Made by a program: the position numbers and the translations under genes
Notes under the pieces: generated by a model
What the model saw: only the letters and a program-made list of their open reading frames with translations
Database searches by the model: none
What the model was told of the DNA's origin: nothing
In this document: positions 1-64,000 of the stretch, piece by piece
Layout: the number at the start of each line of letters is the position of its first letter
Position numbering within the stretch: position 1 is the first letter of the stretch
Assembly (NCBI GenBank): GCA_016192425.1
Contig: JACPUE010000066.1
Span: forward strand, 99,306 to 163,305
Source of the DNA: Burkholderiales bacterium
GTDB taxonomy: Bacteria; Pseudomonadota; Gammaproteobacteria; Burkholderiales; Burkholderiaceae_C
Length of the DNA: 64,000 nt
Reading direction: 5' to 3'

Positions 1-839
1 CCAAGGACCGCATCCAGATGCGTTCGCTGACCGGCCCCAAGGCCAAGGATCAGCCTGCCGACCCCATCATCGTGCACCCCGACGTGCGCAAGATGCTGCT
101 CACTGCCAAGGCCTACGCCGAAGGCGGCCGCGCGCTGGAAACCTTCTGCGCCATGCTGCTGGAAAAAGAGCACCACCACCCCGACGAGAAGGTGCGCAAG
201 GACAGCGGCGATCTGCTCGCGCTGCTCACCCCCATTGCCAAGGCCTTCCTGACCGACAACGGCCACATCGCCACCAATGCCTGCATGCAGGTGTTCGGCG
301 GCCATGGCTTCATCAAGGAATGGGGCATGGAGCAGTATGTGCGCGACAACCGCATCAACATGATCTACGAAGGCACCAACACCATCCAGTCGCTCGACCT
401 GCTGGGCCGCAAGGTGCTGTCGAACAACGGCGCCACGCTGAAGAAGTTCGGCAAGCTGGTCGGCCAGCTGGTGGCCGAGGAAGGCGTGAACGAGAAGATG
501 GCCGAGTTCATCAACCCCATCGCCTACCTGGGCGACCAGATGACCAAGTTCACCACCGAGATCGGCTTCAAGGGCTTCCAGAACCCCGACGAAGTGGGCG
601 CCGCCGCCGTGGACTACCTGCGCGTGGCGGGCCACCTGGTGTTCGGCTACTTCTTTGCCCGCATGGCCCAGGTCGCGCTGCGCAAGATCGCAGAGGGCAA
701 CCAGGACCCGTTCTACCAGGCCAAGCTGCAGACGGCGCGCTTCTACTTCGCCAAGCTCTTCCCCGAGACGGCAACGGCCATGCGCACGGCCCGCACCGGC
801 AGCAAGGTGCTGATGGATACCGATCTGGCACTGGCATAA
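1..839 (+). CDS. acyl-CoA dehydrogenase, C-terminal part (5' end lies outside the window)
   Basis: The reading frame is open from base 3. The translation matches acyl-CoA dehydrogenase C-terminal helical domains (…IYEGTNTIQSLDLLGRKV…). Confidence 0.8.
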   Translation, partial: KDRIQMRSLTGPKAKDQPADPIIVHPDVRKMLLTAKAYAEGGRALETFCAMLLEKEHHHPDEKVRKDSGDLLALLTPIAKAFLTDNGHIATNACMQVFGGHGFIKEWGMEQYVRDNRINMIYEGTNTIQSLDLLGRKVLSNNGATLKKFGKLVGQLVAEEGVNEKMAEFINPIAYLGDQMTKFTTEIGFKGFQNPDEVGAAAVDYLRVAGHLVFGYFFARMAQVALRKIAEGNQDPFYQAKLQTARFYFAKLFPETATAMRTARTGSKVLMDTDLALA

Positions 840-868
840 ATTTATATATAAAAATCAAGGAGACGCCC

Positions 869-1306
869 ATGAATAAAGCGCTAGCAGCTATCATTTTTGC
901 AGTGACTTCCGCCCCTTCATGGGCACAGATGACGCCGGAAGGCCTGTGGCGCAACGTCGATGACAAAACCGGCGAGGCCAAGGCCGAAATCCGCATCCAG
1001 GCCAACAATGCGGGTGTGCTGACCGGCGCCATCGAAAAGCGCCTGAGCAAGGAAGCCAAGCCTGAGGACGTCTGCAAGGAATGCGATGACGACCGCAAGG
1101 GCAAGCCGCTCCTGGGCCTGGAGATCATCCGTGGCGCCAGGAAGGCCGATGGCAAGGACGTGTGGGAGGGCGGCAAGATTCTCGACCCCGAGAACGGCCG
1201 CAACTACACGCTGCGCCTCACGCCCATTGAGGGTGGCAAAAAGCTCGAAGTGCGCGGCTCCATTGCCTTCATCGGCCGCACGCAGACCTGGGTGCGGGTG
1301 CAGTAA
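869..1306 (+). CDS. DUF2147-like small secreted protein
   Basis: ATG at 869 preceded by an AAGGAG RBS. N-terminal signal peptide MNKALAAIIFAVTSAPSWAQ. Lys/Glu-rich mature part. Confidence 0.6.
   Translation: MNKALAAIIFAVTSAPSWAQMTPEGLWRNVDDKTGEAKAEIRIQANNAGVLTGAIEKRLSKEAKPEDVCKECDDDRKGKPLLGLEIIRGARKADGKDVWEGGKILDPENGRNYTLRLTPIEGGKKLEVRGSIAFIGRTQTWVRVQ
872..905 (+). repeat. AT-rich palindromic motif copy (AAGCGCTAGCAGCTATC-W5-…); intragenic, within a signal peptide
   Basis: AATAAAGCGCTAGCAGCTATCATTTTTGCAGTG. Confidence 0.6.
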
Positions 1307-1336
1307 GGCGCCCGCCGATCAACAAGGAATGAACCA

Positions 1337-3736
1337 ATGTCCCGATTTCAAGTGAAGAAAGTCGCCGTGCTCGGCGCTGGCGTGATGGGCGCGCAGATTG
1401 CCGCGCACCTGGTCAACGTCAAGGTGCCGGTGGTGCTGTTCGACCTGCCGGCCAAGGAAGGCCCCAAGAACGGCATCGTCACCAAGGCGATCGACAACCT
1501 CAAGAAGCTCAAGCCCGCACCGCTGGGCGTGGCCGAAGACGCCGCCCTGATCGGCCAGGCTAACTACGAAGAGCATCTGGAGCAGTTGCGCGATTGCGAC
1601 CTCATCATCGAGGCCATTGCAGAGCGCATGGACTGGAAGCTGGACCTGTACAAGAAGATCGCCCCCTTTGTCGGCGCGCAGACCATCGTTGCGTCCAACA
1701 CCTCGGGCCTGTCGATCACCAAGCTGTCCGAGGCGCTGCCCGATGCCATCAAGCCGCGCTTCTGCGGCATCCACTTCTTCAACCCGCCGCGCTACATGGC
1801 GCTGGTGGAACTGATCAACACCCCCACCACCGAGGCGCGCTACCTCGATGCGCTCGAAGCCTTTGTCACCAGCACGCTGGGCAAGGGCGTGGTGCGCGCC
1901 AAGGATTCGCCCAACTTCATCGCCAACCGCGTGGGCATCGCAGGCATGCTGGCCACGATGAAAGAGGTCGAGAACTTCGGCCTGAGCTACGACGTGGTCG
2001 ATGACCTCACCGGCAAGAAGCTGGGCCGCGCGTCGAGCGGCACCTTCCGCACCGCCGATGTGGTGGGCCTGGACACCATGGCCCACGTCATCAAGACGCT
2101 GCAGGACACGCTCTCGGCCGAGACCGACCCCTTCTACGCCAGCTTCGCCACGCCTGAAGTGCTCAAGACCCTGCTGGAAATGGGCAACCTGGGCCAGAAG
2201 ACCAAGGCCGGCTTCTTCAAGAAGGTGGGCCGTGACGTGCTGCGCTTCGACTTGGGCGAAAAGGACTATGTGCCCGCAGGCCAGAAGGCCGACGAGGTCT
2301 ATGCCCGCATGCTCAAGAAGCCCGCGGCCGAGCGCCTGAAGCTCCTGCGCAATGCCGAGGGCGCGCAAGGCCAGTTCCTGTGGGCCATCCTGCGCAACAG
2401 CTTCCACTACGCTGCCGTGCACCTGGCATCGATCGCCGACAACGCCCGCGATGTGGACTTCTGCATGCGCTGGGGCTTTGGCATGAAGCAGGGCCCCTTC
2501 GAGCTGTGGCAAGAAGCTGGCTGGCTGGAAGTCGCCAAGATGGTCCAGGAAGACATCGACGCTGGCAAGGCGCTGTGCAAGGCACCGCTGCCCGAGTGGG
2601 TGTTCAAGGGCCCCGTGGCCGAGCGCGGCGGTGTGCACCAGCCCGAAGGCTCGTTCAACCCCACCACCGGCCAGTTCGTGGCACCGCGCAGCCTGCCGGT
2701 GTATGCACGCCAGCATTTCCCCGAGAGCGTGCTGGGCGCCAACGCCCCCAGCGCCAAGACGGCAGGCACCACGCTGTTCGAGGACGAATCCATCCGCCTG
2801 TGGACGCTGGACGAGGCGGTGCTCATCGCCTCCATCAAAACCAAGATGCATGCCATCGGCGGCGGCGTGATCGAGGGCCTGCTCAAGGCCCAGGCCATGG
2901 CCGAGGAAAGCTACCAGGGCCTGGTGGTCTGGTCGCCGGACGAGATGTTCTCTGCCGGTGCCGACCTGCAGTCCATGCTGCCCGCCTTCATGATGGGCGG
3001 CTCCAAGGCTGTGGAAGGTGCCGAGGCCGAGCTGCAGAAAGCCATGCTGGCGCTGCGCTACTCCAACGTGCCCGTGGTGTCCGCCATCCGCGGCATCGCC
3101 CTGGGCGGCGGCTGTGAGCTGGCCATCTATTCGAGCAAGCGCGTGGCGGCCATGGAAAGCTACATCGGCCTGGTCGAAGTGGGCGTGGGCCTGGTGCCCG
3201 GCGCGGGCGGCCTGACCTACATCGCCCGCCGCGCGGCCGAGAACATGGCCTTGTCCACCTCCAAGGACGTGCTGCCCTTCCTGACCGAAGGCTTCACCGC
3301 TGCGGCCATGGCCAAGGTGGGCACCAGCGCGCTGGAGTCGCGCAAGCTCGGCTACCTGCTGGAGAGCGACGTGGTCGTGGCGCACAAGGACGAGCTGCTG
3401 TTCGTTGCCATCAACGAGGCCAAGGCCCTGTTTGCCAGCGGCTACCGTGCGCCGCACAAGCGCCTGTTCCCCGTGGCAGGCCGCAGCGGCATTGCCACCA
3501 TCAAGGCGCAACTGGTCAACATGCGCGACGGCGGCTTCATCAGCGCGCACGACTTCCACATTGCCAGCCTGATCGCAGGCGTGGTCTGCGGTGGCGAGGT
3601 GGAGGCCGGCACCCTGGTGAACGAGGAATACCTCATGGCGCTGGAGCGCAAGGCCTTCTGCAGCCTGCTCGACCACCCCAAGACCCAGGAACGCATCATG
3701 GGCATGCTGTCCACCGGCAAGCCTGTGCGCAACTGA
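1337..3736 (+). CDS. fadB: fatty-acid oxidation multifunctional enzyme with reversed domain order (N-terminal 3-hydroxyacyl-CoA dehydrogenase, C-terminal enoyl-CoA hydratase)
   Basis: 799 aa. N-terminal Rossmann motif VAVLGAGVMGAQIA and 3HCDH motifs. C-terminal crotonase fold (…ALGGGCELAIY…). Confidence 0.85.
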   Translation: MSRFQVKKVAVLGAGVMGAQIAAHLVNVKVPVVLFDLPAKEGPKNGIVTKAIDNLKKLKPAPLGVAEDAALIGQANYEEHLEQLRDCDLIIEAIAERMDWKLDLYKKIAPFVGAQTIVASNTSGLSITKLSEALPDAIKPRFCGIHFFNPPRYMALVELINTPTTEARYLDALEAFVTSTLGKGVVRAKDSPNFIANRVGIAGMLATMKEVENFGLSYDVVDDLTGKKLGRASSGTFRTADVVGLDTMAHVIKTLQDTLSAETDPFYASFATPEVLKTLLEMGNLGQKTKAGFFKKVGRDVLRFDLGEKDYVPAGQKADEVYARMLKKPAAERLKLLRNAEGAQGQFLWAILRNSFHYAAVHLASIADNARDVDFCMRWGFGMKQGPFELWQEAGWLEVAKMVQEDIDAGKALCKAPLPEWVFKGPVAERGGVHQPEGSFNPTTGQFVAPRSLPVYARQHFPESVLGANAPSAKTAGTTLFEDESIRLWTLDEAVLIASIKTKMHAIGGGVIEGLLKAQAMAEESYQGLVVWSPDEMFSAGADLQSMLPAFMMGGSKAVEGAEAELQKAMLALRYSNVPVVSAIRGIALGGGCELAIYSSKRVAAMESYIGLVEVGVGLVPGAGGLTYIARRAAENMALSTSKDVLPFLTEGFTAAAMAKVGTSALESRKLGYLLESDVVVAHKDELLFVAINEAKALFASGYRAPHKRLFPVAGRSGIATIKAQLVNMRDGGFISAHDFHIASLIAGVVCGGEVEAGTLVNEEYLMALERKAFCSLLDHPKTQERIMGMLSTGKPVRN

Positions 3737-3737
3737 C

Positions 3738-4298
3738 ATGAACGCTGTAGCCACCCATTCCACCGCGCGGCCCAACCGGCTGGCCCGCACCATGGGTCAG
3801 CTCGACCGGGTGCCCGCCGTGGTGCGGCCCTGGGCGCGCAACCTGGTGCTGCGCCGCGCCGTGCCCTTCACCGGCACGGCAGGCCTGCAGTACCTGGAGC
3901 TCACGCCCCAGCGCGTGGAAGTGGCCGTGGCCAACCAGCGCCGGGTGCAGAACCATATCCACGGCGTGCATGCCGCCGCCATGACGCTGCTGGCCGAAAC
4001 CGCCACCGGCATGGTGGTGGGCATGAACGTGCGTGACGACTGCCTGCCCCTGGCCAAGGAGCTGCGCGTGGCCTTCAAGCGGCGCGCCCAGGGCGCCCTG
4101 CGCGCAGTGGCCACGCTCACCGACGAGCAGCGCGCGCTCATGCAGCAAAGCGACAAGGGCGAAGTCACCGTGGCCGTGCAGGTGAGCGACGAATCCGGCG
4201 CGCAGCCCATCGAGTGCGAATTCATCTGGGCCTGGGTGCCCGCCAGCAAGAGCAAAACCAGTGCCCCGGCGGCCCCTGCCGCCACACCCCAAAGGTAA
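3738..4298 (+). CDS. hotdog-fold thioesterase-like protein (DUF4442/YiiD_C-like)
   Basis: 186 aa. Lies between fadB and the thiolase gene. Composition is hotdog-like. Confidence 0.45.
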   Translation: MNAVATHSTARPNRLARTMGQLDRVPAVVRPWARNLVLRRAVPFTGTAGLQYLELTPQRVEVAVANQRRVQNHIHGVHAAAMTLLAETATGMVVGMNVRDDCLPLAKELRVAFKRRAQGALRAVATLTDEQRALMQQSDKGEVTVAVQVSDESGAQPIECEFIWAWVPASKSKTSAPAAPAATPQR

Positions 4299-4308
4299 GG
4301 ATCCCATC

Positions 4309-5502
4309 ATGAAACAAGTCCAAGACGCCTACATCGTTGCCGCCACGCGCACGCCCATCGGGCGTTCGGGCCGCGGCTATTTCCGCAGCACCCGTCCTGA
4401 CGAGCTGCTGGTCGCTGCCATCAAGAGCGCCATGCTGCAAGTCCCCACGCTGGACCCCAAGGCGATTGAAGACGCCATCATCGGCTGCTCTTTCCCCGAA
4501 GGCGAGCAGGGCATGAACATGGCGCGCATCGCCGTGGGCCTGGCGTTCGACCACCCGGTGGGCGGCGTCACCGTCAACCGCTTTTGCGCTTCGGGCGTCA
4601 CGGCCATCCAGATGGCCGCCGACCGCATCCGCGTGGGCGAGGCCGACGTGATGATCGCTGGCGGTGCCGAATCCATGAGCATGGTGCCCATGGGTGGTGG
4701 CAAGCCCTCGTTCAATCCCGCCATTTTTGAGCGCGACGAGAACGTGGGCATCGCCTACGGCATGGGCCTGACGGCCGAGAAGGTGGCCCAGCAGTGGAAG
4801 GTGACGCGCGAGATGCAGGACGCCTTCGCGCTGGAGTCGCACCTGCGCGCCATCAAGGCGCAGCAGGCGGGCGAATTCACCGACGAAATCACCCCCTTCG
4901 ACGTGATCGAGCGCACGCCCGACCTGGCCACTGGTGAAGTCATCACCAAGACCCGCACCGTCAGCCTGGACGAAGGCCCGCGCCCCGATACCTCGCTCGA
5001 AGGCCTGGCCAAGCTCAAGCCGGTGTTCGCCGCGCGCGGCAGCGTGACGGCTGGCAACAGCTCGCAGACCAGCGACGGCGCAGGCGCGCTGATCCTGGCC
5101 AGCGAGAAGGCCGTCAAGCAGTTCGGCCTCACGCCGCTGGCGCGTTTCGTGAGCTACGCCGCACGCGGCGTGCCGCCCGAGATCATGGGCATCGGCCCCA
5201 TCGAGGCCATTCCCGCCGCGCTGCGCTACGCCGGCCTCAAGCACGAGGACATCGGCTGGTTCGAGCTGAACGAAGCCTTCGCCGCCCAGTCGCTCGCCGT
5301 GGTCAACACCCTGGGCCTGGATCCCGCCAAGGTCAACCCCATGGGCGGCGCCATCGCCCTGGGCCACCCGCTGGGCGCTACCGGTGCTATCCGCGCCGCC
5401 ACCGTGGTGCACGCACTGCGCCGCCACAAGCTGAAGTACGGCATGGTGACCATGTGCGTGGGCACGGGCCAGGGTGCAGCAGGAATCTTTGAAGCGCTGT
5501 AA
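4309..5502 (+). CDS. fadA: acetyl-CoA C-acyltransferase / 3-ketoacyl-CoA thiolase
   Basis: The MKQVQDAYIVAATRTPIGR… N-terminus and the C-terminal GLATMCVGTGQGAA-type motif are diagnostic of a thiolase. RBS AAGGTAAGGA. Confidence 0.9.
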   Translation: MKQVQDAYIVAATRTPIGRSGRGYFRSTRPDELLVAAIKSAMLQVPTLDPKAIEDAIIGCSFPEGEQGMNMARIAVGLAFDHPVGGVTVNRFCASGVTAIQMAADRIRVGEADVMIAGGAESMSMVPMGGGKPSFNPAIFERDENVGIAYGMGLTAEKVAQQWKVTREMQDAFALESHLRAIKAQQAGEFTDEITPFDVIERTPDLATGEVITKTRTVSLDEGPRPDTSLEGLAKLKPVFAARGSVTAGNSSQTSDGAGALILASEKAVKQFGLTPLARFVSYAARGVPPEIMGIGPIEAIPAALRYAGLKHEDIGWFELNEAFAAQSLAVVNTLGLDPAKVNPMGGAIALGHPLGATGAIRAATVVHALRRHKLKYGMVTMCVGTGQGAAGIFEAL

Positions 5503-5544
5503 TCGGGTACTGCGCGGGCAACCGCGCGCAGCCCGTGCCACTGG

Positions 5545-5662
5545 CGCGGCCTGAGCCAGGGCCACCGCGCAAGGGCCGCCCCGCAGCGCTGGTGGCGTCC
5601 CCCTTCCCGGCTCGCGCAGCGAGGCGAGAGAAGGGGGAAGGCGCGTAGCGCCACAGGGGGTT
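5545..5662 (-). repeat. REP-like ~125-bp GC-rich hairpin repeat, copy 1 (inverted orientation)
   Basis: Reverse complement matches the other copies: …CCCCCTG.GGCGCT.CGCGCCTTCCCCC…GGGAAGGGGGACGCCACCAGCGC…GGCCCTTGCGCGGTGGCCCTGG. Confidence 0.8.
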
Positions 5663-5714
5663 GTTGTCTATTTTCAAGCTGGCGCAGACCAGCGTGATCG
5701 ACAGGAGACACAGC

Positions 5715-6587
5715 ATGAACAAGCAGACCTTGCGGGTCGATGAAGGCGCCAGCGTGGCGCTGTGCGTGTTCGAGCCCGCAGGCGCGGCGCGCGCCAGCGT
5801 GGTCATCGGCGGGGCCATGGGGGTGCGGCAGGACTACTACGCATCGTTCGCCCAGTGGCTCGCGCAGCAGGGCTTTCGCGTCACCACCTTTGACTACCGG
5901 GGCCATGGCGATTCGCTCGTGGGCCCGATGCGCGAGGTGCGCGCCGACCTGTTCGATTGGGCGCGCGACTACGAGGCCGTGATTGCCGCCGCGCGTGTGG
6001 CACTGCCCGGGCAACCCCTGTACCTGCTGGGCCACAGCCTGGGCGCGCAACTGCCCGGCCTGCTGCGCAACCCCGGCCAGGTGGACGGCCTGCTCAGCGT
6101 GGCCGCGGGCAGCGGCTACTGGCGCGACAACGCGCCACGCCTCAAGCGCATGGTGCCGTACTTCTGGTGGGTGCTGGTGCCGCTGGCCACGCGCCTGTAT
6201 GGCTACTTCCCGGGCCGCAAGTTGCGCAAGGTGGGCGACCTGCCCGCAGGCGTGATCCTGCAATGGCGCCGCTGGTGCCTCAACCCCACCTACAGCGTGG
6301 GCGCCGAAGGGCCCGAGGTGGCGCAGCGCTACAGCGCGGTGCGCTTTCCGGTGCTGGCGCTGTCGATGAGCGACGACGAACTCATGACGCTGCGGGGCAC
6401 GCACGCCCTCGTCAACCTCTACAGCAACGCGCCCACGCGCGTCGAGCGCATTGCGCCGCAGGACGTGAAGGCGCTGCGCATCGGGCATTTCGGCTTTTTC
6501 CGCGAGCAGTTCCGTCAGACGCTGTGGCCGCGTGCGGTGGCCGACCTGGGGGCCCTGGCCCATCCGGCGGCGCAGTCGCCGGCATGA
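5715..6587 (+). CDS. alpha/beta-fold hydrolase
   Basis: GHSLG nucleophile elbow. AGGAGA RBS at 5703–5708. Confidence 0.7.
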   Translation: MNKQTLRVDEGASVALCVFEPAGAARASVVIGGAMGVRQDYYASFAQWLAQQGFRVTTFDYRGHGDSLVGPMREVRADLFDWARDYEAVIAAARVALPGQPLYLLGHSLGAQLPGLLRNPGQVDGLLSVAAGSGYWRDNAPRLKRMVPYFWWVLVPLATRLYGYFPGRKLRKVGDLPAGVILQWRRWCLNPTYSVGAEGPEVAQRYSAVRFPVLALSMSDDELMTLRGTHALVNLYSNAPTRVERIAPQDVKALRIGHFGFFREQFRQTLWPRAVADLGALAHPAAQSPA

Positions 6588-6623
6588 CGGTGGACAGGCG
6601 CATTTCACGGCACACTGGACACC

Positions 6624-7448
6624 ATGACGACACCGCATTCCTTTGACCAGGCCCTGGTGCTCGACACCTTGGCCGAGGGCCACTACCGGGGCCAGACACA
6701 CCCAGCCTACTGGAACATGGTCGGGCCGTTCGGCGGCATCACCGCAGCCACGGCGCTGCGCGCCATTCTGTCGCACCCCCGGCTGCTGGGCGAGCCACTG
6801 TCGCTCACGGTCAACTACGCCGGGGCTCCCACCACCGGGCCGTTCACGGTCGATGCCACGCCGGTGCGCACCAACCGATCGACCCAACACTGGAACGTGT
6901 CCATCGTGCAGGCCGGTGCGGACGGCGAGCCCGTGGTCACCACCACGGCCACGGCGGTCACGGCGGCGCGCCGCGACACCTGGAGCCTGGCCGACATGCC
7001 CATGCCCGAGGTGCCCCGGCCCGACACGCTGCCGCCCGTGCCGCCGGTGCCGGGCGTCGAATGGTTCAACCGCTACGACCTGCGGCCCGTGGCCGGTGCC
7101 CTGCCCCGGCAGTGGAACGGCCAGGGCGACAGCAGCCTCACGCAGCTGTGGATGCGCAACACGCCCGAGCGTGCACTGGACTTCTGCGGACTGGCGGCGC
7201 TGGCCGACGTGTTCTTTCCGCGCGTATGGCTGCGCCGCGCCGTGCATGTGCCCGCGGGTACCGTGTCCATCACGGTGTACTTCCATGCCAGCGCGCCGCA
7301 ACTGCAGGCCACAGGCACGGGCTACGTGCTGGGCCAGGCGCGCGCGCAGGAATTTCGCAACGGCTTTTTCGACCAGACCGCCCAGCTGTGGAACGAGGCG
7401 GGCACCATGCTCGCCACCAGCCACCAGATCGTCTATTACAAAGAATGA
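6624..7448 (+). CDS. tesB: acyl-CoA thioesterase II (TesB-like)
   Basis: 274 aa with a double hotdog architecture. N-terminus is typical of TesB. Confidence 0.7.
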   Translation: MTTPHSFDQALVLDTLAEGHYRGQTHPAYWNMVGPFGGITAATALRAILSHPRLLGEPLSLTVNYAGAPTTGPFTVDATPVRTNRSTQHWNVSIVQAGADGEPVVTTTATAVTAARRDTWSLADMPMPEVPRPDTLPPVPPVPGVEWFNRYDLRPVAGALPRQWNGQGDSSLTQLWMRNTPERALDFCGLAALADVFFPRVWLRRAVHVPAGTVSITVYFHASAPQLQATGTGYVLGQARAQEFRNGFFDQTAQLWNEAGTMLATSHQIVYYKE

Positions 7449-7477
7449 GGGCCAGCGCGCCCTCGCAAGGATTTCCC

Positions 7478-8254
7478 ATGAGCGAACCGCAGAACGACAT
7501 CCTCGTGCACGCCGATGCAGGCGTCATGACCCTGACCTTCCACCGCGTGGACAAGAAGAACTCCATCACCCGCGCCATGTATGCGGCGCTGGCCGATGCG
7601 CTGGAAGCCGCAGCGCAGGACGCCAGCGTGCGCGTGGTGGTGCTGCAGGGCGACCCCACGGTCTTCAGCGCGGGCAACGACATTGGCGACTTCCTGCAGC
7701 AGCCACCGTCCTCGCAGGATTCGCCGGTGTTCCGCTTCCTGCGTGCCATTGCCAGCTTTCCCAAGCCCGTGGTCGCCGCCGTGTGCGGCCCGGCCGTGGG
7801 CATCGGCACGACCATGCTGTTCCACTGTGACCTGGTTTATGCGGGGGACAACGCGGCGTTTTCCATGCCCTTCGTCAACCTGGGCCTGTGCCCCGAGGCA
7901 GCGTCCAGCCTGCTGGCGCCCCAGTTGCTGGGCTACCACCGCGCCGCAGAGGCGCTGCTGCTGGGCGAGCCCTTCATGGCCGAGGCGGCGCTGGAGGTTG
8001 GGCTGGTCAACCGTGTGGTGCCGCCCACCGAATGCAACGCCGTGGCACAGGCGCAGGCGCGCAAGCTGGCCGCCAAGCCGCTGTCCGCCCTCGTCGAGAC
8101 CAAGCGCCTGATGAAGCTGGGGCAGACGGCCCCCGTGCTCGAACGCATGGCCACCGAGGGCGAGAGCTTCGGCCGCATGCTGGGGGAGCCCGCCGCCCGC
8201 GAAGCCTTCACCGCCTTCATGCAAAAGCGCAGGCCAGACTTCAGCCAGTGCTGA
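7478..8254 (+). CDS. enoyl-CoA hydratase/isomerase family protein
   Basis: Crotonase fold, including the FSAGNDIGDF motif. Confidence 0.8.
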   Translation: MSEPQNDILVHADAGVMTLTFHRVDKKNSITRAMYAALADALEAAAQDASVRVVVLQGDPTVFSAGNDIGDFLQQPPSSQDSPVFRFLRAIASFPKPVVAAVCGPAVGIGTTMLFHCDLVYAGDNAAFSMPFVNLGLCPEAASSLLAPQLLGYHRAAEALLLGEPFMAEAALEVGLVNRVVPPTECNAVAQAQARKLAAKPLSALVETKRLMKLGQTAPVLERMATEGESFGRMLGEPAAREAFTAFMQKRRPDFSQC

Positions 8255-8287
8255 AGGTTTTTGAACAAATTGGCCTCTGGGGCCCGT

Positions 8288-8326
8288 CAATAAAGCGTAA
8301 GCAGCTATCAAAATAATAGCAATTGC
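8288..8326 (+). repeat. AT-rich palindromic motif copy (intergenic)
   Basis: CAATAAAGCGTAAGCAGCTATCAAAATAATAGCAATTGC. Confidence 0.7.
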
Positions 8327-8353
8327 ATCATCAGGCACACGCCCGGCACTTCC

Positions 8354-8836
8354 ATGACCAAATCCGCCACCGCCCCGCAGCCGTTCGAGCCCGAGTTCAT
8401 CGCCGGACTCAAGGCGATTTTTGAAGAGCGCATCCTGTTCAATCAGATGCTGGGCCTGAAGATCGAGCGCCTGGAGCCCGAGCTGGTGGTGGGCCGCATC
8501 GACATGAAGCCCGATCTGGTGGGGCACTTTGCGTACAACCGCCTCCACGGCGGCGTCATCAGCGCCGGGCTGGACGCCATGGGCGGGCTGGCGGTGATGG
8601 CCGCCATCGGTGCCCGCCACATGGACGAAGAGCCCCTGCAGCGCCTGCACCGCTTTGCCAAGCTGGGCACCATAGACTTGCGCATCGACTACCTGCGCCC
8701 CGGCATCGGCAGCCATTTCGAACTGCGCGCCGAGGTGCTGCGCCTGGGCTCGCGCGTGGCCACCACGCGCATGGAGTTTTTGGGTGCCGACGGCAAACTG
8801 CTGTCTTCGGGCGCGGCGGCGTACATCGTGTCCTGA
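8354..8836 (+). CDS. PaaI-family hotdog thioesterase
   Basis: 160 aa. The …HGGVISAGLDAMGGLAV… stretch is typical of 4HBT/PaaI. Confidence 0.6.
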   Translation: MTKSATAPQPFEPEFIAGLKAIFEERILFNQMLGLKIERLEPELVVGRIDMKPDLVGHFAYNRLHGGVISAGLDAMGGLAVMAAIGARHMDEEPLQRLHRFAKLGTIDLRIDYLRPGIGSHFELRAEVLRLGSRVATTRMEFLGADGKLLSSGAAAYIVS

Positions 8837-8974
8837 CCCCGCCACAACTGTATGGGGCTGCAAGCGTTGCAAGTGCATGCAACGCCTGAACCACCTGGTT
8901 ACCGATCTTGCGCAATGCGCGGTGTTTTACCGGCGCGTGGCTCCTACGATGGACTTTTGTCCCAAGGAGAAACG

Positions 8975-9508
8975 ATGGCCGTGCAAAACCCCTTCTTCGG
9001 CAGGCGCGAACCCGACGCCCTGGTCCCCCGCTCACCCTCCACGGCGCAGCAGCACCACGGCAACGGCGCAGCACAGCCCACCAGCGCCGCAGCCCCCGCA
9101 CCGCTTTCCAGCAGTGTCCCCAAAAGCAGTACCGAGCCCGCAGGCAGCAAGCTCACCGTCGGCCCCAACATCAAGCTCAAGGGCGTGGAAATCACCGACT
9201 GCGACACCCTGGTCGTGGAGGGCACGGTCGAGGCCACCATGGATTCGCGCGTGATCCAGATCGCCGAGCAAGGCGCGTTCCGTGGCGCGGCAGAGATCGA
9301 CATCGCCGAGATCCGGGGCGAGTTCAGCGGCACGCTCACGGCACGCCACAAGCTCGTCATCCACGGTACCGGCAAGGTCAGCGGCAAGGTGCGCTACGGC
9401 AAGCTGGTGATCGAGGAGGGCGGCCAGCTCAGCGGCGAGGTGGAAATGGGCACCGGCGCCGCCCTGGCACGTGCCCGCCCTGAGCCTGCCAGCGTCCTGG
9501 CGGCGTGA
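8975..9508 (+). CDS. bactofilin (polymer-forming cytoskeletal protein)
   Basis: RBS AAGGAGA. Beta-helical repeats such as TLVVEGTVEATMDSRVIQIAEQGAFRGAAEIDIAEIRGEFSGTL. Confidence 0.7.
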   Translation: MAVQNPFFGRREPDALVPRSPSTAQQHHGNGAAQPTSAAAPAPLSSSVPKSSTEPAGSKLTVGPNIKLKGVEITDCDTLVVEGTVEATMDSRVIQIAEQGAFRGAAEIDIAEIRGEFSGTLTARHKLVIHGTGKVSGKVRYGKLVIEEGGQLSGEVEMGTGAALARARPEPASVLAA

Positions 9509-9518
9509 GGAGGTTTTT

Positions 9519-9536
9519 GCCAAGCATTTGCTTGCT
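9519..9536. promoter_or_regulatory. palindromic candidate TetR operator
   Basis: CAAGCA-TT-TGCTTG perfect inverted repeat 30 bp upstream of the TetR start. Confidence 0.4.
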
Positions 9537-9567
9537 GAAATCCTGAAACCCGGCTAAGGTGCCGGGC

Positions 9568-10266
9568 ATGGATGCGCAGGGCACAGATTTTCCCGAGGCG
9601 CCCCGGCGCGCCCGGGGGCGCCCGCGCAAGCTGCCCGATGCGCGCGACGAGGGCAACCGCCGCCGCGAACTGTTGCGCTGCGCGGCGCGCCTGTTCCGCA
9701 GCCGGGGCTTCGCCGCCGTCAGCACGCGCGACATTGCGGCTGCGGCAGGCATGCAAAGCGGCTCGCCCTTCTACCACTTCGAAAGCAAGAGTGCGCTGCT
9801 GCACGCCGTGATGCACGAAGGCATGGAGCACGCCGTACGCAGCCAGCAGGCGGCGCTGGGCGGCGTGCGTGCCGATGCGCCGCCGCAGGAGCGCCTGGCG
9901 GTGCTGGTGCGCCACCATTTCGAAATCCTGTTCGGCCCCGAGGGCGACTTCATCCCCGTGATGCTGTACGAATGGCGCTCGCTCACGCCCGAGCAGCGCC
10001 ACTCCATCGCCCGCCTCAAAGCCGTGTACGAGGCCCCCTGGATGCCCGTGCTGCAGGCCTTGCACCAGCAGGGGCGGCTATGCACCGCGCCGCCGCTGGC
10101 GCGCCTGTTCATCCTGGGGGCGCTCAACTGGTCGGTGCAGTGGTACCGGCCCGATGGCCCCCTGTCACTCGATGCGCTGGCGCAGCAGGCGTTGGCCTTG
10201 TTTCTGGGGCCACCCGCCGCAGAGCCCTTCCTCCCACCCGCCCAACCCTTGGAGACCCCGGCATGA
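9568..10266 (+). CDS. TetR/AcrR family transcriptional regulator
   Basis: N-terminal HTH (…RRELLRCAARLFRSRGFAAVSTRDIAAAAG…). The stop overlaps the start of the next gene. Confidence 0.8.
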   Translation: MDAQGTDFPEAPRRARGRPRKLPDARDEGNRRRELLRCAARLFRSRGFAAVSTRDIAAAAGMQSGSPFYHFESKSALLHAVMHEGMEHAVRSQQAALGGVRADAPPQERLAVLVRHHFEILFGPEGDFIPVMLYEWRSLTPEQRHSIARLKAVYEAPWMPVLQALHQQGRLCTAPPLARLFILGALNWSVQWYRPDGPLSLDALAQQALALFLGPPAAEPFLPPAQPLETPA

Positions 10267-11036
10267 GCCTTTCCTTCCAGACCACCACCGAGAACAAGAT
10301 CCTGCACCTGCGCTTTGGCCAGGCAGGCGTGCGCAACCTCATGGACGACGCCTGGTTCGATGTGCTGGAGGGCCATCTGGCCCGTGCGGAAGCAGACTCC
10401 GGCGTGCGCGTGGTGCTGCTCAGCGCCGAGGGTGACGCCTTCTGCTCAGGCGCCAACCTCAAGAGCGTGCAGCACGGCCTGCTCGCCGAAGGCTACGCGC
10501 AGTCTGCGCTCTCGCGCCTGCTGCGCCGCCTGACGTCGTTCGACAAGCCCATCGTGGCGGCGGTACACGGCCTGGCCATCGGCGGCGGCAGCACCTTGCT
10601 GCTGCATTGCGACTTTGTGCACGCGGCGCAGGGCACGCGTTTTCAGCTGCCCTTTGCGCGCCTGGGGCTGGTGCCCGAATTCGGCTCCAGCTACCTGCTG
10701 CCCTTGAATGCCGGCATGCGGCTGGCCAGCCAGCTCGTGCTGCTGGGCGAGCCGTTTGACGCCGACACCGCGCTGCGCGCCGGGCTGCTCACCACCGTGG
10801 AACCCGCAGGCCAGGAACTGGCCCGCGCACGCCAGACCGCCGAGGCCCTGGCACAGCTCGCGCCCGGCCCCGTGGCACGCGCCAAGCGCCTGCTGCGCCT
10901 GGGCCACCAGGCCGCACTGCAGGCGGCGCTGGCCGCCGAGGGCGAAGCCCTGCAGGACAGCGTGCAGTCGCCCGAACTGGCAGAGGCGGTGATGGCTTTC
11001 ATCGAGAAGCGCCCACCGGATTTTTCGCGGTTTTAG
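10263..11036 (+). CDS. enoyl-CoA hydratase/isomerase family protein
   Basis: Crotonase motifs (…AEGDAFCSGANL…). ATGA overlap with the TetR gene. Confidence 0.8.
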   Translation: MSLSFQTTTENKILHLRFGQAGVRNLMDDAWFDVLEGHLARAEADSGVRVVLLSAEGDAFCSGANLKSVQHGLLAEGYAQSALSRLLRRLTSFDKPIVAAVHGLAIGGGSTLLLHCDFVHAAQGTRFQLPFARLGLVPEFGSSYLLPLNAGMRLASQLVLLGEPFDADTALRAGLLTTVEPAGQELARARQTAEALAQLAPGPVARAKRLLRLGHQAALQAALAAEGEALQDSVQSPELAEAVMAFIEKRPPDFSRF

Positions 11037-11045
11037 GGCATTGCC

Positions 11046-11468
11046 TTACACAGAGCCCTGAGCCTGCGGCACCGGGCGCGGGCGGCCTTCGCTGTCGATG
11101 GCCACGTAGGTCAGGCGTGCCTCGGTGACCTTCACGTAGCGGCCCTGTTCGGCAAAGCGCTCGGCAAAGACTTCCACCTCCACGGTGATGGAGGTGTGCC
11201 CGATGCGGGTGACGCTGGCGTAGAACGACAGGATGTCGCCCACGCGCACGGGCTGTTTGAAGATGAATTCATTGACCGCCACCGTGGCCATGCGGCCTTG
11301 CACGTGGCGTGCGGGCAGTACGGAGCCCGCCAGGTCCACCTGCGCCATCACCCAGCCGCCAAAGATGTCGCCATTGCCGTTGGTGTCGGCGGGCACGGGG
11401 ATGACCTTGAGCACCAGTTCCTTGTCTGTGGGCAAGGGAGCGGCGGGGCGGCTGGAATGCTGGGACAT
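11046..11468 (-). CDS. yciA: acyl-CoA thioester hydrolase (YciA-like hotdog)
   Basis: 140 aa. Contains the …GDIFGGWVMAQVDLAGSV… motif. Confidence 0.7.
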   Translation of the reverse strand: MSQHSSRPAAPLPTDKELVLKVIPVPADTNGNGDIFGGWVMAQVDLAGSVLPARHVQGRMATVAVNEFIFKQPVRVGDILSFYASVTRIGHTSITVEVEVFAERFAEQGRYVKVTEARLTYVAIDSEGRPRPVPQAQGSV

Positions 11469-11510
11469 GGGCACAATCTCTGGTGTTGTTTGATCCTTGG
11501 ATTGTCTCCC

Positions 11511-13328
11511 ATGCGCCGCCACGGCGAATCTGTTCCTTCCCTTTCGCCCCTCGATCCCGCCCGCCCACGTTCCGACTGGGCCACCCTGGGCCGCCTGCTG
11601 CCCTACCTGTGGCAATACAAGGGCCGGGTGCTGGCGGCCATTGCCTTCATGGTGGGTGCCAAATTGGCCAACGTGGGCGTGCCGCTGCTGCTCAAGCAAT
11701 TGGTGGATGCCATGGATGTATCTGCGGATGCCGCCACGGCGCTGCTGGTGGTGCCGGTGGGCCTGCTGCTGGCCTATGGCTTGCTGCGCCTGTCCACCTC
11801 GCTGTTCACCGAGCTGCGTGAACTGGTCTTTGCCAAGGCCACGCACGGTGCGGCGCGCAATATCGCGCTGCAGACGTTTGCGCACCTGCACGGCCTGAGC
11901 CTGCGTTTCCACCTGGAGCGCCAGACCGGCGGCATGACGCGCGACATCGAGCGCGGTGTGCGCGGCATCGAGTCGCTGGTGTCGTTTGCGCTGTTCAACA
12001 TTCTGGCCACGCTGGTCGAGGTGCTGCTGGTGCTTACGGTGCTGGGTGCGCGCTTCGATGGTGGGTTTGCCGTCATCACGCTCACGGCGCTGCTGTGCTA
12101 CATCGCCTATACCGTGCTGGTGACCGAATGGCGTACCCAGTTCCGGCGCGAGGCCAACGAGTTCGACTCGGCCGCGCACACCAAGGCGGTCGATTCGCTG
12201 CTCAACTACGAGACGGTCAAGTACTTCAACAACGAACAGTTCGAGGCGCGGCGCTACGACGAGAGCCTGGAGCGCCTGCGGCGCGCGCGCCTCAAGAGCC
12301 AGAGCACGCTGTCGCTGCTCAACACCGGGCAGCAGCTCATCATCGCCGTCGGGCTGGTGGCCATGCTCTGGCGCGCCACGCAGGGTGTGGCCGAGGGGCG
12401 GCTGACGCTGGGCGACCTGGTCATGGTCAACGCCTTCATGATCCAGATCTACATCCCGCTCAACTTCCTGGGCGTGATCTACCGCGAGATCAAGCAGAGC
12501 CTGACCGACCTGGACAAGATGTTCACCCTGATGGACAGGGAGCGCGAAGTGGCCGACGCCCCAGGCGCCACGCCGCTGGCCGGGCTGGCGGCGCCCACGG
12601 TGCGTTTTGAAGACGTGCACTTTGCCTACGAGCCCAGCCGCCCCATCCTCAATGGAGTCAGTTTCGAGATTCCGGCGGGCAAGACGGTCGCCGTGGTCGG
12701 GCCCTCGGGCGCGGGCAAGTCCACGCTCTCGCGCCTGCTGTTCCGCTTTTATGACGTGCAGGCCGGGCGCATCCGCATTGCCGGGCAGGACATCCGCAGC
12801 GTGACGCAGGAAAGCCTGCGCCGCGCCATCGGCATCGTGCCGCAGGACACGGTGCTGTTCAACGACACCGTGGCCTACAACATCGCCTACGGTCGCCCGG
12901 ACGCCTCGCAGGATGAGGTGGAGCAGGCCGCACGCGCGGCGCACATCCATGGTTTCATCGCCGCCACGCCCAAGGGCTACGCCACCATGGTGGGCGAGCG
13001 CGGGCTCAAGCTCTCGGGCGGCGAGAAGCAGCGCGTGGCCATTGCGCGCACGCTGCTGAAGAACCCGCCCATCCTGATCTTCGACGAGGCCACCAGCGCG
13101 CTGGATTCGGCCAACGAGCGCGCCATCCAGGCCGAGCTGCGCCAGGTGGCGCAGGGCAAGACCACGCTGGTGATTGCGCACCGCCTCTCCACAGTGGTGG
13201 ATGCGCACGAGATCCTGGTCATGGACGCAGGGCGCATCGTCGAGCGCGGAAACCATGCTGCGCTGCTGGCGGCAGGTGGACGCTATGCGCGCATGTGGGC
13301 CTTGCAGCAGGCGGGGCAGGAGCCTTGA
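11511..13328 (+). CDS. ABC transporter, fused permease/ATP-binding protein (ABCB/ATM1-like exporter)
   Basis: Six-TM N-terminal half. Walker A GPSGAGKST, signature LSGGEKQRVAIAR, Walker B ILIFDEATSALD. Confidence 0.85.
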   Translation: MRRHGESVPSLSPLDPARPRSDWATLGRLLPYLWQYKGRVLAAIAFMVGAKLANVGVPLLLKQLVDAMDVSADAATALLVVPVGLLLAYGLLRLSTSLFTELRELVFAKATHGAARNIALQTFAHLHGLSLRFHLERQTGGMTRDIERGVRGIESLVSFALFNILATLVEVLLVLTVLGARFDGGFAVITLTALLCYIAYTVLVTEWRTQFRREANEFDSAAHTKAVDSLLNYETVKYFNNEQFEARRYDESLERLRRARLKSQSTLSLLNTGQQLIIAVGLVAMLWRATQGVAEGRLTLGDLVMVNAFMIQIYIPLNFLGVIYREIKQSLTDLDKMFTLMDREREVADAPGATPLAGLAAPTVRFEDVHFAYEPSRPILNGVSFEIPAGKTVAVVGPSGAGKSTLSRLLFRFYDVQAGRIRIAGQDIRSVTQESLRRAIGIVPQDTVLFNDTVAYNIAYGRPDASQDEVEQAARAAHIHGFIAATPKGYATMVGERGLKLSGGEKQRVAIARTLLKNPPILIFDEATSALDSANERAIQAELRQVAQGKTTLVIAHRLSTVVDAHEILVMDAGRIVERGNHAALLAAGGRYARMWALQQAGQEP

Positions 13329-13405
13329 GGGCTTGAGGCGCAGCACCAGCATGCATGCGCGCTTGCCCCTATAGCCAGCGCAGGGGCGGGGAAGATAATT
13401 CCCCG

Positions 13406-14344
13406 ATGGAAACCAAATGGCTTGAGGATTTTGTCAGCTTGGCCGAAACGCGCAGTTTCAGCCGATCCGCGCAACTGCGCCATGTCACGCAACCGGCTTT
13501 CTCGCGCCGCATCCAGGCGCTGGAAGCCTGGGCGGGCGCCGATCTGGTGGACCGCAGCTCTTACCCCACCCGGCTCACGGGCGCAGGCAAGACGCTGTAT
13601 GACCAATCGCTGGAAATTCTGCAGGCGCTGCAAAACACGCGGGCCATGCTGCGCGCGCACAGCGTCACCAGCCAGGACATGATCGAGTTCGCTGTGCCGC
13701 ACACGCTGGCGTTTACCTTCTTTCCGGCCTGGGTGTCCACCTTGCGCGCCAAGTTCGGGCCGTTCAAGAGCCGGCTCATCGCCCTGAACGTGCACGATGC
13801 GCTGATGCGCCTGGTCGAGGGCAGTTGCGATTTGCTCATCACCTACCACCACGATTCGCAGCCCTTCCAGCTCGATGCGGAGCGCTACGAGATGGTCAGC
13901 CTGGGCAAAGAGGTGCTGGCCCCCTACAGCCGCCCGGACGCCGAAGGCAGGCCCCTGCATTGCCTGCCTGGCAAGCCAGGCCAGCCACTGCCCTACCTGG
14001 GCTATGCACCAGGCGCATACCTGGGCCGGGTGACGGAACTGATCCTCAAGCAATCGGGCACACCCATCCATCTGGACCGGGTGTATGAAACCGATATGGC
14101 CGAGGGCCTCAAGGCCATGGCGCTGGAGGGGCAGGGCGTGGCCTTTCTGCCCTATAGCGCCGTAAAGAAAGAGCTGAGAGCGCGCCGCCTGGTCAGCGCT
14201 GTCCCTCCAGGCGGCGGGGAACTGCAAATGGTGATGGATGTGCGCGCCTACCGGGAACGGCCTTTGGGCAAGGAGCCCGCCAAGGGCACCGCCCAGGCTT
14301 TGTGGGAATACCTGCAGGCTCAGGCTGGCGCGGGACTTGTATAA
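13406..14344 (+). CDS. LysR family transcriptional regulator
   Basis: N-terminal HTH (METKWLEDFVSLAETRSFSRSAQLRHVTQPAFSRRIQALE). Confidence 0.85.
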   Translation: METKWLEDFVSLAETRSFSRSAQLRHVTQPAFSRRIQALEAWAGADLVDRSSYPTRLTGAGKTLYDQSLEILQALQNTRAMLRAHSVTSQDMIEFAVPHTLAFTFFPAWVSTLRAKFGPFKSRLIALNVHDALMRLVEGSCDLLITYHHDSQPFQLDAERYEMVSLGKEVLAPYSRPDAEGRPLHCLPGKPGQPLPYLGYAPGAYLGRVTELILKQSGTPIHLDRVYETDMAEGLKAMALEGQGVAFLPYSAVKKELRARRLVSAVPPGGGELQMVMDVRAYRERPLGKEPAKGTAQALWEYLQAQAGAGLV

Positions 14345-14514
14345 AAATATTTCATAGTTGTGCGCGGATTCGGCATTGGCAATGCCTGATAGGGGGACTT
14401 ACCATCCGCGCCTTGAAGATTTTCCGGGGACGGATGCGGGGGGCTTTTGCCCTGCGCCGGTACCCATTTCAGCGCCATGGCGCTGAACCATGAATGGATC
14501 GACCGGGAGCCCGC

Positions 14515-15399
14515 ATGACCACCATCAGAAGCTTTGCCGTTTGCCTGGCGCTGCTGTGCAGTGCGGCAGCGGTGTCTGCGCAAACGGTGCTCGAGCGTGT
14601 TGCCGCGGGCGGCAAGCTGGTGGTGGCGCACCGCGAATCGTCGGTGCCGTTTTCTTACATGGTGGATGGCAAGCCGGTTGGCTATGCCGTGGATCTGTGC
14701 CTGCGCATTGCCGATGCCGTGCGCAAGAAAACGGGCATGAAGGACATGCAGGTGGAGTTCCTCATGGTCACGCCGGCCAATCGAATGGTTATGGTCGAGC
14801 AGGGCAAGGCCGACCTGGAATGTGGCTCGACCACCAACAACGCCGAGCGGCGCCAGAAGGTTGGATTCACCATCCCCCATTTCATTACCGGAGCGCGCCT
14901 GCTGGTCAAGGCTTCCAGCCCGGTGGACCGTATTGAAGACCTCACGGGCCGAAAGCTCGTGTCCACCAAGGGCACCACGCCGCTCAAGGCAGTGGAGCAG
15001 GCCAACCGCGAGCGGCTCATGGGCCTGACCATCGAAGAGGCCCCAGACCATGCGCGGGGTGTTGAAATGGTCGAGAAAGGCGAGGCCGATGCCTTTTTGA
15101 TGGACGATGTGCTGCTGTTCGGCCTGGCGGCCAACCGTCCTGACCCCAAGGCACTGAAGGTGGTGGGGCGGTTCCTGACCACCGAGCCGCTGGCCATCAT
15201 GCTGCCCAGGAGCGACGCGGCGTTCAAGAAGGTGGTGGATGACGAGATGCGCCGCCTGGTCACCAGCCGCGAGATCTACGATATCTACGACAAGTGGTTC
15301 ATGCGCCCCATTCCGCCCAAGGGCACAGCCTTGAACATGCCGGTGAGTTACCTGCTGCGCGATTTCTGGAAGTACCCCACCGACCAAGTTCCTTTCTGA
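14515..15399 (+). CDS. gltI: glutamate/aspartate ABC transporter substrate-binding protein
   Basis: Signal peptide. Contains the LECGSTTNN motif. An alternative start is at 14494. Confidence 0.8.
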   Translation: MTTIRSFAVCLALLCSAAAVSAQTVLERVAAGGKLVVAHRESSVPFSYMVDGKPVGYAVDLCLRIADAVRKKTGMKDMQVEFLMVTPANRMVMVEQGKADLECGSTTNNAERRQKVGFTIPHFITGARLLVKASSPVDRIEDLTGRKLVSTKGTTPLKAVEQANRERLMGLTIEEAPDHARGVEMVEKGEADAFLMDDVLLFGLAANRPDPKALKVVGRFLTTEPLAIMLPRSDAAFKKVVDDEMRRLVTSREIYDIYDKWFMRPIPPKGTALNMPVSYLLRDFWKYPTDQVPF

Positions 15400-15519
15400 A
15401 TACGGGTGGCGCGCGCAGCGCGTTGCCGGTTACGATGGTGCGGCTTCGGTGCAGGCCCAGGGCCTGCGCTGATAATCGCACACCGTCCGTTTTTTTCGTT
15501 GACCCACAAGGAGACAATC

Positions 15520-16413
15520 ATGAAGAAACCCCTGCTCGCGGCTGCCATCACCCTCTTGGCCGCAGGCTCTGCCATGGCGCAAGCCAATGACACACTGGCC
15601 AAGATCAAGGGCGCAGGCAGCATTACCCTGGGGGTGCGCGAATCCTCGGGGCTGTCCTACACCCTGGGCGGTGGCAAGTACGTCGGTTTCCACACCGAGA
15701 TGGCTGAGGTCATCATTGCCGATCTGCAGAAGCAGGTGGGCAAGCTGGAAATCAAATACCAGCCCGTGACTTCGCAGAACCGTATTCCGCTGATGACCAA
15801 CGGCACGGTGGATCTGGAATGTGGTTCCACCACCAACAACGCTGCACGCCAGAAGGACGTGGCCTTCGCCGTGACCACCTATGTGGAAGAGGTGCGCATT
15901 GCAGTCAAGGCCAGTTCGGGCATTGCGTCCATTAAGGACCTGAACGGCAAGACCGTGGCTACCACCACGGGCACGACGTCGGTGCAGACACTGCGCAAGC
16001 ATGAGCGTGCCGGCGGTATCGACTTCAAGGAGGTGTTTGGCAAGGACCACGCAGACAGCTTCCTCATGCTGGAAACCGGCCGTGCCGACGCTTTTGTGAT
16101 GGATGGCTCCATCCTGGCCGCCAACATCTCCAAGGCCAAGCATCCGGCCGATTTCAAGATCGTGGGTGAGGTGCTGAGCGTCGAGCCGATTGCCTGCATG
16201 CTGCGCAAGGACGACCCCGCGTTCAAGAAGGCGGTGGACGATTCCATCAAGCGCCAGATCAAGGACGGTTCGCTCGCCAAGCTGTACGACAAGTGGTTCA
16301 TGCAGCCCGTGCCGCCCACCAACCTGGCCATTGGCCTGCCCTTGTCTGCTGCGACGAAGGATGCCTGGGCCAACCCCAACGACAAGCCCATGGAAGAGTA
16401 CGCCAAGAAGTAA
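15520..16413 (+). CDS. second polar amino-acid ABC substrate-binding protein (paralogue)
   Basis: Signal peptide MKKPLLAAAITLLAAGSAMA. Carries the same LECGSTTNN core as the upstream binding protein. Confidence 0.8.
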   Translation: MKKPLLAAAITLLAAGSAMAQANDTLAKIKGAGSITLGVRESSGLSYTLGGGKYVGFHTEMAEVIIADLQKQVGKLEIKYQPVTSQNRIPLMTNGTVDLECGSTTNNAARQKDVAFAVTTYVEEVRIAVKASSGIASIKDLNGKTVATTTGTTSVQTLRKHERAGGIDFKEVFGKDHADSFLMLETGRADAFVMDGSILAANISKAKHPADFKIVGEVLSVEPIACMLRKDDPAFKKAVDDSIKRQIKDGSLAKLYDKWFMQPVPPTNLAIGLPLSAATKDAWANPNDKPMEEYAKK

Positions 16414-16518
16414 ACCAGGGTAGGAGCCGCCCCTTCGGACCAACGGTTTGAAGGGGCTTTTTTGTTGGGTGCTGCGGCAAGCCGCCCAGCACATCTTGTT
16501 TGAGGAAGGAACCATCCT

Positions 16519-17274
16519 ATGAGCTGGGATTGGCAGGTGTTCTGCGAGGACACGCTGACAAGGGAGGCGACGCAAGGCTGCTTTGGAAAAGGCGGCGACA
16601 TCACCTACCTGGACTGGATGCTGTCGGCATGGGGCTGGACTGTGTCAGTATCGTTATTAGCGCTGGTGCTGGCATTGGTCGTGGGGTCGCTGGTCGGCAC
16701 CTTGCGCACCTTGCCGGACAGGCCCATGGCGGTGCGCCTGGGCAATGCCTGGGTGGAGCTGTTTCGCAACATCCCGCTGCTGGTGCAGATTTTTGTCTGG
16801 TACCACGTGGTGCCCACCCTGTTCCCGGTGATGCGGGGCGTGTCCGGCTTTGTGCTGGTGGTGCTGGCGCTGGGTTTCTTTACCTCGGCGCGCATTGCCG
16901 AGCAGGTGCGCTCGGGCATCCAGGCCTTGCCGCGCGGCCAGCGCTATGCGGGCATGGCCATGGGTTTCACCACCTTCCAGACCTACCGCTATGTGCTGTT
17001 GCCCATGGCGTTTCGCATCATCATTCCGCCGCTGACCAGCGAGACGATGAACATCTTCAAGAACTCCTCGGTGGCCTTTGCCGTGTCGGTGGCCGAGCTG
17101 ACCATGTTCGCCATGCAGGCGCAGGAAGAAACCTCGCGCGGCATCGAGGTGTACCTGGCCGTCACGGGCCTGTACGTTGTCTCGGCCTTTGCCATCAACC
17201 GCATCATGGCCTTCATCGAAAAGCGCTCGCGTGTGCCCGGCCTGATCGTCGCCGGTGGATCGGGAGGGCACTGA
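16519..17274 (+). CDS. gltJ: amino-acid ABC transporter permease
   Basis: Polar amino-acid permease fold with the EAA-like loop …ARIAEQVRSGIQALPRGQ…. Confidence 0.85.
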   Translation: MSWDWQVFCEDTLTREATQGCFGKGGDITYLDWMLSAWGWTVSVSLLALVLALVVGSLVGTLRTLPDRPMAVRLGNAWVELFRNIPLLVQIFVWYHVVPTLFPVMRGVSGFVLVVLALGFFTSARIAEQVRSGIQALPRGQRYAGMAMGFTTFQTYRYVLLPMAFRIIIPPLTSETMNIFKNSSVAFAVSVAELTMFAMQAQEETSRGIEVYLAVTGLYVVSAFAINRIMAFIEKRSRVPGLIVAGGSGGH

Positions 17275-17275
17275 C

Positions 17276-17947
17276 ATGAACCTCGCTATCGACTTTTCCT
17301 TCTACAACTGGGACCTGATCAGCAACTTCGTGCTCAAGGGGCTGTATTTCAGCGTGGTGCTCACCGTGGTGGCTACGCTGGGAGGTGTGTTCTTTGGCAC
17401 GCTGCTGGCGTTGATGCGCCTGTCGGGCAAGAAATGGCTGGACGTGCCCGCCACCATCTACGTCAATGGCATGCGCAGCATTCCGCTGGTCATGGTGATT
17501 CTGTGGTTCTTCCTGCTGGTGCCCTTGCTCATCGGGCGCCCCATCGGTGCGGAGCTGTCTGCCACGGTGACCTTCATTGCCTTTGAAGCAGCCTACTTCA
17601 GCGAGATCATGCGCGCGGGCATCCAGTCCATTCCGCGCGGCCAGGTGTTTGCGGGCCAGGCGCTGGGCATGACCTACGGCCAGAACATGAAGCTCGTGAT
17701 CCTGCCGCAGGCGTTTCGCAACATGCTGCCGGTGCTGCTGACGCAGACCATCATCCTGTTCCAGGACACATCGCTGGTTTACGCCATTGGCGCCTACGAC
17801 ATGCTCAAGGGCTTTGAAGTCGCGGGCAAGAACTTCGGCCGCCCCATCGAAGCCTATCTGGCAGCGGCGGTGGTCTATTTCATCATCTGCTATGCCTTGT
17901 CCTGGACGGTCAAGCGCCTGCACCAGAAGATCGCCATCATCCGCTGA
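17276..17947 (+). CDS. gltK: amino-acid ABC transporter permease
   Basis: Contains …AAYFSEIMRAGIQSIPRGQ…. Confidence 0.85.
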   Translation: MNLAIDFSFYNWDLISNFVLKGLYFSVVLTVVATLGGVFFGTLLALMRLSGKKWLDVPATIYVNGMRSIPLVMVILWFFLLVPLLIGRPIGAELSATVTFIAFEAAYFSEIMRAGIQSIPRGQVFAGQALGMTYGQNMKLVILPQAFRNMLPVLLTQTIILFQDTSLVYAIGAYDMLKGFEVAGKNFGRPIEAYLAAAVVYFIICYALSWTVKRLHQKIAIIR

Positions 17948-17973
17948 TGGCCCCCGCGTGAGGAATTTCAACA

Positions 17974-18711
17974 ATGATCGAACTCAAGAACGTTTCCAAG
18001 TGGTACGGCTCCTTCCAGGTGCTCAACGACTGCTCCACCAGCATCAGCAAGGGTGAGGTGGTGGTGGTGTGCGGGCCCTCGGGCTCTGGCAAGTCCACGC
18101 TCATCAAGACAATCAATGCGCTCGAACCCATCCAGAAGGGCGAGATCTGGGTGGACGGCACAGCCATCCACGACCCCAAGACCAACCTGCCCAAGCTGCG
18201 CTCGCGCGTGGGCATGGTGTTCCAGCACTTCGAGCTGTTCCCCCACCTGTCGGTGACGGACAACCTGACCATCGCGCAGATCAAGGTGCTGGGCCGCAGT
18301 GCCGACGACGCCAGGAAGCGCGGCCTCAAGATGCTGGAACGCGTGGGCCTGATCGCCCACAAGGACAAGTTCCCCGGCCAGCTCTCGGGCGGCCAGCAGC
18401 AGCGTGTGGCCATTGCGCGCGCTCTCTCCATGGACCCCATCGTCATGCTGTTCGACGAACCCACCTCCGCACTCGACCCCGAAATGGTGGGCGAAGTGCT
18501 GGACGTGATGGTGGGCCTGGCCCACGAAGGCATGACCATGATGTGCGTGACCCACGAAATGGGCTTTGCCAAGCGCGTGAGCAACCGGGTGATCTTCATG
18601 GACGTGGGCGGCAAGATCCTGGAGGATTGCTCCAAGGAAGAGTTCTTCGGCAACCCCGACGCACGCCAGCCGCGCACCAAGGACTTCCTCAACAAGATCC
18701 TGCAGCATTGA
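17974..18711 (+). CDS. gltL: amino-acid ABC transporter ATP-binding protein
   Basis: Walker [10 protein letters not shown]. Signature [15 protein letters not shown]. Confidence 0.9.
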
Positions 18712-18723
18712 GGTAAGGGGGCA

Positions 18724-18848
18724 TCCCCCTGAGGCGTTGCGCGCCTTCCCCCTTCTCTTGGCTGTCGCCGGGAAGGGGGACGCCACCAGCGCCTGCACGG
18801 TGAAATGCTGGCGGCCCTTGCGCGGTGGCCCTGGTCTGGGCCGCGCGA
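18724..18848 (+). repeat. REP-like repeat, copy 2
   Basis: Same consensus. Intergenic between gltL and pyrC. Confidence 0.8.
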
Positions 18849-18970
18849 TCATTGAGGCCGTCGGCTCTTCACAGCGCCTTTGGGCGCTTTTTTGTGCCTT
18901 TTTTGCCTCCAGGCTGCATGCAGAAAGCGCTGGATGTTATGGTTTTGGAAGTCGCCGGCTGGGTGGGACA

Positions 18971-20053
18971 ATGCTGCCCATGACTGCCTTCCCCGACACC
19001 CTCACGATCACCCGCCCCGACGATTGGCACCTGCATGTGCGCGACGGTGCGCCGCTGCACACCGTGGTGCCGCACACCGCCGCCCAGTTCGGCCGCGCCA
19101 TCATCATGCCCAACCTGCGCCCACCCGTGACCACGGCGCAGCAGGCGCTGGAGTACAAGCAGCGCATCCTGGCGGCCGTACCGCAGGGCCTGGCGTTCGA
19201 GCCGCTGATGACGCTTTACCTCACCGACAACCTGCCGCCCGCCGAAATCGTGCGTGCCAAGGAGGCTGGCGTGGTTGCCTGCAAGCTCTACCCCGCAGGC
19301 GCCACCACCAACAGCGACGCGGGCGTGACCGACATCCGCAAGACCTACCGTACGCTCGAAGCCATGCAGAAGGCCGACCTGCTGCTGCTGGTGCATGGCG
19401 AGGTGACCAGCCCCGACATCGACCTGTTCGACCGCGAGGCCGTGTTCATCGAGCAGCAGCTCATCCCGCTGCGCCGCGATTTCCCCGAACTGAAGATCGT
19501 CTTCGAGCACATCACCACCCAGGAAGCCGCGCAGTATGTGCAAGAGGCCGACCGCTTCACCGCCGCCACGCTCACGGCGCACCACCTGCTCTACAACCGC
19601 AACGCCATCTTCACCGGCGGCATCCGTCCGCACTACTACTGCCTGCCCGTGCTCAAGCGCGAGGTGCACCGCCAGGCCCTGGTGCGGGCGGCCACCAGCG
19701 GCAGCCCCAGGTTCTTCCTGGGCACCGACAGCGCGCCGCACCCCGCGCACCTCAAGGAGCATGCCAGCGGCTGCGCGGGCTGCTACACCGCACACGCCGC
19801 CATCGAGATGTACGCCGAGGCCTTCGACAACGCGGGCGCGCTGGACAAGCTCGAAGCCTTTGCCAGCTTCCACGGCCCGGCCTTCTACGGCCTGCCGCGC
19901 AACCAGGGCACCATCACCCTGCGCCGCGAAAGCTGGACGCCACCCGGGAGCTACGCCTTCGGCGAGGCCGAGCTCAAGCCGCTGCGTGCGGGCGAGGCGC
20001 TGCCCTGGCGCATGGAACCTGCAACATGCCCAACGCCGCGCGGGGGGCACTGA
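18971..20053 (+). CDS. pyrC: dihydroorotase (homodimeric type)
   Basis: Contains …[10 protein letters not shown]… and …GTDSAPH… metal ligands. Confidence 0.85.
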
Positions 20054-20131
20054 AGCCTGCCCTGCCTGGCAGAACTTTTACCCCTAAGATCGCCTCCCAT
20101 GCCCGTGTGAGCGCAGTACCTGCGGCACGGT

Positions 20132-20160
20132 CTTGAAGAGGCGGTTGCGCGCACCCATCT
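20132..20160 (+). promoter_or_regulatory. candidate sigma-32 (RpoH) promoter of htpX
   Basis: CTTGAAG-N14-ACCCATCT versus consensus CTTGAAA-N13-15-CCCCATNT. Confidence 0.4.
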
Positions 20161-20210
20161 TCCGGGCTGGCGAAAGCACTTTCGCCTCTATATCTTCTTA
20201 TGGGAGTACC

Positions 20211-21092
20211 ATGAAACGTATCGTCCTGTTCCTGCTGACCAACCTCGCCGTGGTGGTGGTTCTTGGCATCGTGGCCAGCCTGCTGGGGGTCAACCGCTAC
20301 CTCACCGCCAATGGGCTGAACCTGGGCGCGCTGCTGGGCTTCGCCTTTGTGATGGGTTTTGGCGGCGCCATCATCTCGCTGCTCATGAGCAAGCCCATGG
20401 CCAAGTGGAGCGCCGGGGTGCAGATCATTGACGGCACACGCTCTGCCGACGAGGCCTGGATCGTAGAAACCGTGCGCAAGTTTGCCGACAAGGCGGGCAT
20501 CGGTATGCCCGAGGTCGGCATCTTCGAGGGTGACCCCAATGCCTTTGCCACAGGCGCGTTCAAGAACTCGGCCCTGGTGGCCGTGTCCACTGGCCTGCTG
20601 CAGAACATGACGCACGAAGAGGTGGAGGCCGTCATCGGCCACGAGGTGGCACACATCGCCAACGGCGACATGGTCACCATGACGCTGATCCAGGGCGTGA
20701 TGAACACCTTTGTGGTGTTCCTGTCACGCGCCATCGGCTACGCGGTGGACAGCTTTTTGCGCCGCGGCGACGACCGTGACAGCGGCCCTGGCATCGGCTA
20801 CATGGTCACCACGGTGGTGCTCGACATGGTGCTCGGCTTCCTGGCTGCCATCATCGTGGCCTGGTTCTCGCGCCAGCGCGAATTCCGCGCCGATGCGGGC
20901 TCCGCCCAGCTCATGGGCCGCCGCCAGCCCATGATCAACGCGCTGGCCCGCCTGGGCGGTGTGCATCCGGCCGAACTGCCCAAGAGCTTGGCTGCCATGG
21001 GCATTGCAGGGGGCATTGGCCAGCTGTTCAGCACCCACCCGCCCATCGAAGAGCGCATCGCTGCCTTGCAGAACATGCAGAACCAGGGCTGA
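20211..21092 (+). CDS. htpX: zinc metalloprotease HtpX (M48)
   Basis: [10 protein letters not shown] motif and four TM segments. Confidence 0.9.
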
Positions 21093-21094
21093 TC

Positions 21095-21188
21095 GCGGCC
21101 CCGCCGCGCTGGCGTGCGTCGTCCCCCTTCCCGCATCGCGCAGCGAGGCGAGAGAAGGGGGAAGGCGCGCAGCGCCTCAGGGGGTTGT
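21095..21188 (-). repeat. REP-like repeat, copy 3 (truncated; overlaps the 3' end of the COG2509 flavoprotein gene)
   Basis: Same consensus in inverted orientation. Confidence 0.75.
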
Positions 21189-22895
21189 CAGAATCTTTCG
21201 CGCCACGGCCTCGCCCACCTTGATGCCATCCACCCCGGCCGAGAGGATGCCGCCTGCATAGCTCGCGCCTTCGCCCGCCGGGTACAGGCCGACGGTGTTG
21301 AGGCTCTGGAAGTCCTCGCCCCGGGCGATCTTGAGCGGCGAGGAGGTGCGCGTTTCCACGCCGGTGAGCACGGCGTCGTGCATGTCGAAGCCCTTGATCT
21401 TGCGGCCAAAGGCCGGCAGGGCCTCGCGCAGCGCCTCGGTGGCGTAGCCGGGCAGGGCCTCGCGCAGGTCGCACAGCGTCACACCGGGCTTGTAAGAAGG
21501 TTCCACGCCGCCCAGTGCCTGCGAGGCGCGGCCCGCCAGAAAATCGCCCACGAGCTGGCTTGGCGCGTTGTAGTTGCTGCCGCCCAGCACGTAGGCATGG
21601 GCTTCGAGCTGGCGCTGCAGCACGATGCCCGCAAGCGGGTGGTGTTCGCCAGCCTTCAGCGCCTCCACGCCATACGTGGCGCCGAGCTGTGCCTCGAAGG
21701 TGGCGGGGTCGCTAGGGTAGTCTTGCGGATCGATGCCCACCACCATGCCTGCGTTGGCGTTGCGCTCGTTGCGCGAATACTGGCTCATGCCGTTGGTCAC
21801 CACGCGGCCGGGTTCGCTGGTGGCAGCCACCACGGTGCCGCCGGGGCACATGCAGAAGCTGTAGGCCGCGCGGCCGTTGCTGGCGTGGTGCACCAGCTTG
21901 TAATCGGCCGCGCCCAGCAGCGGGTGCCCTGCGTGGCGGCCCCAGCGCGCGCGGTCGATCACGCCCTGCGGGTGCTCGATGCGCAAACCCACCGAAAACG
22001 GCTTGGCCTGCATGTGCACGCCGCGCCCGTGCAGCATGGCGAAGGTGTCGCGCGAACTGTGGCCCAGCGCCATCACCACGTGGCGGGCCTCCAGCTCGTG
22101 GGTCTGGCCCGTGGCCTGGTCGAGCACGCGCAGGCCGCGCAGTTGGCGCTGGCCGGTGCTGTCCTGTTCGATGAGCACGTCGGTCACGCGCTGCTGGAAG
22201 CGCACCTCGCCGCCCAGCGCGATGATCTGCTCGCGCAGCGTCTCGACCACTTTCACGAGCTTGAAGGTGCCGATGTGCGGGTGCGCCACGTACAGGATCT
22301 CGGGCGGCGCGCCAGCCTGCACGAACTCCTCCATCACCTTGCGGCCCAGGTGGCGCGGGTCCTTGATCTGGCTGTAGAGCTTGCCGTCGGAGAAGGTGCC
22401 TGCGCCGCCTTCGCCGAATTGCACATTGCTCTCGGGGTTGAGCTCGCGCCGACGCCACAGGCCCCAGGTGTCCTGGGTGCGCTCGCGCACCGTTTTGCCG
22501 CGCTCCAGCACGATGGGCCGAAACCCCATCTGCGCCAGCACCAGCGCTGCAAAAATACCGCAGGGGCCAAAGCCCACGACCACGGGCCGTTCTTGCAAAG
22601 GGGCTGATGCATGACCCGGCGGGCGCCACTGCATGTCGGGCGCAGGGTGGATGTGGGGGTGACCCGCAAAGCGCGCAAGCAGCGCAGCTTCCTGTGCAGG
22701 CTGCGCCAGCGTGAGGTCGATGATGTAAACCGCCAGCACATCGGCCTTGCGGGCGTCAAAACTGCGTTTGTGTACGCGTACTTGCGCAATGTCCGCTGCC
22801 TGCAGGCCCAGGACGGTGGCCGCAAGCGTGTGCAAGGCTTCTTCGGGGGCGGCAACGGCGGCAAGCGGCAGCCGGAGTTCTGAAAGGCGGATCAT
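21177..22895 (-). CDS. FAD-dependent protein (COG2509-like NAD(FAD)-utilising dehydrogenase)
   Basis: GFGPCGIFAALVLA dinucleotide-binding motif. The 3' end of the gene reads through a REP-like repeat copy. Confidence 0.6.
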   Translation of the reverse strand: MIRLSELRLPLAAVAAPEEALHTLAATVLGLQAADIAQVRVHKRSFDARKADVLAVYIIDLTLAQPAQEAALLARFAGHPHIHPAPDMQWRPPGHASAPLQERPVVVGFGPCGIFAALVLAQMGFRPIVLERGKTVRERTQDTWGLWRRRELNPESNVQFGEGGAGTFSDGKLYSQIKDPRHLGRKVMEEFVQAGAPPEILYVAHPHIGTFKLVKVVETLREQIIALGGEVRFQQRVTDVLIEQDSTGQRQLRGLRVLDQATGQTHELEARHVVMALGHSSRDTFAMLHGRGVHMQAKPFSVGLRIEHPQGVIDRARWGRHAGHPLLGAADYKLVHHASNGRAAYSFCMCPGGTVVAATSEPGRVVTNGMSQYSRNERNANAGMVVGIDPQDYPSDPATFEAQLGATYGVEALKAGEHHPLAGIVLQRQLEAHAYVLGGSNYNAPSQLVGDFLAGRASQALGGVEPSYKPGVTLCDLREALPGYATEALREALPAFGRKIKGFDMHDAVLTGVETRTSSPLKIARGEDFQSLNTVGLYPAGEGASYAGGILSAGVDGIKVGEAVARKILTTP

Positions 22896-23084
22896 GGCTG
22901 GCGGGCCCGTGGTCATCGGGCATCGAGTCGATGTGGCGCCGGATTGTATCGAGCCGCCATGCGTCGGTGTTACACACGGTTTCAATGATCTCTGCGGAGC
23001 CGTCATCTTGGCGGATGTGGGGGGCGTTGTAGTCACAAGTCCGACGCGTTGTCGGACTGCTTACCAAAGTTCAAAGGAATCACC

Positions 23085-23345
23085 ATGAACAAACTTCTCG
23101 CTGCCCTGGTTGCTGGTTTTTTTGCTGTGACCTCGTTCGCTCAAACCCCTGCACCGGCGGCCGCTCCTGCAGCACCTGCAGCCGCAACGGCGCCAGCCGC
23201 AGCGCCCGCAGCCGCCAAGGAAGAGGCCAAGGCCGCTCCTGCTGCAACCGAGAAGGCCCCCGCTGCCGCAGCAACCAAGAAAGCAGCCAAGAAAACGCAC
23301 AAGACCAAGAAGGCCCGCGCTGCTGACACCAAGCCTGCACAGTAA
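23085..23345 (+). CDS. small secreted Ala/Pro/Lys-rich low-complexity protein
   Basis: RBS plus signal peptide. Followed by a strong terminator hairpin. Confidence 0.55.
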   Translation: MNKLLAALVAGFFAVTSFAQTPAPAAAPAAPAAATAPAAAPAAAKEEAKAAPAATEKAPAAAATKKAAKKTHKTKKARAADTKPAQ

Positions 23346-23395
23346 GGGCATCCCCCGTACCCTGGGAATCCACTGCCCAGGGACGTGCCCCCAAA

Positions 23396-23430
23396 ACAAA
23401 GAGCCCGCAATGCGGGCTCTTTGTTTTGGG
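23396..23430. terminator. bidirectional rho-independent terminator
   Basis: AAAGAGCCCGC-AAT-GCGGGCTCTTT followed by a T-run on the plus strand and an A-run on the minus strand. Confidence 0.7.
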
Positions 23431-23447
23431 GGCAACGCCGTGGCTGT

Positions 23448-24368
23448 TCAGGCTGTAGGCAAGAAACCCTCAACCGACAGATAGCGTTCGCCCGTGTCGT
23501 AGTTGAAGCCCAGCACCTTGGCGCCTGCCGGCAGTTCGGGTAGCTTCTGTGCAATGGCGGCCAGCGTGGCACCGGACGAAATGCCCACCAGCAGCCCCTC
23601 TTCGCGCGCGGCGCGGCGGGCGTATTCGCGGGCGGGTTCGGCATCGACCTGGATCACGCCATCAAGCAGGCTGGTGTCCAGGTTCTTGGGGATGAACCCC
23701 GCACCCAGGCCCTGAAGCGGGTGCGGTGCAGGTTGGCCGCCCGAGATCACGGGCGAGAGTGCAGGCTCCACCGCAAACACCTTGAGCTGCGGGAACCGCG
23801 CCTTGAGCACGCGCGCGCAGCCCGTCAAATGGCCGCCCGTGCCCACGCCGGTGATAAGTGCGTCCAGCCCGTCGGGAAAGTCGGCCAGGATTTCCTGCGC
23901 CGTGGTGCGCACGTGCACGTCGATGTTGGCGGGGTTCTCGAATTGCTGCGGAATCCAGGCGCCGGGCGTCTGGGCCTTGAGTTCTTCTGCACGCGCAATG
24001 GCCCCCTTCATGCCCTTTTCGCGTGGAGTCAGGTCAAACTGCGCGCCGTAGGCCAGCATCAGGCGGCGGCGCTCAATGCTCATGCTGTCGGGCATCACCA
24101 GGATCAGCTTGTAGCCCTTGACGGCGGCCACCAGCGCCAGACCGATGCCGGTATTGCCGCTGGTGGGCTCAATGATGGTGCCGCCGGGCTGCAGCGCGCC
24201 CGACTTCTCGGCGTCTTCCACCATGGACAGCGCAATGCGATCCTTGATCGAGCCGCCGGGGTTGCTGCGCTCGGACTTCACCCAAACGTTGGCGCCCGCG
24301 CCAAACAGGCGGTTGATGCGGATGTGCGGCGTATTGCCGATGGTTTGCAAAACGTTTTCAACTCTCAT
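23448..24368 (-). CDS. cysK: cysteine synthase A (O-acetylserine sulfhydrylase)
   Basis: PLP-enzyme motifs …[19 protein letters not shown]… and …GISSGA…. Confidence 0.9.
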
Positions 24369-24460
24369 GGCGTCTCCTGTAAAGCCAAAGAAAAACCGTG
24401 GTGTGCATTCTGAACCAGTTGTTCTGCCGTGCGGGCCATATGGATATGCCTGCAGGGCCA

Positions 24461-25552
24461 TCAACCATGCGGCAGCACCTCTACCCGCAAGGCCCGCTCC
24501 ACCGGTGTGATCTGCACCTGCACGGGCAGCCCGAGTGCAATGGTCTGCGCATTGGTCTGCGTGTGCGGCGTGGCCTCGGTGCAGGTGTAGCTGGCGGCCC
24601 GGCCGCTGCGCCACACCGCCAGGGCCAGCGGAAGCATCCACTGGTCGGCCAGGTGCGGGCCCAGTGCGCCTTGGCTGCGCTGGTAGGCGTGCACCTCATT
24701 CGCCAGCCGCTTGGCCACCTGCTCGGCCGACAGGCTGCGTTCGCCCAATTGGCAGAAGACTTCGGTGATGTGGGCGTGTTCCAGTGTAGCGATCAGTGCA
24801 TTGCCCGGTCCTTCGTTTTGGCGTGTCGGCGGTTGGCGCAACTGGCCTGCCTCGCACGTCCAGCCCATGCGCTGGCCCAGCGTTTCCAGCTCACGCGGAA
24901 CAATGCTGCGCGCCAGGCCGGGTGCCACGGCTTCGCACCAGGCGTTTTGCAGCGGGCCGCGTTCCATCACATCCACAGGGGCCAGCGGCTGCGCGGTGGA
25001 TAAGGGGGGCGTGATGTGCGCCACCAGCTCGCCACCCCCTGCAGGGAAGAAGCCGCGCCGCAGCAGTTGCAACTCCAGCCCCACGCCCAGCCGCCGCACC
25101 AGCGGGGCAAAGGCGCGCTCCAGAAAATCAAACGGCGGTGCCATCGGGTTGTGCGTGCCACCCAGCAACTGCACGCGGCTCTCGCCATCGGCCAGCATCA
25201 GCGCAGGCAGCACGGTCTGCAGAACCAGCAGGCAACTGCCCGCCGTGGCAATCTGAAAGCGGTAGTCCCCGCCCCGCACCGTGCCAGGCGTGAACTGCAG
25301 CGCTTGCGAGTTCAGCTCAGCGCCATCAGCCTGCCCGCCACACACGGCCGCCGCTGCCTGTACGCAGGCCAGGTGCTGCCGCATCAGCCCTGGCTTGGGC
25401 CGTCCGGCGCGGATGCGCGTAATGTGCAACGGCCGCCCGGTGACCATGGACAGGGCCAGGCCCGTGCGCAGGATCTGGCCGCCGCCTTCGCCGGTAGAGC
25501 CGTCGAGGGTGAGGGGGAGCATGTTGTGAGAGGGGGAAAGTGTCAGGTTCAT
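24461..25552 (-). CDS. rtcA: RNA 3'-terminal phosphate cyclase
   Basis: Aligns with E. coli RtcA (…[24 protein letters not shown]…RAGRPKPGL…). The start overlaps the upstream stop codon (TGATG). An alternative start 30 nt downstream is possible. Confidence 0.9.
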
Positions 25553-27378
25553 CAGCTCATGTAAAAAACGTCGCCATGGGGCGTGAAGGGCAAACGCCGT
25601 CCAGGAGCCAGCAGGTAGGCGTGCGGACGGCGCACGCTCAGGTGGTCGCAGTCGGCGTCGGTAATGATCAGCAGGGGGCCGTCCTTCGGAAAGTTCGTGC
25701 TGGTTTCCAGCAGTGTGATGGCAGGCTGCAGCATCGTGCCGCCACGGCCTTTGATTTCTACGCGGTGCGCGATGTCTTGCGCAAGCAGGTAGCCCAGGTC
25801 GTAGGGCGCCGCATCGCAGCACACCACGCGCACGGCGGGCACTTCCTTGGCCTCGGCATAGCTGGCGATGCTGCCCAGGGCCTTGGCCAGGGTGTGTTTG
25901 TCCATCGATCCAGAGGTGTCCAGCACCACGCCAAAGGTGCGTCCTTCCAGCCAGCGCGTGTCGGGCCCTGCATACGGGCGTGGAATGTCTGGCGTGGCCG
26001 ACTGGCGGCGGCTCAGCCGCGCATAGGTTCGGCGGGTTTCGATCGGTGGAAAGTGGTGGTCAAACCACCGCGCCAGCTCTACCTCCCACGGAACGGGCGG
26101 CTGCAATAGTGCACGGATTTCTTCCAGCAAGCCCTTGGGCAACAGGCCACGGCCTTGGGTTTCATGCAGCATCAGGCCTTTGCCCAACTGCTCTTTGTAG
26201 AAGGCATCCAAGTCGGTAAAGGGCGCTCGCTCAGTAGAAATCTTTCTGTCCAGCATGTCGCCTTGCCGTCCCGCCAGGGTTAGCAGCTTGCGCATGCGGC
26301 GCAGATCTAACACGATGCGGTCATACACTTCTTCCGCCGACAGGCCGCGCAGGTTCAGGTCGTGCAGTAGCCCCAGCGCAGGGGCGCTGCCCACTTGCAT
26401 CTGGATCAGCCAGTCGTTGATGACGTAGTCGCACGCCACGTTCCACAGATACGGGTCGCGCCCTTGCCGTCGGCCCATGTGCCGCAGTGCTACGTGCAGG
26501 ATTTCGTGTGCCAGCACAAAGCGGGTTTCCTGCTCGGTTAGCCCGGCAGCCGGGTTGAGGTAGATGATGCGCAGGGTTTCGTCCACTGCGCCGACCATGA
26601 TTTCCTCGCAGCGGCACAGTTCGGCGTCTTCCTGAATCTCGAAGGCCGCCACCATGGAACCTAGCAGTGGAAAGCTGCTGATAAACCAGCTGCGGGCACG
26701 CTCCGTCACGCTGCGGGGCATGCTGCGTGTGTCAGTACCCAGGGCTGTACGGGTGCCCGCTGCGATCTCCACCGCCTGTGAGACTGAATTGGCAATGCCT
26801 GCGGCAAACACTTCGCTCCAGCTTTGCTGCGATGACAGGACGCCATGGCGGACAGCAGGGACTGTCTGTTGGAGCCACGCATCTGGGGTTTCCAGGCTGG
26901 TGGCCTTGGGGCCTGCCAGCCCCAGGCCTTCGGCCCAAGTGGGCACGTCGGCTTCGCAGAACTGGCGGTACCAGCGGTCTTCATCCCACGCAGGCGCGTC
27001 GGCAGGCATCTGCATGTCTTGCGGGCATGCGCCGAACTTGACAGACGCCAGAAAGCGCGTGGTCACAACATCGCACGCTGCGCACCATGACGCCCAGTTG
27101 CCCCGGTCACTCTGGAACAGTTCCATGGCGTAGCTAAGTACACCTCGTGCCAACACGAAGGCCCATTCGGGGGCCGTGGCGTGGCGCTTGGGGTGCACAT
27201 GGATGGTGCCGCTCTTGAGCACCACAATCCAGCCTGCAGCAGGGCACTGGGATGCTGCAGTGCGCACCCAGCTTGCGCGCCGTGCCAGCGGGCCGAAGAT
27301 GGGGTGTGCGAGCACCATGGCCATGCCTGCTTCGTAGGCCTGGGTGGCAGGGTTGGTCTTGTGGTGGGGCTTGGCCAT
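25552..27378 (-). CDS. VWA-domain protein with an N-terminal HExxH metallopeptidase-like domain (DUF2201-like; predicted MoxR partner)
   Basis: Carries an HEILHVALRH motif. C-terminal MIDAS motif VVLDTSGSM. 608 aa. Confidence 0.7.
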   Translation of the reverse strand: MAKPHHKTNPATQAYEAGMAMVLAHPIFGPLARRASWVRTAASQCPAAGWIVVLKSGTIHVHPKRHATAPEWAFVLARGVLSYAMELFQSDRGNWASWCAACDVVTTRFLASVKFGACPQDMQMPADAPAWDEDRWYRQFCEADVPTWAEGLGLAGPKATSLETPDAWLQQTVPAVRHGVLSSQQSWSEVFAAGIANSVSQAVEIAAGTRTALGTDTRSMPRSVTERARSWFISSFPLLGSMVAAFEIQEDAELCRCEEIMVGAVDETLRIIYLNPAAGLTEQETRFVLAHEILHVALRHMGRRQGRDPYLWNVACDYVINDWLIQMQVGSAPALGLLHDLNLRGLSAEEVYDRIVLDLRRMRKLLTLAGRQGDMLDRKISTERAPFTDLDAFYKEQLGKGLMLHETQGRGLLPKGLLEEIRALLQPPVPWEVELARWFDHHFPPIETRRTYARLSRRQSATPDIPRPYAGPDTRWLEGRTFGVVLDTSGSMDKHTLAKALGSIASYAEAKEVPAVRVVCCDAAPYDLGYLLAQDIAHRVEIKGRGGTMLQPAITLLETSTNFPKDGPLLIITDADCDHLSVRRPHAYLLAPGRRLPFTPHGDVFYMS

Positions 27379-27385
27379 GATGCAT

Positions 27386-28450
27386 TCAGGTGGTCTTGGC
27401 CTGTCGTTCCACCAGGCGCGGAAGGTCGCGTACCACTTCGATCATGTACCAGGCAGGCAGCGTTTGTCCGGACTCTTCGGCCACGGCAATTTGGGCCATC
27501 TCCAGGCTGATCTGGGCCAAGTCTTTTAACATGGCTTTGGATCGGTGTACCAGTGCCTGTAGCTCGCCGGTGCTCGTGTTCTTGTCCCGCGGCAGGGCCT
27601 TGAGCAGCCGGGCACGAAACGCCTGTGCCAAGAAGTACAGCACGTCGCGGTCCTCGGGTGCGTGGGGCCAGCGGGCATCGCCCTTGAAAATGGCTTCCAG
27701 ACGGTGCCGGTCTGCCGCCAGCTTGCCAAAGGCTTTGAACTGCGCTGCATGCTGGGGCGTGAGGCAGCCATGGGCCATGGCTTCCACCATCGAGGTGGGT
27801 GGCGCGTCGCCAAACGCATGCAGCGCATCGCTGAGCATGTGCCACGAGCGAGGCGTGGAAAACGGTTCCTCATGCTTGGGCGGAGCGCTCCACAGGTGAT
27901 CCGGGCGCTGCTGCAGGTACTCCAGCACCATGGGATGGATGGCGTTGGCCGTGGCCCAGTTCAGCCATTCCGAGGCCGATACCTTCATGTGCACATGCAC
28001 CATGCGGTTCATCAATGCCGACGACATGGGTTTGACGATAGCGGAGTCTTGCGCCCGGTTGCCTGCACCGATCACGATAGAGCCTTCAGGCAGCGTGTAT
28101 TCGCCCACGCGGCGGTCATGAATCAGGCTATAGAAAGCCTTTTGCACATCCTGGGAGCATGCGTTGAGCTCGTCTAGAAAGATGCAGTAAGGCTCCTTGC
28201 GCGCAATCATGGCGGGTGGGCAAAAGCGGCTCACGCCGTCGAGGATCTGGGGCACGCCCATCAGATCCTCAGGGGCCAACTGGCTTCCCAGCAGGGAGAC
28301 ACACTCCAGCCCTACGCTGCGCGCGAACTGCTCTACCAGAGCCGACTTGCCAACGCCTGGAGGGCCCCAGATGAATACGGGGCGGGTGATGGCAACGTTC
28401 AGCAGGAATTCGGTGAGCTGCGAAGGCGAAAGCGCGTGGACGGTTTGCAT
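27386..28450 (-). CDS. MoxR-like AAA+ ATPase
   Basis: Walker A GPPGVGKS. Walker B IFLDELN. Confidence 0.8.
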   Translation of the reverse strand: MQTVHALSPSQLTEFLLNVAITRPVFIWGPPGVGKSALVEQFARSVGLECVSLLGSQLAPEDLMGVPQILDGVSRFCPPAMIARKEPYCIFLDELNACSQDVQKAFYSLIHDRRVGEYTLPEGSIVIGAGNRAQDSAIVKPMSSALMNRMVHVHMKVSASEWLNWATANAIHPMVLEYLQQRPDHLWSAPPKHEEPFSTPRSWHMLSDALHAFGDAPPTSMVEAMAHGCLTPQHAAQFKAFGKLAADRHRLEAIFKGDARWPHAPEDRDVLYFLAQAFRARLLKALPRDKNTSTGELQALVHRSKAMLKDLAQISLEMAQIAVAEESGQTLPAWYMIEVVRDLPRLVERQAKTT

Positions 28451-28481
28451 GATGTTCTTGTCGTTATTTCGGTGAATGTCG

Positions 28482-29312
28482 TCAGCGGTGGTAGCGCAGC
28501 ACAGTGTCGTGCAACAGCGCATCCAGCGTGGCGTGACTGGGTACGGGCAGTGGCTGCACAGGCTCGGCCGCATTGCGGGCCAGCTCGGCTTCGATAAAGG
28601 CATGGATGCCGGACCAGCGGGGGCTGGTGGCAGCCTCGTCGGCGCGCATCTTTATCTCCAGCAGTGCGTTGATCTCATCGACCAGCGCAGCGTCGTGCAC
28701 GGGGTGCAGCGTGTGCTGGGCCAGCTCGGCAAAGCGCATGGGCGGCACGCCGGGTTGCGTGCGGATCCAGCGTGCGGCCAGCAGCGGGCGCAGCACGTAC
28801 AAGTACTTTTTGTAGCGCACCTCGTCAGCTTGCAAATGCTCGCGGAAGTTCTTCTTGGCCATGGCCGCGTAGTGGTGCCAGCCCTTGGCGTTGGAGAACA
28901 CCTGCGCCGCCAGCGTGCGGAACTGCGCCATCGTGTCACCCTCTTCGCGGTACACGATGGGCGAGCCCAGCCATTCGAGCAGCGTGGGGTTGGATTCGCG
29001 CAGCAGCCCCAGCGCCTTGCGCAGGTCCCAACCGTTCACATCCAGGTCCCCACTGATTGGCAGCTCGATCACATCACGCCCCGGCGCAATGGTCAGGTAC
29101 CAGGGCAGCCGGTGCACGTAGATAAAGCGCACGTCGTAGTCGCTGTCGGGTGAGGCAAAGCCCCAGCCCCGGCTGCCAGATTCGCAGGCGAAGAGGACTG
29201 TCACGCCGTGCGTGGACTCGATGCGCTGCAGCTCCTGCATCACCTGTGCGCGCATGTGGGGCTCCACCGGGTGGGAGGAGCGCAGCATTTCCTGTTGGTC
29301 TGTTTTTTGCAT
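28482..29312 (-). CDS. DNA polymerase beta-superfamily nucleotidyltransferase of the RNA-repair-associated family
   Basis: GS…D.D motif (ACESGSRGWGFASPDSDYDVRF). Confidence 0.65.
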   Translation of the reverse strand: MQKTDQQEMLRSSHPVEPHMRAQVMQELQRIESTHGVTVLFACESGSRGWGFASPDSDYDVRFIYVHRLPWYLTIAPGRDVIELPISGDLDVNGWDLRKALGLLRESNPTLLEWLGSPIVYREEGDTMAQFRTLAAQVFSNAKGWHHYAAMAKKNFREHLQADEVRYKKYLYVLRPLLAARWIRTQPGVPPMRFAELAQHTLHPVHDAALVDEINALLEIKMRADEAATSPRWSGIHAFIEAELARNAAEPVQPLPVPSHATLDALLHDTVLRYHR

Positions 29313-29317
29313 AAAAT

Positions 29318-29365
29318 GAGCTGTATCGCTTGTTGGATAAGCGCTTGAAGCTATCAAAAGTGTAG
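29318..29365. repeat. AT-rich motif, inverted pair (intergenic, between rtcB and the nucleotidyltransferase gene)
   Basis: GAGCTGTATCGCTT-GTTGG-ATAAGCGCTTGAAGCTATCAAAAG. Confidence 0.7.
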
Positions 29366-29408
29366 TGAGCCAATAGTGCGGTGCTGTCACCAGCGCCGCA
29401 CAGGGCGG

Positions 29409-30632
<1,224 letters not shown>

Positions 30633-30661
30633 ATCGTTTTTTCGTTCTTTCGTTTTTTTGT

Positions 30662-31402
30662 TCATTGAACCATTCCGCGCGCTGCGGCCTGGGCGTAGGT
30701 TTTCAGTTCATCGTCGTTCTTCACATTCCGGATGAAGGCATCCATGCGTGCCTGCAGTTCACCAGGGCGGTTCAGGTGCACTCCCTCGTGCCCGATCCCA
30801 TGCAACGCCGATACCTGTGCTTCGCGCCAAGGCATGGCCAGCATTGCGCAGAACACCTGCCACATTGCGTCGCGCCATTCGGGGATGTGCTTGGCATTCC
30901 AGAACGTGGGCCACACGTCAAACCACATGTAGCTCACGAAGTACAGCCGATCGCTTCGGCTTCCGATGGTGTTCGGCGCGGTGTCCAGGCGCGGGCCCAG
31001 GCAGTCGCGCCATAAAGTGGGCAGGGCCTGCACCATGCGCATCGCGTCGGCCAGGGGCACGGAAGGGTCGTTCACCATGTGCGGGATGTCTCCCGCGTTG
31101 TTGCTCATCACATGGTTCAGGCCCATGCCGACCTGATCGTCGCTGTAAGGCGCCAGGTCCGTTCCCGCATTGGCGAACAGCACGGTCTGGACGTGCGTCC
31201 ATTGCAGCGGCGTGGCTTCGAACTCCGGCTCGTCGATCAGCCAATACCACTCCTGCCCGCTCTTGTCGGGCACGGGGCGGTCGAACAGGTAGCGCAGGGC
31301 CGCGCTGTAGACCGCTGGATCCAGGCCGACAGATGCGCACGTGGCGGGTGTGGTGTCCCGCTGCAAACGCTTTTCTCTTGCAGTTGGTTTTTTGTTCTTC
31401 AT
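30662..31402 (-). CDS. hypothetical Trp-rich protein; no recognisable family
   Basis: 246-aa ORF directly upstream of rtcB on the same strand. Coding-like codon usage. Confidence 0.5.
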   Translation of the reverse strand: MKNKKPTAREKRLQRDTTPATCASVGLDPAVYSAALRYLFDRPVPDKSGQEWYWLIDEPEFEATPLQWTHVQTVLFANAGTDLAPYSDDQVGMGLNHVMSNNAGDIPHMVNDPSVPLADAMRMVQALPTLWRDCLGPRLDTAPNTIGSRSDRLYFVSYMWFDVWPTFWNAKHIPEWRDAMWQVFCAMLAMPWREAQVSALHGIGHEGVHLNRPGELQARMDAFIRNVKNDDELKTYAQAAARGMVQ

Positions 31403-31429
31403 GGCAGTTCTCTCTGCGTTTGTTTTTGC

Positions 31430-32572
31430 TCAGCGCATTTTCACCAGGCCATTGAGCACCTGATCCAGGCCGCCAAACACCGAGATCTTGTCGATCCGCT
31501 CGGCCACGCGCTCCAGCGTCTCCAGCTCCTTCATACGCAGGGCGACGGGGTTGTCTTCCATCACCTTGGCGGTGTTGAGCAGCGAGCGCGTGGCGGCGGT
31601 TTCCTCGCGGCGGCGGATCACGTTGGCCTCGGCCTGTTTCTGGGCCTGCACCACCTGGGTCAGGATGGTTTTCATCTCGCCGGGCAGCACGATGTCCTTC
31701 ACGCCCACGCTCTCCAGCTGCATGCCATAGGGCTGCAGCTTGGCGGCCATGTGCGCGGTCACCACCTCGTCGATCACCGTCTTGTTCTCCAGCAACTCAT
31801 CAAGCGTGCGGGTGCCCACGGCGGCGCGCAGCGCAAACTGCAGCTCGCGGTAGAGGTGGTCGGCAGGCTTTTGCAATTGGGCAAAGGCGCGCAGCACATC
31901 GGTGTAGCGGTAGGTGGCGCACAGGTTCAGGCGCAGGCTTACCTTGTCGCGGGTCATGATGTCCTGGCCCGATACCTCTACGGCTTGCAGGCGCAGATCC
32001 ACCAGCTCCACGGCGACGGTGCGGCCGTACTTCCAGAAGGCGTAGGTGCCTGCGGTCAGCAGGCGCTCGACCTTGCCGTCCACCGTCAGCAGCGCGCACT
32101 GGCCTTCGGGCACTTGCACCTGCAGCACGCCGGTCAGGCCCGTCACCGCACGCTGGCGCAGTTGGGTTTGGGTCAGGCGCGCCACCAGGTCGGCGGGCAG
32201 TTCGGCGCCCGCTTGCAGGTCCACCACCTGGACGGTCACCTGGACCAGGCCCTTCCAGTACAGGCGGCGGGTGCCAGGGGGCAGGATTTCCACCAGCACA
32301 CCGTTCTCGCTGCGCAGGCCCACTTCGGTTTCCGACAGATTCACCTGCACAAACTCGGCAGCCACTACGGCGGGCTCCTGCGCCATCAGGTACTCGGCCA
32401 GGCCGTGGGTGAAGGCGGGTTGTTCCAGGGCGAAAGTCTCCGCACGCAACTGATCCATGCCTGCAAACAGCCAGTAGGTGCCGCTGTGCAGCACGCGGTC
32501 AAAGCTGCCATTGCGCAGCAGCAGGGCGCGTTCGTTCTTTTTCACCGTGGTGCGTTGGAACAACTTCAGCAT
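31430..32572 (-). CDS. SPFH/Band-7 (stomatin-like) domain protein with a long N-terminal extension
   Basis: C-terminal SPFH signature …GVKDIVLPGEMKTILTQVVQAQKQAEANVIRRREETAATRSL…. Confidence 0.7.
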   Translation of the reverse strand: MLKLFQRTTVKKNERALLLRNGSFDRVLHSGTYWLFAGMDQLRAETFALEQPAFTHGLAEYLMAQEPAVVAAEFVQVNLSETEVGLRSENGVLVEILPPGTRRLYWKGLVQVTVQVVDLQAGAELPADLVARLTQTQLRQRAVTGLTGVLQVQVPEGQCALLTVDGKVERLLTAGTYAFWKYGRTVAVELVDLRLQAVEVSGQDIMTRDKVSLRLNLCATYRYTDVLRAFAQLQKPADHLYRELQFALRAAVGTRTLDELLENKTVIDEVVTAHMAAKLQPYGMQLESVGVKDIVLPGEMKTILTQVVQAQKQAEANVIRRREETAATRSLLNTAKVMEDNPVALRMKELETLERVAERIDKISVFGGLDQVLNGLVKMR

Positions 32573-32786
32573 TTTGTTTTCCTCTTTCTTCTTCGTTGTC
32601 GTATCGGGTTGCCGTTACAGCGATGGCGAGGTGCCAGGGGGCGCAGCCAGGGCCCTGCAGTGCGCCGTGGTTGCTGCCCCAATCCCCAGCGGGAAGGGCG
32701 GCAGCGTGGCTGGCTGCGGGTGCAGGCTGTGCCGGGTGCTGGCACAAACCGCCACCGGCTGACGGGGCGGGGCCTTGCGGCGGCGT

Positions 32787-32822
32787 CCAAAAAAACGCAA
32801 CCCTGGGGCCGCTCCCCGCGTT
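32787..32822 (-). terminator. rho-independent terminator / attenuator between the ncRNA and the rtc operon
   Basis: On the minus strand: AACGC-GGGGAGCGGCCCC-…GCGTT followed by TTTTTTT. Confidence 0.55.
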
Positions 32823-33125
32823 CGGCGGGTGGTCTTTCGACCGGTACTTCCAATCAAGGTCTTGCGACCGTGGGCAGGAATCGAACCTGCGACAGACCCC
32901 TTGCGGGGGTTGCTCTACCAGACTGAGCTACCAGTGGTGACACGCCTGGAGTCGCACCGGGCACGTCCTTTCGGAGTGGCTACTGCAGCCGTGCCGTTAT
33001 CCAGCGCTTGCGGTGTGCGGCATGCAGGGCATCGACAGGGACCGAAGGCCCCGGACTTCCGGCACCGGCGGGGCGGACTTCTGTCCCAACCCCGGCCTGT
33101 GAGCGGTCACCGCTTGCGCTGGATG
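32823..33125 (-). ncRNA. Y-RNA (YrlA)-like non-coding RNA containing a tRNA-like module, transcribed from a sigma-54 promoter
   Basis: No credible ORF. GC-rich and highly structured. Contains a canonical D-arm and T-arm (see the 32868–32945 feature). Confidence 0.4.
32868..32945 (-). other. tRNA-like module (canonical D-arm and T-arm, non-canonical anticodon region, imperfect acceptor pairing)
   Basis: Minus-strand read: …CCACTGG-TA-GCTC-AGTCTGGTA-GAGC-A-ACCCCCGCAAGGGGT-CTGTC-GCAGG-TTCGATT-CCTGC-CCACGGT…. Confidence 0.5.
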
Positions 33126-33136
33126 CCTTGTCTATT

Positions 33137-33152
33137 GCCAGATGCGTGCCAG
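33137..33152 (-). promoter_or_regulatory. sigma-54 (-24/-12) promoter
   Basis: Minus-strand sequence TGGCACGCATCTGGCA versus consensus TGGCACG-N4-TTGCA; only one mismatch in the -12 element. Confidence 0.6.
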
Positions 33153-33281
33153 GTGGGTAGCCAGGGTGCCGCGAACTCATAACTTGTTGATTTGTATTGA
33201 TAAAAATCTGAATGCGCGGATGTTTTAGTTCATGGGTTATGAAAATACTAGAATTAAAGCTAAATAAATAGATTGATTTCC

Positions 33282-34910
33282 ATGCGCAAAAACAAGGTGG
33301 TGATCGGCTTTCTGGGCACGCAGCTCGACTCCGGCCGGGGCGCGGGGCGGTGGGAGAAGTGGCGCCCCACCGTGTCGCTGGTGCAGCACGAAGACGTGGT
33401 GATCGATCGGCTGGAGCTGCTCTACACCCTTGCGCACCAAGACCTGGCCCAGCTCGTGCAGGCCGACATGGCCATTGCCTCGCCCGAGACCACGGTGAAC
33501 CTGGTGCCCATGCCCATTGCCGACCCGTGGGACTTTGGCGAGGTGTATGCGCAGCTCTTTGATTGGACGCAGGCCTACCGCTTCGACACCGAGCGCGAGG
33601 AGTACTGGACGCACATCACCACCGGTACGCACGTGGCGCAGATCTGCCTGTTCTTGCTGGTGGAGTCGCGCCGCATTCCGGGCGTGCTGGCGCAGACTTC
33701 GCCCCCGAAGCGCCAGCAGGCGGGCGACCCCGGCAGCATTGCGCTGATCGACCTGGACCTCTCGCGCTACGACGTGATTGCCCAGCGCTTTGGTGCAGAG
33801 CAGCGCGATGCGGTGCAGTTCTTGAAAAGCGGCATCGCCACGCGCAATGCGCGCTTCAACGCCCTGATCGACGAGGTGGAGCGCGTGGCCGTGCGCTCGC
33901 GCGCACCCATCCTGTTCACCGGGCCAACGGGTGCGGGCAAGTCGCACCTGGCGCGGCGCATGTTTGAACTGAAGAAAGCCCGCCACCAGGTGGCAGGCGA
34001 ATTCGTCGAAGTGAACTGCGCCACGCTGCGCGGCGACGGCGCGGCATCCACCCTGTTCGGCCACAAGAAGGGCGCCTTTACGGGTGCGGCGGCCGACCGG
34101 CCCGGCCTGCTGCGTGCGGCGCACCAGGGCGTGCTGTTCCTCGACGAAATAGGCGAGCTGGGCCTGGACGAGCAGGCCATGCTGCTCAAGGCCGTGGAAG
34201 AAAAGCGCTTTTACCCCATGGGCAGTGACCGTGAGGTGGAGAGCGACTTCCAGCTGGTAGCAGGCACCAACCGCGACCTGCGCACCGAAGTCGCGGCCGG
34301 GCGCTTTCGCGAAGACCTGTTTGCGCGCATCAACCTATGGAGCTATGTGCTGCCCGGCCTGGCGCAGCGGCCCGAAGACATTGAGCCGAATGTGGACTAT
34401 CTGCTCACGCGCGTCGCCGCCGAGCTGGGCGGCGCGGTGCGATTCACCAAAGAAGCCAAGGCCGCGTACCTGCGCTTTGCCACGGGCCCCGAGGCCCTGT
34501 GGAGCGGCAACTTTCGCGACCTGGCCGCCAGTGTGACCCGGCTGGCCACGCTGGCAGAAGCAGGCCGCATTGGCGAATCGCTGGTGCAGGCCGAAGTGGC
34601 ACGGCTGCGCTGGCTATGGCAGCCGCAGGGCGCGGGGGCAGCCGCTGCACCCGATGGCGAAGCGGCGCTGCAGGCCTTGGTGGGTGCCGCTGCGTGGGAT
34701 GCCATGGACCTGTTTGACCGCCTGCAACTGCAGGCCGTGGCCGGGGTGTGCCAGCGTGCGCGCAGCCTGTCGGATGCCGGGCGGGTGCTGTTCCAGGCCT
34801 CGCGCACGCAGCGCTCCGTGGTCAACGATGCAGACCGGCTGCGCAAGTACCTGGCGCGGTTTGGGCTGACGTGGGAGCAGGTGGCGCAGTCGATGGCCAC
34901 GGCCGAGTGA
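33282..34910 (+). CDS. rtcR: sigma-54-dependent transcriptional regulator RtcR (CARF–AAA+–HTH)
   Basis: Collinear with E. coli RtcR from MRKNKVVIGFLGT… through …NDADRLRKYLARFGLTWEQV. Carries a GAFTGA motif. Confidence 0.9.
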   Translation: MRKNKVVIGFLGTQLDSGRGAGRWEKWRPTVSLVQHEDVVIDRLELLYTLAHQDLAQLVQADMAIASPETTVNLVPMPIADPWDFGEVYAQLFDWTQAYRFDTEREEYWTHITTGTHVAQICLFLLVESRRIPGVLAQTSPPKRQQAGDPGSIALIDLDLSRYDVIAQRFGAEQRDAVQFLKSGIATRNARFNALIDEVERVAVRSRAPILFTGPTGAGKSHLARRMFELKKARHQVAGEFVEVNCATLRGDGAASTLFGHKKGAFTGAAADRPGLLRAAHQGVLFLDEIGELGLDEQAMLLKAVEEKRFYPMGSDREVESDFQLVAGTNRDLRTEVAAGRFREDLFARINLWSYVLPGLAQRPEDIEPNVDYLLTRVAAELGGAVRFTKEAKAAYLRFATGPEALWSGNFRDLAASVTRLATLAEAGRIGESLVQAEVARLRWLWQPQGAGAAAAPDGEAALQALVGAAAWDAMDLFDRLQLQAVAGVCQRARSLSDAGRVLFQASRTQRSVVNDADRLRKYLARFGLTWEQVAQSMATAE

Positions 34911-35290
34911 GGGAGAGTTGACGAGCGGGGCGGATTTTCGTTAGTATCGCGCCCCTTTTCCATTCTTCCCGACGCCTTTTGAACCGGTGCTCGCGGCGCA
35001 GTCCCCCCCTTTGTTGAATGCGGGTGCGGGCAGCGCAGGGAGGTGTTTGATGCTGAACTTCTTCGCAATCACTGTTTGAAGCCGCGCGCCGGCCACCACT
35101 ACGCCAAGTGTCTTTGCACCGCCCCCACGTGCCATGACGGGAGGGGCTGCTTGCCAGGAGTCTTGACGCAAGTGGCCTGCCATCGCCACCGCAGGCCCCC
35201 TTTGGGAGTGCGCCAGTGGCCGACCAAGAGACGTAGCCGGGCTTCGTGCCGAGCAATGCCCGCGATCCATTCGCGCTGAAGGCCCTGGGG

Positions 35291-35306
35291 TGGCCTGGCT
35301 GATGCA
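35291..35306 (+). promoter_or_regulatory. candidate sigma-54 promoter upstream of the RNA ligase gene
   Basis: TGGCCTGGCTGATGCA has GG and GC at the correct -24/-12 spacing. It lies ~60 bp upstream of the 35369 start. Confidence 0.35.
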
Positions 35307-35368
35307 CGCATGCGTGCGTTAGTGGCATGGCTTGTGATCGAGTCATCCCTGCAAGAAAGGAGTGCATC

Positions 35369-36325
35369 ATGACGACGCGCTCAATCGAACACGTGGCGGC
35401 AATGCACTCGTTGCCGCTGCTGCGCTACCCGCGCACGCCCCATCTGGAGGGCTCGCGTCACCAAAGCGGTGATGCGCCCGATGTACAGCCGCTGGCCCCG
35501 TTGGTGGGACAGCATGCAGTCATCGAGGAAAAAATGGATGGTGCCAACTGTGCGCTGTCGTTCACCGAAGGGGGCGAGCTGTGCCTGCAGTCGCGCGGGC
35601 ACTACCTCACGGGTGGCGCGCGAGAGCGGCAGTTTGCGGCGCTGCACCCTTGGGCACGCGTGCACGAAGCGGCTTTGCTGGCCTGCCTGCAAGACCGCTA
35701 CGTGCTGTATGGCGAGTGGATGTTCGCCAAGCACGCCATGTTTTACGACCGGCTGCCGCACTACCTGCTCGAATTTGACGTGTGGGATCGCGTGGAGCAG
35801 TGCTTTCTGTCCACACCACGGCGCCATGCGTTGCTGGCAGGTTTGCCGGTGGTGTCGGTGCCTGTGGTGTATGAGGGGGCAATGCCTGCACGGGCGGAGT
35901 GGCTGTGGTCGTTGGTGGGGGCTTCGCTGGCGCGCACGCCGCATTGGAACCAGACGCTGGACGATACCGTGCAGCGTCTGCAGTTGCCGCTGGATTTGTG
36001 CCGACAGCAAAGCGATCCGTCGTCACTGGCTGAAGGGCTGTATGTGAAGCTGGAGGATACGCACCAGGTGCTGGCACGGTTCAAGCTCGTGCGCTGGGAC
36101 TTTGTGCAACACATTCTGGATTCGGGCTCGCACCACAGCGAACGGCCCGTGGTACCCAATGCGCTGGCAGCGGGGGTGAACCTGTATGCCCCTACGCTGA
36201 ACGTGCAATGGGCGGACATGGGGCTGCACCGCGTGCTGGGGCTGGAGGCGCTGCAAGCGCACCATGCCCAGTGGGCCGCGGTGCAGCGCACACAGAAAGG
36301 AGGTGCCCTATGGCGCCGCAAATGA
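35369..36325 (+). CDS. ATP-dependent RNA ligase (Rnl family)
   Basis: Nucleotidyltransferase motif I (EEKMDGANCAL). N-terminal YPRTPHL. RBS AAAGGAG. Confidence 0.75.
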   Translation: MTTRSIEHVAAMHSLPLLRYPRTPHLEGSRHQSGDAPDVQPLAPLVGQHAVIEEKMDGANCALSFTEGGELCLQSRGHYLTGGARERQFAALHPWARVHEAALLACLQDRYVLYGEWMFAKHAMFYDRLPHYLLEFDVWDRVEQCFLSTPRRHALLAGLPVVSVPVVYEGAMPARAEWLWSLVGASLARTPHWNQTLDDTVQRLQLPLDLCRQQSDPSSLAEGLYVKLEDTHQVLARFKLVRWDFVQHILDSGSHHSERPVVPNALAAGVNLYAPTLNVQWADMGLHRVLGLEALQAHHAQWAAVQRTQKGGALWRRK

Positions 36326-37500
36326 TGGAGGCAGCGCCGTATGCGGTGCTGCGGGGGCTGGTGCCGGCCCCTCACCAGCTACTGGACTGGGCCGCGTGCT
36401 GCGAGGCTATCGGTGCGCTACGCGCACTAGATACGACGCCGCAGGATCCGGTGCACCATGCCGAAGGAAATGTGGGAACGCACACGCGCTGGGTGCTGGA
36501 GTGCCTGCGCGAGGATGCCTACTTTCAGCAGGCCGCGTCCGATCGGCAGTGGGTGATGTTCATGGCGGCTTTGCTGCACGACATTGCCAAGCCTGCCACC
36601 ACGGTGGTGGACGAGGCCACGGGGCGCATTCGCCAGCCGGGGCATTCCAGCCGTGGGGCAGTGGATGCCCGCGTGCTGCTGTGGGTGGCTGGATGCCCGT
36701 GGGCGCTACGTGAGGCGGTATGCCGCTTGATTGCGGTGCACCAGCAGCCGTTCTTTGTGTGGCACTCGCACCAAGGCGTTGCGCCCGAGTATGTGGTGCG
36801 CAAGCTGTCGTGGGGGGTGTGCTGGGCTGAGTTGCTGGCACTGGTACGGGCCGACATGCGCGGGCGTATTTGCCAGGATCAGCAGCGCCATCTGGACGAC
36901 CTGCAACTGCTGGAAGAGCTGGTGCGCGAAGAAGGCGCGTGGGAGCGGCCTCGCCCCTTTGCAGACGCGCATACCGCGCTGCGTTACTTCAGGGGTACCA
37001 ACCTGTACCCCATGGAGCCGCTGTATGCCAGCCCTGGCTCGACCGTGACGGTGATGTGCGGCCTGCCAGCGGCGGGCAAAAACCACTGGGTGGCCAGGCA
37101 CCGACCGCATTGGGCGGTAGTGTCGTTTGACGACGTGCGCGAGGCATTGGGCCTGGCGCATGGCGACAACGAGGGGCAGGTAGCGCACCACGCACAGGAG
37201 CAGGCGCGCGCCTTGCTGCGGGCGCGGCAGCCGTTTGTGTGGAATGCGACACACCTGTCGCAGTCCATGCGCGACAAGACGCTGGATCTGCTGTATGCCT
37301 ACGATGCGCAGGTCGAGATCGTGCACCTGGAGCAGCCGCTGCCCGAACTGCTGCGGCGCAACCACCGGCGCGACACCACGCTGACCAACGCGGCCCTGCT
37401 GCGCATGCTGCACCGCTGGGAGGCCCCGTGGCCGACCGAGGCGCATCGCGTGGTATACGAGGGAGGCAATACAGCGCCAGCGGGAAATCGCGTACGGTAA
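36310..37500 (+). CDS. HD-domain phosphoesterase fused to a P-loop polynucleotide kinase (HD-Pnk-like end-healing enzyme)
   Basis: HD motifs (…HHAEGNVGTHT…LLHDIAKP…). Walker A GLPAAGKN in the C-terminal half. Overlaps the ligase stop codon. Confidence 0.7.
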   Translation: MAPQMMEAAPYAVLRGLVPAPHQLLDWAACCEAIGALRALDTTPQDPVHHAEGNVGTHTRWVLECLREDAYFQQAASDRQWVMFMAALLHDIAKPATTVVDEATGRIRQPGHSSRGAVDARVLLWVAGCPWALREAVCRLIAVHQQPFFVWHSHQGVAPEYVVRKLSWGVCWAELLALVRADMRGRICQDQQRHLDDLQLLEELVREEGAWERPRPFADAHTALRYFRGTNLYPMEPLYASPGSTVTVMCGLPAAGKNHWVARHRPHWAVVSFDDVREALGLAHGDNEGQVAHHAQEQARALLRARQPFVWNATHLSQSMRDKTLDLLYAYDAQVEIVHLEQPLPELLRRNHRRDTTLTNAALLRMLHRWEAPWPTEAHRVVYEGGNTAPAGNRVR

Positions 37501-37512
37501 CCCCAGCCGTTC

Positions 37513-38124
37513 TCAGGGCTTGCGCGCCGTCAGCAAGAACAAGGGGTACTCCCGCCCATTGCGTTGCTGCACGCGCAGGATTTCGGTAAACGCCACGCCT
37601 TGCAGGCCTGCGTGCTCGGCCAGGGCCTGCAGGGCCTGGGGGGCAAAACCGAAGTGGTGTACGCCCTTGGCTTCGTTGTCGCCGTGGAAGCTCCCGTCTT
37701 CTTCGTACAGGTCGACCAGGGCCACGCGCCCGCCGGGGTGCAGGGCATCGGCAAAGGCCTGCATCAATGCCGCGGTGTCGGCCACATGGTGCAGGGCCAT
37801 GCAGCTGACGATGGCGTGGTAGCGCACAGGCAGGCCCTCAAAAATGTCGCCCTGGTGCGGTGTGATGTTGGCATGGCCCTTGTCGGCCAGCACCTGCAGC
37901 ATGGCGCCAGACATGTCCAGCGCCGTGACCTGCGCCACCAGCGGCGCAATCTGCGTGGATAGCAGGCCGGTGCCCGCGCCAAAGTCCAGCACCTGGTCGG
38001 TGGGGGCCAGGGGCAAATGCGCCAGCAGGCGCGGCGGTACGGCGGCCAGTTGCTGGGACATGGGGCGCTGGTCCCAGTCGCGGGCTGCGGCGTCGAAATG
38101 GGTGGGGGTGGGTGCTGCGGTCAT
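37513..38124 (-). CDS. class I SAM-dependent methyltransferase
   Basis: Motif I VLDFGAGTG. Confidence 0.7.
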   Translation of the reverse strand: MTAAPTPTHFDAAARDWDQRPMSQQLAAVPPRLLAHLPLAPTDQVLDFGAGTGLLSTQIAPLVAQVTALDMSGAMLQVLADKGHANITPHQGDIFEGLPVRYHAIVSCMALHHVADTAALMQAFADALHPGGRVALVDLYEEDGSFHGDNEAKGVHHFGFAPQALQALAEHAGLQGVAFTEILRVQQRNGREYPLFLLTARKP

Positions 38125-38181
38125 GGCGCAAGTATGTGCCAGGTGGCTTGGCCTGTTGCGCTCTGGGATAATCATGCCCGT

Positions 38182-38644
38182 GAAGCACGCCAGACCGCCG
38201 CTGGTGCAATCTGGGAAACCAGGCACTGGAGGAACGTCCGGACTGCACAGGACAGCGTAGCAGCTAACGGCTGCCCACCGTGAGGTGAGGATCAGAGCAA
38301 CAGAGACGAGTCCGAGCGTGGATGTGCCCATCGGGTGTTCTGCGGTTCGCCAGCGCAAGCTGGCGCGGCTGGCGCAAGCCAGACGGTGACGGGCGAAAGC
38401 CCGGCACGACGCAGCCACCCCGGGTGCGAAGCGCCCGGGGTGAAACGGGCAATCTCTACGCGCAGCAATACCAAGTAGGCCAGCCACGGGAGCAGGGCGA
38501 CCTCTCTCGACCTTGTGGATCCGCAGGGAGAGCTGGCGGGTAGGTAGCACCGAGCCGGGTGGGCGACCCCCGGCCCAGAGTAATGGCGGTCACGCTGCGG
38601 GCAACCGCAGTGCACAGAATCCGGCTTATCGGCGCGCTTCACAC
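38182..38644 (+). ncRNA. rnpB: RNase P RNA (bacterial type A)
   Basis: P4/universal elements are present: GGAGGAACGTCCGGAC…, GGGGTGAAACGGG…, ACAGAATCCGGCTTATCGG. A P1 helix pairs GAAGCACGCC with GGCGCGCTTC. Confidence 0.8.
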
Positions 38645-38664
38645 TTTACAAGCAAAAAATGGCT

Positions 38665-38709
38665 CCAACGCTTATGGAATAAGCGCTGGCAGCTATCATT
38701 TTTGAAATT
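38665..38709. repeat. AT-rich motif, inverted pair (intergenic, just 3' of rnpB)
   Basis: CCAACGCTTAT-GG-AATAAGCGCTGGCAGCTATCATTTTTG. Confidence 0.7.
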
Positions 38710-39898
38710 CTTGCGGGCAATGTGGCGCCTGCCCCTGCTGCAGCGCGCGGGCGCGCTCCACGGTGTCGGGGTGGCTGCTCAGCAGCGACCAGATCGGGTG
38801 CGCGGCCTCGGCGCGGCCCTGTTTTGGGGGCGCGGGCTGGCTGGCGCCGGGTGTCTTGCCCTTGCCTTCCTCTTCTTCGTCCTTGTCGTGCGCAATGGCC
38901 AGCAGCAGCGTGCCCATGGGCGCGGTGGGCAGGGCGGTGTGGCGCATGAGGCCGATGGCGAAGCAGTCGGCCTCGCGCTCGTGGTTGCGGCGGTAGTGCA
39001 GGCCGGTGAGCAGTGCGCTGCCCGTGGACAGCACGCCCGACACATCGCCCAGCGCCAGCCCCAAGCCCATTTGCAGCACGCCTTGCTCCACCACCATGCG
39101 CGTGGTGTGGCGGTGCACCACATGGCCGATTTCGTGCGCCAGCACGCCCACCAGCGCGTCGTCGTCCAGGCCCTGCCGGGCGGCGCTTTGCACCAGGGCG
39201 TCGGTCATCACCACCTGCCCGCCGGGCAGGGCGAAGGCGTTGGCGGGCATGCCGGAGCGGAACTCCAGCCGCAGCCGCGGCGCGTAGCCGGGGTAGCGCT
39301 GCAGCGCAGGCGGAATCTGCAGTGCCAGCGCATCAAAACGTGCACGCAGCTGGGCCTGGCGCTCGGGCGGCAGCTTGCTGGGCTTGAGCAGGCCATCGTC
39401 CATCTGCTGCAGGCCCTGGTCGGCCAGTGCGGTTTCCCAGCCCACAGGCACCCAGTGCGTGAGCTGCGTGGCCATCCACGGTGTGCCGTAGCGGTAGAAC
39501 AGGGTCAGCCCGATGGCGGCGGCCAGCAGCGCCGCCAGCAGCACGCTCCAGCGCGTCTGCATGTGCTGCGCCAGGCCGGGGCGTGCGCCCGCGGCGGCCA
39601 GGGCGGCGTGCCAGGCGGGCACGGCGTCAATCTCCAGGCTGCCGTGGTCGCGCAGGTCCACCACCACGCGCGCCTGGGGGCGGCGCGCGTTCCAGGCCTC
39701 GGGCCAACCCACGTCCTGGTGGGCAAACACCACCGGCGCCACGCCCGGCGCCGACAGCGGATGCAGGCTCAGCGACGGCCCCCGGGCCGTGGGCTGCAGG
39801 CCCACCAGCACCGGTCGAGCCTGGCTGCTGCGCCCATCAAACCAGTGCCCCGGCAGCAGGTCGCCGGGTGCGTTGGTGGATTGGTGAGAGCTGTTCAT
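38696..39898 (-). CDS. M48-family metallopeptidase
   Basis: HEIGHVVHRH motif with a downstream glutamate. Confidence 0.8.
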   Translation of the reverse strand: MNSSHQSTNAPGDLLPGHWFDGRSSQARPVLVGLQPTARGPSLSLHPLSAPGVAPVVFAHQDVGWPEAWNARRPQARVVVDLRDHGSLEIDAVPAWHAALAAAGARPGLAQHMQTRWSVLLAALLAAAIGLTLFYRYGTPWMATQLTHWVPVGWETALADQGLQQMDDGLLKPSKLPPERQAQLRARFDALALQIPPALQRYPGYAPRLRLEFRSGMPANAFALPGGQVVMTDALVQSAARQGLDDDALVGVLAHEIGHVVHRHTTRMVVEQGVLQMGLGLALGDVSGVLSTGSALLTGLHYRRNHEREADCFAIGLMRHTALPTAPMGTLLLAIAHDKDEEEEGKGKTPGASQPAPPKQGRAEAAHPIWSLLSSHPDTVERARALQQGQAPHCPQEFQK

Positions 39899-39994
39899 TT
39901 GCTTGCCTCCTCAGCGATGCGCATCACCCTCATCGCTTGAGGCGGGCGTGCCCCATCCCCAGGCGCCGCAGGCGCCACAGAGGGGTGTTCGTGA

Positions 39995-41275
39995 TCACCC
40001 AATCAGATCCAGCCCCGCCGCATCGGCCAGCGCATCGCCCAGCCCGCCTTCCTGGTGGCGCAGCATGTGGCCTGCCAACTGGTTCACGCCACCCTTGATG
40101 TGCAGCGTGACCGATTCGAGCTTCATGGCGTATTCGTTCACCCGCGCAAAGGGCCGGTAAAAGCCCAGCGTCAGCAGCGTGAGCATCAGGTTGCGCACGC
40201 GCAGCCAGACGAATGCGCGCACGCTCAGCGTGCAGCGAAAGCGGGCCACCTGGCTCACGCCGATGTTGTTCCACTGCAGCAGGAACATGCGCGCTTCGCG
40301 GTAGGCTCGCGCCGGGGCCGAGGCCAGCAGCAAGAGCATGAACAGCGCAATGAATCCGAACAGGAACACGAAGAACACCCACACCCCTGCGTTCTTGCCC
40401 AGGCCCGCCAGCAGTGCGACCGAGCCCCCCGCAGCCAGCGCCACCAGTGCTGCCATGCCCAGCACGCCCAGCACGCTCAGCAGGAACACGCCCACCGTGG
40501 TGAGCCAGATCTTGACGAAATCCATGTACACCGGCTTCCAGCGCCCGGCCTCGGCGCCCAGGTGGGTGCGCAGCACCAGCAGGCTTTTGTAGTTGTATTC
40601 CAGCCGGATGAAGCACAGCACAGAGAGCGCCACGCCCAGCAGCAGCAAACCCCACAGCGCTGGCGGCAGGGGCGGCATTGCGTGCCCTTTGCCGCCTTCG
40701 GCTGCGGGGGTGGCGCCATCCAGCGCCTCGGCCAGCGCTGGGGCCGCCCAACGCAGGCCAAAGACCACGCCAATCCACACCAGTGCAATGGCAAACACGG
40801 GCCAACTGGCGCTGTACACATCGCGCCACGAGGCCAGAAACTGCAGCCGCAGGCCGCGCCAGCGTGTGTTGCCCAGCCGGAACCGCATGGCGCTGGCCCA
40901 CAGGTAGGGTGCCAGCGCTGCGCCAGCCAGCACCAACAGAGCGGCGGCAGTGTCCTGCCGGGTGTTCACGGCGATCTTGTAGGCCAGCGTCAGCAGCACC
41001 AGCAGCACAAAGCCCTTGACCATCTTGCCTTGCGGGGCGGTGAATTCCAGCGGACTGTCGGCCACCAGGGTGTGGCCATAGAAGTACTGTGCCGTGCGGC
41101 GCCGCGCCCAGGGGGTGTACCACCCCAGGGTCACGATGCTCAGCAGCACGTTGACGATCCAGACGCGGAAATACTCCCCACCGCTGCCGGAAAACGCCAG
41201 CGGGTGGGCGTCGATCGATGCCGACGCCAAGGGTGCCGCCTGTGCCGAAGCATTGCTGCGGGGCTTGTGTTCCAT
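39995..41275 (-). CDS. DUF898 (YjgN-like) membrane protein
   Basis: Multi-TM protein. Typical partner of the M48 peptidase. Confidence 0.65.
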   Translation of the reverse strand: MEHKPRSNASAQAAPLASASIDAHPLAFSGSGGEYFRVWIVNVLLSIVTLGWYTPWARRRTAQYFYGHTLVADSPLEFTAPQGKMVKGFVLLVLLTLAYKIAVNTRQDTAAALLVLAGAALAPYLWASAMRFRLGNTRWRGLRLQFLASWRDVYSASWPVFAIALVWIGVVFGLRWAAPALAEALDGATPAAEGGKGHAMPPLPPALWGLLLLGVALSVLCFIRLEYNYKSLLVLRTHLGAEAGRWKPVYMDFVKIWLTTVGVFLLSVLGVLGMAALVALAAGGSVALLAGLGKNAGVWVFFVFLFGFIALFMLLLLASAPARAYREARMFLLQWNNIGVSQVARFRCTLSVRAFVWLRVRNLMLTLLTLGFYRPFARVNEYAMKLESVTLHIKGGVNQLAGHMLRHQEGGLGDALADAAGLDLIG

Positions 41276-41361
41276 GGTCTCCCTCCAGGATGGCCGGGCA
41301 GTGTAGCAGTGGAGGGTGGATTGTGATTTGAAAGCGCTCGCAGGGCATGTATCCACAGCGT

Positions 41362-41386
41362 GGGCAGCTATGGTTTTTGATGGTGC
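41362..41386 (+). repeat. AT-rich motif, half copy (intergenic)
   Basis: GGGCAGCTATGGTTTTTGATGG. Confidence 0.45.
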
Positions 41387-41394
41387 TGCCACGG

Positions 41395-41432
41395 CCCAGG
41401 CGCGCAGCGCCACAGGGGGGTGTCAGAATTTT
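41395..41432 (-). repeat. REP-like repeat, short terminal fragment
   Basis: Only …GCGCAGCGCCACAGGGGGGTG…. It sits next to an AT-rich motif copy. Confidence 0.5.
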
Positions 41433-42208
41433 TCCCAGGGCTGCAGGTAGCGCCACTGCCCTTCGGGCACCTTGGCCAGCGGCACGCGGCCGATGCGGAT
41501 GCGCTTGAGGGACAGCACCTGCAGGCCCACGGCCTCGCACATGGCCGGGATCTGGCCGGGGCGGATGCCCTTGAGTGCGAAGCGCAGCCGCGTTTCGTTC
41601 TGCCAGCTCACCTTGATGGGGGGCAGCGGCCGGCCGTTGAACGAGAGGCCATGGCAGAGCTTCTGCAGACCGCCTTCTGCGATCTGGCCTGCCACCTCGG
41701 CGATGCATTCCTGCTCCAGCGTTTCGATGTCCTCGGCCAGCTTGCGCGCGATGCGCTTGTCCTGCGTGTAGACCACGAGCCCGCTGGCCGGGGTGGGCAG
41801 CGGTGTGAAGCATTCAAGCTGCTTGAAATGGCGCAGCAGCACGCGGATGCCCGCGGCATCCTCGGGCAGGTGGCTCTGCGCGTTCAGCAGCGTGAGGGCG
41901 GAGGGTGCGCCCTGGCTGCGGCTGCCATGCGCGGCTGCGCCCGCGTCCAGCCCCAGCCCCGCTTCATAGCCCGGCGGCTTGTGCAGCAGCAGGGTGACGG
42001 GGGTGAGCGCCAGCAGGCTGGCGTCTTTCTCTACCGTCACCGCCTGGCCGGGGCGCACGCGTGCGCCAGGGAGTTCCACCACCTGGCCTTCCACGCGCAC
42101 AAAGCCGCCTTCGATGTACTGCTCGGCGGTGCTGCGCGAGCAGGCCAGTTGTTCGGCCACACGTTTGGCCAGGCGGATGTGGCTGGGGTCAGGGTTCTTG
42201 TCGGTCAT
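41423..42208 (-). CDS. rRNA pseudouridine synthase (RsuA/RluB family; S4 domain plus catalytic domain)
   Basis: S4-like N-terminus and the conserved …LLHKPPGY… segment. Confidence 0.75.
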   Translation of the reverse strand: MTDKNPDPSHIRLAKRVAEQLACSRSTAEQYIEGGFVRVEGQVVELPGARVRPGQAVTVEKDASLLALTPVTLLLHKPPGYEAGLGLDAGAAAHGSRSQGAPSALTLLNAQSHLPEDAAGIRVLLRHFKQLECFTPLPTPASGLVVYTQDKRIARKLAEDIETLEQECIAEVAGQIAEGGLQKLCHGLSFNGRPLPPIKVSWQNETRLRFALKGIRPGQIPAMCEAVGLQVLSLKRIRIGRVPLAKVPEGQWRYLQPWEKF

Positions 42209-42229
42209 CGAATGAAGAGGGTGGGGTGT

Positions 42230-43894
42230 TCAGTTGTTGCCGGGCTGCTGCGCGCGGATGCGCTCCACATGCGCGATCAGCGAGCGCTGGGCCAGCGGCC
42301 ACATGCGTGGCGGCACGTCGGCGTAAGCCAGTTCCACCCACTGCTCCACCGTGCCTTCGGGCAGTGCCTGCATGGCGGCGATGACCTTGGCCTCGCGCGC
42401 CAGGCGGTGGCCCTTGAGCTGGGCGATGGCGCCGCGTGCCTCGCCCAGCACATGGCCGTGCGCGGGCAGGATGAACGCCACGCCGTGTTCGGCGCAGAGC
42501 GCATCGAGCCGGTCGAGCGCGTCGAGGTAGTCGGCCATGTTGCCGTCGGGCGGGTTGATGATGGTGGTGCTGCCGTTGAGGATGTGGTCGCCACTGAACA
42601 GCAGGCCGTCCTCGCGCAGCAGCAGGCACACATGGTTGGCCGCGTGGCCCGGCGTGTGCACCACCTGCAGGGTGTGGGTGATTTCGCCGTCCAGCCCTTT
42701 GCCAGTAAGCGTGAGCAGCTCATTGTTTGATAGCGCCCGGTCGGGCGTGAACTGGCTGTCAGCGCGCGCCGTGGGGGCCGAGGGCAGGCCCAGGATGGGC
42801 GGCGTGGCGCGGCCCGCGCGCTGGCACATCTGCTGCAGCGGCTTGCTGCCTGGCGAGTGGTCGGGGTGCGAATGCGTGCATACGATCATGCGGATGTCGC
42901 CGCCCGCGGCGCGCCACAGGCGCTCCAGGTGCTCGACGTCTGCCGGGCCGGGGTCGATGGCGACGTAGCCCGTGGCCGGGTCGCCCACCAGGTAGCTGTT
43001 GGTGCCGGGGCCGGTCATCACGCCGGGGTTGGGGGCGGTCAGGCGCTGCACGTTCTTCAGCAGCGGCACGGCGCGCTCGCTCTGCCAGTCGAGCGGGTGG
43101 GCGATCTGCCCGTCGGGGCAAACCAGGGCCAGCTCGCCGAAGGGCATTTCGTCCTCCATGTAGCGCGCTTCCTTGCCATTGAGCAGGCCCGCGCGCGGGC
43201 AGCTCGTCCACAGCGGGGCTTCGCTCACGGCGCAGGCGGCCAGCACATCGTCCACGCGCGCGAAGGGCGCCAGCCGCTGCAGCGTGCGGATGGTCGGGAA
43301 GATCATGAAGAAGCCGCCGCCCGCGTGGCGCTCCAGGGCGTCCTGCGGGCGCACCCATTGGGGCTCGAACTGCTCGGCCTCGTCGGCCACGGGCGTCTGG
43401 CCTTCGGGCATGCGCGCCACCAGAAACGGCACATCAAAGCGCTTGGGCAGGTCGCGGTCGGTGATCCAGCGCGCCAGGGTGAACACCCCGTCGGCGGCCA
43501 GCCGCAGGCCGCGCGCCTGGCATTGTGCGGCGAACGGGGCCTGGCGGTCGAGCGCGGCGATGTCGTCGGCCCCGGCCCAGCGGCCATCGGCATGGCGCGC
43601 CAGCAGCACGCCCAGCTCCTCGAAGCTCTCGCGGATGGCGGCAATGGCCTCGGTGAGCTGTTCGTCGCCCTGCGTGGCGCGGCGTGCGGCGGCGTGGTGC
43701 GATTGTGTGTCCAGCGCGTCGATGCCGCCGCCGGGGAACACGTAGGCGCCCGGCGCAAAGCTGGCTTGCTGCGAGCGCCGCGTCATCAGCACCTCCAGCC
43801 CCTGCGCGCCATCGCGCAGCAGCAGCACGGTGGCGGCGTTCAGGGTGGGGACGGGGGGGCGGGGCGGGTGCAGGAGCTGGCTGGGGCGTGTCAT
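42230..43894 (-). CDS. NUDIX hydrolase fused to an MBL-fold metallo-hydrolase
   Basis: Nudix box …AIRESFEELGV…. C-terminal HSHPDH and HTPGH motifs. Confidence 0.7.
   Translation of the reverse strand: MTRPSQLLHPPRPPVPTLNAATVLLLRDGAQGLEVLMTRRSQQASFAPGAYVFPGGGIDALDTQSHHAAARRATQGDEQLTEAIAAIRESFEELGVLLARHADGRWAGADDIAALDRQAPFAAQCQARGLRLAADGVFTLARWITDRDLPKRFDVPFLVARMPEGQTPVADEAEQFEPQWVRPQDALERHAGGGFFMIFPTIRTLQRLAPFARVDDVLAACAVSEAPLWTSCPRAGLLNGKEARYMEDEMPFGELALVCPDGQIAHPLDWQSERAVPLLKNVQRLTAPNPGVMTGPGTNSYLVGDPATGYVAIDPGPADVEHLERLWRAAGGDIRMIVCTHSHPDHSPGSKPLQQMCQRAGRATPPILGLPSAPTARADSQFTPDRALSNNELLTLTGKGLDGEITHTLQVVHTPGHAANHVCLLLREDGLLFSGDHILNGSTTIINPPDGNMADYLDALDRLDALCAEHGVAFILPAHGHVLGEARGAIAQLKGHRLAREAKVIAAMQALPEGTVEQWVELAYADVPPRMWPLAQRSLIAHVERIRAQQPGNN
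42706..42738 (+). repeat. AT-rich motif copy inside the NUDIX–MBL gene
   Basis: AGTAAGCGTGAGCAGCTCATTGTTTGATAGCGC. Confidence 0.6.
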
Positions 43895-43907
43895 GAAGGC
43901 ATTATGA

Positions 43908-44034
43908 GCACCCCCCTGAGCGGCTGCGCCGCTTCCCCCCGCTCTCGCCTCGCGTTGCGAGGCGGGCAGGGGGACGCCGCCGGTGCGGCGGGGCGGCCCT
44001 TGCACGGCGGCCCTGGCCTGGAGCACGCCGGTAG
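43908..44034 (+). repeat. REP-like repeat, copy 5
   Basis: Same consensus. Confidence 0.8.
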
Positions 44035-44070
44035 CATGCGCTGTGGACGATGCGTGTCGATGGGCGGAAT

Positions 44071-44775
44071 TCAGCCTCGTGCCGGAATCTCCAGCCCGCG
44101 CTGCACGGCCGGCCGCTCGACGAAGGCCGCCAGCGCGCGCTGCACCTGCGGGAAGCGGTCGAACTCCACCAGTTCGCCCGCGCCATAAAAGCCCACCAGG
44201 TTGCGCACCCAGGGGAAGATGGCGATGTCGGCAATGGTGTATTCGTCGCCCATGACCCAGCGGCGGCCCGCCAGGCGCTGCTCCAGCACGCCGAGCAGGC
44301 GTTTGGATTCGGCCACGTAGCGGTCGCGCGGGCGCTTGTCCTCGTAGTCCTTGCCCGCGAACTTGTGGAAGAAGCCGAGCTGGCCGAACATCGGCCCCAC
44401 GCCGCCCATCTGCCACATCAGCCATTGCAGCGTCTCGAAGCGCGCGGTGGTGTCTGCGGGCAGAAAGCGCCCGCTTTTGCTCGCCAGGTACACCAGGATG
44501 GCGCCCGACTCGAACAGCGCAAAGGGTTTGCCGTCCGGGCCGTGCGGGTCGATGATGGCGGGGATCTTGTTGTTCGGGTTGAGCGAGAGGAACTCGGGCG
44601 AGAGCTGGTCGTTGGTATCGAAGCTCACCAGGTGCGGCTCGTAGGGCAGGCCGGTTTCCACCAGCATGATCGACACCTTCACGCCGTTGGGCGTGGGCAG
44701 GGAGTAGAGCTGGATGCGGTCCGGGTGCTGGGGCGGCCATTTGCGGGTGATGGGGAAAGCGCTCAGGTCATTCAT
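44071..44775 (-). CDS. glutathione S-transferase (Nu/YghU-like)
   Basis: GST N- and C-terminal domains. Confidence 0.8.
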
Positions 44776-44854
44776 CGGAAAGCTCCTTGCGGAAAAAACA
44801 CAGCCGGACAAGGCACCGTGCCACGGTGCGGCGACAGCTACGATAATCCAAGCC

Positions 44855-45733
44855 ATGCAGATCCGCTTTACCAAGATGCAGGGTGCGGGCAATGACTTTG
44901 TCGTGCTCGACGAGACCCAGGAACGCCTGGGGCTCACGCCCGCGCATTACCGCTTTCTGGCCGACCGCCACTTCGGCGTGGGGGCCGACCAGATCCTGAC
45001 CGTGCGCCCCGCGCCTGCGCCGGGCCTGGACTTTGAATACGTGATCCACAACGCCGACGGCGGCGAGGTGGAGCAGTGCGGCAACGGCGCGCGCTGCTTT
45101 GCGCGCTATGTGCGCGACAAGGGGCTCACCGCCAAGGACCGCATCCGCGTGCAGACGCTGTCGGGCGTGATCGCACCCGAACTCACCCCCGACGGCCGCG
45201 TCACCGTGGACATGGGCCGCCCGCAGTTCGACCCGGCGCGCGTGCCCTTCGACGCTGCAGGCCTGGTGCCCGTGCCCCAGGGTTTGGGGCAAAAATGGCC
45301 TCTTGCGCTGGATGGGCAAGCGCAGGCAGCTACTGTTTTGATAGCGGTTGTCTCGATGGGCAACCCGCATGCCGTGCAACTGGTGGAGGACGTGGACACC
45401 GCCCCGGTGGCGCAGACCGGCCCGCTCATCGAGTGCCACACCCGTTTTCCGCAGCGCGTGAACGCGGGCTACCTGCAAGTGGTGGACCGCAGCCATGTGC
45501 GCCTGCGCGTGTACGAGCGCGGTGCGGGCGAAACCCTGGCCTGCGGTACCGGCGCCTGCGCGGCCGTGGCGGCGGGCATCCGCCTGGGGCTGCTCGATGC
45601 GCGCGTGGACGTGCAGACGCGCGGCGGCCTGGTCACCATCGCCTGGAGCGGCCAGGAGGCCGACTCCGTGTTCCTCACCGGCCCCGCCGTGACCGTGTTC
45701 GAAGGCCAGATCGACATTCCCGACGCACCATGA
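44855..45733 (+). CDS. dapF: diaminopimelate epimerase
   Basis: Collinear with E. coli DapF (…GNDF…VVSMGNPH…CGTGACA…). Confidence 0.9.
45301..45347 (+). repeat. AT-rich motif copy inside dapF
   Basis: CTTGCGCT…CAAGCGCAGGCAGCTACTGTTTTGATAGCGG. Confidence 0.6.
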
Positions 45734-46455
45734 CCACCAGCAACGCCATCCCCCCCATCACCGAAGACGACATCGCCGAATACCTGCTGCGCACACCCGG
45801 CTTCTTCGAGCGCCATGCCGAGGTGTTGGCGGGCGTGCAGCTCACCAGCCCGCACGGCCAGCGCGCCGTGAGCCTGCAGGAGCGCCAGGCCGAAATGCTG
45901 CGCGAGAAGATCAAGGGCCTGGAGCAGCGCATCATCGAAATGGTGCGCCACGGCACCGAAAACGCCGCCATCGGCCAGAAGGTGCACCAGTGGACCGGTC
46001 GCCTGCTCGCCGTGCGCGACCCGTTCGACCTGCCCACCGAAGTGACCGAGAGCATCCGCGCCCTGTTTGACGTGCCCCTGGCCGCCGTGCGCGTGTGGGG
46101 CGTGGCCGGGCCCTACATCGACTGCGACTTTGCGCTGGGCGCCAGCGAAGATGCGCAGGCCTTTGCCAGCTCGCTGACCATGCCCTTCTGCGGCCCCAAC
46201 CTGGGCTTCGAGCCCACGCAGTGGCTGCCCCAGGCGCTGGTCACGCCCGAGGGCGAGACCGAACCCGTGGCGCACAGCGCCCAGTCCGTGGCCCTGCTGC
46301 CCCTGCGCGAAGGCCCCATCGACAGCGCCACCCCCGCCTTCGGTCTGCTGGTGCTGGGCTCGCCCGACCCCCAGCGCTTCGACGCCACCATGGGCACCGA
46401 CTTCCTCGCGCGCATGGCAGAACTCGCCAGCGCTGCCTTGCTGCGCTTGCGCTAG
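45730..46455 (+). CDS. yigA: DUF484 (YigA) family protein
   Basis: ATGA overlap with dapF. Conserved dapF–yigA–xerC synteny. Confidence 0.75.
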
Positions 46456-46462
46456 CGTGGAA

Positions 46463-46585
46463 CACCCCCCTGAGCGGCTGCGCCGCTTCCCCCCGCTCTC
46501 GCATCGCTGCGCGTTGCGGGCAGGGGGACGCCACCAGCGCGGCGGGACGGCCCTTGCGCGGTGGCCGCTGGCTTGGGCAGCGCTC
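46463..46585 (+). repeat. REP-like repeat, copy 6
   Basis: Same consensus. Between yigA and xerC. Confidence 0.8.
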
Positions 46586-46647
46586 ATGTTGCGGGTGGTT
46601 GGCGATGCTCCGTGTTGTGGAGCGATGAACCGATTGGCGCGAAAGGC

Positions 46648-47595
46648 ATGACCCCCGCGCCGCTGCCCCCCGAAGCCCTGCGCTACCTGGAGCATGTGCG
46701 CGTGGAAAAGCGCCTGGCCGCGCGCACCGTCACCCTGTACACGCTGGACCTGCAGCGCCTGCAGCAGGTGGCCGCGCAGGCGGGCCTGCCCCTGCTGCAA
46801 TTGCAGACCGCACACATTCGCCGCGCTGTGGCGCAGATGCATGCGGGCGGGCGCAGCGGGCGCGGCATTGCGCTCATCCTCTCGGGCTGGCGCGGCTTTT
46901 ACCTGTGGGCCGCACGCCAGGGGCTGACCGAGCACAACCCCGTGCAGGGTGTGCGTGCGCCCAAGGCCCCCAAGCCCTTGCCCAAGGCCCTGGACGTGGA
47001 TGATGCGGTGCGTCTGGCCGACCATGCCGAAGACGGCGCCGACCCCTGGCTGGAGGCGCGCGATGCCGCCATGGTCGAACTGCTGTACGGCTGCGGCCTG
47101 CGCGTGGGCGAGCTCGAAGGCCTGGACGTGGCCCCTGGCCCCGACACCGAGCGCCTGGGGCGCGGCTGGATCGACCTGCAGGCCGCCGAAGTGCATGTGC
47201 GCGGCAAAGGCAGCAAGCGCCGCAGCCTGCCCCTGGGTGCGGCGGCGCTGCAGGCGCTGCAGGCCTGGCTGGCACAGCGCGCCACGCCGTTTGCGCCCGG
47301 CCGGCTGGACGCTGCGCTGTTCCTGGGCCAGCGCGGCACGCGCCTGTCGGCCCAATCCATCTGGCTGCGCCTGCGCCAGCGCAGCCAGCAGGCCGGGCTG
47401 AGCACGCCGGTGCACCCGCACATGCTGCGCCACTCCTTTGCCAGCCACCTGCTGCAAAGCAGCGGCGACCTGCGCGCCGTGCAGGAGCTGCTGGGCCACG
47501 CCAGCATCACCACCACGCAGGTCTATACCCGGCTGGACTACCAGCACCTGGCCAAGGTGTACGACCAGGCGCACCCACGGGCGCGGCGCAAGTAG
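46648..47595 (+). CDS. xerC: site-specific tyrosine recombinase XerC
   Basis: R…HxxR…Y catalytic residues (…HMLRHSFASHLL…TTQVYT…). Confidence 0.85.
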   Translation: MTPAPLPPEALRYLEHVRVEKRLAARTVTLYTLDLQRLQQVAAQAGLPLLQLQTAHIRRAVAQMHAGGRSGRGIALILSGWRGFYLWAARQGLTEHNPVQGVRAPKAPKPLPKALDVDDAVRLADHAEDGADPWLEARDAAMVELLYGCGLRVGELEGLDVAPGPDTERLGRGWIDLQAAEVHVRGKGSKRRSLPLGAAALQALQAWLAQRATPFAPGRLDAALFLGQRGTRLSAQSIWLRLRQRSQQAGLSTPVHPHMLRHSFASHLLQSSGDLRAVQELLGHASITTTQVYTRLDYQHLAKVYDQAHPRARRK

Positions 47596-47620
47596 TCCAG
47601 GGGCAGGCGACAATCCGGCG

Positions 47621-48841
47621 ATGAAAACGATCCGACTCAAGCCCGGCAAAGAGCGCTCGCTGCAGCGCCGCCATCCCTGGATTTTTGAAAGCGCCATCGC
47701 CAAGGGCGGCGGCGACAGTGGCGAGACGGTGCGCGTGGAGTCGCACGAGGGCCAGTTTCTGGCCTGGGCGGCGTTCAGCCCGAGTTCGCGCATCCGAGCG
47801 CGGGTGTGGAGTTTTGACGAAGCGCAGCGTATTGATGCTCCGTTTTTTGTAGCTGCTTGCGCTCGTGCAGTAAGCGCTAGAGCCCGGTTTGATATACAAA
47901 GCGACGGTGTGCGCCTGGTGCACGGCGAGTCGGACGGTCTGCCCGGTCTGGTGGTGGACCGCTATGGCGACACGCTGGTCGCGCAGTTCACCAGCGCGGG
48001 CACGGAGCGCTGGAAGGGCGTGCTGGCCGATGCGCTCTTGCAGGCCACGGGCCTGGCGCGCCTGTACGAGCGCTCGGACGCCAGCGTGCGCCAGCTCGAA
48101 GGGCTGGAGAGCAGCACCGGCTGGCTGCGCGGCGGCCCGGCGGCCGGGGGTGAGGCGCCCCCGCTGGAGTTGGCGATCCACGAGCACCAGTGGCTTCTCA
48201 CGCTCAACATCGCCGAGGGCCACAAGACCGGTTTCTACCTGGACCAGCGCGACAGCCGCAAGCGTTTTGCCGACTGCGTGCAGCGCCTGGGGCTGCGCCG
48301 TGTGCTCAACTGCTATTGCTATACCGGGGGCTTTTCGGTGGCGGCGCTGGCGGGCCAGCGCGCGGCCGGGGTGGAGGACGGCGAGGTGGTGTCCATCGAC
48401 TCGTCTGGCCCGGCGCTGGAGCGCGCGCGCGCGCATGTGGCACTCAATGGCTTCGACGCCGCGCGTGCCACGTTTCTGGATGCCGACGTGAACGCCTCGC
48501 TGCGCCAGTTTCTGCGCGAAGGGCGGCGCTTTGACGCCATCGTGCTCGACCCGCCGAAGTTCGCCCCCACGGTCACGCACGCCGAACGCGCCGCGCGCGC
48601 CTACAAGGACATCAACCGCCTGGCGCTGCAGCTGCTGGAGCCCGGCGGTGTGCTCTACACCTTCTCGTGCTCGGGCGGCATCAGCGCCGACCTGTTCCAC
48701 AAGATCGTCGCATCGGCCGGGGCCGATGCCGGGGTGGATGGCTATATCCTGGAGCGCCTGGGTGGGGCGCCCGACCACCCCATGACACTGGAATTCCCCG
48801 AAGGGGAATACCTCAAGGGCCTGGCCGTGATGCGCAAGTGA
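47621..48841 (+). CDS. rlmI: 23S rRNA (cytosine1962-C5)-methyltransferase
   Basis: Collinear with E. coli RlmI (…HKTGFYLDQRD…RVLNCYCYTGGFSV…DPPKF…). Confidence 0.85.
   Translation: MKTIRLKPGKERSLQRRHPWIFESAIAKGGGDSGETVRVESHEGQFLAWAAFSPSSRIRARVWSFDEAQRIDAPFFVAACARAVSARARFDIQSDGVRLVHGESDGLPGLVVDRYGDTLVAQFTSAGTERWKGVLADALLQATGLARLYERSDASVRQLEGLESSTGWLRGGPAAGGEAPPLELAIHEHQWLLTLNIAEGHKTGFYLDQRDSRKRFADCVQRLGLRRVLNCYCYTGGFSVAALAGQRAAGVEDGEVVSIDSSGPALERARAHVALNGFDAARATFLDADVNASLRQFLREGRRFDAIVLDPPKFAPTVTHAERAARAYKDINRLALQLLEPGGVLYTFSCSGGISADLFHKIVASAGADAGVDGYILERLGGAPDHPMTLEFPEGEYLKGLAVMRK
47842..47897. repeat. AT-rich motif, inverted pair inside rlmI (in-frame)
   Basis: TTTTTTGTAGCTGCTTGCGCT-CGTGC-AGTAAGCGCTAGAGC…GGTTTGATATAC. 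Uses codons atypical for the host. Confidence 0.65.
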
Positions 48842-48846
48842 GCACG

Positions 48847-48897
48847 AATGCTATAAAAATAATAGCTGCTTGCGCATGATGTGAAAGCGCTAGAGGC
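48847..48897. repeat. AT-rich motif, inverted pair (intergenic, between rlmI and zigA)
   Basis: GCTATAAAAATAATAGCTGCTTGCGCATGATG…GAAAGCGCTAGAGGC. Confidence 0.7.
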
Positions 48898-48994
48898 ACA
48901 AATCACTCAAATTTCATACAGCCCCTGCGCACAGGGGCTTGACAGCTCGGCTACAGTTTTTGGGTTGTCTCCCGAATTTCTCCCAAGGCTTCTC

Positions 48995-50071
48995 ATGTCC
49001 CTCATCCCCGTCACCATCCTCACCGGTTTCCTGGGTTCGGGCAAGACCACCTTGCTCAAGCGTGTTCTGTCCGAAGTCCACGGCCAGAAGATCGCCGTCA
49101 TCGAAAACGAATTCGGCGAGGAGAACATCGACAACGACATCCTCGTGACCGACAGCGAGGAGCAGATCGTGCAGATGAGCAATGGCTGCATCTGCTGCAC
49201 CATCCGCGAAGACCTGCGCGAAACCCTGCAATTGCTGGCTGCCAAGCGTCGCAAGGGCATGCTGGCTTTTGACCGCGTGGTCATCGAGACCACGGGTCTG
49301 GCCGACCCCGGCCCGGTGGTGCAGACCTTCTTCATGGACGACGAGATCGCCGAAACCTACCTGGTGGACTCCATCCTCACCCTGGTGGACGCCAAGCATG
49401 CCCAGCAGCAGCTCGACGATCGCCAGGAGGCACGCCGCCAGGTGGGCTTTGCCGACCAGATCTTTCTGTCCAAGACCGATCTGGTCAGCGCCGAAGAGGT
49501 CGATGCGCTCACCCACCGCCTCAAGCACATGAACCCGCGTGCGCCGGTCAAGGCCGTGCACTTCGGCGAGGTGCCGCTCAGCGAGGTGCTGGACCTGCGT
49601 GGCTTCAACCTCAACGCCAAGCTGGACATCGACCCCGACTTCCTCAAAGAGGACGAGGACGACCACAGCCACTGCGGCCATGACCACGGACACCACCATC
49701 ACCACGACCATGCGCATGGCGAGCACTGCAGCCACCCCTCGCACCAGCATGGGCGCCACCACCACCACGATGACGACGTCAAGAGCTTCGTCTACCGTGC
49801 CGAGCGCGCCTTCGACCCGGCCAAGCTGGAAGACTTCCTGGGCGCCATCGTCAACATCTACGGCCCGCGCATGCTGCGCTACAAGGGTGTGCTGCACATG
49901 AAGGGCACCGAGCGCAAGGTCATCTTCCAGGGCGTGCACCAGCTCATGGGCAGCGACCTGGGGCCGCAGTGGGCCGAAGGTGAAAAGCGCCAGAGCAAGA
50001 TGGTGTTCATCGGCATCGAACTGCCGCGCGACATCCTGGAGCAGGGGCTGGACCAGTGCCTGACCGATTGA
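48995..50071 (+). CDS. zigA: COG0523 zinc-metallochaperone GTPase (ZigA/YeiR-like) with a His-rich tract
   Basis: GFLGSGKTTLL, CxCC (GCICCT), and a HCGHDHGHHHHHDHAHGEHCSHPSHQHGRHHHHDDD tract. Confidence 0.85.
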   Translation: MSLIPVTILTGFLGSGKTTLLKRVLSEVHGQKIAVIENEFGEENIDNDILVTDSEEQIVQMSNGCICCTIREDLRETLQLLAAKRRKGMLAFDRVVIETTGLADPGPVVQTFFMDDEIAETYLVDSILTLVDAKHAQQQLDDRQEARRQVGFADQIFLSKTDLVSAEEVDALTHRLKHMNPRAPVKAVHFGEVPLSEVLDLRGFNLNAKLDIDPDFLKEDEDDHSHCGHDHGHHHHHDHAHGEHCSHPSHQHGRHHHHDDDVKSFVYRAERAFDPAKLEDFLGAIVNIYGPRMLRYKGVLHMKGTERKVIFQGVHQLMGSDLGPQWAEGEKRQSKMVFIGIELPRDILEQGLDQCLTD

Positions 50072-50235
50072 TGCAGCACCTGCAGTGTGGGGAATGCACA
50101 ACGTCTGAACCCAAGCGGAGCTGTGCCTATACAATCGCGCCCCGGTAAAGCCAAGGGCGTACTACGATAAGACCTCCCGCAGGTGGCACCCCGCCGCCGC
50201 AGCAGCGGGGAGCCCGTACCGCGAGGAGACAGGAC

Positions 50236-50949
50236 GTGAACGCTGCACCCAGCAAACCCAAGGCCCCTGCAAAGGCGCCTTCCGCCGATGCCCCACAGGC
50301 CCCGGCAAAAGCCAGCGCCAAGGCGGCTGCGGCGTCGGCTGACGGCTTGCCCGTGCGCAGCGCTCGGCCTTCTTCCCGCCTGGCCCAATTGACCGTACCA
50401 TCCATGCAGCAGACCGTCGCATCGACGGCCGCCAAAGCGAGCTACACGAATACCATGCCCACCACCCTGCAAGCCCCGCGTACTGCGGCTCCTAAAAAGG
50501 ATCCCAAGCTGGCCAACCACTGGAAGACCAGGCCCCTGGAGGAGCTGACCGATGCCGACGTGCTGGCCATGCCCGACAGCGAGTACATGAACGACGTCCA
50601 GATGGCCTTCTTCCGCCGCAAGCTGGTGCAGCTCAAGCAGGACATGCACAACAACGCGGGCGAAACCACCGAGCACCTGCGCGAGGACACCGTGGTTGTT
50701 CCCGACCCGGCAGACCGCGCCACCATCGAAGAAGAGCACGCCCTGGAACTGCGCACCCGCGACCGCGAGCGCAAGCTGCTCAAGAAGATCGAGCAGTCCA
50801 TCGCCCGCATCGACGCAGGCGACTACGGCTACTGCGACGAAACAGGCGAACCCATCGGCGTGGGCCGCCTGCTGGCACGCCCCACGGCCACGCTCTCGCT
50901 CGAAGCCCAGCAGCGCCGCGAGCTCAAGCAAAAAATGTTCGGCGATTGA
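50236..50949 (+). CDS. DksA-family transcription factor lacking the C4 zinc finger (DksA2-like), with an Ala/Lys/Pro-rich N-terminal extension
   Basis: DksA core (…YMNDVQMAFFRRKL…ELRTRDRERKLLKKIEQSIARIDAGDYGYCDETGEPIG…) with only one of the four Cys residues. GTG start after a GAGGAGA RBS. Confidence 0.7.
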   Translation: MNAAPSKPKAPAKAPSADAPQAPAKASAKAAAASADGLPVRSARPSSRLAQLTVPSMQQTVASTAAKASYTNTMPTTLQAPRTAAPKKDPKLANHWKTRPLEELTDADVLAMPDSEYMNDVQMAFFRRKLVQLKQDMHNNAGETTEHLREDTVVVPDPADRATIEEEHALELRTRDRERKLLKKIEQSIARIDAGDYGYCDETGEPIGVGRLLARPTATLSLEAQQRRELKQKMFGD

Positions 50950-50994
50950 GAAAGCGCACCCTTTGAGTTTTTGCCGCGCAACACGCCAGCCATC

Positions 50995-52734
50995 ATGAGC
51001 AAGGACGACAATCCCTCCTCCGGCGGCGGCCTCCTGTCCAAGGTGGTGCGTTTCGTGCGCAACCCCACGGTCAACTGGTCCGAGCTGGACTCCATCCAGG
51101 ACGACAAGGAGAGCCAGTACAGCAAGCAGATGCTCAAGGAAATGATCGAGCGCAAGCGCCGCAACGACTTCGTGCGCCGCCGCGAATTCGATCAACTGCG
51201 CAAGCTGCGCCAGCGCGACGCGCTCAGCGGCCAGCGCACGGCCGACCTGGCAGCGCGCCCCTCGTTCTTCCAGAGCAGCCTCACCTCGCCCGGCGAGCGC
51301 GCCGTCACGATCAAGAAGATCGACGAGATCGAGGCGCAAATGTCCATGCAGTGGTGGAAGAGCAAGCAGGCGGGCGAAAACCCCGAAAGCACAGCCCCCA
51401 TGCAGGCGGGTGCTGCCCTGGCCAATGCGCCCACCATGCCCGCGCCGGCCAATGCCTATGCGCCAACGGCGCCCCTGGATCTGCAACCCACCCCTCCCGT
51501 GCGCACGGCGCCAGAGCCGCTGTTTGCGGGCGACAGCCTGGCCGCACAGGAAACCCCCGTTCCGCAGGAAGAGCCCGATGTGGCCACCTGGAACATGGGC
51601 GCGGGCAGCTCTGCACCTCGGGCCGCACCGGCCTTGGAGAAATTCGTGCACGAACCCGACCTCGAAGAAGCCGCCATCCGCTTTGCCAATGGCGACTACG
51701 CGGGCGCAGAGGCGGGCCTGCTGGAAGTGCTGGAGCGCCACAGTGCCGACGGAGCCGACGCCCAGTTCGACATCTGGATGACGCTGTTCGACCTGTACCG
51801 CGCCACCGGCCAGCAGGACCGGTTCGATGCACTGGCCATCGACTTTGCCGGGCGCTTTGCGCGCTCGGCCCCGCTGTGGTTCTCCATCCCCGAACAACTG
51901 GGCCTGCAGGCGGCCGTGCAGGCAGAGCCTGCCGCACCCAAGCGCGAATTTTCCTGGAACGCACCCGCCGCCATGGCGCTGCAGTCCGTGGCCGCGCTGC
52001 AGGCGTCCATCAACCGCTCGGCCTCCCCCTGGACGCTGACCTGGACGCGCCTCAAGTCCATTGAAGATGCGGCGGTCACCGCACTGGCCAACGAGTTCAG
52101 CCGCTGGGCCGACATGAAAGGGCAGTTCGTATTCACGGGCGCGCAAGCGCTGCTGACCCTGCTGCAGGAACACACCCAGTCGGGCGACCGCGAGGCCAAC
52201 CCCGAATGGTGGCGCCTGCGCATGGCAGTGCTGCGCTTCATGGGGCAGGCCGACGAGTTCGAGATGGTGGCGCTGGACTACTGCGTCACCTACGAAGTGT
52301 CGCCGCCGTCCTGGGCCAACCCCCTGTGCGGCTACAGCGACGACGCCACCCCCGAGGCCGCACCCGCAGCGCAGCCAGCGCAAGACCTGGTCGCGCGGCC
52401 GCACTGGAAAGACAGCACCACCCCGGCGCCGCTCACAGGCTTTGGCGATTCGGTACCCGCGCTGGCCGGGCTCACCGGCCACATCGAGGGCGACGCCACC
52501 CACCTGCTCGAAGGCATGCAGGACCATGTGCCAGCGGGCCATCCGCTGGCCATCCCGTGCGACAAGCTCATCCGCATCGACTTCACCGCGGCGGGCTCGG
52601 TGCTCAACTGGGCCGCCCAGCAGCAGGCCCAAGGGCGCGAGGTGCAGTTCCATAACCTGCACCGCCTGGTGGCCGTGCTGTTCAACGTGCTGGGCGTCAA
52701 CGAGCACGCCTGGGTGCTGCCGCGAAAAAATTAG
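50995..52734 (+). CDS. hypothetical protein (N-terminal charged/low-complexity region; two C-terminal repeats, possibly STAS-like)
   Basis: 579-aa ORF with good coding statistics. No confident family assignment. Confidence 0.5.
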   Translation: MSKDDNPSSGGGLLSKVVRFVRNPTVNWSELDSIQDDKESQYSKQMLKEMIERKRRNDFVRRREFDQLRKLRQRDALSGQRTADLAARPSFFQSSLTSPGERAVTIKKIDEIEAQMSMQWWKSKQAGENPESTAPMQAGAALANAPTMPAPANAYAPTAPLDLQPTPPVRTAPEPLFAGDSLAAQETPVPQEEPDVATWNMGAGSSAPRAAPALEKFVHEPDLEEAAIRFANGDYAGAEAGLLEVLERHSADGADAQFDIWMTLFDLYRATGQQDRFDALAIDFAGRFARSAPLWFSIPEQLGLQAAVQAEPAAPKREFSWNAPAAMALQSVAALQASINRSASPWTLTWTRLKSIEDAAVTALANEFSRWADMKGQFVFTGAQALLTLLQEHTQSGDREANPEWWRLRMAVLRFMGQADEFEMVALDYCVTYEVSPPSWANPLCGYSDDATPEAAPAAQPAQDLVARPHWKDSTTPAPLTGFGDSVPALAGLTGHIEGDATHLLEGMQDHVPAGHPLAIPCDKLIRIDFTAAGSVLNWAAQQQAQGREVQFHNLHRLVAVLFNVLGVNEHAWVLPRKN

Positions 52735-52737
52735 CAT

Positions 52738-52860
52738 GCTCCCCCCTGAGGCCCTGCGGGCCTTCCCCCCTCTCTCGAATCGCTGCGCGATTCGGGAGGG
52801 GGGACGCTCCCAGCGCGGCGGGGCGGCCCTTGCGCGGGAGCCCTGGTCTGGGGCGCGCCA
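52738..52860 (+). repeat. REP-like repeat, copy 7
   Basis: Same consensus. Upstream of hslV. Confidence 0.8.
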
Positions 52861-52939
52861 GTTTCACGCGGCACTGGAAGCGGCAGCACCACTAAAAACT
52901 GACTTGTATTGATGGTGGGCGCCCCCACCTACGCGCCCT

Positions 52940-53503
52940 ATGACCGCATCCAACGAATCCCCGGTGTTCCACGGGACCACCATCCTCAGCGTGCGCCGCC
53001 AGACCCCGCAGGGCGTGCAGGTCGCCATTGGCGGCGACGGCCAGGTCACGCTGGGCAACATCGTCGTCAAGGGCACGGCGCGCAAGGTGCGCAAGCTGCA
53101 CCATGGCAAGGTGCTGGCGGGCTTTGCCGGCGCCACGGCCGACGCCTTCACGCTGTTCGAACGCTTTGAAGCCAAGCTGGACAAGCACCAGGGCCACCTG
53201 GTGCGCGCCGCCATCGAGCTGACCAAGGACTGGCGCACCGACCGCGTGCTGCGCCGCCTGGAGGCCATGCTGGCCGTGGCCGACCGCGAGGCATCGCTCA
53301 TCATCACCGGCAACGGCGACGTGCTGGAGCCCGAGCAAGGCATCGTGGCCATCGGCTCGGGCGGGGCCTATGCGCATTCGGCCGCCAAGGCGCTGCTGAC
53401 CAACACCGAACTGGGCGCCGAAGACATCGTGCGCAAGTCGCTTGCGATTGCCGGTGAGCTGTGCATCTACACCAACATGCACCACACCATCGAAACCCTG
53501 TAA
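52940..53503 (+). CDS. hslV: ATP-dependent protease subunit HslV
   Basis: …[10 protein letters not shown]…[14 protein letters not shown]…. Confidence 0.9.
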
Positions 53504-53513
53504 GTACACTGAG

Positions 53514-53553
53514 TTGCTATTGAATTGATAGCTGCTTGCGCTTGATTGACGGG
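53514..53553 (-). repeat. AT-rich motif copy (intergenic, between hslV and hslU)
   Basis: Reverse complement CCGTCAATCAAGCGCAAGCAGCTATCAATTCAATAGCAAC is nearly identical to the copy at 8288. Confidence 0.75.
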
Positions 53554-53585
53554 CGCTATGTACCGATTTGATTGGAATTTTCTCC

Positions 53586-54908
53586 ATGTCTTCCATGACC
53601 CCCCAGGAAATCGTTTCCGAGCTGGACCGCCACATCGTCGGCCAGTCCAAGGCCAAGCGGGCCGTGGCCATTGCGCTGCGCAACCGCTGGCGCCGCCAGC
53701 AGGTGCAAGAGCCCCTGCGCCACGAAATCACGCCCAAGAACATCCTCATGATCGGCCCCACGGGCGTGGGCAAGACCGAAATCGCGCGGCGCCTGGCACG
53801 CCTGGCCGATGCGCCCTTCATCAAGGTCGAGGCCACCAAGTTCACCGAGGTGGGCTATGTGGGCAAGGACGTGGACACCATCATCCGCGACCTGATGGAA
53901 GTGGCCGTCAAGCAGGAGCGCGAGGTGCAGACGCGCCAGGTGCGCACGCGCGCCGAAGACGCGGCCGAGGAGCGCATCCTGGACGTGCTCATCCCCGTGG
54001 CGCGCGCCCCTGGCAGCGAGCCGCCGCCCGACAGCACCGCGCGCCAGGTGTTCCGCAAAAAGCTGCGCGAGGGCCAGTTGGACGACAAGGAAATCGAGAT
54101 CGAACTGGCCGAGGCCCGCCCGCAGCTCGAAATCATGGGCCCCGCAGGCATGGAGGACATGGCCGAGCAGCTGCGCGGCATGTTTAGCCAGATGGGGCAG
54201 GGTAAGCGCAAGGCGCGCAAGCTCAGCATTGCCGAAGCGCGGCGCCAGCTCGTCGAGGAAGAAGCGGCCAAGCTGGTCAACGAGGAAGAGATCAAGCAGC
54301 GCGCCCTGCTCAGCGCCGAGCAGAATGGCATCGTCTTCATCGACGAGATCGACAAGGTGGCCGCGCGCCAGGAGAGCAGCGGCGCCGATGTCTCGCGCCA
54401 GGGTGTGCAGCGCGACCTGCTGCCGCTGGTGGAAGGCACCACGGTGCACACCAAGTACGGCATGGTCAAGACCGACCACATCCTGTTCATTGCCTCCGGC
54501 GCCTTCCACCTGGCCAAGCCCAGCGACCTGATTCCCGAGCTGCAGGGGCGCTTCCCGATCCGCGTGGAGCTCGATTCGCTCTCGGTGCAGGACTTTGAAG
54601 CCATCCTCACGCAGACACACGCCTCGCTGGTGCGCCAGTACCAGGCGCTGCTGGCCACCGAGGGCGTGGCGCTGGAGTTCACGCCCGAAGGCATCACGCG
54701 CCTGGCGCACATTGCCTTTGAAGTGAACGAGCGCACCGAAAACATTGGCGCGCGCCGCCTGGCCACGGTGATGGAGCGTTTGCTCGACGAGGTGAGTTTT
54801 GACGCCGCGCACCGCGCGGGCCAGACGGTGGTCATCGACGCAGCCTACGTCGATGCGCGCCTGCAGGCCCTGTCGCAAGACGAAGACCTCTCGCGCTTCA
54901 TTCTGTAA
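53586..54908 (+). CDS. hslU: ATP-dependent protease ATPase subunit HslU
   Basis: …[21 protein letters not shown]…[17 protein letters not shown]…. Confidence 0.95.
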
Positions 54909-55144
54909 AGTGCCTTTTCGGTGCGGGCCGCCCGATCCCTTGGGGGAGCGGGCGGCCTGTGTCTTTGGAATGCTGCAAAAGGGCAGACCACCCGCATGCC
55001 TCAGGTGTTACTTTCATAGGCGCGTCTAACTGCTTTGCGCAAAAGGTTTTTTGCCTGACAGACACATGCAAAACAACACCTAAGTCCTTGATTTCATTGC
55101 AAGAAGTTGTTGCAAACCCTGTTGTGAACACTGCTTTTCCTGTT

Positions 55145-55185
55145 ACAGTGCAAAAAAGTGCAATTAGGTGGTGAAAAGTGCCATT
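55145..55185 (+). promoter_or_regulatory. candidate MraZ operator: three AAAGTGC(A/C)A direct repeats with 10-bp phasing in the dcw promoter region
   Basis: AGTGCAA at 55147 and 55157; AGTGCCA at 55177. Confidence 0.4.
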
Positions 55186-55239
55186 TTCGGCCCGTGGCAG
55201 GCCGGTGGTGGGTTCAATCAACAGCAAGGGGTCGGGGCA

Positions 55240-55668
55240 GTGTTTCAAGGGGCGTCTTCGCTCAGTCTGGATGCGAAGGGTCGGCTTTCTGTGCCGACCC
55301 GGCACCGTGACGTCCTGAGCGCAACCGCTGCGGGCCAGCTCACCATCACCAAACACCCGCATGGCTGCCTCATGGTGTTTCCGCGCCCCGAGTGGGAGAA
55401 GTTCCGCGGCCGCATCGCCGAGCTGCCCATGTCGGCCCAGTGGTGGAAGCGCATCTTCCTGGGCAATGCCATGGACGTGGACATGGACGCCACCGGCCGC
55501 GTGCTCATCGCGCCCGAACTGCGCCAGGCCGCAGGCATCACCAAGGACGCCATGCTGCTGGGCATGGGCCAGCACTTCGAGCTGTGGGACAAGGCCACCT
55601 ACGACGCCCAGGAGGCGTTGGCCATGCAGGGCGAAATGCCCGATGTGTTCAAGGACTTCTCTTTCTGA
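55240..55668 (+). CDS. mraZ: transcriptional regulator MraZ
   Basis: GTG start. …[14 protein letters not shown]… duplicated DXXXR-type domains. Confidence 0.85.
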
Positions 55669-56605
55669 GGCGCGCTTGAATCCCACGGCTGCACACACCA
55701 CCGTACTGCTGGACGAAGCGGTCGATGCACTCCTGGCGGGCGCGGGCGACGCGCCTGCGGGCCTGTGGGTCGATGCCACCTTCGGGCGCGGGGGGCATTC
55801 GCGGCGCATCCTCTCACGGCTCTCGCCCCAGGGGCGCCTGCTGGCCTTCGACAAGGACCCCGAAGCCATCCAAGAAGCAGCGCGCATCCAGGATGCGCGT
55901 TTTTCCATTCGGCACGAAGGTTTTCGCCATCTGGCCGACCTGCCGGTCGGCAGCGCCGCTGGCGTGCTGATGGATCTCGGCGTGAGTTCGCCCCAGATCG
56001 ATACCCCCGAGCGGGGTTTCAGTTTCCGTTTCGATGGCCCGCTGGACATGCGCATGGACACCACGCGCGGCCAAAGCGTGGCCGAGTGGCTGGCCAGTGC
56101 CGAAGTAGGGCAGATTGCGGAGGTGATACGTGAATACGGTGAAGAACGGTTTGCTGGCCCCATTGCAAAGGCGATTGTTGCTCGGCGGCAGGAACGGGGT
56201 CCTGTTGCATCCACCGCAGAACTGGCCGAGCTCGTGGCTGGCGCGGTCAAAACCCGCGAGCCGGGCCAGAACCCTGCAACGCGCACATTTCAAGCTCTTC
56301 GGATTTTCATCAACGCCGAGCTTGAAGAGCTGCAACAGGCGCTAGAGGCCAGCCTGTCGGTGCTGCAGCCGGGCGGCAGGCTGGTGGTCATCAGCTTCCA
56401 CTCGCTCGAAGACCGCATCGTCAAGCAGTTCATCGCGCAGCACTCCAAGGAGGTGTACGACCGCCGCGCCCCCTTTGCCGCGCCGCAGCCCATGCGGCTC
56501 AAGGCGCTGGCGCGCACCAAACCCGGCGCTGCCGAGGTGGCCGCCAACCCGCGCGCACGCAGCGCCGTGATGCGCGTGGCCGAGCGTACAGAGGTTCCGG
56601 CATGA
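55643..56605 (+). CDS. rsmH: 16S rRNA (cytosine1402-N4)-methyltransferase
   Basis: …[13 protein letters not shown]…[11 protein letters not shown]…. An alternative TTG start at 55676 is possible. Confidence 0.85.
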
Positions 56606-56898
56606 TCCGCCTGAACCTTGCCCTGTTGCTGGCGGTGATCGCCAGTGCGCTGTACCTCGTGCACACGCAGTACGCATCGCGCCAGCTCTATACCGAGCTG
56701 GACCGCGCCACGGCCGAAGCGCGGCGCCTGGAAACCGAGCACCAGCGCCTGCAGGTGGAAAAGCGCGCCCAGGCCACGCCGCTGCGGGTGGAGCAACTGG
56801 CGCGCGCGCGCCTGCAGATGCGCACCGCCACACCGGCCATCACGCAGTACGTGGTGGATCCGCTGCCAGCGCAGCCGGCATCGGAGGCGCGCCGATGA
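56602..56898 (+). CDS. ftsL: cell division protein FtsL
   Basis: Small single-TM protein between rsmH and ftsI. Confidence 0.8.
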
Positions 56899-58640
56899 GC
56901 CGCAGCGTGCTTTACGCCACCAGCCCGCTGCTGGCCAGCAAGACTCCGGTCTGGCGCAGCAAGTTCATCGTGGGCATGATCGCCCTGGGTTTCGTGGGCC
57001 TGGGCATGCGCGCTGCCTATGTGCAGGTGGTGGGCAACGAGTTCTTCCAGCACCAGGGCGAGGTGCGCTTTGCGCGCACCCTGGAGCTGCCCGCCAACCG
57101 GGGGCGCCTTCTGGACCGCAACGGCCTCATCCTGGCCTCCAGCGTGCCGGCGGCCAGCATCTGGGCCATCCCTGAAGACGTGGAGCACGACGACCCCCAG
57201 GTGCGCGCCAAGCTCAAGGATCTCGCGCGGCTCATGGGCATGCCGCCCAAGGACCTGATGGCCAAGCTGGCCGACGAGGACAAGAGCTTTGTCTGGATCA
57301 AGCGCCAGCTCGACTGGGACCTGGGCCAGCAGATCGTTGCGCTGGGCATCAAGGGCATCTACCTGCGCAAGGAATACAAGCGCGAGTACCCTGAGGGTGA
57401 ATCGGCTGCGCACATCGTGGGCTTCACCAACGTGGAAGACAAGGGCCAGGAAGGCATGGAGCTGGCCTTCAACGACCTGCTGGCGGGCAAGCCGGGCTCG
57501 CGCCGCGTGATCAAGGACCGCCTGGGCCGCGTGGTCGAGGGTGTGGGCGAGATCAGCCCCCCGGTCGATGGGCGCGACATGCAACTGTCCATCGACAGCA
57601 AGGTGCAGTTCTTTGCCTACCAGAAGCTGCGCGACCAGGTGCAGGCGCACAAGGCCAAGGCGGGCAGTGTGGTGGTGCTCGATGCCGTGACGGGCGAGGT
57701 GCTGGCTCTGGCCAACTACCCCAGCTATGCGCCCGACAAGCGCCAGAACCTCTCGGGCGAACAACTGCGCAACCGCGCGCTGACCGACACCTTCGAGCCG
57801 GGCTCGACCATGAAGCCCTTCACCATTGCGCTGGCGCTGGAGACCGGGCGCGTGCGGCCGCAGACGGTCATCGACACCACGCCGGGCCGCCTGACCATCA
57901 CCGGATCGACCATTTCGGACACGCACAACTACGGCGCGCTCACCGTGGAGGGCGTGATCCAGAAGTCCAGCAACGTGGGCACCACCAAGATCGCCATGCA
58001 AATGCCTGCGCGTGAGATGTGGGAGACCTTTTCTGCCGCAGGCTTCGGGCAAAAGCCCCAGCTCGGCTTTCCGGGCGTGGTCAGCGGCCGCCTGCGCCCC
58101 TACAAGACCTGGCGGCCCATCGAGCAGGCCACCATGTCCTACGGCTATGGCCTCTCGGCCAGCCTGTTCCAGATGGCGCGCTCCTACACCGTGTTTGCGC
58201 ACGAGGGGCAGATCATCCCGGCCACCATGCTCAAGAGCAGCGAACCCGCCGTGGGCGTGTCCGTGTTCTCGCCCAAGACGGCCGACGCCGTGCGCAAGAT
58301 GCTGCAGATGGCCGCAGGCCCTGGCGGCACGGGCCAGAAGGCGCAGACCGTGGGCTACTCCGTGGGCGGCAAGTCGGGCACCGCGCGCAAGCAGGTGGGC
58401 AAGAGCTACGCCAGCAACAAGTACCGCGCCTGGTTCACCGGCATGGCCCCCATCGACAAGCCGCGCATCATCGTCGCGGTGATGGTGGACGAGCCCAGCA
58501 ACGGTGTGTATTACGGCGGCGCGGTGGCTGCGCCCGTGTTCAGCGAAGTGGTGCAGCAGACGCTGCGCATGATGGGCGTGCAGCCCGACATGGACGTCAA
58601 GCCACAGATCGTGGCCGATGTGGTGGAGGAGCCGCTGTGA
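56895..58640 (+). CDS. ftsI: peptidoglycan D,D-transpeptidase FtsI (PBP3)
   Basis: STMKP, SSN and KSGT motifs. Confidence 0.9.
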   Translation: MSRSVLYATSPLLASKTPVWRSKFIVGMIALGFVGLGMRAAYVQVVGNEFFQHQGEVRFARTLELPANRGRLLDRNGLILASSVPAASIWAIPEDVEHDDPQVRAKLKDLARLMGMPPKDLMAKLADEDKSFVWIKRQLDWDLGQQIVALGIKGIYLRKEYKREYPEGESAAHIVGFTNVEDKGQEGMELAFNDLLAGKPGSRRVIKDRLGRVVEGVGEISPPVDGRDMQLSIDSKVQFFAYQKLRDQVQAHKAKAGSVVVLDAVTGEVLALANYPSYAPDKRQNLSGEQLRNRALTDTFEPGSTMKPFTIALALETGRVRPQTVIDTTPGRLTITGSTISDTHNYGALTVEGVIQKSSNVGTTKIAMQMPAREMWETFSAAGFGQKPQLGFPGVVSGRLRPYKTWRPIEQATMSYGYGLSASLFQMARSYTVFAHEGQIIPATMLKSSEPAVGVSVFSPKTADAVRKMLQMAAGPGGTGQKAQTVGYSVGGKSGTARKQVGKSYASNKYRAWFTGMAPIDKPRIIVAVMVDEPSNGVYYGGAVAAPVFSEVVQQTLRMMGVQPDMDVKPQIVADVVEEPL

Positions 58641-60127
58641 TCCGCACCCTGAGCAATACCCACGAGGCCGTGCAGTGGCTGCGCGCGCGCGTTACCGGCA
58701 CGCTGCAGACCGACAGCCGCCGCATCGCGCCGGGCGACGGCTTCATTGCCTGGCCCGGCGCCGCCACCGACGGCCGCGCCCATGTGCGCGACGCCCTGGT
58801 GCGCGGCGCTGCGGCCTGCCTGGTCGAGCACGAAGGCGTGCAGCCCTTTGCCCTGGCGGGCGACGAGATCGCCGCGCTGCCCCGTCTCAAGCAGGCCACG
58901 GGCGACATTGCCGCCGCCTGGTTCGGCCAGCCCAGCCAGGCGCTCGAGGTGGTGGCCGTCACGGGCACCAACGGCAAGACCAGCACCACCTGGTGGCTGG
59001 CGCAGGCGCTATCGAATCAGGAGCGATCTACGCACGGCCCGTGCGCCCTGGTTGGTACTTTGGGTGTGGGGCTGGCGGGGCGCCTGGAGCCCACGGGCAT
59101 GACCACGCCGGACCCGGTGCTGCTGCAGCGCGCCTTCCGCCGGTTTGCCGATGCCGGGGCGCGCTCGTGCGCCATCGAGGCATCTTCCATCGGCCTGGCC
59201 GAGCACCGGCTGGCGGGCACGCGCATTGCCGTGGCGGTGTTCACCAACTTCACCCAGGACCACCTGGACTACCACGCCAGCATGCCGGCCTACTGGCAGG
59301 CCAAGGCCGCGCTGTTCGACTGGCCCGGCCTGCGCGCGGCAGCCATCAACATCGACGACCCCCAGGGTGCCGCCTTGCATGCGGCCTTGCAGGGGCGCGG
59401 CATCGACCTGTGGAGCCTTTCGCAGCACACGGACGCACGCCTGCGCGCCACTGAGGTGGCCATGGGCGAGGGCGGGCTGCGTTTTCGCGTGAGCGAAGGC
59501 GCGCACAGCCTGCTGCTGCAGACGCAGGTGATCGGCAGCTACAACGTCTCCAACCTGCTGGGCGTCATCGCCGCGCAGCGTGCCCTGGGCGTGCCCTTGG
59601 AGCAGGCCGTGCACGCCTGCGAGCAATTGCTGCCCGTGCCGGGCCGCATGGAGCGCATCGTGCAGCCCGGCCAGCCGCTGGTGGCCGTGGACTACGCCCA
59701 TACCCCCGACGCCCTGCAGCAGGCCCTGCAGGCCCTGCGGCCTTTGGCGCAAGAGCGCGGCGGCCAGCTCTGGTGCGTGTTCGGCTGCGGCGGCGACCGC
59801 GATGCGGGCAAGCGCCCGCTGATGGGCGGCATCGCGCAGCGCCATGCCGACTGGGTGGTGGTCACCAGCGACAACCCGCGCAGCGAGCGGCCCACCGACA
59901 TCCTGCACCAGATCCTGCTGGGCACCATTGCCGGGGAAACCGTGCGCGCCGAACCCGACCGCGCGGCTGCCATTGGCCTGGCCCTGCAGGAAGCCGATGC
60001 GCGCGATGTGGTGCTCATCGCAGGCAAGGGCCACGAGGACTACCAGGAAACGGCGGGTGTGCGAAAGCCGTTTTCCGATATGGCACAAGCCATCGCAGCG
60101 CTCCAGCGCCGAGGAGACACCCCATGA
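58637..60127 (+). CDS. murE: UDP-N-acetylmuramoyl-L-alanyl-D-glutamate–2,6-diaminopimelate ligase
   Basis: GTG start overlapping the ftsI stop. GTNGKTSTT P-loop. Confidence 0.9.
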   Translation: MIRTLSNTHEAVQWLRARVTGTLQTDSRRIAPGDGFIAWPGAATDGRAHVRDALVRGAAACLVEHEGVQPFALAGDEIAALPRLKQATGDIAAAWFGQPSQALEVVAVTGTNGKTSTTWWLAQALSNQERSTHGPCALVGTLGVGLAGRLEPTGMTTPDPVLLQRAFRRFADAGARSCAIEASSIGLAEHRLAGTRIAVAVFTNFTQDHLDYHASMPAYWQAKAALFDWPGLRAAAINIDDPQGAALHAALQGRGIDLWSLSQHTDARLRATEVAMGEGGLRFRVSEGAHSLLLQTQVIGSYNVSNLLGVIAAQRALGVPLEQAVHACEQLLPVPGRMERIVQPGQPLVAVDYAHTPDALQQALQALRPLAQERGGQLWCVFGCGGDRDAGKRPLMGGIAQRHADWVVVTSDNPRSERPTDILHQILLGTIAGETVRAEPDRAAAIGLALQEADARDVVLIAGKGHEDYQETAGVRKPFSDMAQAIAALQRRGDTP

Positions 60128-61545
60128 CGGGCATGACCTTGCAGCAGGTTTTCGCCTGGATCGAGTCGCGCGAGCCGCGTGCGCGCCTGGTGGGCGATGG
60201 TGCCACGCCCCTGGCGCGCGTGCACACCGACACGCGCACCCTGCAGGCGGGCGACCTGTTCGTGGCCCTGCGCGGCGAGCGCTTTGACGCCCACGACTTC
60301 CTGGCCCAGGCCCGTACCAGCGGCGCCGTGGCCGCCATTGCCGAGCGCGGACTGCAGGCCGCTGGGCTGCCCGGCATCGAGGTGCCCGACAGCCTGCAGG
60401 CCCTGGGCCACCTGGCCGCCGCATGGCGCGCGCAATTCAGCCTGCCCTTGATCGCGGTGACCGGCAGCAACGGCAAGACCACGGTCACCCAGATGATTGC
60501 CGCCATCCTGCAGGCCCACGCGCAGCAGGCTGCGTTTGCCACGCGCGGCAACCTCAACAATGCCATCGGCGTGCCGCAAACCCTGCTGCGCCTGAACGCC
60601 ACGCACCGCGTGGGCGTGGTCGAGCTGGGCATGAACCACCCCGGCGAAATCGCCCTGCTGGCGCGCATCGCCCAGCCCACCGTGGCCCTGGTGAACAACG
60701 CGCAGCGCGAGCACCTGGAGTTCATGCACACCGTGCAGGCCGTGGCCGAAGAAAACGGCTCGGTGCTGGCTGCGCTGCCCATGGATGGCGTGGCCGTGTT
60801 CCCGGCGGGCGATGCCTACACCGCGCTGTGGCAGGGCCTGGCGGCCGGGCGGCGCTGCATCACCTTTGGCGGCGCGGGGGCCGACGTGCGCTGCACCCAG
60901 GCCCAGTGGCAGGGCGGCGCCTGGCAGGTCACCCTGGCCACGCCGCAGGGGCCGCTGGCCTGCGCGCTGCACATTGCGGGCCGCCACAACGTGACCAACG
61001 CACAGGCTGCCGCGGCCTGCGCACTGGCGGCCGGTGTGCCGTTGCAGGCCATTGCGCGCGGCCTGGGCGCGTTCGCGCCGGTCAAGGGCCGCTCGCGCGC
61101 GCTGGGCGTGCGCTGCGGCGAGCGCACCGTCACCGTGGTGGACGACAGCTACAACGCCAACCCCGACTCCATGCACGCCGCCATCGAGGTGCTGGCCGAA
61201 CTGCCCGCGCCGCGCCTGCTGGTGCTGGGCGACATGGGCGAGGTGGGCGACCAGGGGCCGCAGTTCCACGCCGAGGCCGGCGCCCATGCCCGCGCACGCG
61301 GCATCGAGCGGCTGTACGCGCTGGGCCCGTCGTCGCAGCACGCCGCGCAGGCCTTTGGAACGGCCACGCATTTTGACGACATGGCATCGCTCCTGGCGGC
61401 GGTGCGGCAGGCGCTGCCCGAGGTGGGCAGCGTGCTGGTGAAGGGATCGCGATTCATGAAGATGGAACAAGTGGTGGAGGCGCTGGCCCCCGCCGCGCAA
61501 GCCGCCGCAGCGGCGCAGGAGGCCGGCCATGGCACGACGCATTGA
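60124..61545 (+). CDS. murF: UDP-N-acetylmuramoyl-tripeptide–D-alanyl-D-alanine ligase
   Basis: GSNGKTT P-loop. Position after murE is conserved. Confidence 0.9.
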   Translation: MTGMTLQQVFAWIESREPRARLVGDGATPLARVHTDTRTLQAGDLFVALRGERFDAHDFLAQARTSGAVAAIAERGLQAAGLPGIEVPDSLQALGHLAAAWRAQFSLPLIAVTGSNGKTTVTQMIAAILQAHAQQAAFATRGNLNNAIGVPQTLLRLNATHRVGVVELGMNHPGEIALLARIAQPTVALVNNAQREHLEFMHTVQAVAEENGSVLAALPMDGVAVFPAGDAYTALWQGLAAGRRCITFGGAGADVRCTQAQWQGGAWQVTLATPQGPLACALHIAGRHNVTNAQAAAACALAAGVPLQAIARGLGAFAPVKGRSRALGVRCGERTVTVVDDSYNANPDSMHAAIEVLAELPAPRLLVLGDMGEVGDQGPQFHAEAGAHARARGIERLYALGPSSQHAAQAFGTATHFDDMASLLAAVRQALPEVGSVLVKGSRFMKMEQVVEALAPAAQAAAAAQEAGHGTTH

Positions 61546-61560
61546 TGTGGGAGGTGCCCC

Positions 61561-62739
61561 ATGCTGATGTGGCTGGCCCAATGGCTGCAGGGGCTGTCGC
61601 CCGAGTTCGGGTTCTTGCGCGTGTTCCAGTACCTCACGCTGCGTGCGGTGCTGGGCGCCATGACGGCGCTGCTCATCGGTCTTCTGGCCGGGCCTGCCGT
61701 GATCCGGCGGCTGACGGCGCTGAAGATCGGGCAGCCCATCCGCACCAACGGCATGGAAACGCACCATGTCAAAAGCGGCACGCCCACCATGGGCGGCGTG
61801 CTCATTCTGCTGGCCATTGCCATCTCCACCCTGCTGTGGGCCGACCTGTCCAACCGTTTTGTCTGGATCGTGCTCATCGTCACGCTGGGCTTTGGCGCCA
61901 TCGGCTGGGCCGACGACTGGCGCAAGGTGGTCTACAAAGACCCCAACGGCATGCCCTCGCGCGAGAAGTACCTGTGGCAGTCGCTCATCGGGCTGGCGGC
62001 GGCGCTGTACCTGGTGTTCAGCATTTCGGAAAGCTCCAACCTCAAGGTGCTGGAGCTGTTCTTTTCGTGGGTGCGATCAGGGTTTGACGTGAACCTGCCC
62101 CCCAAGGCGGGCCTGCTGGTGCCGTTCTTCAAGGAGGTCAGCTACCCGCTGGGGGTGCTGGGCTTCGTCATCCTGACCTACCTGGTCATCGTGGGCTCCA
62201 GCAACGCGGTCAACCTGACGGACGGCCTGGACGGCTTGGCCATCATGCCCGTGGTCATGGTGGGCTCGGCGCTGGGCGTGTTTGCCTACGTGGCGGGCAG
62301 CGCGGTGTATTCCAAATACCTGTTCTTCCCGCACATTCCGGGCGCGGGCGAACTGCTGATCTTCTGCTCCGCCATGGCGGGCGCGGGCCTGGCCTTCCTG
62401 TGGTTCAACACGCATCCGGCGCAGGTGTTCATGGGCGACGTGGGCGCGCTGGCGCTGGGCGGTGCCCTGGGCACCATTGCCGTCATCGTGCGCCAGGAAA
62501 TCGTGCTGGCCATCATGGGCGGCATCTTCGTGGTCGAGGCGCTGTCGGTCATGCTGCAGGTGAGCTGGTTCAAGTACACCAAGCGCAAGTACGGCGAAGG
62601 CCGGCGCCTGCTCAAGATGGCGCCGCTGCACCACCACTTCGAGAAAAACGGCTGGAAGGAAACGCAGGTGGTCGTGCGTTTCTGGATCATCACCATGCTG
62701 CTGTGCCTCATCGGCCTGTCCACATTAAAACTGCGATGA
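61561..62739 (+). CDS. mraY: phospho-N-acetylmuramoyl-pentapeptide transferase
   Basis: Ten-TM protein with …[13 protein letters not shown]…. Confidence 0.95.
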
Positions 62740-64000
62740 ATCCGCTGGACGAGCCGCTCCCCCCACCCGCCGAAGGCGTGCCTGCCGAGGCTGCGCCCGC
62801 CACGGCCCCGGCGCCCCAGCACGAGCTGCCGCAAACCCTGGACGCCGCGCGCGAGGCCGCGGCCTTTGTGGCGCGCATCTTTGCCGAGACGCCGGTGTCC
62901 GAACCCGGTGCAGACGCCGCCGAGCCCGCAGCGCCCGAGCCTGCGGCCGAGGAACAGACCGCTGCTTCAGACCCCGTGCCCGCAGGCTGGCCGTTGGGGG
63001 GCGGCAAGCTCCTGCAGGACCAGGCCGTGCTGGTGCTGGGCCTGGGCGCGTCGGGCCTGGCCATGGCGCGCTGGTGCGTGCGCTGCGGCGCCCAGGTCAC
63101 CGTGGCCGACACGCGCGAGGCGCCGCCGCAACTGGCGCAGCTGCACGCCGAACTGCCGCAGGCACGCTTTGTGGCCGGAGCCTTTACCGAGGCCTTGCTC
63201 GACGGCGCAGCCTACAGCGCGGTGTACCGCTCGCCCGGCCTGGCACCGCAGGCCATTGCTCCTATTTTTATAGCTGCTAGCGCACGTGGAATAAGCGTTG
63301 GCGGCGAAATTGACCTGTATTCCAGCGCCCTGCATGCGCTGCGCGCTGCCCATGGCTACGCGCCCGCCGTGCTGGCCATCACCGGCACCAACGGCAAGAC
63401 CACGGTGACCTCGCTCACCGGCAAGCTGGTGGCGCATGCGGGCAAGTCGGTGGCGGTGGCAGGCAACATCGGCCCCACGCTGCTGGACACCCTGGCCGAG
63501 CGCATCGACGCAGGCCAGCTGCCCGAAGCCTGGGTGCTGGAGCTGTCGAGCTTTCAGCTGGACGGCGTGCGCGGCTTCGAGCCCACGGCGGCGGCGGTGC
63601 TCAACGTCACCCAGGACCACCTGGACTGGCACGGCGACATGGCCGCCTACGCCGCCGCCAAGGCACGCATCTTTGGCGAGCAGGCCCTGATGGTGCTCAA
63701 CCGCGACGATGCGCTGGTGATGCACATGCTGCCGCCGCCCGGCCGCCCGAAGGCGGCAGCAGCCCCCTTGGGGGGCAGCGCAGCACACGCAGTGGCAAGC
63801 GTGGGGGCGCCGTCCATGCCGCCGCCAGTGAGGCAGAGGCTGCAAAAGGCACAGCACCGCGCCCATGTGACCTTTGGCGCAGACATGCCGCAGCGGCCGG
63901 GCGATTTCGGCATCGAGGCCGTCAACGGCATGGCCTGGCTGGTGCGCGCGCAGGAGGCCGACGAAACCCTGCGCCGCAGCAAGAACGCCGAGGAGGAGCT
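62736..64000 (+). CDS. murD: UDP-N-acetylmuramoylalanine–D-glutamate ligase, with a ~95-aa Pro/Ala-rich N-terminal extension (3' end lies outside the window)
   Basis: GTNGKTT P-loop. The ATG overlaps the mraY stop. Confidence 0.85.
63258..63305. repeat. AT-rich motif, inverted pair inside murD (in-frame)
   Basis: CCTATTTTTATAGCTGCTAGCGCA-CGTGG-AATAAGCGTTGGCGGC. Confidence 0.65.

Follow-up and report, generated by a model that had tools for sequence, protein, structure and literature searches.

An apparently undescribed family of dispersed, AT-rich palindromic repeats in the Comamonadaceae

Do palindromic repeats spread through bacterial genomes by insertion alone, or also by templated overwriting or drive? 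The question is raised by a 64,000-nucleotide stretch of Burkholderiales DNA (‘the window’, meaning the whole stretch analysed), in which an AT-rich palindromic sequence recurs both between genes and within them. An earlier note on this DNA described a palindromic motif of about 30 bp, in at least 12 copies, some single and some in inverted pairs. The motif is real, abundant and family-wide, but the unit is larger than was thought: it is one imperfect palindrome of 65–70 bp. What appeared to be an inverted pair is, each time, the left and right arm of a single such palindrome, and the single and paired sites are the same element at differing stages of decay.

To count copies in the window we searched it with an nhmmer profile whose 84 source copies all came from other genomes. 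The window carries about 10 copies: this independent profile finds nine solid ones (E 2e-9 to 4e-15), and two more sites are eroded relics (table below); the eight full copies have E-values of 1e-10 to 4e-15. The relics, given in the earlier note as copies at 41362 and 42706, are weak here, yet their orthologues in a relative (locus L250) score 33.5 bits (positions 2735-2803 of that locus) and 23.7 bits (4170-4217; E 2.7e-6), respectively. The ‘weaker copies’ proposed at 16642, in gltJ, and at 55029 find no support from the profile. A 17-mer core, with up to three mismatches, occurs seven times in the window, where shuffles predict 0.11, and the half copy at the start of the window contains an exact match to it. 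The sub-pattern W5-GATAGC, by itself, is not above chance (5 in the window; 0.8 expected).

Copies of the repeat in the 64-kb window, with their surroundings and profile scores
Position	Strand	Copy	Surroundings	Score
864-914	+	Half copy: right arm, GCAGCTATC box, T tract	Overlaps start of DUF2147 gene (869-1306; Pfam DUF2147, E 2.8e-26)	Model positions 25-75, E 2.1e-9
8258-8326	+	Full copy, GCGCCC left-arm variant	Fills spacer between enoyl-CoA hydratase gene (ends 8254, +) and thioesterase gene (starts 8354, +) (Pfam)	E 6.3e-13
29312-29372	+	Full copy	Spacer between rtcB (29409-30665, -) and RlaP-family gene (-) (Pfam RtcB, RlaP)	E 1.1e-10
38646-38717	+	Best-preserved copy	3' of RNase P RNA, directly following rnpB (38182-38644, +; Rfam); overlaps stop of convergent M48 peptidase gene (38696-39898, -)	50.8 bits, E 4e-15
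41335-41378	+	Eroded relic	Just downstream of S4-domain gene (41423-42208, -)	E 0.3 (seed profile); E 3-5 (independent profile)
42678-42720	+	Eroded relic	Within NUDIX-metallo-beta-lactamase fusion gene (42230-44740, -; Pfam)	14.4 bits, E about 1e-3
45283-45350	+	Full copy	Within dapF (about 44852-45733, +)	41.2 bits, E 4e-12
47831-47899	-	Full copy	Within rlmI (about 47621-48841, +)	38.6 bits, E 2.8e-11
48842-48912	-	Full copy	Right after rlmI stop codon, upstream of cobW-like gene	47.5 bits, E 4.7e-14
53508-53577	-	Full copy	Fills hslV-hslU intercistronic spacer, from 5 nt past hslV stop to a few nt before hslU ATG	47.6 bits, E 4e-14
63249-63319	-	Full copy	Within murD (frame from about 62742, running off the window)	41.0 bits, E 4.8e-12

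The consensus, ATTTCAAGCCAAATCGGCCTCYAGCGCTT-N7-AAGCGCTRGCAGCTATCAAWWNNRTAGC, is AT-rich and, as a single strand, folds into three hairpins (z -4.8 and -4.1 against shuffles): a small one, GCC-W5-GGC; a main stem, AGCGCTT/AAGCGCT, that extends outward; and a second small one, GCTAT-W7-ATAGC. Conservation is concentrated in the boxes AGCGCTT, AAGCGC, GCAGCTAT and a terminal AGC, while the loop and the W tracts vary. Beside the main stem, most copies have the box (G)ATAGC; a few have GTAGC. Copies are single units, with no clear GTAG/CGTC tag and no inverted doublets or BIME arrays; their ends are not inverted copies of one another, and terminal inverted repeats are absent. Mean identity to the consensus is only 70%, and there is no invariant core.

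Individual copies are less uniform in their folding. Six of the eight full copies in the window are no better folded than shuffled sequences (e.g. z +0.1 and -0.6 for the copy preceding the thioesterase gene). The copy downstream of rnpB gives z -3.4 on the + strand and -4.3 on the - strand, and the hslV-hslU copy -3.7 on the mRNA strand. Across the family, the paired stem positions hardly vary. Where they do, column composition by itself accounts for how often they pair, except that pair 22/44 shows a weak association, and so stem variation lends no support to selection on structure; apparent covariation (CCAG/CTGG) was rejected on these grounds. An excess of C-A over G-T mismatches, considered as a clue to the folding strand, was also set aside, because the search pattern had fixed positions 37-42. 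Nor is the loop simply random through neutral saturation: each k-mer turns up as often as its reverse complement (TCCA 19, TGGA 14), which suggests that the loop flips and is unfit as a clock.

The family extends well beyond this region. By profile, in the genome scan, extended matches occur in all 81 loci titled Comamonadaceae, that is, in every such locus sampled, and in 19 vaguely titled ones; 20 loci from other phyla match the search pattern alone, without the extended family match. The range takes in over 10 named Comamonadaceae genera, together with phage contigs and a few plasmids. The window has roughly one copy every 7 kb; over 747 kb of other genomes, counting copies not selected by the search pattern, there is roughly one every 10 kb; by extrapolation, each genome would hold hundreds of copies.

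Most copies lie outside genes, occupying short spacers 3' of genes or between co-oriented genes, in either orientation. Some 84% of scored copies (131 of 156) are outside ORFs and about 16% within them, though ORFs occupy most of the genome. Of 56 intergenic copies, 41 are in tandem contexts (17 sense, 24 antisense), 13 are between convergent genes and 2 between divergent ones. T runs along the direction of transcription are mildly enriched (21 versus 13 of 37), and runs of at least four T follow in that direction in 13 of 37 tandem-context copies, versus 7 of 37 on the other side. The copy beside rtcB is antisense to transcription, and the likely ATG of the neighbouring RlaP-family gene, as read from the sequence, is near 29313. 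Intergenic copies had been called terminator-like; most are not canonical terminators. Among the window copies only the one that follows rnpB qualifies as an intrinsic terminator (a GC-rich stem-loop and a U tract), with an A tract on its left, a T tract on its right and an 11-bp stem followed by AGCCATTTTT. With such tracts on both sides, it is likely a bidirectional intrinsic terminator, and the hslV-hslU copy is likely a stable intercistronic hairpin. Other copies likely supply stop codons, start regions, signal peptides or protein segments.

The earlier note held that no such signal had been described, and this stands: the family is apparently undescribed so far. Rfam 15 at gathering thresholds finds only RNase P and tRNA in the window, and a permissive Rfam scan of eight loci with near-consensus copies finds nothing at the copies. 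We found no description of the repeat in the literature searched, a full-text search on the sequence string returned nothing relevant, and nor did a search for uptake sequences or competence in Comamonadaceae. The surveys of GTAG/CGTC repeats (PMC3733652) and of RAYTs (PMC2817692) make no mention of these genera. The ‘BRE’ of Hot et al. 2011, found in Bordetella and Comamonadaceae, is a different element; it is 69% GC, 75–91 bp long and tandem, unlike our AT-rich, dispersed palindrome (PMC3110155).

Copies are inherited vertically and erode in place. The rlmI copy is at the same place in loci L090, L123 and L247-L250, in which RlmI is 84–97% identical to that of the window. In L090 and L247-L250, orthologous hslV-hslU copies keep their arms, and their loops and W tracts vary or flip. 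The copy between rlmI and cobW is present in L247, L248, L249 and L121, and absent from L250, L123, L124, L125 and L090; intergenic copies show as length differences between relatives. Target-site duplications are not detectable: among 87 copies, the left and right flanks share k-mers (k = 4–8) as often as a shuffled control, which fits copying of the HUH type or by template switching.

Copies within genes are the most instructive. The motif had been said to be tolerated inside ORFs and to impose otherwise rare AT-rich codons there, and it does so in rlmI, murD, dapF and the DUF2147 gene, where the codons of the half copy yield the signal peptide MNKALAAIIF; the NUDIX-metallo-beta-lactamase gene, also named, has a relic only, and the claim for gltJ is not borne out. 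Intragenic copies use both orientations and all reading frames. We examined six of them (rlmI, murD, dapF, argF, purL and yihE). A full in-frame insertion would add 22–24 residues, whereas the net changes in protein length are 0, +2, +3, +7, +10 and +11 residues, and native residue patterns are kept, as seen in comparisons that involve GVRISGDIDL in MurD, YEIEVNGQ in DapF, and SAGSYQFF, and in YihE, where ELIAA is retained. The rlmI copy, for example, encodes PFFVAACARAVSARARFDIQS, which aligns without gaps to Escherichia coli RlmI/YccW (PDB 3c0k). The murD copy, compared with Pseudomonas aeruginosa MurD (8dp2; TPALVQAAAKGVRISGDIDL), adds two residues and retains a conserved motif. The dapF copy encodes the segment just before the SMGNPH motif and, against PDB DapF sequences, adds 11 residues without loss of the native pattern (YEIEVNGQ versus WPLALDGQ). 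Because length changes so little and native patterns survive, the intragenic copies examined are not simple insertions. Near-constant length also leaves room for a DNA-level signal, since it is what one would expect of drive of the uptake type, or of selection for a binding site.

It is conceivable, if rather unlikely, that the repeat was written over existing DNA instead of being inserted into it, whether by short-patch templated conversion or by an uptake-type or other molecular drive; replication might, for instance, switch templates between hairpin-forming copies and targets that resemble them by chance. We know of no ready precedent, among REP, ERIC, MITE or RPE, for the overlay of essential genes without change of length. 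A related reading, in which a directional process of either kind would mould native sequence toward the motif, in place, wherever protein function permits, is unlikely. The small length changes and the kept residue patterns speak for it, and so do relatives without the motif: in L124 and L122 rlmI encodes the same or a near-identical peptide in GC-rich codons, and in L250 and L125 dapF encodes, also in GC-rich codons, peptides within two residues of the window's length. A star-like family, in which every genus shares one consensus and no genome has a subfamily of its own, is what in-place accumulation would produce, as are the free use of orientations and frames and the lack of target duplications. 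But the rlmI pattern would equally suit an ancestral copy that decayed to GC-rich codons, and a tree of the seven rlmI orthologues fits both an ancestral copy with losses and repeated gains. A three-hairpin motif of this size far exceeds known uptake signals, and it is sparse, with few copies in ORFs. Continuing drive, moreover, should prevent the erosion seen in many copies and in the low mean identity; moulding by point mutation has little time to act in phages, where near-consensus copies occur; and the length differences between relatives at intergenic copies point away from substitution in place.

Less probable still is a role in protein binding: the repeat would be recognized by a DNA-binding protein conserved in Comamonadaceae (for example one that is nucleoid-associated or resembles IHF, a BIME binder of the gyrase type, or RAYT itself) and would be kept by selection on sequence and not on folding. 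Conservation confined to discrete boxes between variable loop and W tracts would suit a binding site, as would inverted boxes with a 7-nt spacer, resembling a dimer site; stems without compensatory variation; orientation independent of transcription; and orthologous copies whose boxes persist as their loops change. Against this, box-wise conservation is equally expected of a hairpin recognized by an HUH enzyme, and the loss of one box, seen in many copies, has had no visible effect. The avoidance of divergent promoter spacers, and the clustering after genes, speak of constraints linked to transcription, and the protein itself is putative.

Phages and plasmids might seem to indicate an element on the move. 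The top-scoring copies (56–62 bits) are all in phage and plasmid DNA; one of them, a near-consensus plasmid copy of 61.6 bits, covers both the annotated stop of cobN and the start of the gene that follows it (cobN/TonB-receptor, L246). Of the copies in bona fide phage regions, one follows an Ant anti-repressor gene and one lies in the tail of a terminase gene. Phage copies occupy orthologous places in related phages and are conserved above their flanks (87% versus 59%), and viral copies with unrelated flanks reach at most 79% pairwise identity. A blastn search, of low sensitivity with a 67-nt query at 70% identity, found no match in the GenBank phage collection and only four in plasmids. Among 6441 non-orthologous pairs of the genome-scan set the maximum identity is 82%, and identity within genomes (0.605) equals that between them (0.601), with at most nine copies sampled per genome; on that sample, there is therefore no sign of recent copying. 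About 20 kb from each of four relatives contain no new insertions. Comamonadaceae have conserved orthologues of PF01797 (RAYT-like Y1 transposase). An inverted repeat of its own, GGGGTCAGATY, flanks the RAYT gene; this repeat differs in sequence from our element and is not dispersed. In Ottowia (L251) a copy of our repeat (33.6 bits) begins at the RAYT stop codon, and is decayed in L252 and L253; no copy lies upstream of the L251 gene. That the repeat is a MITE or REPIN active today, mobilized by a transposase or RAYT and inserting in frame into genes as well, is very improbable, for all that it would explain the patchy rlmI-cobW spacer, the high-scoring phage and plasmid copies and the copy that abuts a RAYT gene, because near-identical non-orthologous pairs, target duplications, terminal inverted repeats and new insertions are lacking, intragenic copies add too few residues, and phage copies sit at orthologous places.

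How does the repeat compare with known systems? REP/BIME and REPIN–RAYT elements (Escherichia coli, Pseudomonas and Stenotrophomonas) are among the nearest. They, too, are short imperfect palindromes, mostly extragenic, found in both orientations and without target duplications; they reach hundreds of copies per genome (extrapolated, in our case); and a RAYT-type Y1 gene occurs in the same bacterial family. REPs, however, are 20–40 bp long and carry a GTAG/CGTC tag, whereas our unit is longer, is tripartite and has an ATAG(C) box by the stem. Doublets, BIME arrays and near-identical copies are absent here, in a small sample per genome, and the inverted repeat on either side of the RAYT gene is not the one described here. 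One consensus in more than 10 genera is, likewise, unlike the REPINs, which are species-specific; this is a point against a REP-like reading.

ERIC (IRU) elements of Enterobacteriaceae and Vibrio resemble ours in being imperfect palindromes in transcribed spacers, with one consensus across genera. ERIC copies are diverged, mostly immobile and patchy at orthologous spacers; the element is about 127 bp long, with terminal inverted repeats, and shows TA duplications in Yersinia. To our knowledge, ERIC has not been reported within ORFs. Our shorter element bears no sequence relationship to it (no Rfam family match). MITEs differ in having the terminal inverted repeats and target-site duplications that are missing here. 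Rickettsia palindromic elements are also translated in frame within housekeeping genes, but as clean insertions of 30–50 residues. MIRUs are likewise intercistronic and carry the stop and start codons of their neighbours, as the cobN/TonB-receptor and hslV-hslU copies do, but they are tandem VNTR units and not palindromes.

The analogy drawn earlier with the uptake sequences of Neisseria (DUS) and Pasteurellaceae (USS) is not supported: it fails on the features that define them. There are likenesses: a family-wide consensus, reading frames whose peptides are tolerated, both orientations and AT-rich flanks beside a GC-rich core. Uptake sequences also occur in coding sequence free of indels, where our six intragenic copies change protein length by 0 to +11 residues. 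Uptake sequences are 10–12 bp, or 9 bp with about 20 bp of flank; they occur about once per kb, are common in ORFs and have a near-invariant core. The present element departs from them in its 65–70 bp length, its spacing of 1 per 7–10 kb, its largely extragenic location, its 70% identity and its presence in phages.

Taken together, these features make it somewhat probable that we are dealing with an undescribed repeat family, specific to Comamonadaceae, whose non-coding, AT-rich palindromes are dispersed, old and REP/ERIC-like, with a few copies exapted. Such a family would have been copied from place to place long ago, by a mechanism that does not duplicate its target. A host HUH enzyme (Y1, ‘RAYT’) acting in trans is a candidate copier; template switching between copies is the alternative. 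After spreading, the repeats would have been inherited vertically, retained where useful and eroded elsewhere. The main difficulty for an old, copied repeat is the change of only 0 to +11 residues at the intragenic copies examined, which would not be expected from simple insertion.

Comamonadaceae (Acidovorax, Comamonas, Diaphorobacter, Ottowia and others) are major bacteria of wastewater and soil, and of plants. Several hundred copies per genome, as extrapolated, affect annotation (ORFs extended falsely, the calling of starts and stops, unusual codon usage), and the repeat can serve as a marker specific to the family. At some loci it probably influences where transcripts end and how polar an operon is. 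If overwriting is true, then murD, dapF, rlmI, argF and purL would each have gained a 65-bp, foreign-looking, AT-rich palindrome and kept their length and key residues. This would be a new route by which a dispersed repeat family colonizes coding sequence, and in the Comamonadaceae the repeat could prove to be the first ‘self’ or uptake signal that is long and structured.

The 17-mer core singled out in the earlier note is indeed enriched in the window, with seven occurrences at up to three mismatches compared with 0.11 expected from shuffles. It is the right arm of a longer unit, for, read site by site, the repeat is one imperfect palindrome of 65–70 bp, and the supposed 'single copies' and 'inverted pairs' are not separate kinds. 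Because seeding with the note's own sites made scores circular, the profile was rebuilt from other genomes: one representative genome per species was scanned for AAGCGCNNGCAGCTATC, the window sites were left out of the seeds, and the resulting independent profile comprises 84 full copies. In the window it finds eight full copies (E 1e-10 to 4e-15) and one half copy (Table), a density of nine per 64 kb. Two further sites on the note's list, 41362 and 42706, score weakly, and are eroded relics because L250, a relative's locus, holds better copies (33.5 and 23.7 bits) in exactly those places. Sites 16642 and 55029, also listed, are without support as family copies under this profile. Rfam and ARAGORN detect RNase P RNA and tRNA-Cys in the window and nothing further.

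Table. Repeat copies and associated features. Coordinates are within the window unless preceded by an L-numbered locus (DNA from another genome, phage or plasmid); window copies are those of the independent profile.
Feature	Position	Strand	Score	Remark
Half copy	864-914		E 2e-9	
Full copy	8258-8326	+		fills hydratase-thioesterase spacer
Full copy	29312-29372	+		fills rtcB-RlaP spacer
Full copy	38646-38717	+		after rnpB; overlaps stop of convergent peptidase gene
Full copy	45283-45350	+		inside dapF
Full copy	47831-47899	-		inside rlmI
Full copy	48842-48912	-		fills rlmI-cobW spacer
Full copy	53508-53577	-		fills hslV-hslU spacer
Full copy	63249-63319	-		inside murD
hslV-hslU orthologues	L247 15836-15908; L248 7200-7267; L249 16024-16097; L250 15794-15864			
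RNase P RNA (class A)	38182-38644	+	165 bits	Rfam/ARAGORN scan
tRNA-Cys (GCA)	32866-32938	-		Rfam/ARAGORN scan
ORF with two copies	L104 5576-6796	-	58 and 45 bits	opposite orientations; Acidovorax facilis MAG
Terminase-tail copy	L190 1112-1180 (also L225, L231, L233)		52-57 bits	near-consensus
Plasmid copy	L246 3001-3067 (NZ_CP049911.1, 107812-107876)		61.6 bits	
RAYT inverted repeat	L251 2464-2474, 3295-3305; L252/L253 2479-2489, 3296-3306; L032 719-729			

The consensus is ATTTCAAGCCAAATCGGCCTCYAGCGCTT-N7-AAGCGCTRGCAGCTATCAAWWNNRTAGC. Conservation was measured on 37 copies lacking the search pattern, to avoid ascertainment bias; in these, the boxes AGCGCTT, AAGCGC, (GC)AGCTAT and a terminal AGC are conserved, and the 7-nt loop and two W-rich tracts are variable. 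The consensus forms three hairpins on either strand (z −4.8 and −4.1). Most window copies are degenerate, and only two of the eight full ones fold better than shuffles: the copy after rnpB, on both strands, and that between hslV and hslU, on the mRNA strand. The alignment gives neither proof nor disproof of selection on folding, because its stem pairs are almost invariant, and those that vary are Watson–Crick paired as often as column composition predicts, a weak association at pair 22/44 excepted. Loop k-mers are as common as their reverse complements, and the arms are retained in orthologous copies from close relatives, which differ in the polarity of loop and W tract; at hslV–hslU, for example, the GCTAT/ATAGC and GCGC arms are kept, and loops and W tracts alternate between A-rich and T-rich. 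Together, these observations suggest hairpin-mediated flips, in which loops would be inverted rather than point-changed.

By profile, extended family matches occur in all 81 loci titled with a Comamonadaceae genus, and in all 19 with vaguer titles (e.g. Burkholderiales or Proteobacteria MAG); in 20 loci of other phyla the search pattern alone matched, with no extended match. Genera with the family include Acidovorax, Paenacidovorax, Diaphorobacter, Comamonas, Ottowia, Giesbergeria, Simplicispira, Alicycliphilus, Polaromonas, Rhodoferax, Rubrivivax (MAGs) and Ca. Aalborgicola; the source MAG, from Burkholderiales, is close to Giesbergeria and Simplicispira. Copies not selected by pattern occur about once per 10 kb in 747 kb of other genomes, which extrapolates to several hundred per genome. 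The family matches no Rfam model, we found no paper that describes it, and it is real and apparently undescribed. Of 120 loci bearing the pattern in viral contigs of IMG/VR, 66 carry extended copies. Some of these are in bona fide phage regions, where their positions include the stretch right behind an Ant anti-repressor gene, the interior of a RecE-like gene and the C-terminal tail of a large terminase; related phages have the copy at the same place, 87% conserved versus 59% for the flanks. The terminase-tail copy, in the four loci tabulated (a group of related phage contigs), forms the end of the ORF, is more conserved than its flanks, and is closely followed by another gene; the start of the portal gene is ~700 bp further on. 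Four Comamonadaceae plasmids also carry a copy. One (L246) supplies both gene boundaries: the annotated cobN stop codon (TGA) lies in its loop, and its last bases are the start of the next CDS, for a TonB-dependent receptor.

Copies avoid promoter-only spacers, and their orientation is independent of transcription, since, of the 56 intergenic copies whose neighbours are confident, 41 are flanked by co-oriented genes (17 sense, 24 antisense), 13 by convergent genes and two by divergent ones. The impression that intergenic copies are terminator-like holds for the rnpB copy, the one canonical terminator; in a set of 37 copies, T runs downstream in the direction of transcription show only mild enrichment (21 versus 13 of 37). 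At 48925–48965, and in six relatives' loci (L121, L123 and L247–L250), a conserved promoter-like TTGACAGC-N5-GCTACAGT, preceded by a hairpin, CAGCCCCTGCGCACAGGGGCT, lies upstream of the cobW-like gene; this promoter-like motif recurs, partly degenerate, in relatives with room for it, and may be a regulated promoter, perhaps of Zur type.

Of 156 copies, 25 (~16%) lie inside long high-GC3 ORFs, many of them recognisable housekeeping genes. A clean in-frame insertion would add 22–24 residues. In every intragenic case examined, the protein exceeds its repeat-free homologues in length by very little: the window's RlmI aligns with that of E. coli with no gap across the repeat and a 3-residue gap just after, and net gains are two residues in MurD (window versus P. 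aeruginosa), three in OTC (ArgF, L078), seven in PurL (L077), 10 in YihE (SrkA, L007) and 11 in the window's DapF. Native patterns survive within the repeat-encoded stretches: GVRISGDIDL of MurD as a counterpart of ten residues, YEIEVNGQ of DapF as WPLALDGQ, SAPFYQVF of OTC as SAGSYQFF, and ELIAA of YihE unchanged. At rlmI, the peptide of a relative, FFIAACARAIIARARF (L124), is near-identical to the window's FFVAACARAVSARARF; in L124 and L122 it is written in GC-rich codons and gives no profile hit, L125 is intermediate, and L121 encodes an equally long but different peptide. DapF in relatives gives the same picture. The seven-taxon rlmI tree is compatible with an ancestral repeat decaying under GC pressure and with repeated gains; on either history, the intragenic copies are not simple insertions, their sequence having been replaced or moulded in place. 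Candidate routes would be a drive with a direction, or template switching between copies that form hairpins and targets that resemble them by chance. More broadly, the repeat may possibly reflect a drive acting at the DNA level, overwriting from a template, or binding by a protein, and each would explain coding copies without protein lengthening. Separately, the murD frame is open for ~85 Pro/Ala/Glu-rich codons (62742–63000) before the conserved Rossmann start (LVLGLGASG); these codons are either an N-terminal extension of low complexity or an untranslated stretch open by chance. The two-copy ORF of L104 we guess to be EarP-like.

The family is old, vertically inherited with slow loss, and not currently proliferating, as judged from up to nine copies sampled per genome. 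This rests on several observations together. Pairwise identity is the same within genomes (0.605) as between them (0.601); pairs in the genome-scan set stay at or below 82%, and viral copies whose flanks are unrelated at or below 79%. The rlmI and hslV–hslU copies occupy the same places in relatives whose RlmI is 84–97% identical to the window's, the rlmI–cobW spacer has its copy in five genomes and lacks it in five, and L250 retains in good condition two copies that have eroded in the window. No target duplication was detectable. Scanning all fetched DNA for motifs turned up a single Y1/HUH transposase gene, which is in L032 (PF01797; 'REP-associated tyrosine transposase', RAYT, at NCBI), with relatives of ~230 residues and 62–75% identity in Ottowia, Polaromonas, Curvibacter, Caenimonas and Ramlibacter. 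The RAYT stop codon of Ottowia sp. 5N485 is also the start of a family copy (33.6 bits), and two other Ottowia contigs have a decayed copy there. RAYT is possibly the mobilising enzyme, a lead and not a result, because repeat density lets one adjacent copy be chance. An inverted repeat of its own, 11 bp long (GGGGTCAGATY ... RATCTGACCCC), flanks the gene on both sides and is not dispersed: the window has no match, and among fetched loci it marks only RAYT sites and a few singletons. In three Ottowia contigs the RAYT gene is closely followed by gltB (large glutamate synthase gene), and in L251 four tandem GCTATTTGGGGTCT-like units (2417–2470), which have the GCTAT pentamer in common with the family, directly precede the RAYT gene.

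The suggested likeness to DNA-uptake sequences (DUS/USS) fails, as these differ from the repeat in the size of the unit, how densely it occurs, how invariant its core is and how often it lies in ORFs. The repeat is probably, though by no means surely, best classed among REP/ERIC-like dispersed palindromes, as an old and mostly decaying Comamonadaceae family with some copies exapted. Repeat families of such a kind are ordinary; what is unusual is how this one behaves inside genes, and how stable it is over a whole bacterial family and its phages.

Follow-up and report, generated by a model that had tools for sequence, protein, structure and literature searches.

A three-hairpin, REP/BIME-kind repeat of the Comamonadaceae placed almost always in sense directly after stop codons

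GC-rich hairpin repeats recur at the gene boundaries of a 64-kb stretch of Burkholderiales DNA, called the window below and always meaning that stretch at its full length, and they raise the question of what kind of element they are and what ties them to the neighbouring genes. A sequence-only reading had described them as REP/BIME-like repeats lying in both orientations, with likely roles in mRNA stabilisation or termination. In our analysis the three-hairpin unit of ~125 nt is probably a non-coding, REP/BIME-like composite repeat that is co-transcribed into 3' UTRs. The repeat belongs to an ordinary class, is non-autonomous and is specific to a large part of the Comamonadaceae. Its placement is unusually strict, right after a stop codon and almost always in the direction of the gene; this sense orientation and anchoring, the main regularity of the family, was absent from the earlier description and is new relative to it.

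Eight sites in the window

The CCCCCTGNGNNNNTNCGNNNNTTCCCCC pattern matches exactly six times in the window, against an expectation of 0.17, and none of 100 shuffles reached six. A covariance model built on 40 copies scored six window copies at 77-136 bits and a fragment at 41.4 kb at 18.8 bits. All seven copies listed by the sequence-only reading are present where it had placed them; its list lacked an eighth site, which brings the window to five full copies, a truncated one and two remnants that retain only the first hairpin, H1. All are strictly intergenic, except that one overlaps a stop codon (21177-21179).

The canonical copy, c7 (52734-52867, + strand, 133.9 bits), is in sense to a STAS-domain gene (ends 52734, +), with hslV downstream. 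Its C-run (52741-52746) lies 6 nt past the STAS stop codon and is followed, on the same strand, by TGAG (52747-52750), H1 (52750-52762), H2 (52765-52803), a GACG junction (52803-52806) whose first G ends H2 and whose last G starts H3, H3 itself (52806-52841) and a tail (52842-52867). The minimum-free-energy fold of c7 consists of exactly H1, H2 and H3 as mapped, with z = -3.0 to -3.1.

Two other full copies are likewise in sense. The C-run of c2 (18717-18855, +, 77.4 bits) begins 13 nt past the stop of an ABC ATPase gene (17974-18711, +); c2 carries a 12-nt insertion in the H3 loop that varies among relatives, two of which (L216 and L220) have an 8-nt deletion in H1. The C-run of c6 (46458-46592, +, 121.3 bits) begins 10 nt past the stop of a DUF484 gene (ends 46455, +), with xerC downstream (Pfam); L133, L134 and L145 have no copy in this spacer. 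The remaining full copies are antisense to both neighbours as assigned by Pfam. Copy c1 (5529-5668, -, 135.7 bits) lies between a thiolase gene (4261-5502, +) and an alpha/beta-hydrolase gene (5694-6587, +), its 5' end facing the hydrolase start, and c5 (43904-44037, +, 126.5 bits) lies between a NUDIX/metallo-beta-lactamase gene (42230-43894, -) and a GST gene (44071-44937, -); in relative L130 this spacer is occupied instead by a + strand metallophosphoesterase-like gene. The earlier statement that copies occur in both orientations is correct with respect to the + strand and fails with respect to the neighbouring genes, to which six of the eight window copies, and about 90% of all loci, are oriented one way.

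The incomplete copies are all in sense. Copy c3, at 21.1 kb (21095-21192, -, 77.4 bits), had been listed without its truncation: it comprises the leader, C-run, H1, H2 and 5' arm of H3, and the element's own TGA, in CCCCCTGA, is the stop codon of a gene for an FAD-dependent protein (21177-23036, -). At this site L215 and L218 have a full copy, and L216 and L217 retain only CAACCCCCTGAG. The additional site, c8 (39944-39992, -), lies 9 nt past the stop of a DUF898 gene (39995-41413, -) and is made up of a leader GAACA, a mutated C-run CCCCTC, H1 and then the tail. Compared with the orthologous full copies of L130 and L132, the window is missing 82 nt (H2 and H3), the deletion joining GCCT to GGG. 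The 41.4-kb fragment, c4 (41395-41427, -), 4 nt past the stop of an S4-domain protein gene (41423-42208, -), proved to be a deletion remnant with the same type of junction, and L130, L132 and L134 have full copies there. A second repeat family has a copy at 41330-41390, abutting c4.

Structure and covariation of the unit

From 5' to 3' the unit consists of an A-rich leader of ~6 nt, CCCCC-TGAG, H1 (a 5-bp stem with a 3-nt loop), TT, H2, the GACG junction, H3 and a weakly pairing tail, CTGGnnTGGGnnGCGCCAGTTTCA, often ending in CCAG-TTTCA or TTTT. H2 has a base of C5-6/G5-6 and an inner stem that varies from none to ~10 bp; its length range is 1 to 32 nt, with length differences that are not divisible by three. 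H3 has two alternative conserved tops. Canonical copies measure ~126-134 nt, and conservation runs from ~6 nt before the first C-run to ~43 nt past GGCGGCCC, beyond the extent first proposed.

In place of the one stem plus palindrome described at first, the alignments revealed three covarying hairpins, and folds of single copies had z of about -3. Among 40 copies, 90.2% of the cells in paired positions were paired and 22 pairs had changed on both sides, with 117 both-sides-changed cells against 38.6 in shuffles (none of 500 reached the observed value) and 13-33 in slid controls. Among 106 copies from many genera, 90.1% were paired, compensatory changes were seen in 31 of 40 pairs, and both-sides-changed cells numbered 464, compared with 132.6 for shuffles and 54-101 for slid controls. 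Compensatory change maintains the stems, while the unpaired motifs are conserved as sequence. The first C-run never varies, and at each of its five main positions it could pair with the tail in 78-85% of copies; the tail helix is only 75% paired. On the proposed RNA strand, G-U exceeded A-C in paired cells by only 2 to 1 (159 to 82), in an alignment that was itself fitted to the model.

These patterns also bear on a coding reading, in which the copies would specify a small protein or peptide, as a peptide recurring in their open reading frames might suggest. Long open frames do run through every copy (mechanical ORFs of at least 100 aa cross each full one), and many copies have an ATG or GTG a few bases ahead of the C-run. 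The stem changes, however, are compensatory in nucleotides and radical in amino acids, no reading frame is kept because the H2 length steps are not multiples of three, and ATGA at true upstream stops is no more frequent (12%) than in the background (12%). The coding reading is refuted on these grounds and retains next to no probability; the ORFs are spurious, as first stated.

Placement after stop codons

A same-orientation coding-type ORF ends 3-29 nt upstream of 102 of 114 copies, and with an independent gene caller the orientation agrees with the upstream gene in 117 cases against 13. Between co-directional genes the count is 82 to 4 (p ~6e-20). The first C-run starts a median of 6-7 nt past the upstream stop codon. 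In convergent spacers the median distance from a stop to the element's 5' end is 6 nt, compared with 52 nt from its 3' end to the other gene's stop (p = 8e-5). Of 24 hits found by the model that lack the exact pattern, 18 have a sense stop no more than 25 nt away. In relative L126 the upstream gene, as called, continues through the element. No conserved target motif was found next to the element's 5' end.

Could the copies be transcription terminators, or terminator-like structures, that share ancestry by chance? They are GC-rich hairpins at gene 3' ends in sense orientation, and CCAG-TTTCA or TTTT often ends the tail. Yet there is no proper U-tract, the tail helix is incompletely paired, and about 80% of copies have co-directional genes on both sides and precede the next start by a median of 43 nt. 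A terminator scan found none at the full copies; its one overlap with the family was a weak 5-pair stem at the c4 remnant, on the opposite strand. Moreover, 25 nt after c2 and outside the repeat there is a classical terminator-like hairpin with a T-run (18870-18897, +), kept in relatives with substitutions on both stem arms, so c2 sits between a stop codon and a terminator. We regard the terminator reading as very improbable, and this half of the functional claim made by the sequence-only reading falls; its other half, mRNA stabilisation, may stand in so far as an RNA-level role in the 3' UTR would fit the strict sense orientation.

This layout leaves no space for a terminator between stop and element, so that it must be the CCCCCTGAG strand that appears in the transcript, at the beginning of the 3' UTR. 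In the mRNA of a composite repeat of REP/BIME kind the unit would fold into three stable hairpins, which would act, by analogy with REPs elsewhere, as a barrier to 3'-to-5' exonucleases and would also meet the terminating ribosome. The footprint of a ribosome halted at the stop codon would reach or cover the first C-run, so folding of the element's 5' end would depend on translation. Since both strands of a palindrome fold, hairpins alone do not account for an orientation bias of 95%.

It is possible, if unlikely, that the unit is instead a host-selected, cis-acting 3'-UTR RNA module rather than selfish DNA, working with the terminating ribosome or with RNases, its copies kept because they are useful. 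Conceivable variants are a translation-dependent switch (involving the two C-runs and the one G-run), tuning of mRNA decay, or a block to scanning or re-initiation. Covarying stems with conserved unpaired motifs are a structured-RNA signature, and the strict sense orientation, a 5' end 0-15 nt from the stop, and the invariant C-run with its potential tail pairing all favour such a module. So does the c7 core, which is 92-99% identical in relatives where the adjacent gene reaches 90% and the neighbouring spacer 65-93%. Liang, Rudd and Deutscher reportedly found, in 2015, that E. coli REPs within ~15 nt of a stop lower expression through ribosome stalling. Against the module, the upstream genes have no functional theme (clustering and Pfam; 120 proteins fall into 104 clusters), H2 length varies widely, tandem arrays of the element occur in L047, and two window copies are antisense. 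The closing helix gives no covariation signal, because the C-run never varies. At orthologous sites, and without visible replacement, close relatives have lost the H2-H3 part, the greater part of the element or a single arm of H1, and the stem-destroying deletions that some copies carry disfavour a strong function at every site.

Kinship, spread and decay

At least 119 matching loci were found across Comamonadaceae genera, so the family is dispersed well beyond the window, and the diversity of the upstream genes shows that it is not a duplicated gene fragment. Its density is 8 sites per 64 kb in the window and about 1 per 22 kb in 761 kb of related sequence (~35 extra copies in 100 ascertained 8-kb loci); extrapolation from these two samples makes the earlier estimate of several hundred copies per genome plausible as an order of magnitude. 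The element is rare on plasmids (2 of 72,556 records) and phages (5 viral contigs). Rfam holds no family matching the three-hairpin repeat.

The assignment to a dispersed, non-coding, hairpin-forming extragenic repeat of REP/BIME kind is upheld. The GTAG- and CGTC-tagged REP super-families (Di Nocera et al. 2013, PMC3733652) are described as adjoining the 3' ends of upstream ORFs at variable distances from the downstream ORF and sometimes supplying the stop codon. Our element resembles REP/BIME repeats in these respects, and in being abundant, extragenic, GC-rich, imperfectly palindromic, subject to compensatory stem change and presumably transcribed; its bottom strand has CGTC directly 5' of H2, as in CGTC-tagged REPs. 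It differs in being a fixed-order, fixed-orientation array of three different hairpins rather than a 20-40 nt palindrome or inverted pair, and in lying ~90-95% one way relative to the gene. The published CGTC families have no known transposase and have stems of 8-9 bp with A-T pairs at their start and loops of 4-5 nt, unlike ours, which start with C/G runs; the species that the survey names (PMC3733652) include no Comamonadaceae. The REP label is accordingly kept for the kind and rejected in its strict sense: the unit is not a simple 20-40 nt palindrome, forms no inverted dimers and falls outside the published CGTC families.

Another comparable repeat is the beta-proteobacterial repeat element (BRE), an intergenic repeat of ~90 bp in Betaproteobacteria that sometimes forms tandem arrays, as ours does in L047; copies are also reported from Comamonadaceae genomes (Delftia 13, Polaromonas 29, Acidovorax 1-4), and the small RNAs bprJ1 and bprJ2 are transcribed from a BRE region in Bordetella (Hot et al. 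2011, PMC3110155). By eye, the BRE reverse complement has the same layout of C-run, short hairpin, C6/G5 hairpin and then GGCGGCCC; BREs differ in being flanked by T- and A-runs and in having no equivalent of H3. A sequence profile of our element did not detect the Bordetella BREs above shuffled controls, and the BRE core is absent from the window.

A modular build with a variable middle is shared with two repeats to which ours has no sequence relationship. BOX elements of Streptococcus pneumoniae and MIRUs of mycobacteria are intergenic repeats in which distinct boxes or hairpins surround a middle module that varies; MIRUs, in addition, run in the direction of the flanking genes, at ORF boundaries inside operons, and carry short ORFs overlapping the neighbouring stop and start codons. 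Ours shares the co-orientation, and such an overlapping ORF was looked for and not found.

Integron attC sites, too, are structured imperfect palindromes with variable centres, in fixed orientation past an ORF's stop codon, and our element has this position, a variable centre between conserved ends and a length within the attC range, which would make the copies single-strand-folded sites of gene-cassette recombination. They are, however, spread at spacings of 2.5-25 kb over both strands among housekeeping genes, in no cassette array, and follow conserved core genes in stable synteny among relatives. The flanking genes scanned include no integron integrase, xerC being the sole tyrosine recombinase, and the ends misfit RYYYAAC/GTTRRRY. 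Genomic context refutes this reading, which we consider hardly credible.

Every polymorphism of the element between relatives was a deletion, and no new insertion was caught; because all are losses, we infer mobility from dispersal rather than from observed events. Derivation from a DDE-type insertion sequence, as a MITE moved by that element's transposase, would suit the high, dispersed copy number, and one subfamily has ends (A)TGAAAC...GTTTCA(T), a TG...CA inverted pair, with 5' GAAAC and 3' GTTTC co-occurring above chance (Fisher p = 6e-4). Most copies, however, lack these ends, DDE insertion does not predict a gene-tied orientation, and no longer parent element was found in ~2 Mb of related loci. 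There is no target-site duplication (longest flank direct match 4.07 nt on average, 3.95 in permuted pairs), which weakly refutes the idea and is a trait shared with REP/BIMEs, and no copy-specific terminal repeat or complementarity (4.06 vs 4.13 nt). Such an origin is extremely doubtful.

For a REP/BIME-kind repeat, new copies would probably arise via single-stranded DNA, with a RAYT-kind HUH/Y1 enzyme acting in trans. The CGTC immediately 5' of H2 on the bottom strand points this way, as does a RAYT-like Y1_Tnp gene, conserved, single-copy and syntenic in Comamonas and Acidovorax. The search for a RAYT suggested earlier thus yielded the gene and not the expected adjacency, a departure from REP/BIME systems: in four genomes examined the element does not adjoin it, being absent from its flanks in Acidovorax SUPP950, Comamonas sp. 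lk and C. terrae, and C. testosteroni has only a 13-nt motif upstream. Speculatively, both anchoring and orientation would be accounted for if copies entered the non-template strand where uncoupling of ribosome and RNA polymerase at the stop leaves it exposed.

Comparison of orthologous sites indicates that copies erode by deletion between short direct repeats within the element. The proposal that they are recombination hotspots is borne out in that they are hot spots of deletion and, in one case, as known for REP/BIMEs, the target of an IS110-family element, inserted inside H1.

Copies, anatomy and folding of the element

Repeat detection recovered copies of the ~125-nt element at 5.5, 18.7, 21.1, 43.9, 46.5 and 52.7 kb, where the sequence-only reading had placed them, and the sequences confirmed these together with a fragment at 41.4 kb. 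In window order the copies are c1 (5529-5668, minus strand), c2 (18717-18855, plus), c3 (21095-21192, minus), c4 (the fragment; 41395-41427, minus), c5 (43904-44037, plus), c6 (46458-46592, plus) and c7 (52734-52867, plus); a newly found remnant, c8, lies at 39944-39992 (minus). With all copies oriented to begin CCCCCTGAG, we condensed the first hairpin and its flanks to the pattern CCCCCTGNGNNNNTNCGNNNNTTCCCCC, which has six exact matches in the window, a number that none of 100 dinucleotide shuffles reached (average 0.17). On the window, a covariance model built from 40 copies gave scores of 77-136 bits for six copies and of 18.8 bits for the fragment at 41.4 kb. A further match of 21.6 bits at 23323-23463 was rejected as an extra copy; it is a weak, false match to an unrelated 45-nt perfect hairpin, CCCCCAAAACAAAGAGCCCGCATTGCGGGCTCTTTGTTTTGGGGG, at 23385-23432, which is intergenic and has the look of a bidirectional terminator. 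All eight sites in the 64 kb are intergenic, in agreement with the earlier statement that the repeats lie at gene boundaries. Additionally, the stretch after the dksA stop (50950-50990; GAAAGCGCACCCTTTGAG...) is similar to the element's leader, C-run and TGAG, a full copy is found there in the relative L145, and it may be a ninth, heavily decayed remnant.

The element is not confined to the window: a scan of species-representative genomes found it at 119 or more loci outside the window. Additional copies number ~35 over the 761 kb of the 100 ascertained loci, or ~1 per 22 kb. Extrapolation from these and from the eight window sites in 64 kb indicates a few hundred copies per genome, consistent with the hundreds predicted from sequence alone.

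An alignment of 131 pattern-bearing copies from the window and other genomes set the limits of conservation at ~6 nt before the C-run on the 5' side, with a weak GAACA[AC], and ~43 nt past the GGCGGCCC motif on the 3' side. Between these limits the order is a short leader, a run of five or six C followed by TGAG, hairpin H1, TT, hairpin H2, a junction, hairpin H3 and a tail, CTGGnnTGGGnnGCGCCAGTTTCA. H1 has a 5-bp stem and a 3-nt loop. The base of H2 pairs C5-6 with G5-6 around an interior of 1-32 nt, H2 alone measuring 11-42 nt, and the H2-H3 junction is ACG, which reads GACG with the last G of H2. The top of H3 exists as variant A, GCGGCGGGGCGGCCCTTGCGC, in 66 copies that include all of those in the window, and as variant B, GTGGCCCGGCAAAGCCGGTTCCAC, in 50. 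In one subfamily 5' GAAAC and 3' GTTTC co-occur (p = 6e-4), from which it follows that the leader lies inside the element.

In RNA structure prediction, single copies fold into exactly H1, H2 and H3, with z near -3 on either strand. In the 40 hand-checked copies, 90.2% of cells are paired, 22 pairs change on both sides, and there are 117 compensatory cells, as against 38.6 in shuffles (0 of 500 reach 117) and 13-33 with slid partners. The 106 model-aligned copies, from many genera and in an alignment fitted to the model, gave 90.1% paired cells, covariation in 31 of 40 pairs, and 464 compensatory cells versus 132.6 shuffled and 54-101 slid. Compensatory changes far exceed both controls, and H1, H2 and H3 are therefore real helices. 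The tail helix is weak (75% paired). A possible closing helix, pairing the first C-run with the tail, involves six positions, of which the five main ones pair in 78-85% of copies each; the C-run is invariant, so no covariation signal is possible. For this reason a four-way, tRNA-like junction built on that helix was not retained, and ARAGORN finds tRNA-Cys alone in the window (32866-32938, minus strand). Among paired cells of the model-fitted alignment, G-U outnumbers A-C by 159 to 82, ~2 to 1, on the proposed RNA strand, which agrees, as weak evidence, with folding of the CCCCCTGAG strand.

A protein-coding nature was rejected, given that the H2 lengths break any reading frame and that the stem changes are compensatory at the nucleotide level. 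The element does create spurious ORFs, as had been noticed, and also read-through gene calls. Furthermore, it sometimes rewrites the last codons and stop of real genes, for example the gene of the FAD-dependent protein in the window and, in one relative, xerC. With a covariance model of the element, annotation could be tidied in Acidovorax, Comamonas, Delftia, Hydrogenophaga, Simplicispira and related genera.

Orientation and anchoring to stop codons

The most interesting feature of the element, missed in the sequence-only reading, is its sense orientation and its anchoring to stop codons. In 102 of 114 copies, the C-run follows the end of an ORF of the same orientation and with coding-type GC3 at 3-29 nt (mostly 3-17 nt), and the overall C-run/stop distance has a median of 6-7 nt. 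Using an independent greedy gene caller, we found the upstream gene co-oriented with the element in 117 cases and opposed in 13; between co-directional genes, 82 elements are sense and 4 antisense (p ~6e-20). Two of these four are the window copies c1 and c5, while c2, c3, c4, c6, c7 and c8 are all sense and all stop-adjacent. The same tendency is seen in matches found by the model without the exact pattern, 18 of 24 of which lie within 25 nt of a sense stop. In convergent spacers (n = 17), where the element is sense to one gene whichever way it is oriented, the sense stop is a median of 6 nt from the 5' end of the element and the other stop a median of 52 nt from its 3' end (p = 8e-5).

The genes upstream of the element are unrelated: 120 upstream proteins from the various loci form 104 clusters, and those in the window are an ABC ATPase, a FAD-dependent protein, an S4-domain protein, DUF898 and DUF484 proteins and a STAS-domain protein. 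Stop-codon usage and the base before the stop equal background at element sites; we therefore rejected the element as a general stop supplier, and also as a MIRU-like ORF overlapping the stop, since it carries no overlapping start. In a few cases it does supply the stop: its own TGA ends the upstream ORF in 3 of the 102 copies. No fixed target motif was found next to its 5' end. Exactly at the place of the antisense copy c5 (window 43895-44070), the relative L130 has a 379-aa metallophosphoesterase-like gene (6279-7418, plus strand), and the odd orientation of c5 may be the leftover of a lost gene that it once followed.

Attachment to ORF 3' ends has already been published for GTAG- and CGTC-tagged REPs (Di Nocera et al. 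2013, PMC3733652), and the location of the element, a median of 6-7 nt from the stop of the upstream ORF, is of this type. What is new is the near-absolute sense orientation and stop anchoring, a sharper form of a known and unexplained REP property, of which the element provides an unusually clean example. The asymmetry of the unit shows directly which way each copy points, and this makes it testable whether an insertion mechanism or selection at the RNA level causes the placement. The element starts too near the stop for an intervening terminator, so in ~90% of copies the 3' UTR must open with the transcribed CCCCCTGAG strand. In these genomes, roughly one gene in ten probably has the element at its 3' UTR start.

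Taxonomic range and turnover

The loci carrying the element, at least 119 among the matches listed, come almost all from Acidovorax, Comamonas, Delftia, Hydrogenophaga, Simplicispira, Ottowia, Curvibacter, Melaminivora and unnamed Burkholderiaceae bins. The window HslV protein is identical to that of Simplicispira sedimenti and several metagenome bins, which makes the source a comamonad of Simplicispira type. Among 80 metagenome loci with relatives of XerC, the element was confined to those with XerC identity of 80% or more and a single locus at 72%, and absent from the ~60 loci at ~70% identity or less, which indicates that it is clade-restricted. Carriage by plasmids or phages was rejected on negligible counts: 2 of 72,556 plasmid records and 5 of 2.9 million viral contigs.

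The copy behind the STAS gene, c7, occurs in all relatives whose HslV is identical. Across orthologous sites, identity is 92-99% for its core, 90% for the adjacent gene and 65-93% for the adjacent spacers. This high conservation points to some constraint. The main rival account is that copies are kept by selection as RNA elements; frequent deletions in close relatives and the lack of a gene theme among the upstream genes speak against a strong function at each site. At 41.4 and 39.96 kb, full copies stand at both sites in L130 and L132, and at 41.4 kb also in L134, where the window retains only leader, C-run, H1 and tail. The deletion junction, GCCT|GGG, is common to these two sites and a third in an unrelated genome. 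The c3 site is full in L215 and L218, truncated in the window, and reduced in L216 and L217 to CAACCCCCTGAG, the piece that gives the stop of the FAD-protein gene. The c2 site differs among relatives, with 12 nt inserted in H3 in some and H1 destroyed by the loss of 8 nt in others. Also, one relative has a copy behind xerC that gives the xerC stop codon, where the window has none, and another relative has a copy behind dksA.

Wherever a difference between relatives could be resolved it proved to be a loss, in most cases between short direct repeats. Neither fresh insertions nor clean empty sites were found among the orthologous sites compared; all 'empty' ones are either too diverged to align or hold deletion remnants, and none defined an insertion junction. 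Permutation tests on 127 copies revealed no excess of direct or inverted flank matches, that is, no target-site duplications or copy-specific inverted repeats. Orthology of c2 with the L022 copy was rejected since the flanks do not align, and the two upstream proteins are accordingly paralogous ABC ATPases.

Two further changes were seen at c7. The inner stem of H2 (52771-52797) is swapped wholesale relative to L121-L126, CGAATCGCTGCGCGATTCG versus GCTTCGCTTCGCTTGC, with the other 100 nt identical; gene conversion and hairpin-templated repair are both possibilities. In the orthologue in L127 (1644-2606), an IS110-family insertion sequence (DEDD_Tnp_IS110) lies within H1, between TGAG and the stem, which fits the habit of this family of targeting REP-type repeats.

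Known repeat classes and a possible origin of the placement

The element resembles REPs in being abundant, extragenic, palindromic with compensatory stems, free of target-site duplications, a target of an IS110-family sequence and located at ORF 3' ends. A strict REP is a single imperfect palindrome of ~20-40 nt; the element has ~125 nt and three different hairpins in fixed order. It is dispersed and of high copy number, judged from eight window sites and at least 119 loci elsewhere. Its bottom strand reads CGTC directly 5' of H2, recalling the CGTC-tagged REPs, with the A, C and G positions of the top-strand GACG 82-92% conserved and the last G 62% in variant-B copies; however, the stem and loop are unlike those of the four published CGTC families. 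BIMEs and REPINs consist of alternating or inverted REP pairs with conserved linkers, whereas H1, H2 and H3 are unrelated hairpins. No inverted dimers of the element were seen, and the sole clustering is head-to-tail, as in L047 (2873-4539), where at least five copies of a short form with minimal H2 and variant-B H3 follow each other with a period of ~122 nt.

This array resembles the variable-number tandem arrays reported for the Beta-proteobacterial repeat element (BRE) of Bordetella, a ~90-bp repeat for which Hot et al. (2011) counted matches in Comamonadaceae, using a similarity criterion of >70% identity to the consensus (PMC3110155). The opposite strand of the BRE has a layout similar, by eye only, to that of our element. 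Homology was nevertheless rejected: an nhmmer profile of the element found nothing in the Bordetella BRE above 400 shuffles, so membership by sequence is not supported, and the window has no match to the BRE core pattern. A DDE-type MITE was likewise dismissed, as 127 copies show no excess of target-site duplications or terminal inverted repeats and MITE-like ends (TGAAAC/GTTTCA) occur in one subfamily only. An integron attC array was rejected too: the end consensus of the element does not fit attC sites, and the flanking genes are core genes on both strands. At the gathering threshold, Rfam reports in the window only RNase P RNA (class A, 165 bits; 38182-38644, plus strand) and one tRNA, with no family for the element, and a permissive scan of c7 gave chance-level microRNA-type matches only.

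The sequence-only reading had also offered termination as a role, which did not hold. The terminator scan reports no hairpin with a U-tract at any full copy, c2 is followed by its own conserved, classical terminator, and the one reported site that overlaps the family, a weak stem, lies in the c4 remnant and on its opposite strand; the element was therefore rejected as an intrinsic terminator. Taken by its behaviour, the element is of the REP/BIME kind yet departs from several strict definitions of both. It is real, abundant and clade-specific, and remains in a familiar class with a putative 3'-UTR role. The literature searched contained no description of it in Comamonadaceae, and it appears to be undescribed there.

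A check for an associated RAYT gene had also been suggested. With E. coli RayT from the K-12 record as query, a weak match was obtained in a Comamonas testosteroni locus, in an ORF that Pfam calls Y1_Tnp; this large family numbers ~8,000 relatives in the database, one of which its source calls 'REP element-mobilizing transposase RayT'. The gene (L001 2-433, minus strand; L223, L225 and L227 2501-3205) encodes 234 aa. In Acidovorax SUPP950, Comamonas sp. lk and C. terrae it is single and syntenic, with gltB next downstream, and it looks like a vertically inherited, domesticated transposase. No model match to the element occurs within 1.7 kb of it in L223, L225 and L227, its flanks containing no more than element-like scraps, together with one copy, in Acidovorax, of a different and AT-richer repeat family. 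A candidate trans-acting enzyme thus exists in the family, but the defining physical association is missing at these loci. The RAYT papers PMC2817692 and PMC6006769 do not mention these genera.

The second family (TTGCTATTnnnnnATAGCTGCnnGCGCTT...) is intergenic, at window 876-891, 8266-8322, 38681-38696, 41330-41390, 48862-48877 and 53514-53570. One copy directly adjoins the c4 remnant, and in L134 the family takes up the DUF484-xerC spacer, which in the window contains c6. It also follows the element in L012, L013 and L090, and in Acidovorax it stands a short way upstream of the RAYT-like gene (L223 2398-2425), whose real partner it could be.

Spread of the element would most plausibly proceed through single-stranded DNA and a Y1/HUH enzyme, given that duplications are absent, that CGTC adjoins a hairpin and that these bacteria have a RAYT-like gene. 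Were insertion to occur into the non-template strand exposed where transcription and translation uncouple, which is speculation, anchoring and orientation would both follow. At the RNA level, the element is modelled to form three stable hairpins that, by analogy with REPs, could hinder 3'-to-5' exonucleases. Its first C-run, starting a median of 7 nt past the stop, would lie at the mRNA-channel edge of a terminating ribosome, and this would make the 5' fold translation-dependent. In a sensing version, the ribosome at the stop would cover the first C-run, and the two C-runs would then compete differently for the single G-run. We regard it as unlikely that the strict orientation and anchoring come from mechanism, be it such insertion or a termination-sensing fold, and not from later selection. 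Were the insertion version true, the long-noted, unexplained 3'-end location of REPs in general would also be explained; the sensing version would couple the state of the 3' UTR to translation for >10% of the genes of these bacteria. Selfish spread and selection as RNA are not mutually exclusive.

Two other features of the region were recorded. Immediately downstream of xerC (window 47595-47606), L132 (10945-20539) and L134 (10939-20440) carry ~9.5 kb of extra DNA that the window is without and that may be an island integrated beside the recombinase gene. The start of the cell-division/cell-wall (dcw) cluster occupies 55168-64000, with MraZ at 55168-55668 followed by a Methyltransf_5 (RsmH-type) gene, as called in relatives, and the direct repeats D2, D5 and D9 of the repeat search are three paralogous Mur-ligase-type P-loop motifs in this region.

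Follow-up and report, generated by a model that had tools for sequence, protein, structure and literature searches.

Systems that place the RNA ligase RtcB beside a Band-7 protein and a tRNA-like RNA have already been described. A Band-7 gene with a b7a-tRNA next to RtcB was reported by Burroughs & Aravind (2016), as cited in bioRxiv 10.1101/312249. In Pseudomonas, the order rtcB-rlaP-rtcA under RtcR has been reported and the activity of RlaP described; the rtc locus of P. aeruginosa also includes an SPFH gene (PaFlo8). The gene core, but not the tRNA-like RNA, has been reported in Pseudomonas. RNA fragments with a cyclic phosphate were proposed as the ligand of RtcR (Hughes et al. 2020, through a citing paper; PMC10159003), and RtcR homologues are also found at the head of superoperons of defence genes. 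For the MoxR/metallopeptidase-vWA pair of jumbo phages, a role in virion assembly was proposed (PMC7824862). The locus analysed here belongs to the class of Band-7/b7a-tRNA RtcB systems. The original prediction that its architecture is not a described one is not supported, since the Band-7 gene with a tRNA-like RNA by RtcB, rtcB-rlaP-rtcA under RtcR, and the SPFH gene in an rtc locus have all been published.

The features of the locus are listed in Table 1; the window is the whole 64-kb stretch of DNA that was analysed. All ten open reading frames at 24461-37500, with their order and domain calls, were borne out by the ORF list and the Pfam/NCBIfam searches. The profiles PF13203, PF09967, PF10127, PF01145, PF01139, and PF01137 were all matched, and the MoxR, VWA, and nucleotidyltransferase assignments were upheld. 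The catalytic motifs and domains of the proteins are intact. RtcB carries the metal-ligand and nucleophile motifs GVDLGCG, GNHF, HSGSR, HHNY, and SHGAGR, and RtcR corresponds to the PADLOC model RtcR--CARF_AAA_HTH (E 3e-256). The HD domain of HD-Pnk was matched weakly (18.9 bits, under the Pfam cut-off of 22); the HD motif is nonetheless conserved, and both H..HD and GxxxxGK are unvarying in 14 homologues. The start codon of rlaP is ambiguous, as the frame is open up to 29390. Of the original prediction as a whole, the RtcR-centred RNA-repair locus, the tightly packed unit, and the kinship with conflict-associated RNA-repair systems predicted by comparative genomics are retained; the undescribed architecture, the shared activator, and the membrane-bound SPFH protein are not.

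Table 1. Features of the RtcR locus, in window coordinates.
Feature	Coordinates	Strand	Remarks
RtcA RNA 3'-phosphate cyclase	24461..25552	-	PF01137 E 1e-73; NF003246 384 bits (cut-off 352)
Peptidase-vWA protein, 608 aa	25552..27378	-	PF13203 E 6e-21; PF09967 28 bits (cut-off 26.4)
MoxR-type AAA+ ATPase	27386..28450	-	AAA_5 E 2e-13; likely start MQTVHAL
RlaP Pol-beta nucleotidyltransferase	28482..29312	-	PF10127 E 7e-93; GS...DxD motif
RtcB 3'-phosphate/5'-OH RNA ligase	29409..30665	-	PF01139 E 9e-129
246-aa Trp-rich HEAT/ARM-like repeat protein	30662..31402	-	no family match; 10 Trp
SPFH/Band-7 protein, 380 aa, predicted soluble	31430..32572	-	PF01145 E 1e-31
Leader 3' part	32573..32865	-	very high sequence conservation; structure uncertain
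tRNA-like module B	32866..32938	-	D-arm, T-arm, 3-bp acceptor; anticodon arm with GNRA-type cap
tRNA-like module A	32939..32995	-	mini-cloverleaf: 5-bp outer stem, two short hairpins, T-arm
Leader 5' structured domain	32999..33124	-	closing stem around multi-branched fold
Sigma-54 promoter of repair operon, TGGCAC-N5-TGGCA	33136..33151	-	consensus match
RtcR: CARF + sigma-54 AAA+ + HTH activator, divergent	33282..34910	+	NF038308 821 bits (cut-off 650)
Sigma-70-like promoter, TTGACG-18-TAGTAT	34918..34947	+	rnl/HD-pnk cassette
9-codon uORF MLNFFAITV in ~420-nt rnl leader	35050..35079	+	conserved; putative
ATP-dependent RNA ligase (rnl)	35369..36325	+	PF09414 E 2e-32; KxDG motif
HD-Pnk: HD phosphoesterase + P-loop 5'-kinase fusion	36310..37500	+	PF13671 E 1e-19

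The minus-strand genes are predicted, from the sequence, to form one RtcR/sigma-54-dependent operon. They had been read as a single translationally coupled unit, and their tight packing and overlaps fit this reading. The TGATG stop-start overlap of the vWA gene and rtcA was confirmed by direct reading of the junction, as was an ATGA overlap between the 246-aa frame and rtcB. The remaining gaps are 7-31 nt, with 18-96 nt between rtcB and rlaP depending on the rlaP start codon; rtcB and rtcA lie 3.9 kb apart. The operon showed no sigma-70-like site, and no terminator-like site between its genes. No terminator was seen in the interval between rtcA and cysK, and the transcript may therefore run on past rtcA toward cysK. 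The sigma-54 promoter is the sole match to TGGCACN5TNGCA in the window, and its -24 GG and -12 GC are unvarying in seven Comamonadaceae loci. Standard -12 spacing would put the transcription start near 33125. Neither this promoter nor the tRNA-like leader RNA had been noticed in the original prediction.

The gene order is identical in Acidovorax sp. Leaf76, A. soli, and two MAGs. It is kept without the 246-aa gene in A. kalamii and Hydrogenophaga; Acidovorax sp. 62 carries this operon minus the MoxR/vWA pair. The 246-aa HEAT-like protein was found only in Burkholderiales, always before RtcB, and is a putative RtcB partner. The SPFH protein is 85-96% identical across the Comamonadaceae operons. 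It had been regarded as a membrane scaffold; however, it contains no transmembrane or hydrophobic segment (top Kyte-Doolittle 19-residue mean, 0.97).

The leader is about 550 nt long, conserved, and structured, with two tandem tRNA-like modules that have strong covariation support. In the 5' domain, RNAalifold predicted 46 pairs, 14 of them with compensatory double changes among seven loci. The T-arm loop of module A is of the UUCGACU type. Its helices, numbered 1-4 in the tested structure, show 96-100% pairing and contain compensatory changes. Module B is probably a Band-7-associated tRNA; all four pairs of its anticodon stem covary, and the loop is variable (GCAA, GAAA, GAAAA). The tandem was detected in nine loci by a covariance model (R1) and is present in Acidovorax sp. 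62 and Caldimonas. In a sample of nine fairly close relatives, the tandem structure was 99% paired in an alignment fitted to the model, with 15 of the 34 pairs altered on both sides (slid controls, 38-46%), and 94.8% paired in an unfitted alignment. The 3' part of the leader has long unvarying runs in seven loci and indels that are not multiples of three; 9 of its 73 predicted pairs covary, with a covariation term of about 0. No Y-RNA family of Rfam was matched.

Three parts make up the 608-aa protein: an inactive peptidase duplicate, a minigluzincin-like peptidase with HExxH, and a vWA/MIDAS domain. The two peptidase copies (residues 22-140 and 233-355) were aligned by hhalign with 96.8% probability (E 3e-10); the N-terminal copy has ARGVLS in place of AHEILH. 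Both HExxH (AHEILH) and DTSGS, the MIDAS motif, are unvarying in 16 homologues. A profile search matched MJ1213. The AlphaFold2 model (pLDDT 80) was matched by Foldseek to integrin I-domains and to the MIDAS domain of MDN1/Rea1. The AAA+ ATPase has a Walker A (GPPGVGKS) and a Walker B (FLDE) motif, and its homologues carry the PGAP name 'MoxR family ATPase'; the nearest solved relative is the Midasin AAA domain (E 1e-13). In the species survey, the ATPase gene always adjoins the vWA gene. RtcB or rtc genes lie within 10 kb of the pair in 14 of the 80 species loci, and the linkage was also found beyond these in one Planctomycetota genome (L002) and one viral contig (L091). Judged by their distribution, the two genes form a mobile cassette and have repeatedly been recruited next to RtcB. 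A literature search found neither the MoxR/peptidase-vWA insertion nor the 246-aa protein in the accessible descriptions. The combination of MoxR with an [inactive peptidase-HExxH peptidase-vWA] protein looks new, within what citing papers relay of Burroughs & Aravind (2016).

These analyses suggest that the locus is probably an RtcR/sigma-54 operon of the Band-7 and tRNA-like RNA class, with a recruited MoxR/vWA pair as a putative remodeller and a separate Rnl/HD-Pnk unit. RNA damage would produce fragments with a 2',3'-cyclic phosphate end, which would activate the CARF domain of RtcR, as established for Salmonella RtcR. Activated RtcR would then fire the sigma-54 promoter. The leader is probably processed to a stable RNA, which may act as a scaffold or cofactor with a soluble SPFH oligomer. 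Downstream, the HEAT-like protein would be a partner of RtcB, RtcB would seal, RlaP would add 1-2 nucleotides to trimmed 3' ends, and RtcA would cyclise ends. The MoxR AAA+ ATPase, with the peptidase-vWA protein as co-factor, might act as a remodeller powered by ATP, comparable to a miniature Midasin in two pieces. Its MIDAS domain may grip a protein on a damaged ribonucleoprotein, such as the ribosome, a bound toxin, or RtcB itself; pulling this protein off, and possibly cleaving it, could make the RNA ends accessible.

Parts of this reading were weighed against other explanations. Module B was called by ARAGORN as tRNA-Cys (GCA) and scored 37 bits with the Rfam tRNA model, over the gathering threshold of 29 bits; it could be an ordinary tRNA-Cys gene, with the flanking conservation due to DNA regulatory sites rather than RNA. 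This is hardly credible: the acceptor stem has only three pairs, a GNRA-type cap that varies among orthologues stands on a covarying stem in place of an 'anticodon' loop, and the score is far under the 46-65 bits of the real tRNAs in L169. ARAGORN called no tRNA in the orthologous loci. The element also lies inside the sigma-54-driven leader on the operon strand, and the compensatory changes in the leader favour an RNA structure. The original prediction also described one integrated island, in which RtcR co-controls the RtcB/RtcA and Rnl/HD-Pnk pathways. The adjacency of rtcR, rnl, and HD-pnk does recur in Acidovorax sp. 62, broken RNA ends are the substrate of both units, and read-through from rtcR is possible. 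However, rnl is not immediately downstream of rtcR, as had been stated, but 458 nt from its stop. This spacer contains the sigma-70-like promoter, the only promoter-like site in 23300-38700, with its -35/-10 kept in L170 and L172, and the uORF, with equivalents in L172 (MLNFVAITF) and L170 (MHTFFIAC); both travel with the cassette despite a differing upstream sequence in L172. No second sigma-54 site was found in the window. In 78 other loci the Rnl/HD-Pnk pair stands by itself; the ligase gene lies directly 5' of HD-Pnk in 74 loci, and the pair is away from any true RtcR in Variovorax locus L171 and in metagenome loci. None of the four sister loci with at least 2 kb of sequence past rtcR (L005, L008, L012, L013) has the pair beside rtcR, and it adjoins rtcR only in this Acidovorax sub-lineage. 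Control by RtcR is thus unsupported, and one integrated island appears improbable. The 'RtcR' matches near the L171 and metagenome cassettes were rejected as generic sigma-54 activators (36-38% over only part of RtcR). By sequence, Rnl/HD-Pnk is a known self-contained 5'-phosphate/3'-OH healing-and-sealing cassette with its own promoter-like site and leader.

The MoxR/vWA pair might instead be a mobile cassette with an independent conflict or chaperone function, which landed in insertion-tolerant rtc operons and has no role in RNA repair. At most, it would borrow the damage-responsive expression of RtcR, like other defence systems with RtcR-like regulators; the known defence superoperons headed by RtcR homologues fit this explanation. 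In about 64 of the 80 species (about 80% of pairs), the pair stands alone, not near RNA-repair genes. It also occurs on plasmids, by integrase or HNH genes, and in viral, phage-like contigs; it can therefore work without an adjacent RtcB. At this position, a Ro60-type rtc operon has acquired Fic as well as a PIN toxin, and the Acidovorax sp. 62 operon functions without the pair. However, the common neighbour of the pair is RtcB, not RtcR. Linkage without RtcR was found in Planctomycetota, Bacillota, and a viral contig, and linkage to RtcB arose in at least five distinct arrangements across Pseudomonadota, Bacillota, and Planctomycetota. RtcB, SPFH, RlaP, and RtcA are the sole neighbours that recur across taxa; no other gene family does. 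The pair was unmatched in PADLOC, and at this locus it is translationally coupled to rtcA. An independent cassette therefore seems unlikely, though less so than the two explanations above, and a recruited remodeller within the RtcR operon is preferred.

Compared with known systems, the locus shares the divergent CARF-AAA+-HTH RtcR, the sigma-54 promoter, and RtcB with RtcA in one operon with E. coli rtcR/rtcBA; it has five more genes and the leader RNA, and rtcB is separated from rtcA. With the Salmonella rsr-yrlBA-rtcBA operon (Ro60 and Y RNAs), it shares a scaffold gene and a tRNA-mimicking RNA before rtcB under RtcR control. However, the scaffold here is SPFH/Band-7 rather than Ro60, and its gene follows the RNA, which matches no Y-RNA family in Rfam. 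The MoxR pair is also found in Ro60-type operons, as is the 246-aa protein. As in Runella slithyformis (Munir & Shuman 2017, via PMC6097658), the ligase frame overlaps the start of the HD-phosphoesterase/5'-kinase; relative to that account, the cassette here lacks an adjacent Tpt1 or methyltransferase-HIT gene, and lies between rtcR and rnpB with a leader that contains a uORF. MoxR-vWA chaperone pairs and Midasin/Rea1 likewise combine an AAA_5 ATPase with a MIDAS-containing vWA protein. Among solved structures, Midasin comes closest to the ATPase, and the top matches of the vWA domain include the Midasin MIDAS domain, but Midasin is a single chain of 5,000 residues, whereas two genes are used here. 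In the jumbo-phage pair (PMC7824862), the vWA protein likewise begins with a metallopeptidase domain; what sets apart the long form at this locus is the extra inactive peptidase copy and the RtcB linkage. The Band-7/b7a-tRNA and P. aeruginosa systems share SPFH, the tRNA-like RNA, RtcB, RlaP, and RtcA under RtcR with this locus, which adds to their accessible descriptions the MoxR/peptidase-vWA pair, the HEAT-like protein of 246 aa, and, in the leader, a second tRNA-like module together with two more conserved domains.

The locus belongs to a known class of RNA-repair operons under RtcR control, and carries a recurrent accessory module, a lineage-specific adaptor, and a leader richer than reported. 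All the ORFs and family assignments of the original prediction, including the MoxR, VWA and nucleotidyltransferase genes, were supported by Pfam and NCBIfam searches. The region has a G+C content of 62-70%. Direct reading of the junctions confirmed the TGATG overlap between the vWA gene and rtcA, and identified an ATGA overlap joining the 246-aa ORF to rtcB. The other minus-strand gaps are 7-31 nt, and the rtcB-rlaP gap is 18-96 nt, depending on the start codon chosen for rlaP. The catalytic motifs listed in the table are intact in the translations; those in the peptidase-vWA and HD-Pnk alignments are invariant across the homologues. By profile matches, RtcR begins with a CARF-like domain, continues with a sigma-54 AAA+ domain, and ends in an HTH. 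Two details were revised. The rnl gene had been placed immediately downstream of rtcR; a spacer of 458 nt separates it from the rtcR stop. The SPFH protein had been called a membrane scaffold; it contains no hydrophobic segment (highest 19-residue Kyte-Doolittle mean, 0.97) and no N-terminal membrane anchor. RtcR was the sole match to the PADLOC defence-system models, which gave none for any other component.

Features of the RNA-repair locus, in window coordinates, with the supporting evidence
Feature	Coordinates	Strand	Evidence or remarks
RtcA	24461-25552	-	equivalog score over cut-off; catalytic motifs read in translation
608-aa peptidase-vWA protein	25552-27378	-	PF13203 75.6 bits and PF09967 28 bits, each exceeding cut-off; HExxH; MIDAS DxSxS
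AAA+ ATPase (AAA_5-type)	27386-28450	-	Walker A and B
RlaP	28482-29312/29390	-	PF10127, 311 bits, profile positions 1-249; GS/DxD; adjoins rtcB
RtcB	29409-30665	-	PF01139 E 9e-129; metal and His-GMP motifs
246-aa ORF	30662-31402	-	ORF listing, translation
SPFH/Band-7	31430-32572	-	PF01145 E 1e-31; first gene of operon
3' leader part	32573-32865	-	strong conservation, hardly any covariation; fold uncertain
Module B	32866-32938	-	ARAGORN element; D- and T-arms; acceptor only 3 bp
Module A	32939-32995	-	mini-cloverleaf, canonical T-loop
5' leader domain	32999-33124	-	46 predicted pairs, 14 compensatory
Predicted sigma-54 promoter	33136-33151	-	pattern TGGCACGCATCTGGCA
RtcR	33282-34910	+	NF038308 equivalog 821 bits (cut-off 650), residues 6-539; PF06956 and PF00158
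Sigma-70-like site	34918-34947	+	rtcR-rnl spacer; only such site in 15 kb
RNA ligase (rnl)	35369-36325	+	KxDG motif
HD-kinase fusion (HD-Pnk)	36310-37500	+	PF13671 71.6 bits; HD 18.9 bits, under cut-off 22; HD motif; kinase P-loop

No terminator-like site was found in the ~92 nt that separate rtcA from cysK downstream (window 24368-24461), so the transcript may read through into cysK. The first strong hairpin (23 bp) lies beyond cysK (window 23387-23434). The same gene comes after rtcA in Acidovorax Leaf76 and in Acidovorax sp. 62.

The backbone of RtcR, SPFH, tRNA-like RNA, RtcB, RlaP, and RtcA is a described class. The YrlA paper (bioRxiv 10.1101/312249), citing Burroughs & Aravind 2016, states that RtcB is encoded beside a Band-7 protein and a predicted "band 7-associated tRNA" in some bacteria; it gives this RNA as without experimental validation as of 2018. 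A 2025 preprint on P. fluorescens and P. aeruginosa reports rtcB-rlaP-rtcA together with RtcR. It also shows that RlaP puts one or two nucleotides on damaged RNA 3' ends. A 2026 paper describes an SPFH gene (PaFlo8) embedded in the P. aeruginosa rtc locus. The claim that the architecture was not a described one is therefore not supported for the backbone, but probably holds for the linkage of the MoxR-vWA pair with RtcB. Full-text literature searches returned no description of a link between MoxR/vWA or DUF2201 and RtcB, a weak negative that has Burroughs & Aravind 2016 outside its reach. The linkage is probably undescribed, as apparently is the accessory module. The MoxR and peptidase-vWA pair of jumbo phages was called "previously unrecognized" and assigned to virion assembly (PMC7824862), in work from the laboratory that surveyed RNA-repair systems.

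A sigma-54 promoter is predicted upstream of the repair genes and points away from rtcR. The pattern lies within the 700-nt rtcR-SPFH spacer and is the sole match in the 64-kb window. At least one match occurred in 36 of 100 shuffles, and a bare match could thus be due to chance. The -24 GG and -12 GC are invariant, and identically placed, in seven Comamonadaceae loci, the window and six others. RtcR-binding repeats were sought between the promoter and rtcR, and none was found.

The ~550 nt from the inferred start (~33125) to the SPFH ATG are all conserved in the spacer alignment of the seven loci. The mean column identity is 69% across the entire alignment, with long invariant runs. A small protein encoded in the leader was ruled out, because the indels do not come in multiples of three and no 3-periodicity is seen in the conservation; the leader is not coding. 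ARAGORN called module B a "tRNA-Cys" on the operon strand, and tRNA was the sole Rfam family matching the leader. This element was ruled out as a tRNA gene: ARAGORN misses the element in every orthologous Comamonadaceae locus, and the Rfam score of only 37 bits compares with 46-65 bits for the true tRNAs of the Caldimonas locus (L169). For these reasons the element is classified as a predicted tRNA mimic.

Modules A and B form a tandem structure. The anticodon arm of module B is capped by GCAA, GAAA or GAAAA, and its stem covaries. On the MAFFT alignment the tandem structure is 94.8% paired, with ten pairs changed on both sides; slid controls reach 36-47%. A covariance model built from it recovered this tandem in two more places: in Acidovorax sp. 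62, at 140 bits, and in Caldimonas, upstream of Band-7, at 45 bits. The tRNA-like element was found upstream of Band-7 in nine loci. In the nine-sequence alignment, which was fitted to the covariance model and leans toward it, 99% of the cells pair and 15 of the 34 pairs are changed on both sides.

Two local features were also observed. A U-rich insertion, GUUUUUUUGGAC (window 32797-32812, minus strand), lies inside an otherwise conserved leader hairpin. It is unique to this window and makes a terminator-like site absent in the six orthologous leaders. In the Caldimonas locus (L169, 6614-8549), a run of about ten genes that score as tRNAs (46-65 bits) leads into an HNH gene, the tRNA-like element, Band-7, the 246-aa protein, and RtcB. 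The tRNA array directly adjoins the RtcB module; RtcR and RtcA are not nearby.

The Rnl/HD-Pnk pair beyond rtcR is a known independent repair cassette. The original prediction had placed it under RtcR, which was not supported. It has its own sigma-70-like site and leader, and is not beside rtcR in four Comamonadaceae sister rtc loci reaching at least 2 kb past rtcR (L005, L008, L012, L013); the arrangement is common only to the window and Acidovorax sp. 62. The sigma-70-like elements, a ~420-nt leader, and a 9-codon uORF are kept in Acidovorax sp. 62 (L170) and in a further Rnl/HD-Pnk locus (L172). The upstream sequence differs in L172, which suggests that the cassette brings its own expression signals. 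Read-through from rtcR into rnl/HD-pnk is possible. No Rfam family matched the rnl leader.

Rnl/HD-Pnk homologues are common in the Burkholderiales. The two genes are directly adjacent in 74 loci, and in Variovorax they are flanked by unrelated genes. Across 80 metagenome loci, Rnl is encoded ahead of HD-Pnk in every case with enough sequence to tell, and no true RtcR adjoins them. The "RtcR" matches in these loci (36-38%, covering only part of RtcR) are taken to be generic sigma-54 activators; two of the loci have divergent RtcB-like genes nearby. HD-Pnk joins an N-terminal HD phosphoesterase to a C-terminal P-loop 5'-kinase in one protein. The HD match in the window falls below the cut-off, but the H..HD motif is invariant, and many homologues have a PF01966 record. 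A PDB sequence search with Rnl and HD-Pnk gave zero matches. The rnl end (36325) overlaps the HD-Pnk ORF, which is open from 36208; this ligase/HD-Pnk overlap is exactly as described in Runella (Munir & Shuman 2017, as cited in PMC6097658).

The uORF of the rnl leader (34950-35368) encodes MLNFFAITV (window 35050-35079, plus strand) and has a GGGAGG ribosome-binding site; its equivalents are MLNFVAITF in L172 and MHTFFIAC in L170. It could be an attenuator or a translation-stress sensor of the cassette. The RNase P RNA gene (rnpB, class A) is located just past HD-Pnk, both in the window (38182-38644, plus strand; 165 bits) and in Acidovorax sp. 62 (L170, 11193-11532; 209 bits). It is not within the fetched flanks of nine other Rnl/HD-Pnk loci, and the adjacency probably reflects local synteny. 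A spurious long minus-strand ORF (37513-38550) overlaps rnpB.

The 246-aa protein matched nothing in any profile library searched (Pfam, NCBIfam and others). It has 251 homologues, and all those with an organism name belong to the Burkholderiales. Its gene is directly upstream of rtcB in all contexts examined: in the four Acidovorax-type operons; in Caldimonas, together with Band-7; and in Variovorax, where the order is RtcR, Ro60, 246-aa protein, RtcB, zinc-finger protein, RlaP, and RtcA.

The nearest solved relative of the ATPase is the AAA domain of Midasin (E 1e-13). Its bpMoxR match is below the cut-off, and "MoxR family ATPase" is the PGAP name of its homologues rather than a named MoxR subfamily. 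The 608-aa protein is 100% identical to a homologue in one Burkholderiales MAG, and its closest named relatives are from Acidovorax (84%). In its AlphaFold2 model (pLDDT 80), the C-terminal domain has a vWA fold, which resembles integrin I-domains and the MIDAS domain of MDN1/Rea1 by Foldseek comparison of the predicted structure. The HExxH region matches the minigluzincin MJ1213 in a profile search. Residues 22-140 repeat the peptidase domain in an inactive form (hhalign 96.8%, E 3e-10), with ARGVLS instead of AHEILH. H291, E292, H295, D487, S489, and S491 are invariant among the homologues. The phage family phrog_1314 also matches this protein (E 6e-46); its label, "HNH endonuclease", looks like a mis-annotation.

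The 608-aa protein belongs to a family of full-length homologues (~600 aa) found in many phyla. Loci of 80 species were fetched and scored by tblastn with the window proteins. The ATPase gene was detected in 77 of them, and it immediately precedes the vWA gene on every contig that extends upstream; the two make up a fixed two-gene cassette. In 14 of the 80 species, the pair has RtcB or rtc genes no more than 10 kb away. The full gene order of the window occurs in four Acidovorax-type loci; A. kalamii and Hydrogenophaga have the same order except that the 246-aa gene is missing. The pair lies in Ro60-type operons in one Pseudomonadota MAG (RtcB-Fic-PIN-MoxR-vWA-RlaP-RtcA) and in Nitrosospira. 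The order is SPFH-RtcB-MoxR-vWA in Lautropia; RtcB, SPFH or Ro genes are convergent or nearby in Paenibacillus, Gorillibacterium, and Ammoniphilus. Beyond these 14 species, a Planctomycetota genome has the order RtcB-MoxR-vWA. As several of the RtcB-linked pairs are without RtcR, the link is with RtcB and not with the regulator. On viral contigs, RtcB is immediately downstream in one of four long-form relatives, and in none of 76 short-form phage relatives. The short-form DUF2201/MoxR pairs (~25% identity) have no adjoining RNA-repair genes, so the RtcB link is specific to the long form.

The main rival explanation takes the pair for an unrelated mobile cassette that has settled in an operon tolerant of insertions. 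About four-fifths of the pairs stand alone, which counts against the RtcB link; some of these are on plasmids next to integrase or HNH genes, and are annotated only as "MoxR family ATPase" and "peptidase/VWA-like". Acidovorax sp. 62 has the same operon, leader, and flanks without the pair (on one strand cysK, RtcA, RlaP, RtcB, a 166-aa ORF, and Band-7; on the opposite strand RtcR, Rnl, and HD-Pnk). Comparison of its rlaP-rtcA junction with the window found remodelled junctions, and no clean insertion scar. On the other side, unsupervised clustering of the flanking ORFs found RtcB, SPFH, RlaP, and RtcA to be the only neighbour families recurring across taxa. By our rough estimate, chance would place the one RtcB gene of a ~5-Mb genome within 20 kb in ~0.4% of cases, so the observed linkage is far above chance. 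The mobile-cassette explanation is considered unlikely. We tentatively propose, at low confidence, that the long-form pair is a dedicated RtcB cofactor not recognised before: a split "mini-Midasin" that makes sealing possible, either by removing or cutting proteins on damaged ribosomes or tRNA complexes or by activating RtcB. The same proposal holds that the ~550-nt leader is processed to a stable RNA with two tRNA mimics, which nucleates a soluble SPFH cage.

Several further observations concern the surroundings of the pair. In the Ro60-type RtcR operon of L006/L014 (6268-8436), a Fic protein and an 85-aa/PIN (VapBC-like) pair lie between rtcB and moxR, which shows that conflict genes do enter rtc operons. 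Downstream of the pair, a small ORF of 69-97 aa is present on two plasmids (L252, 8900-9193; L253, 8864-9151) and in the Planctomycetota genome (L002, 11921-12130), in pairs that are stand-alone or RtcB-linked; it may be a third component. In Paenibacillus sinensis (L041, 12008-12253), the type I toxin RNA BsrG of Rfam (68 bits; gathering score 55) matches between the vWA gene and a convergent RtcB.

The proposed mechanism combines the gene content, coupling, promoter motif, RNA structure, and recurrent linkage read from these sequences with activities established elsewhere. These are the activation of RtcR by cyclic-phosphate RNA fragments (PMC10159003, and a paper citing Hughes et al. 2020), the chemistry of RtcB and RtcA (the latter paper), the activity of RlaP (the 2025 preprint), and the healing activity of HD-Pnk (PMC6097658). 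RNA damage would activate RtcR, which would fire the sigma-54 promoter. The leader would fold into a multi-domain RNA with its two tRNA mimics, and may act with a soluble SPFH oligomer as scaffold or cofactor. The HEAT-like 246-aa protein may be a partner of RtcB. Ends would be normalised by RtcA, trimmed 3' ends refilled by RlaP, and breaks sealed by RtcB. The MoxR/MIDAS/peptidase machine might use ATP to detach, and perhaps cleave, a protein blocking the break, or might activate RtcB.

The substrates and cofactors of bacterial RtcB are still poorly defined. Acidovorax provides a culturable natural set with the pair (Leaf76, A. soli) and without it (Acidovorax sp. 62, same leader RNA). This set opens the questions of whether an AAA+/MIDAS/peptidase machine helps RNA ligation, what the tRNA mimics do, and whether SPFH proteins serve as soluble RNA-associated scaffolds. 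If true, the link between a MoxR-vWA remodeller and RNA repair would parallel eukaryotic Midasin, which acts on ribosomal particles. Compared with the Band-7/b7a-tRNA RtcB system, whose RNA is known here through the citing paper, the window likewise has an SPFH gene in the rtcB operon and a tRNA-like RNA beside it. The proposed SPFH/leader-RNA repair particle would be a bacterial analogue of the Ro60/Y-RNA complexes.
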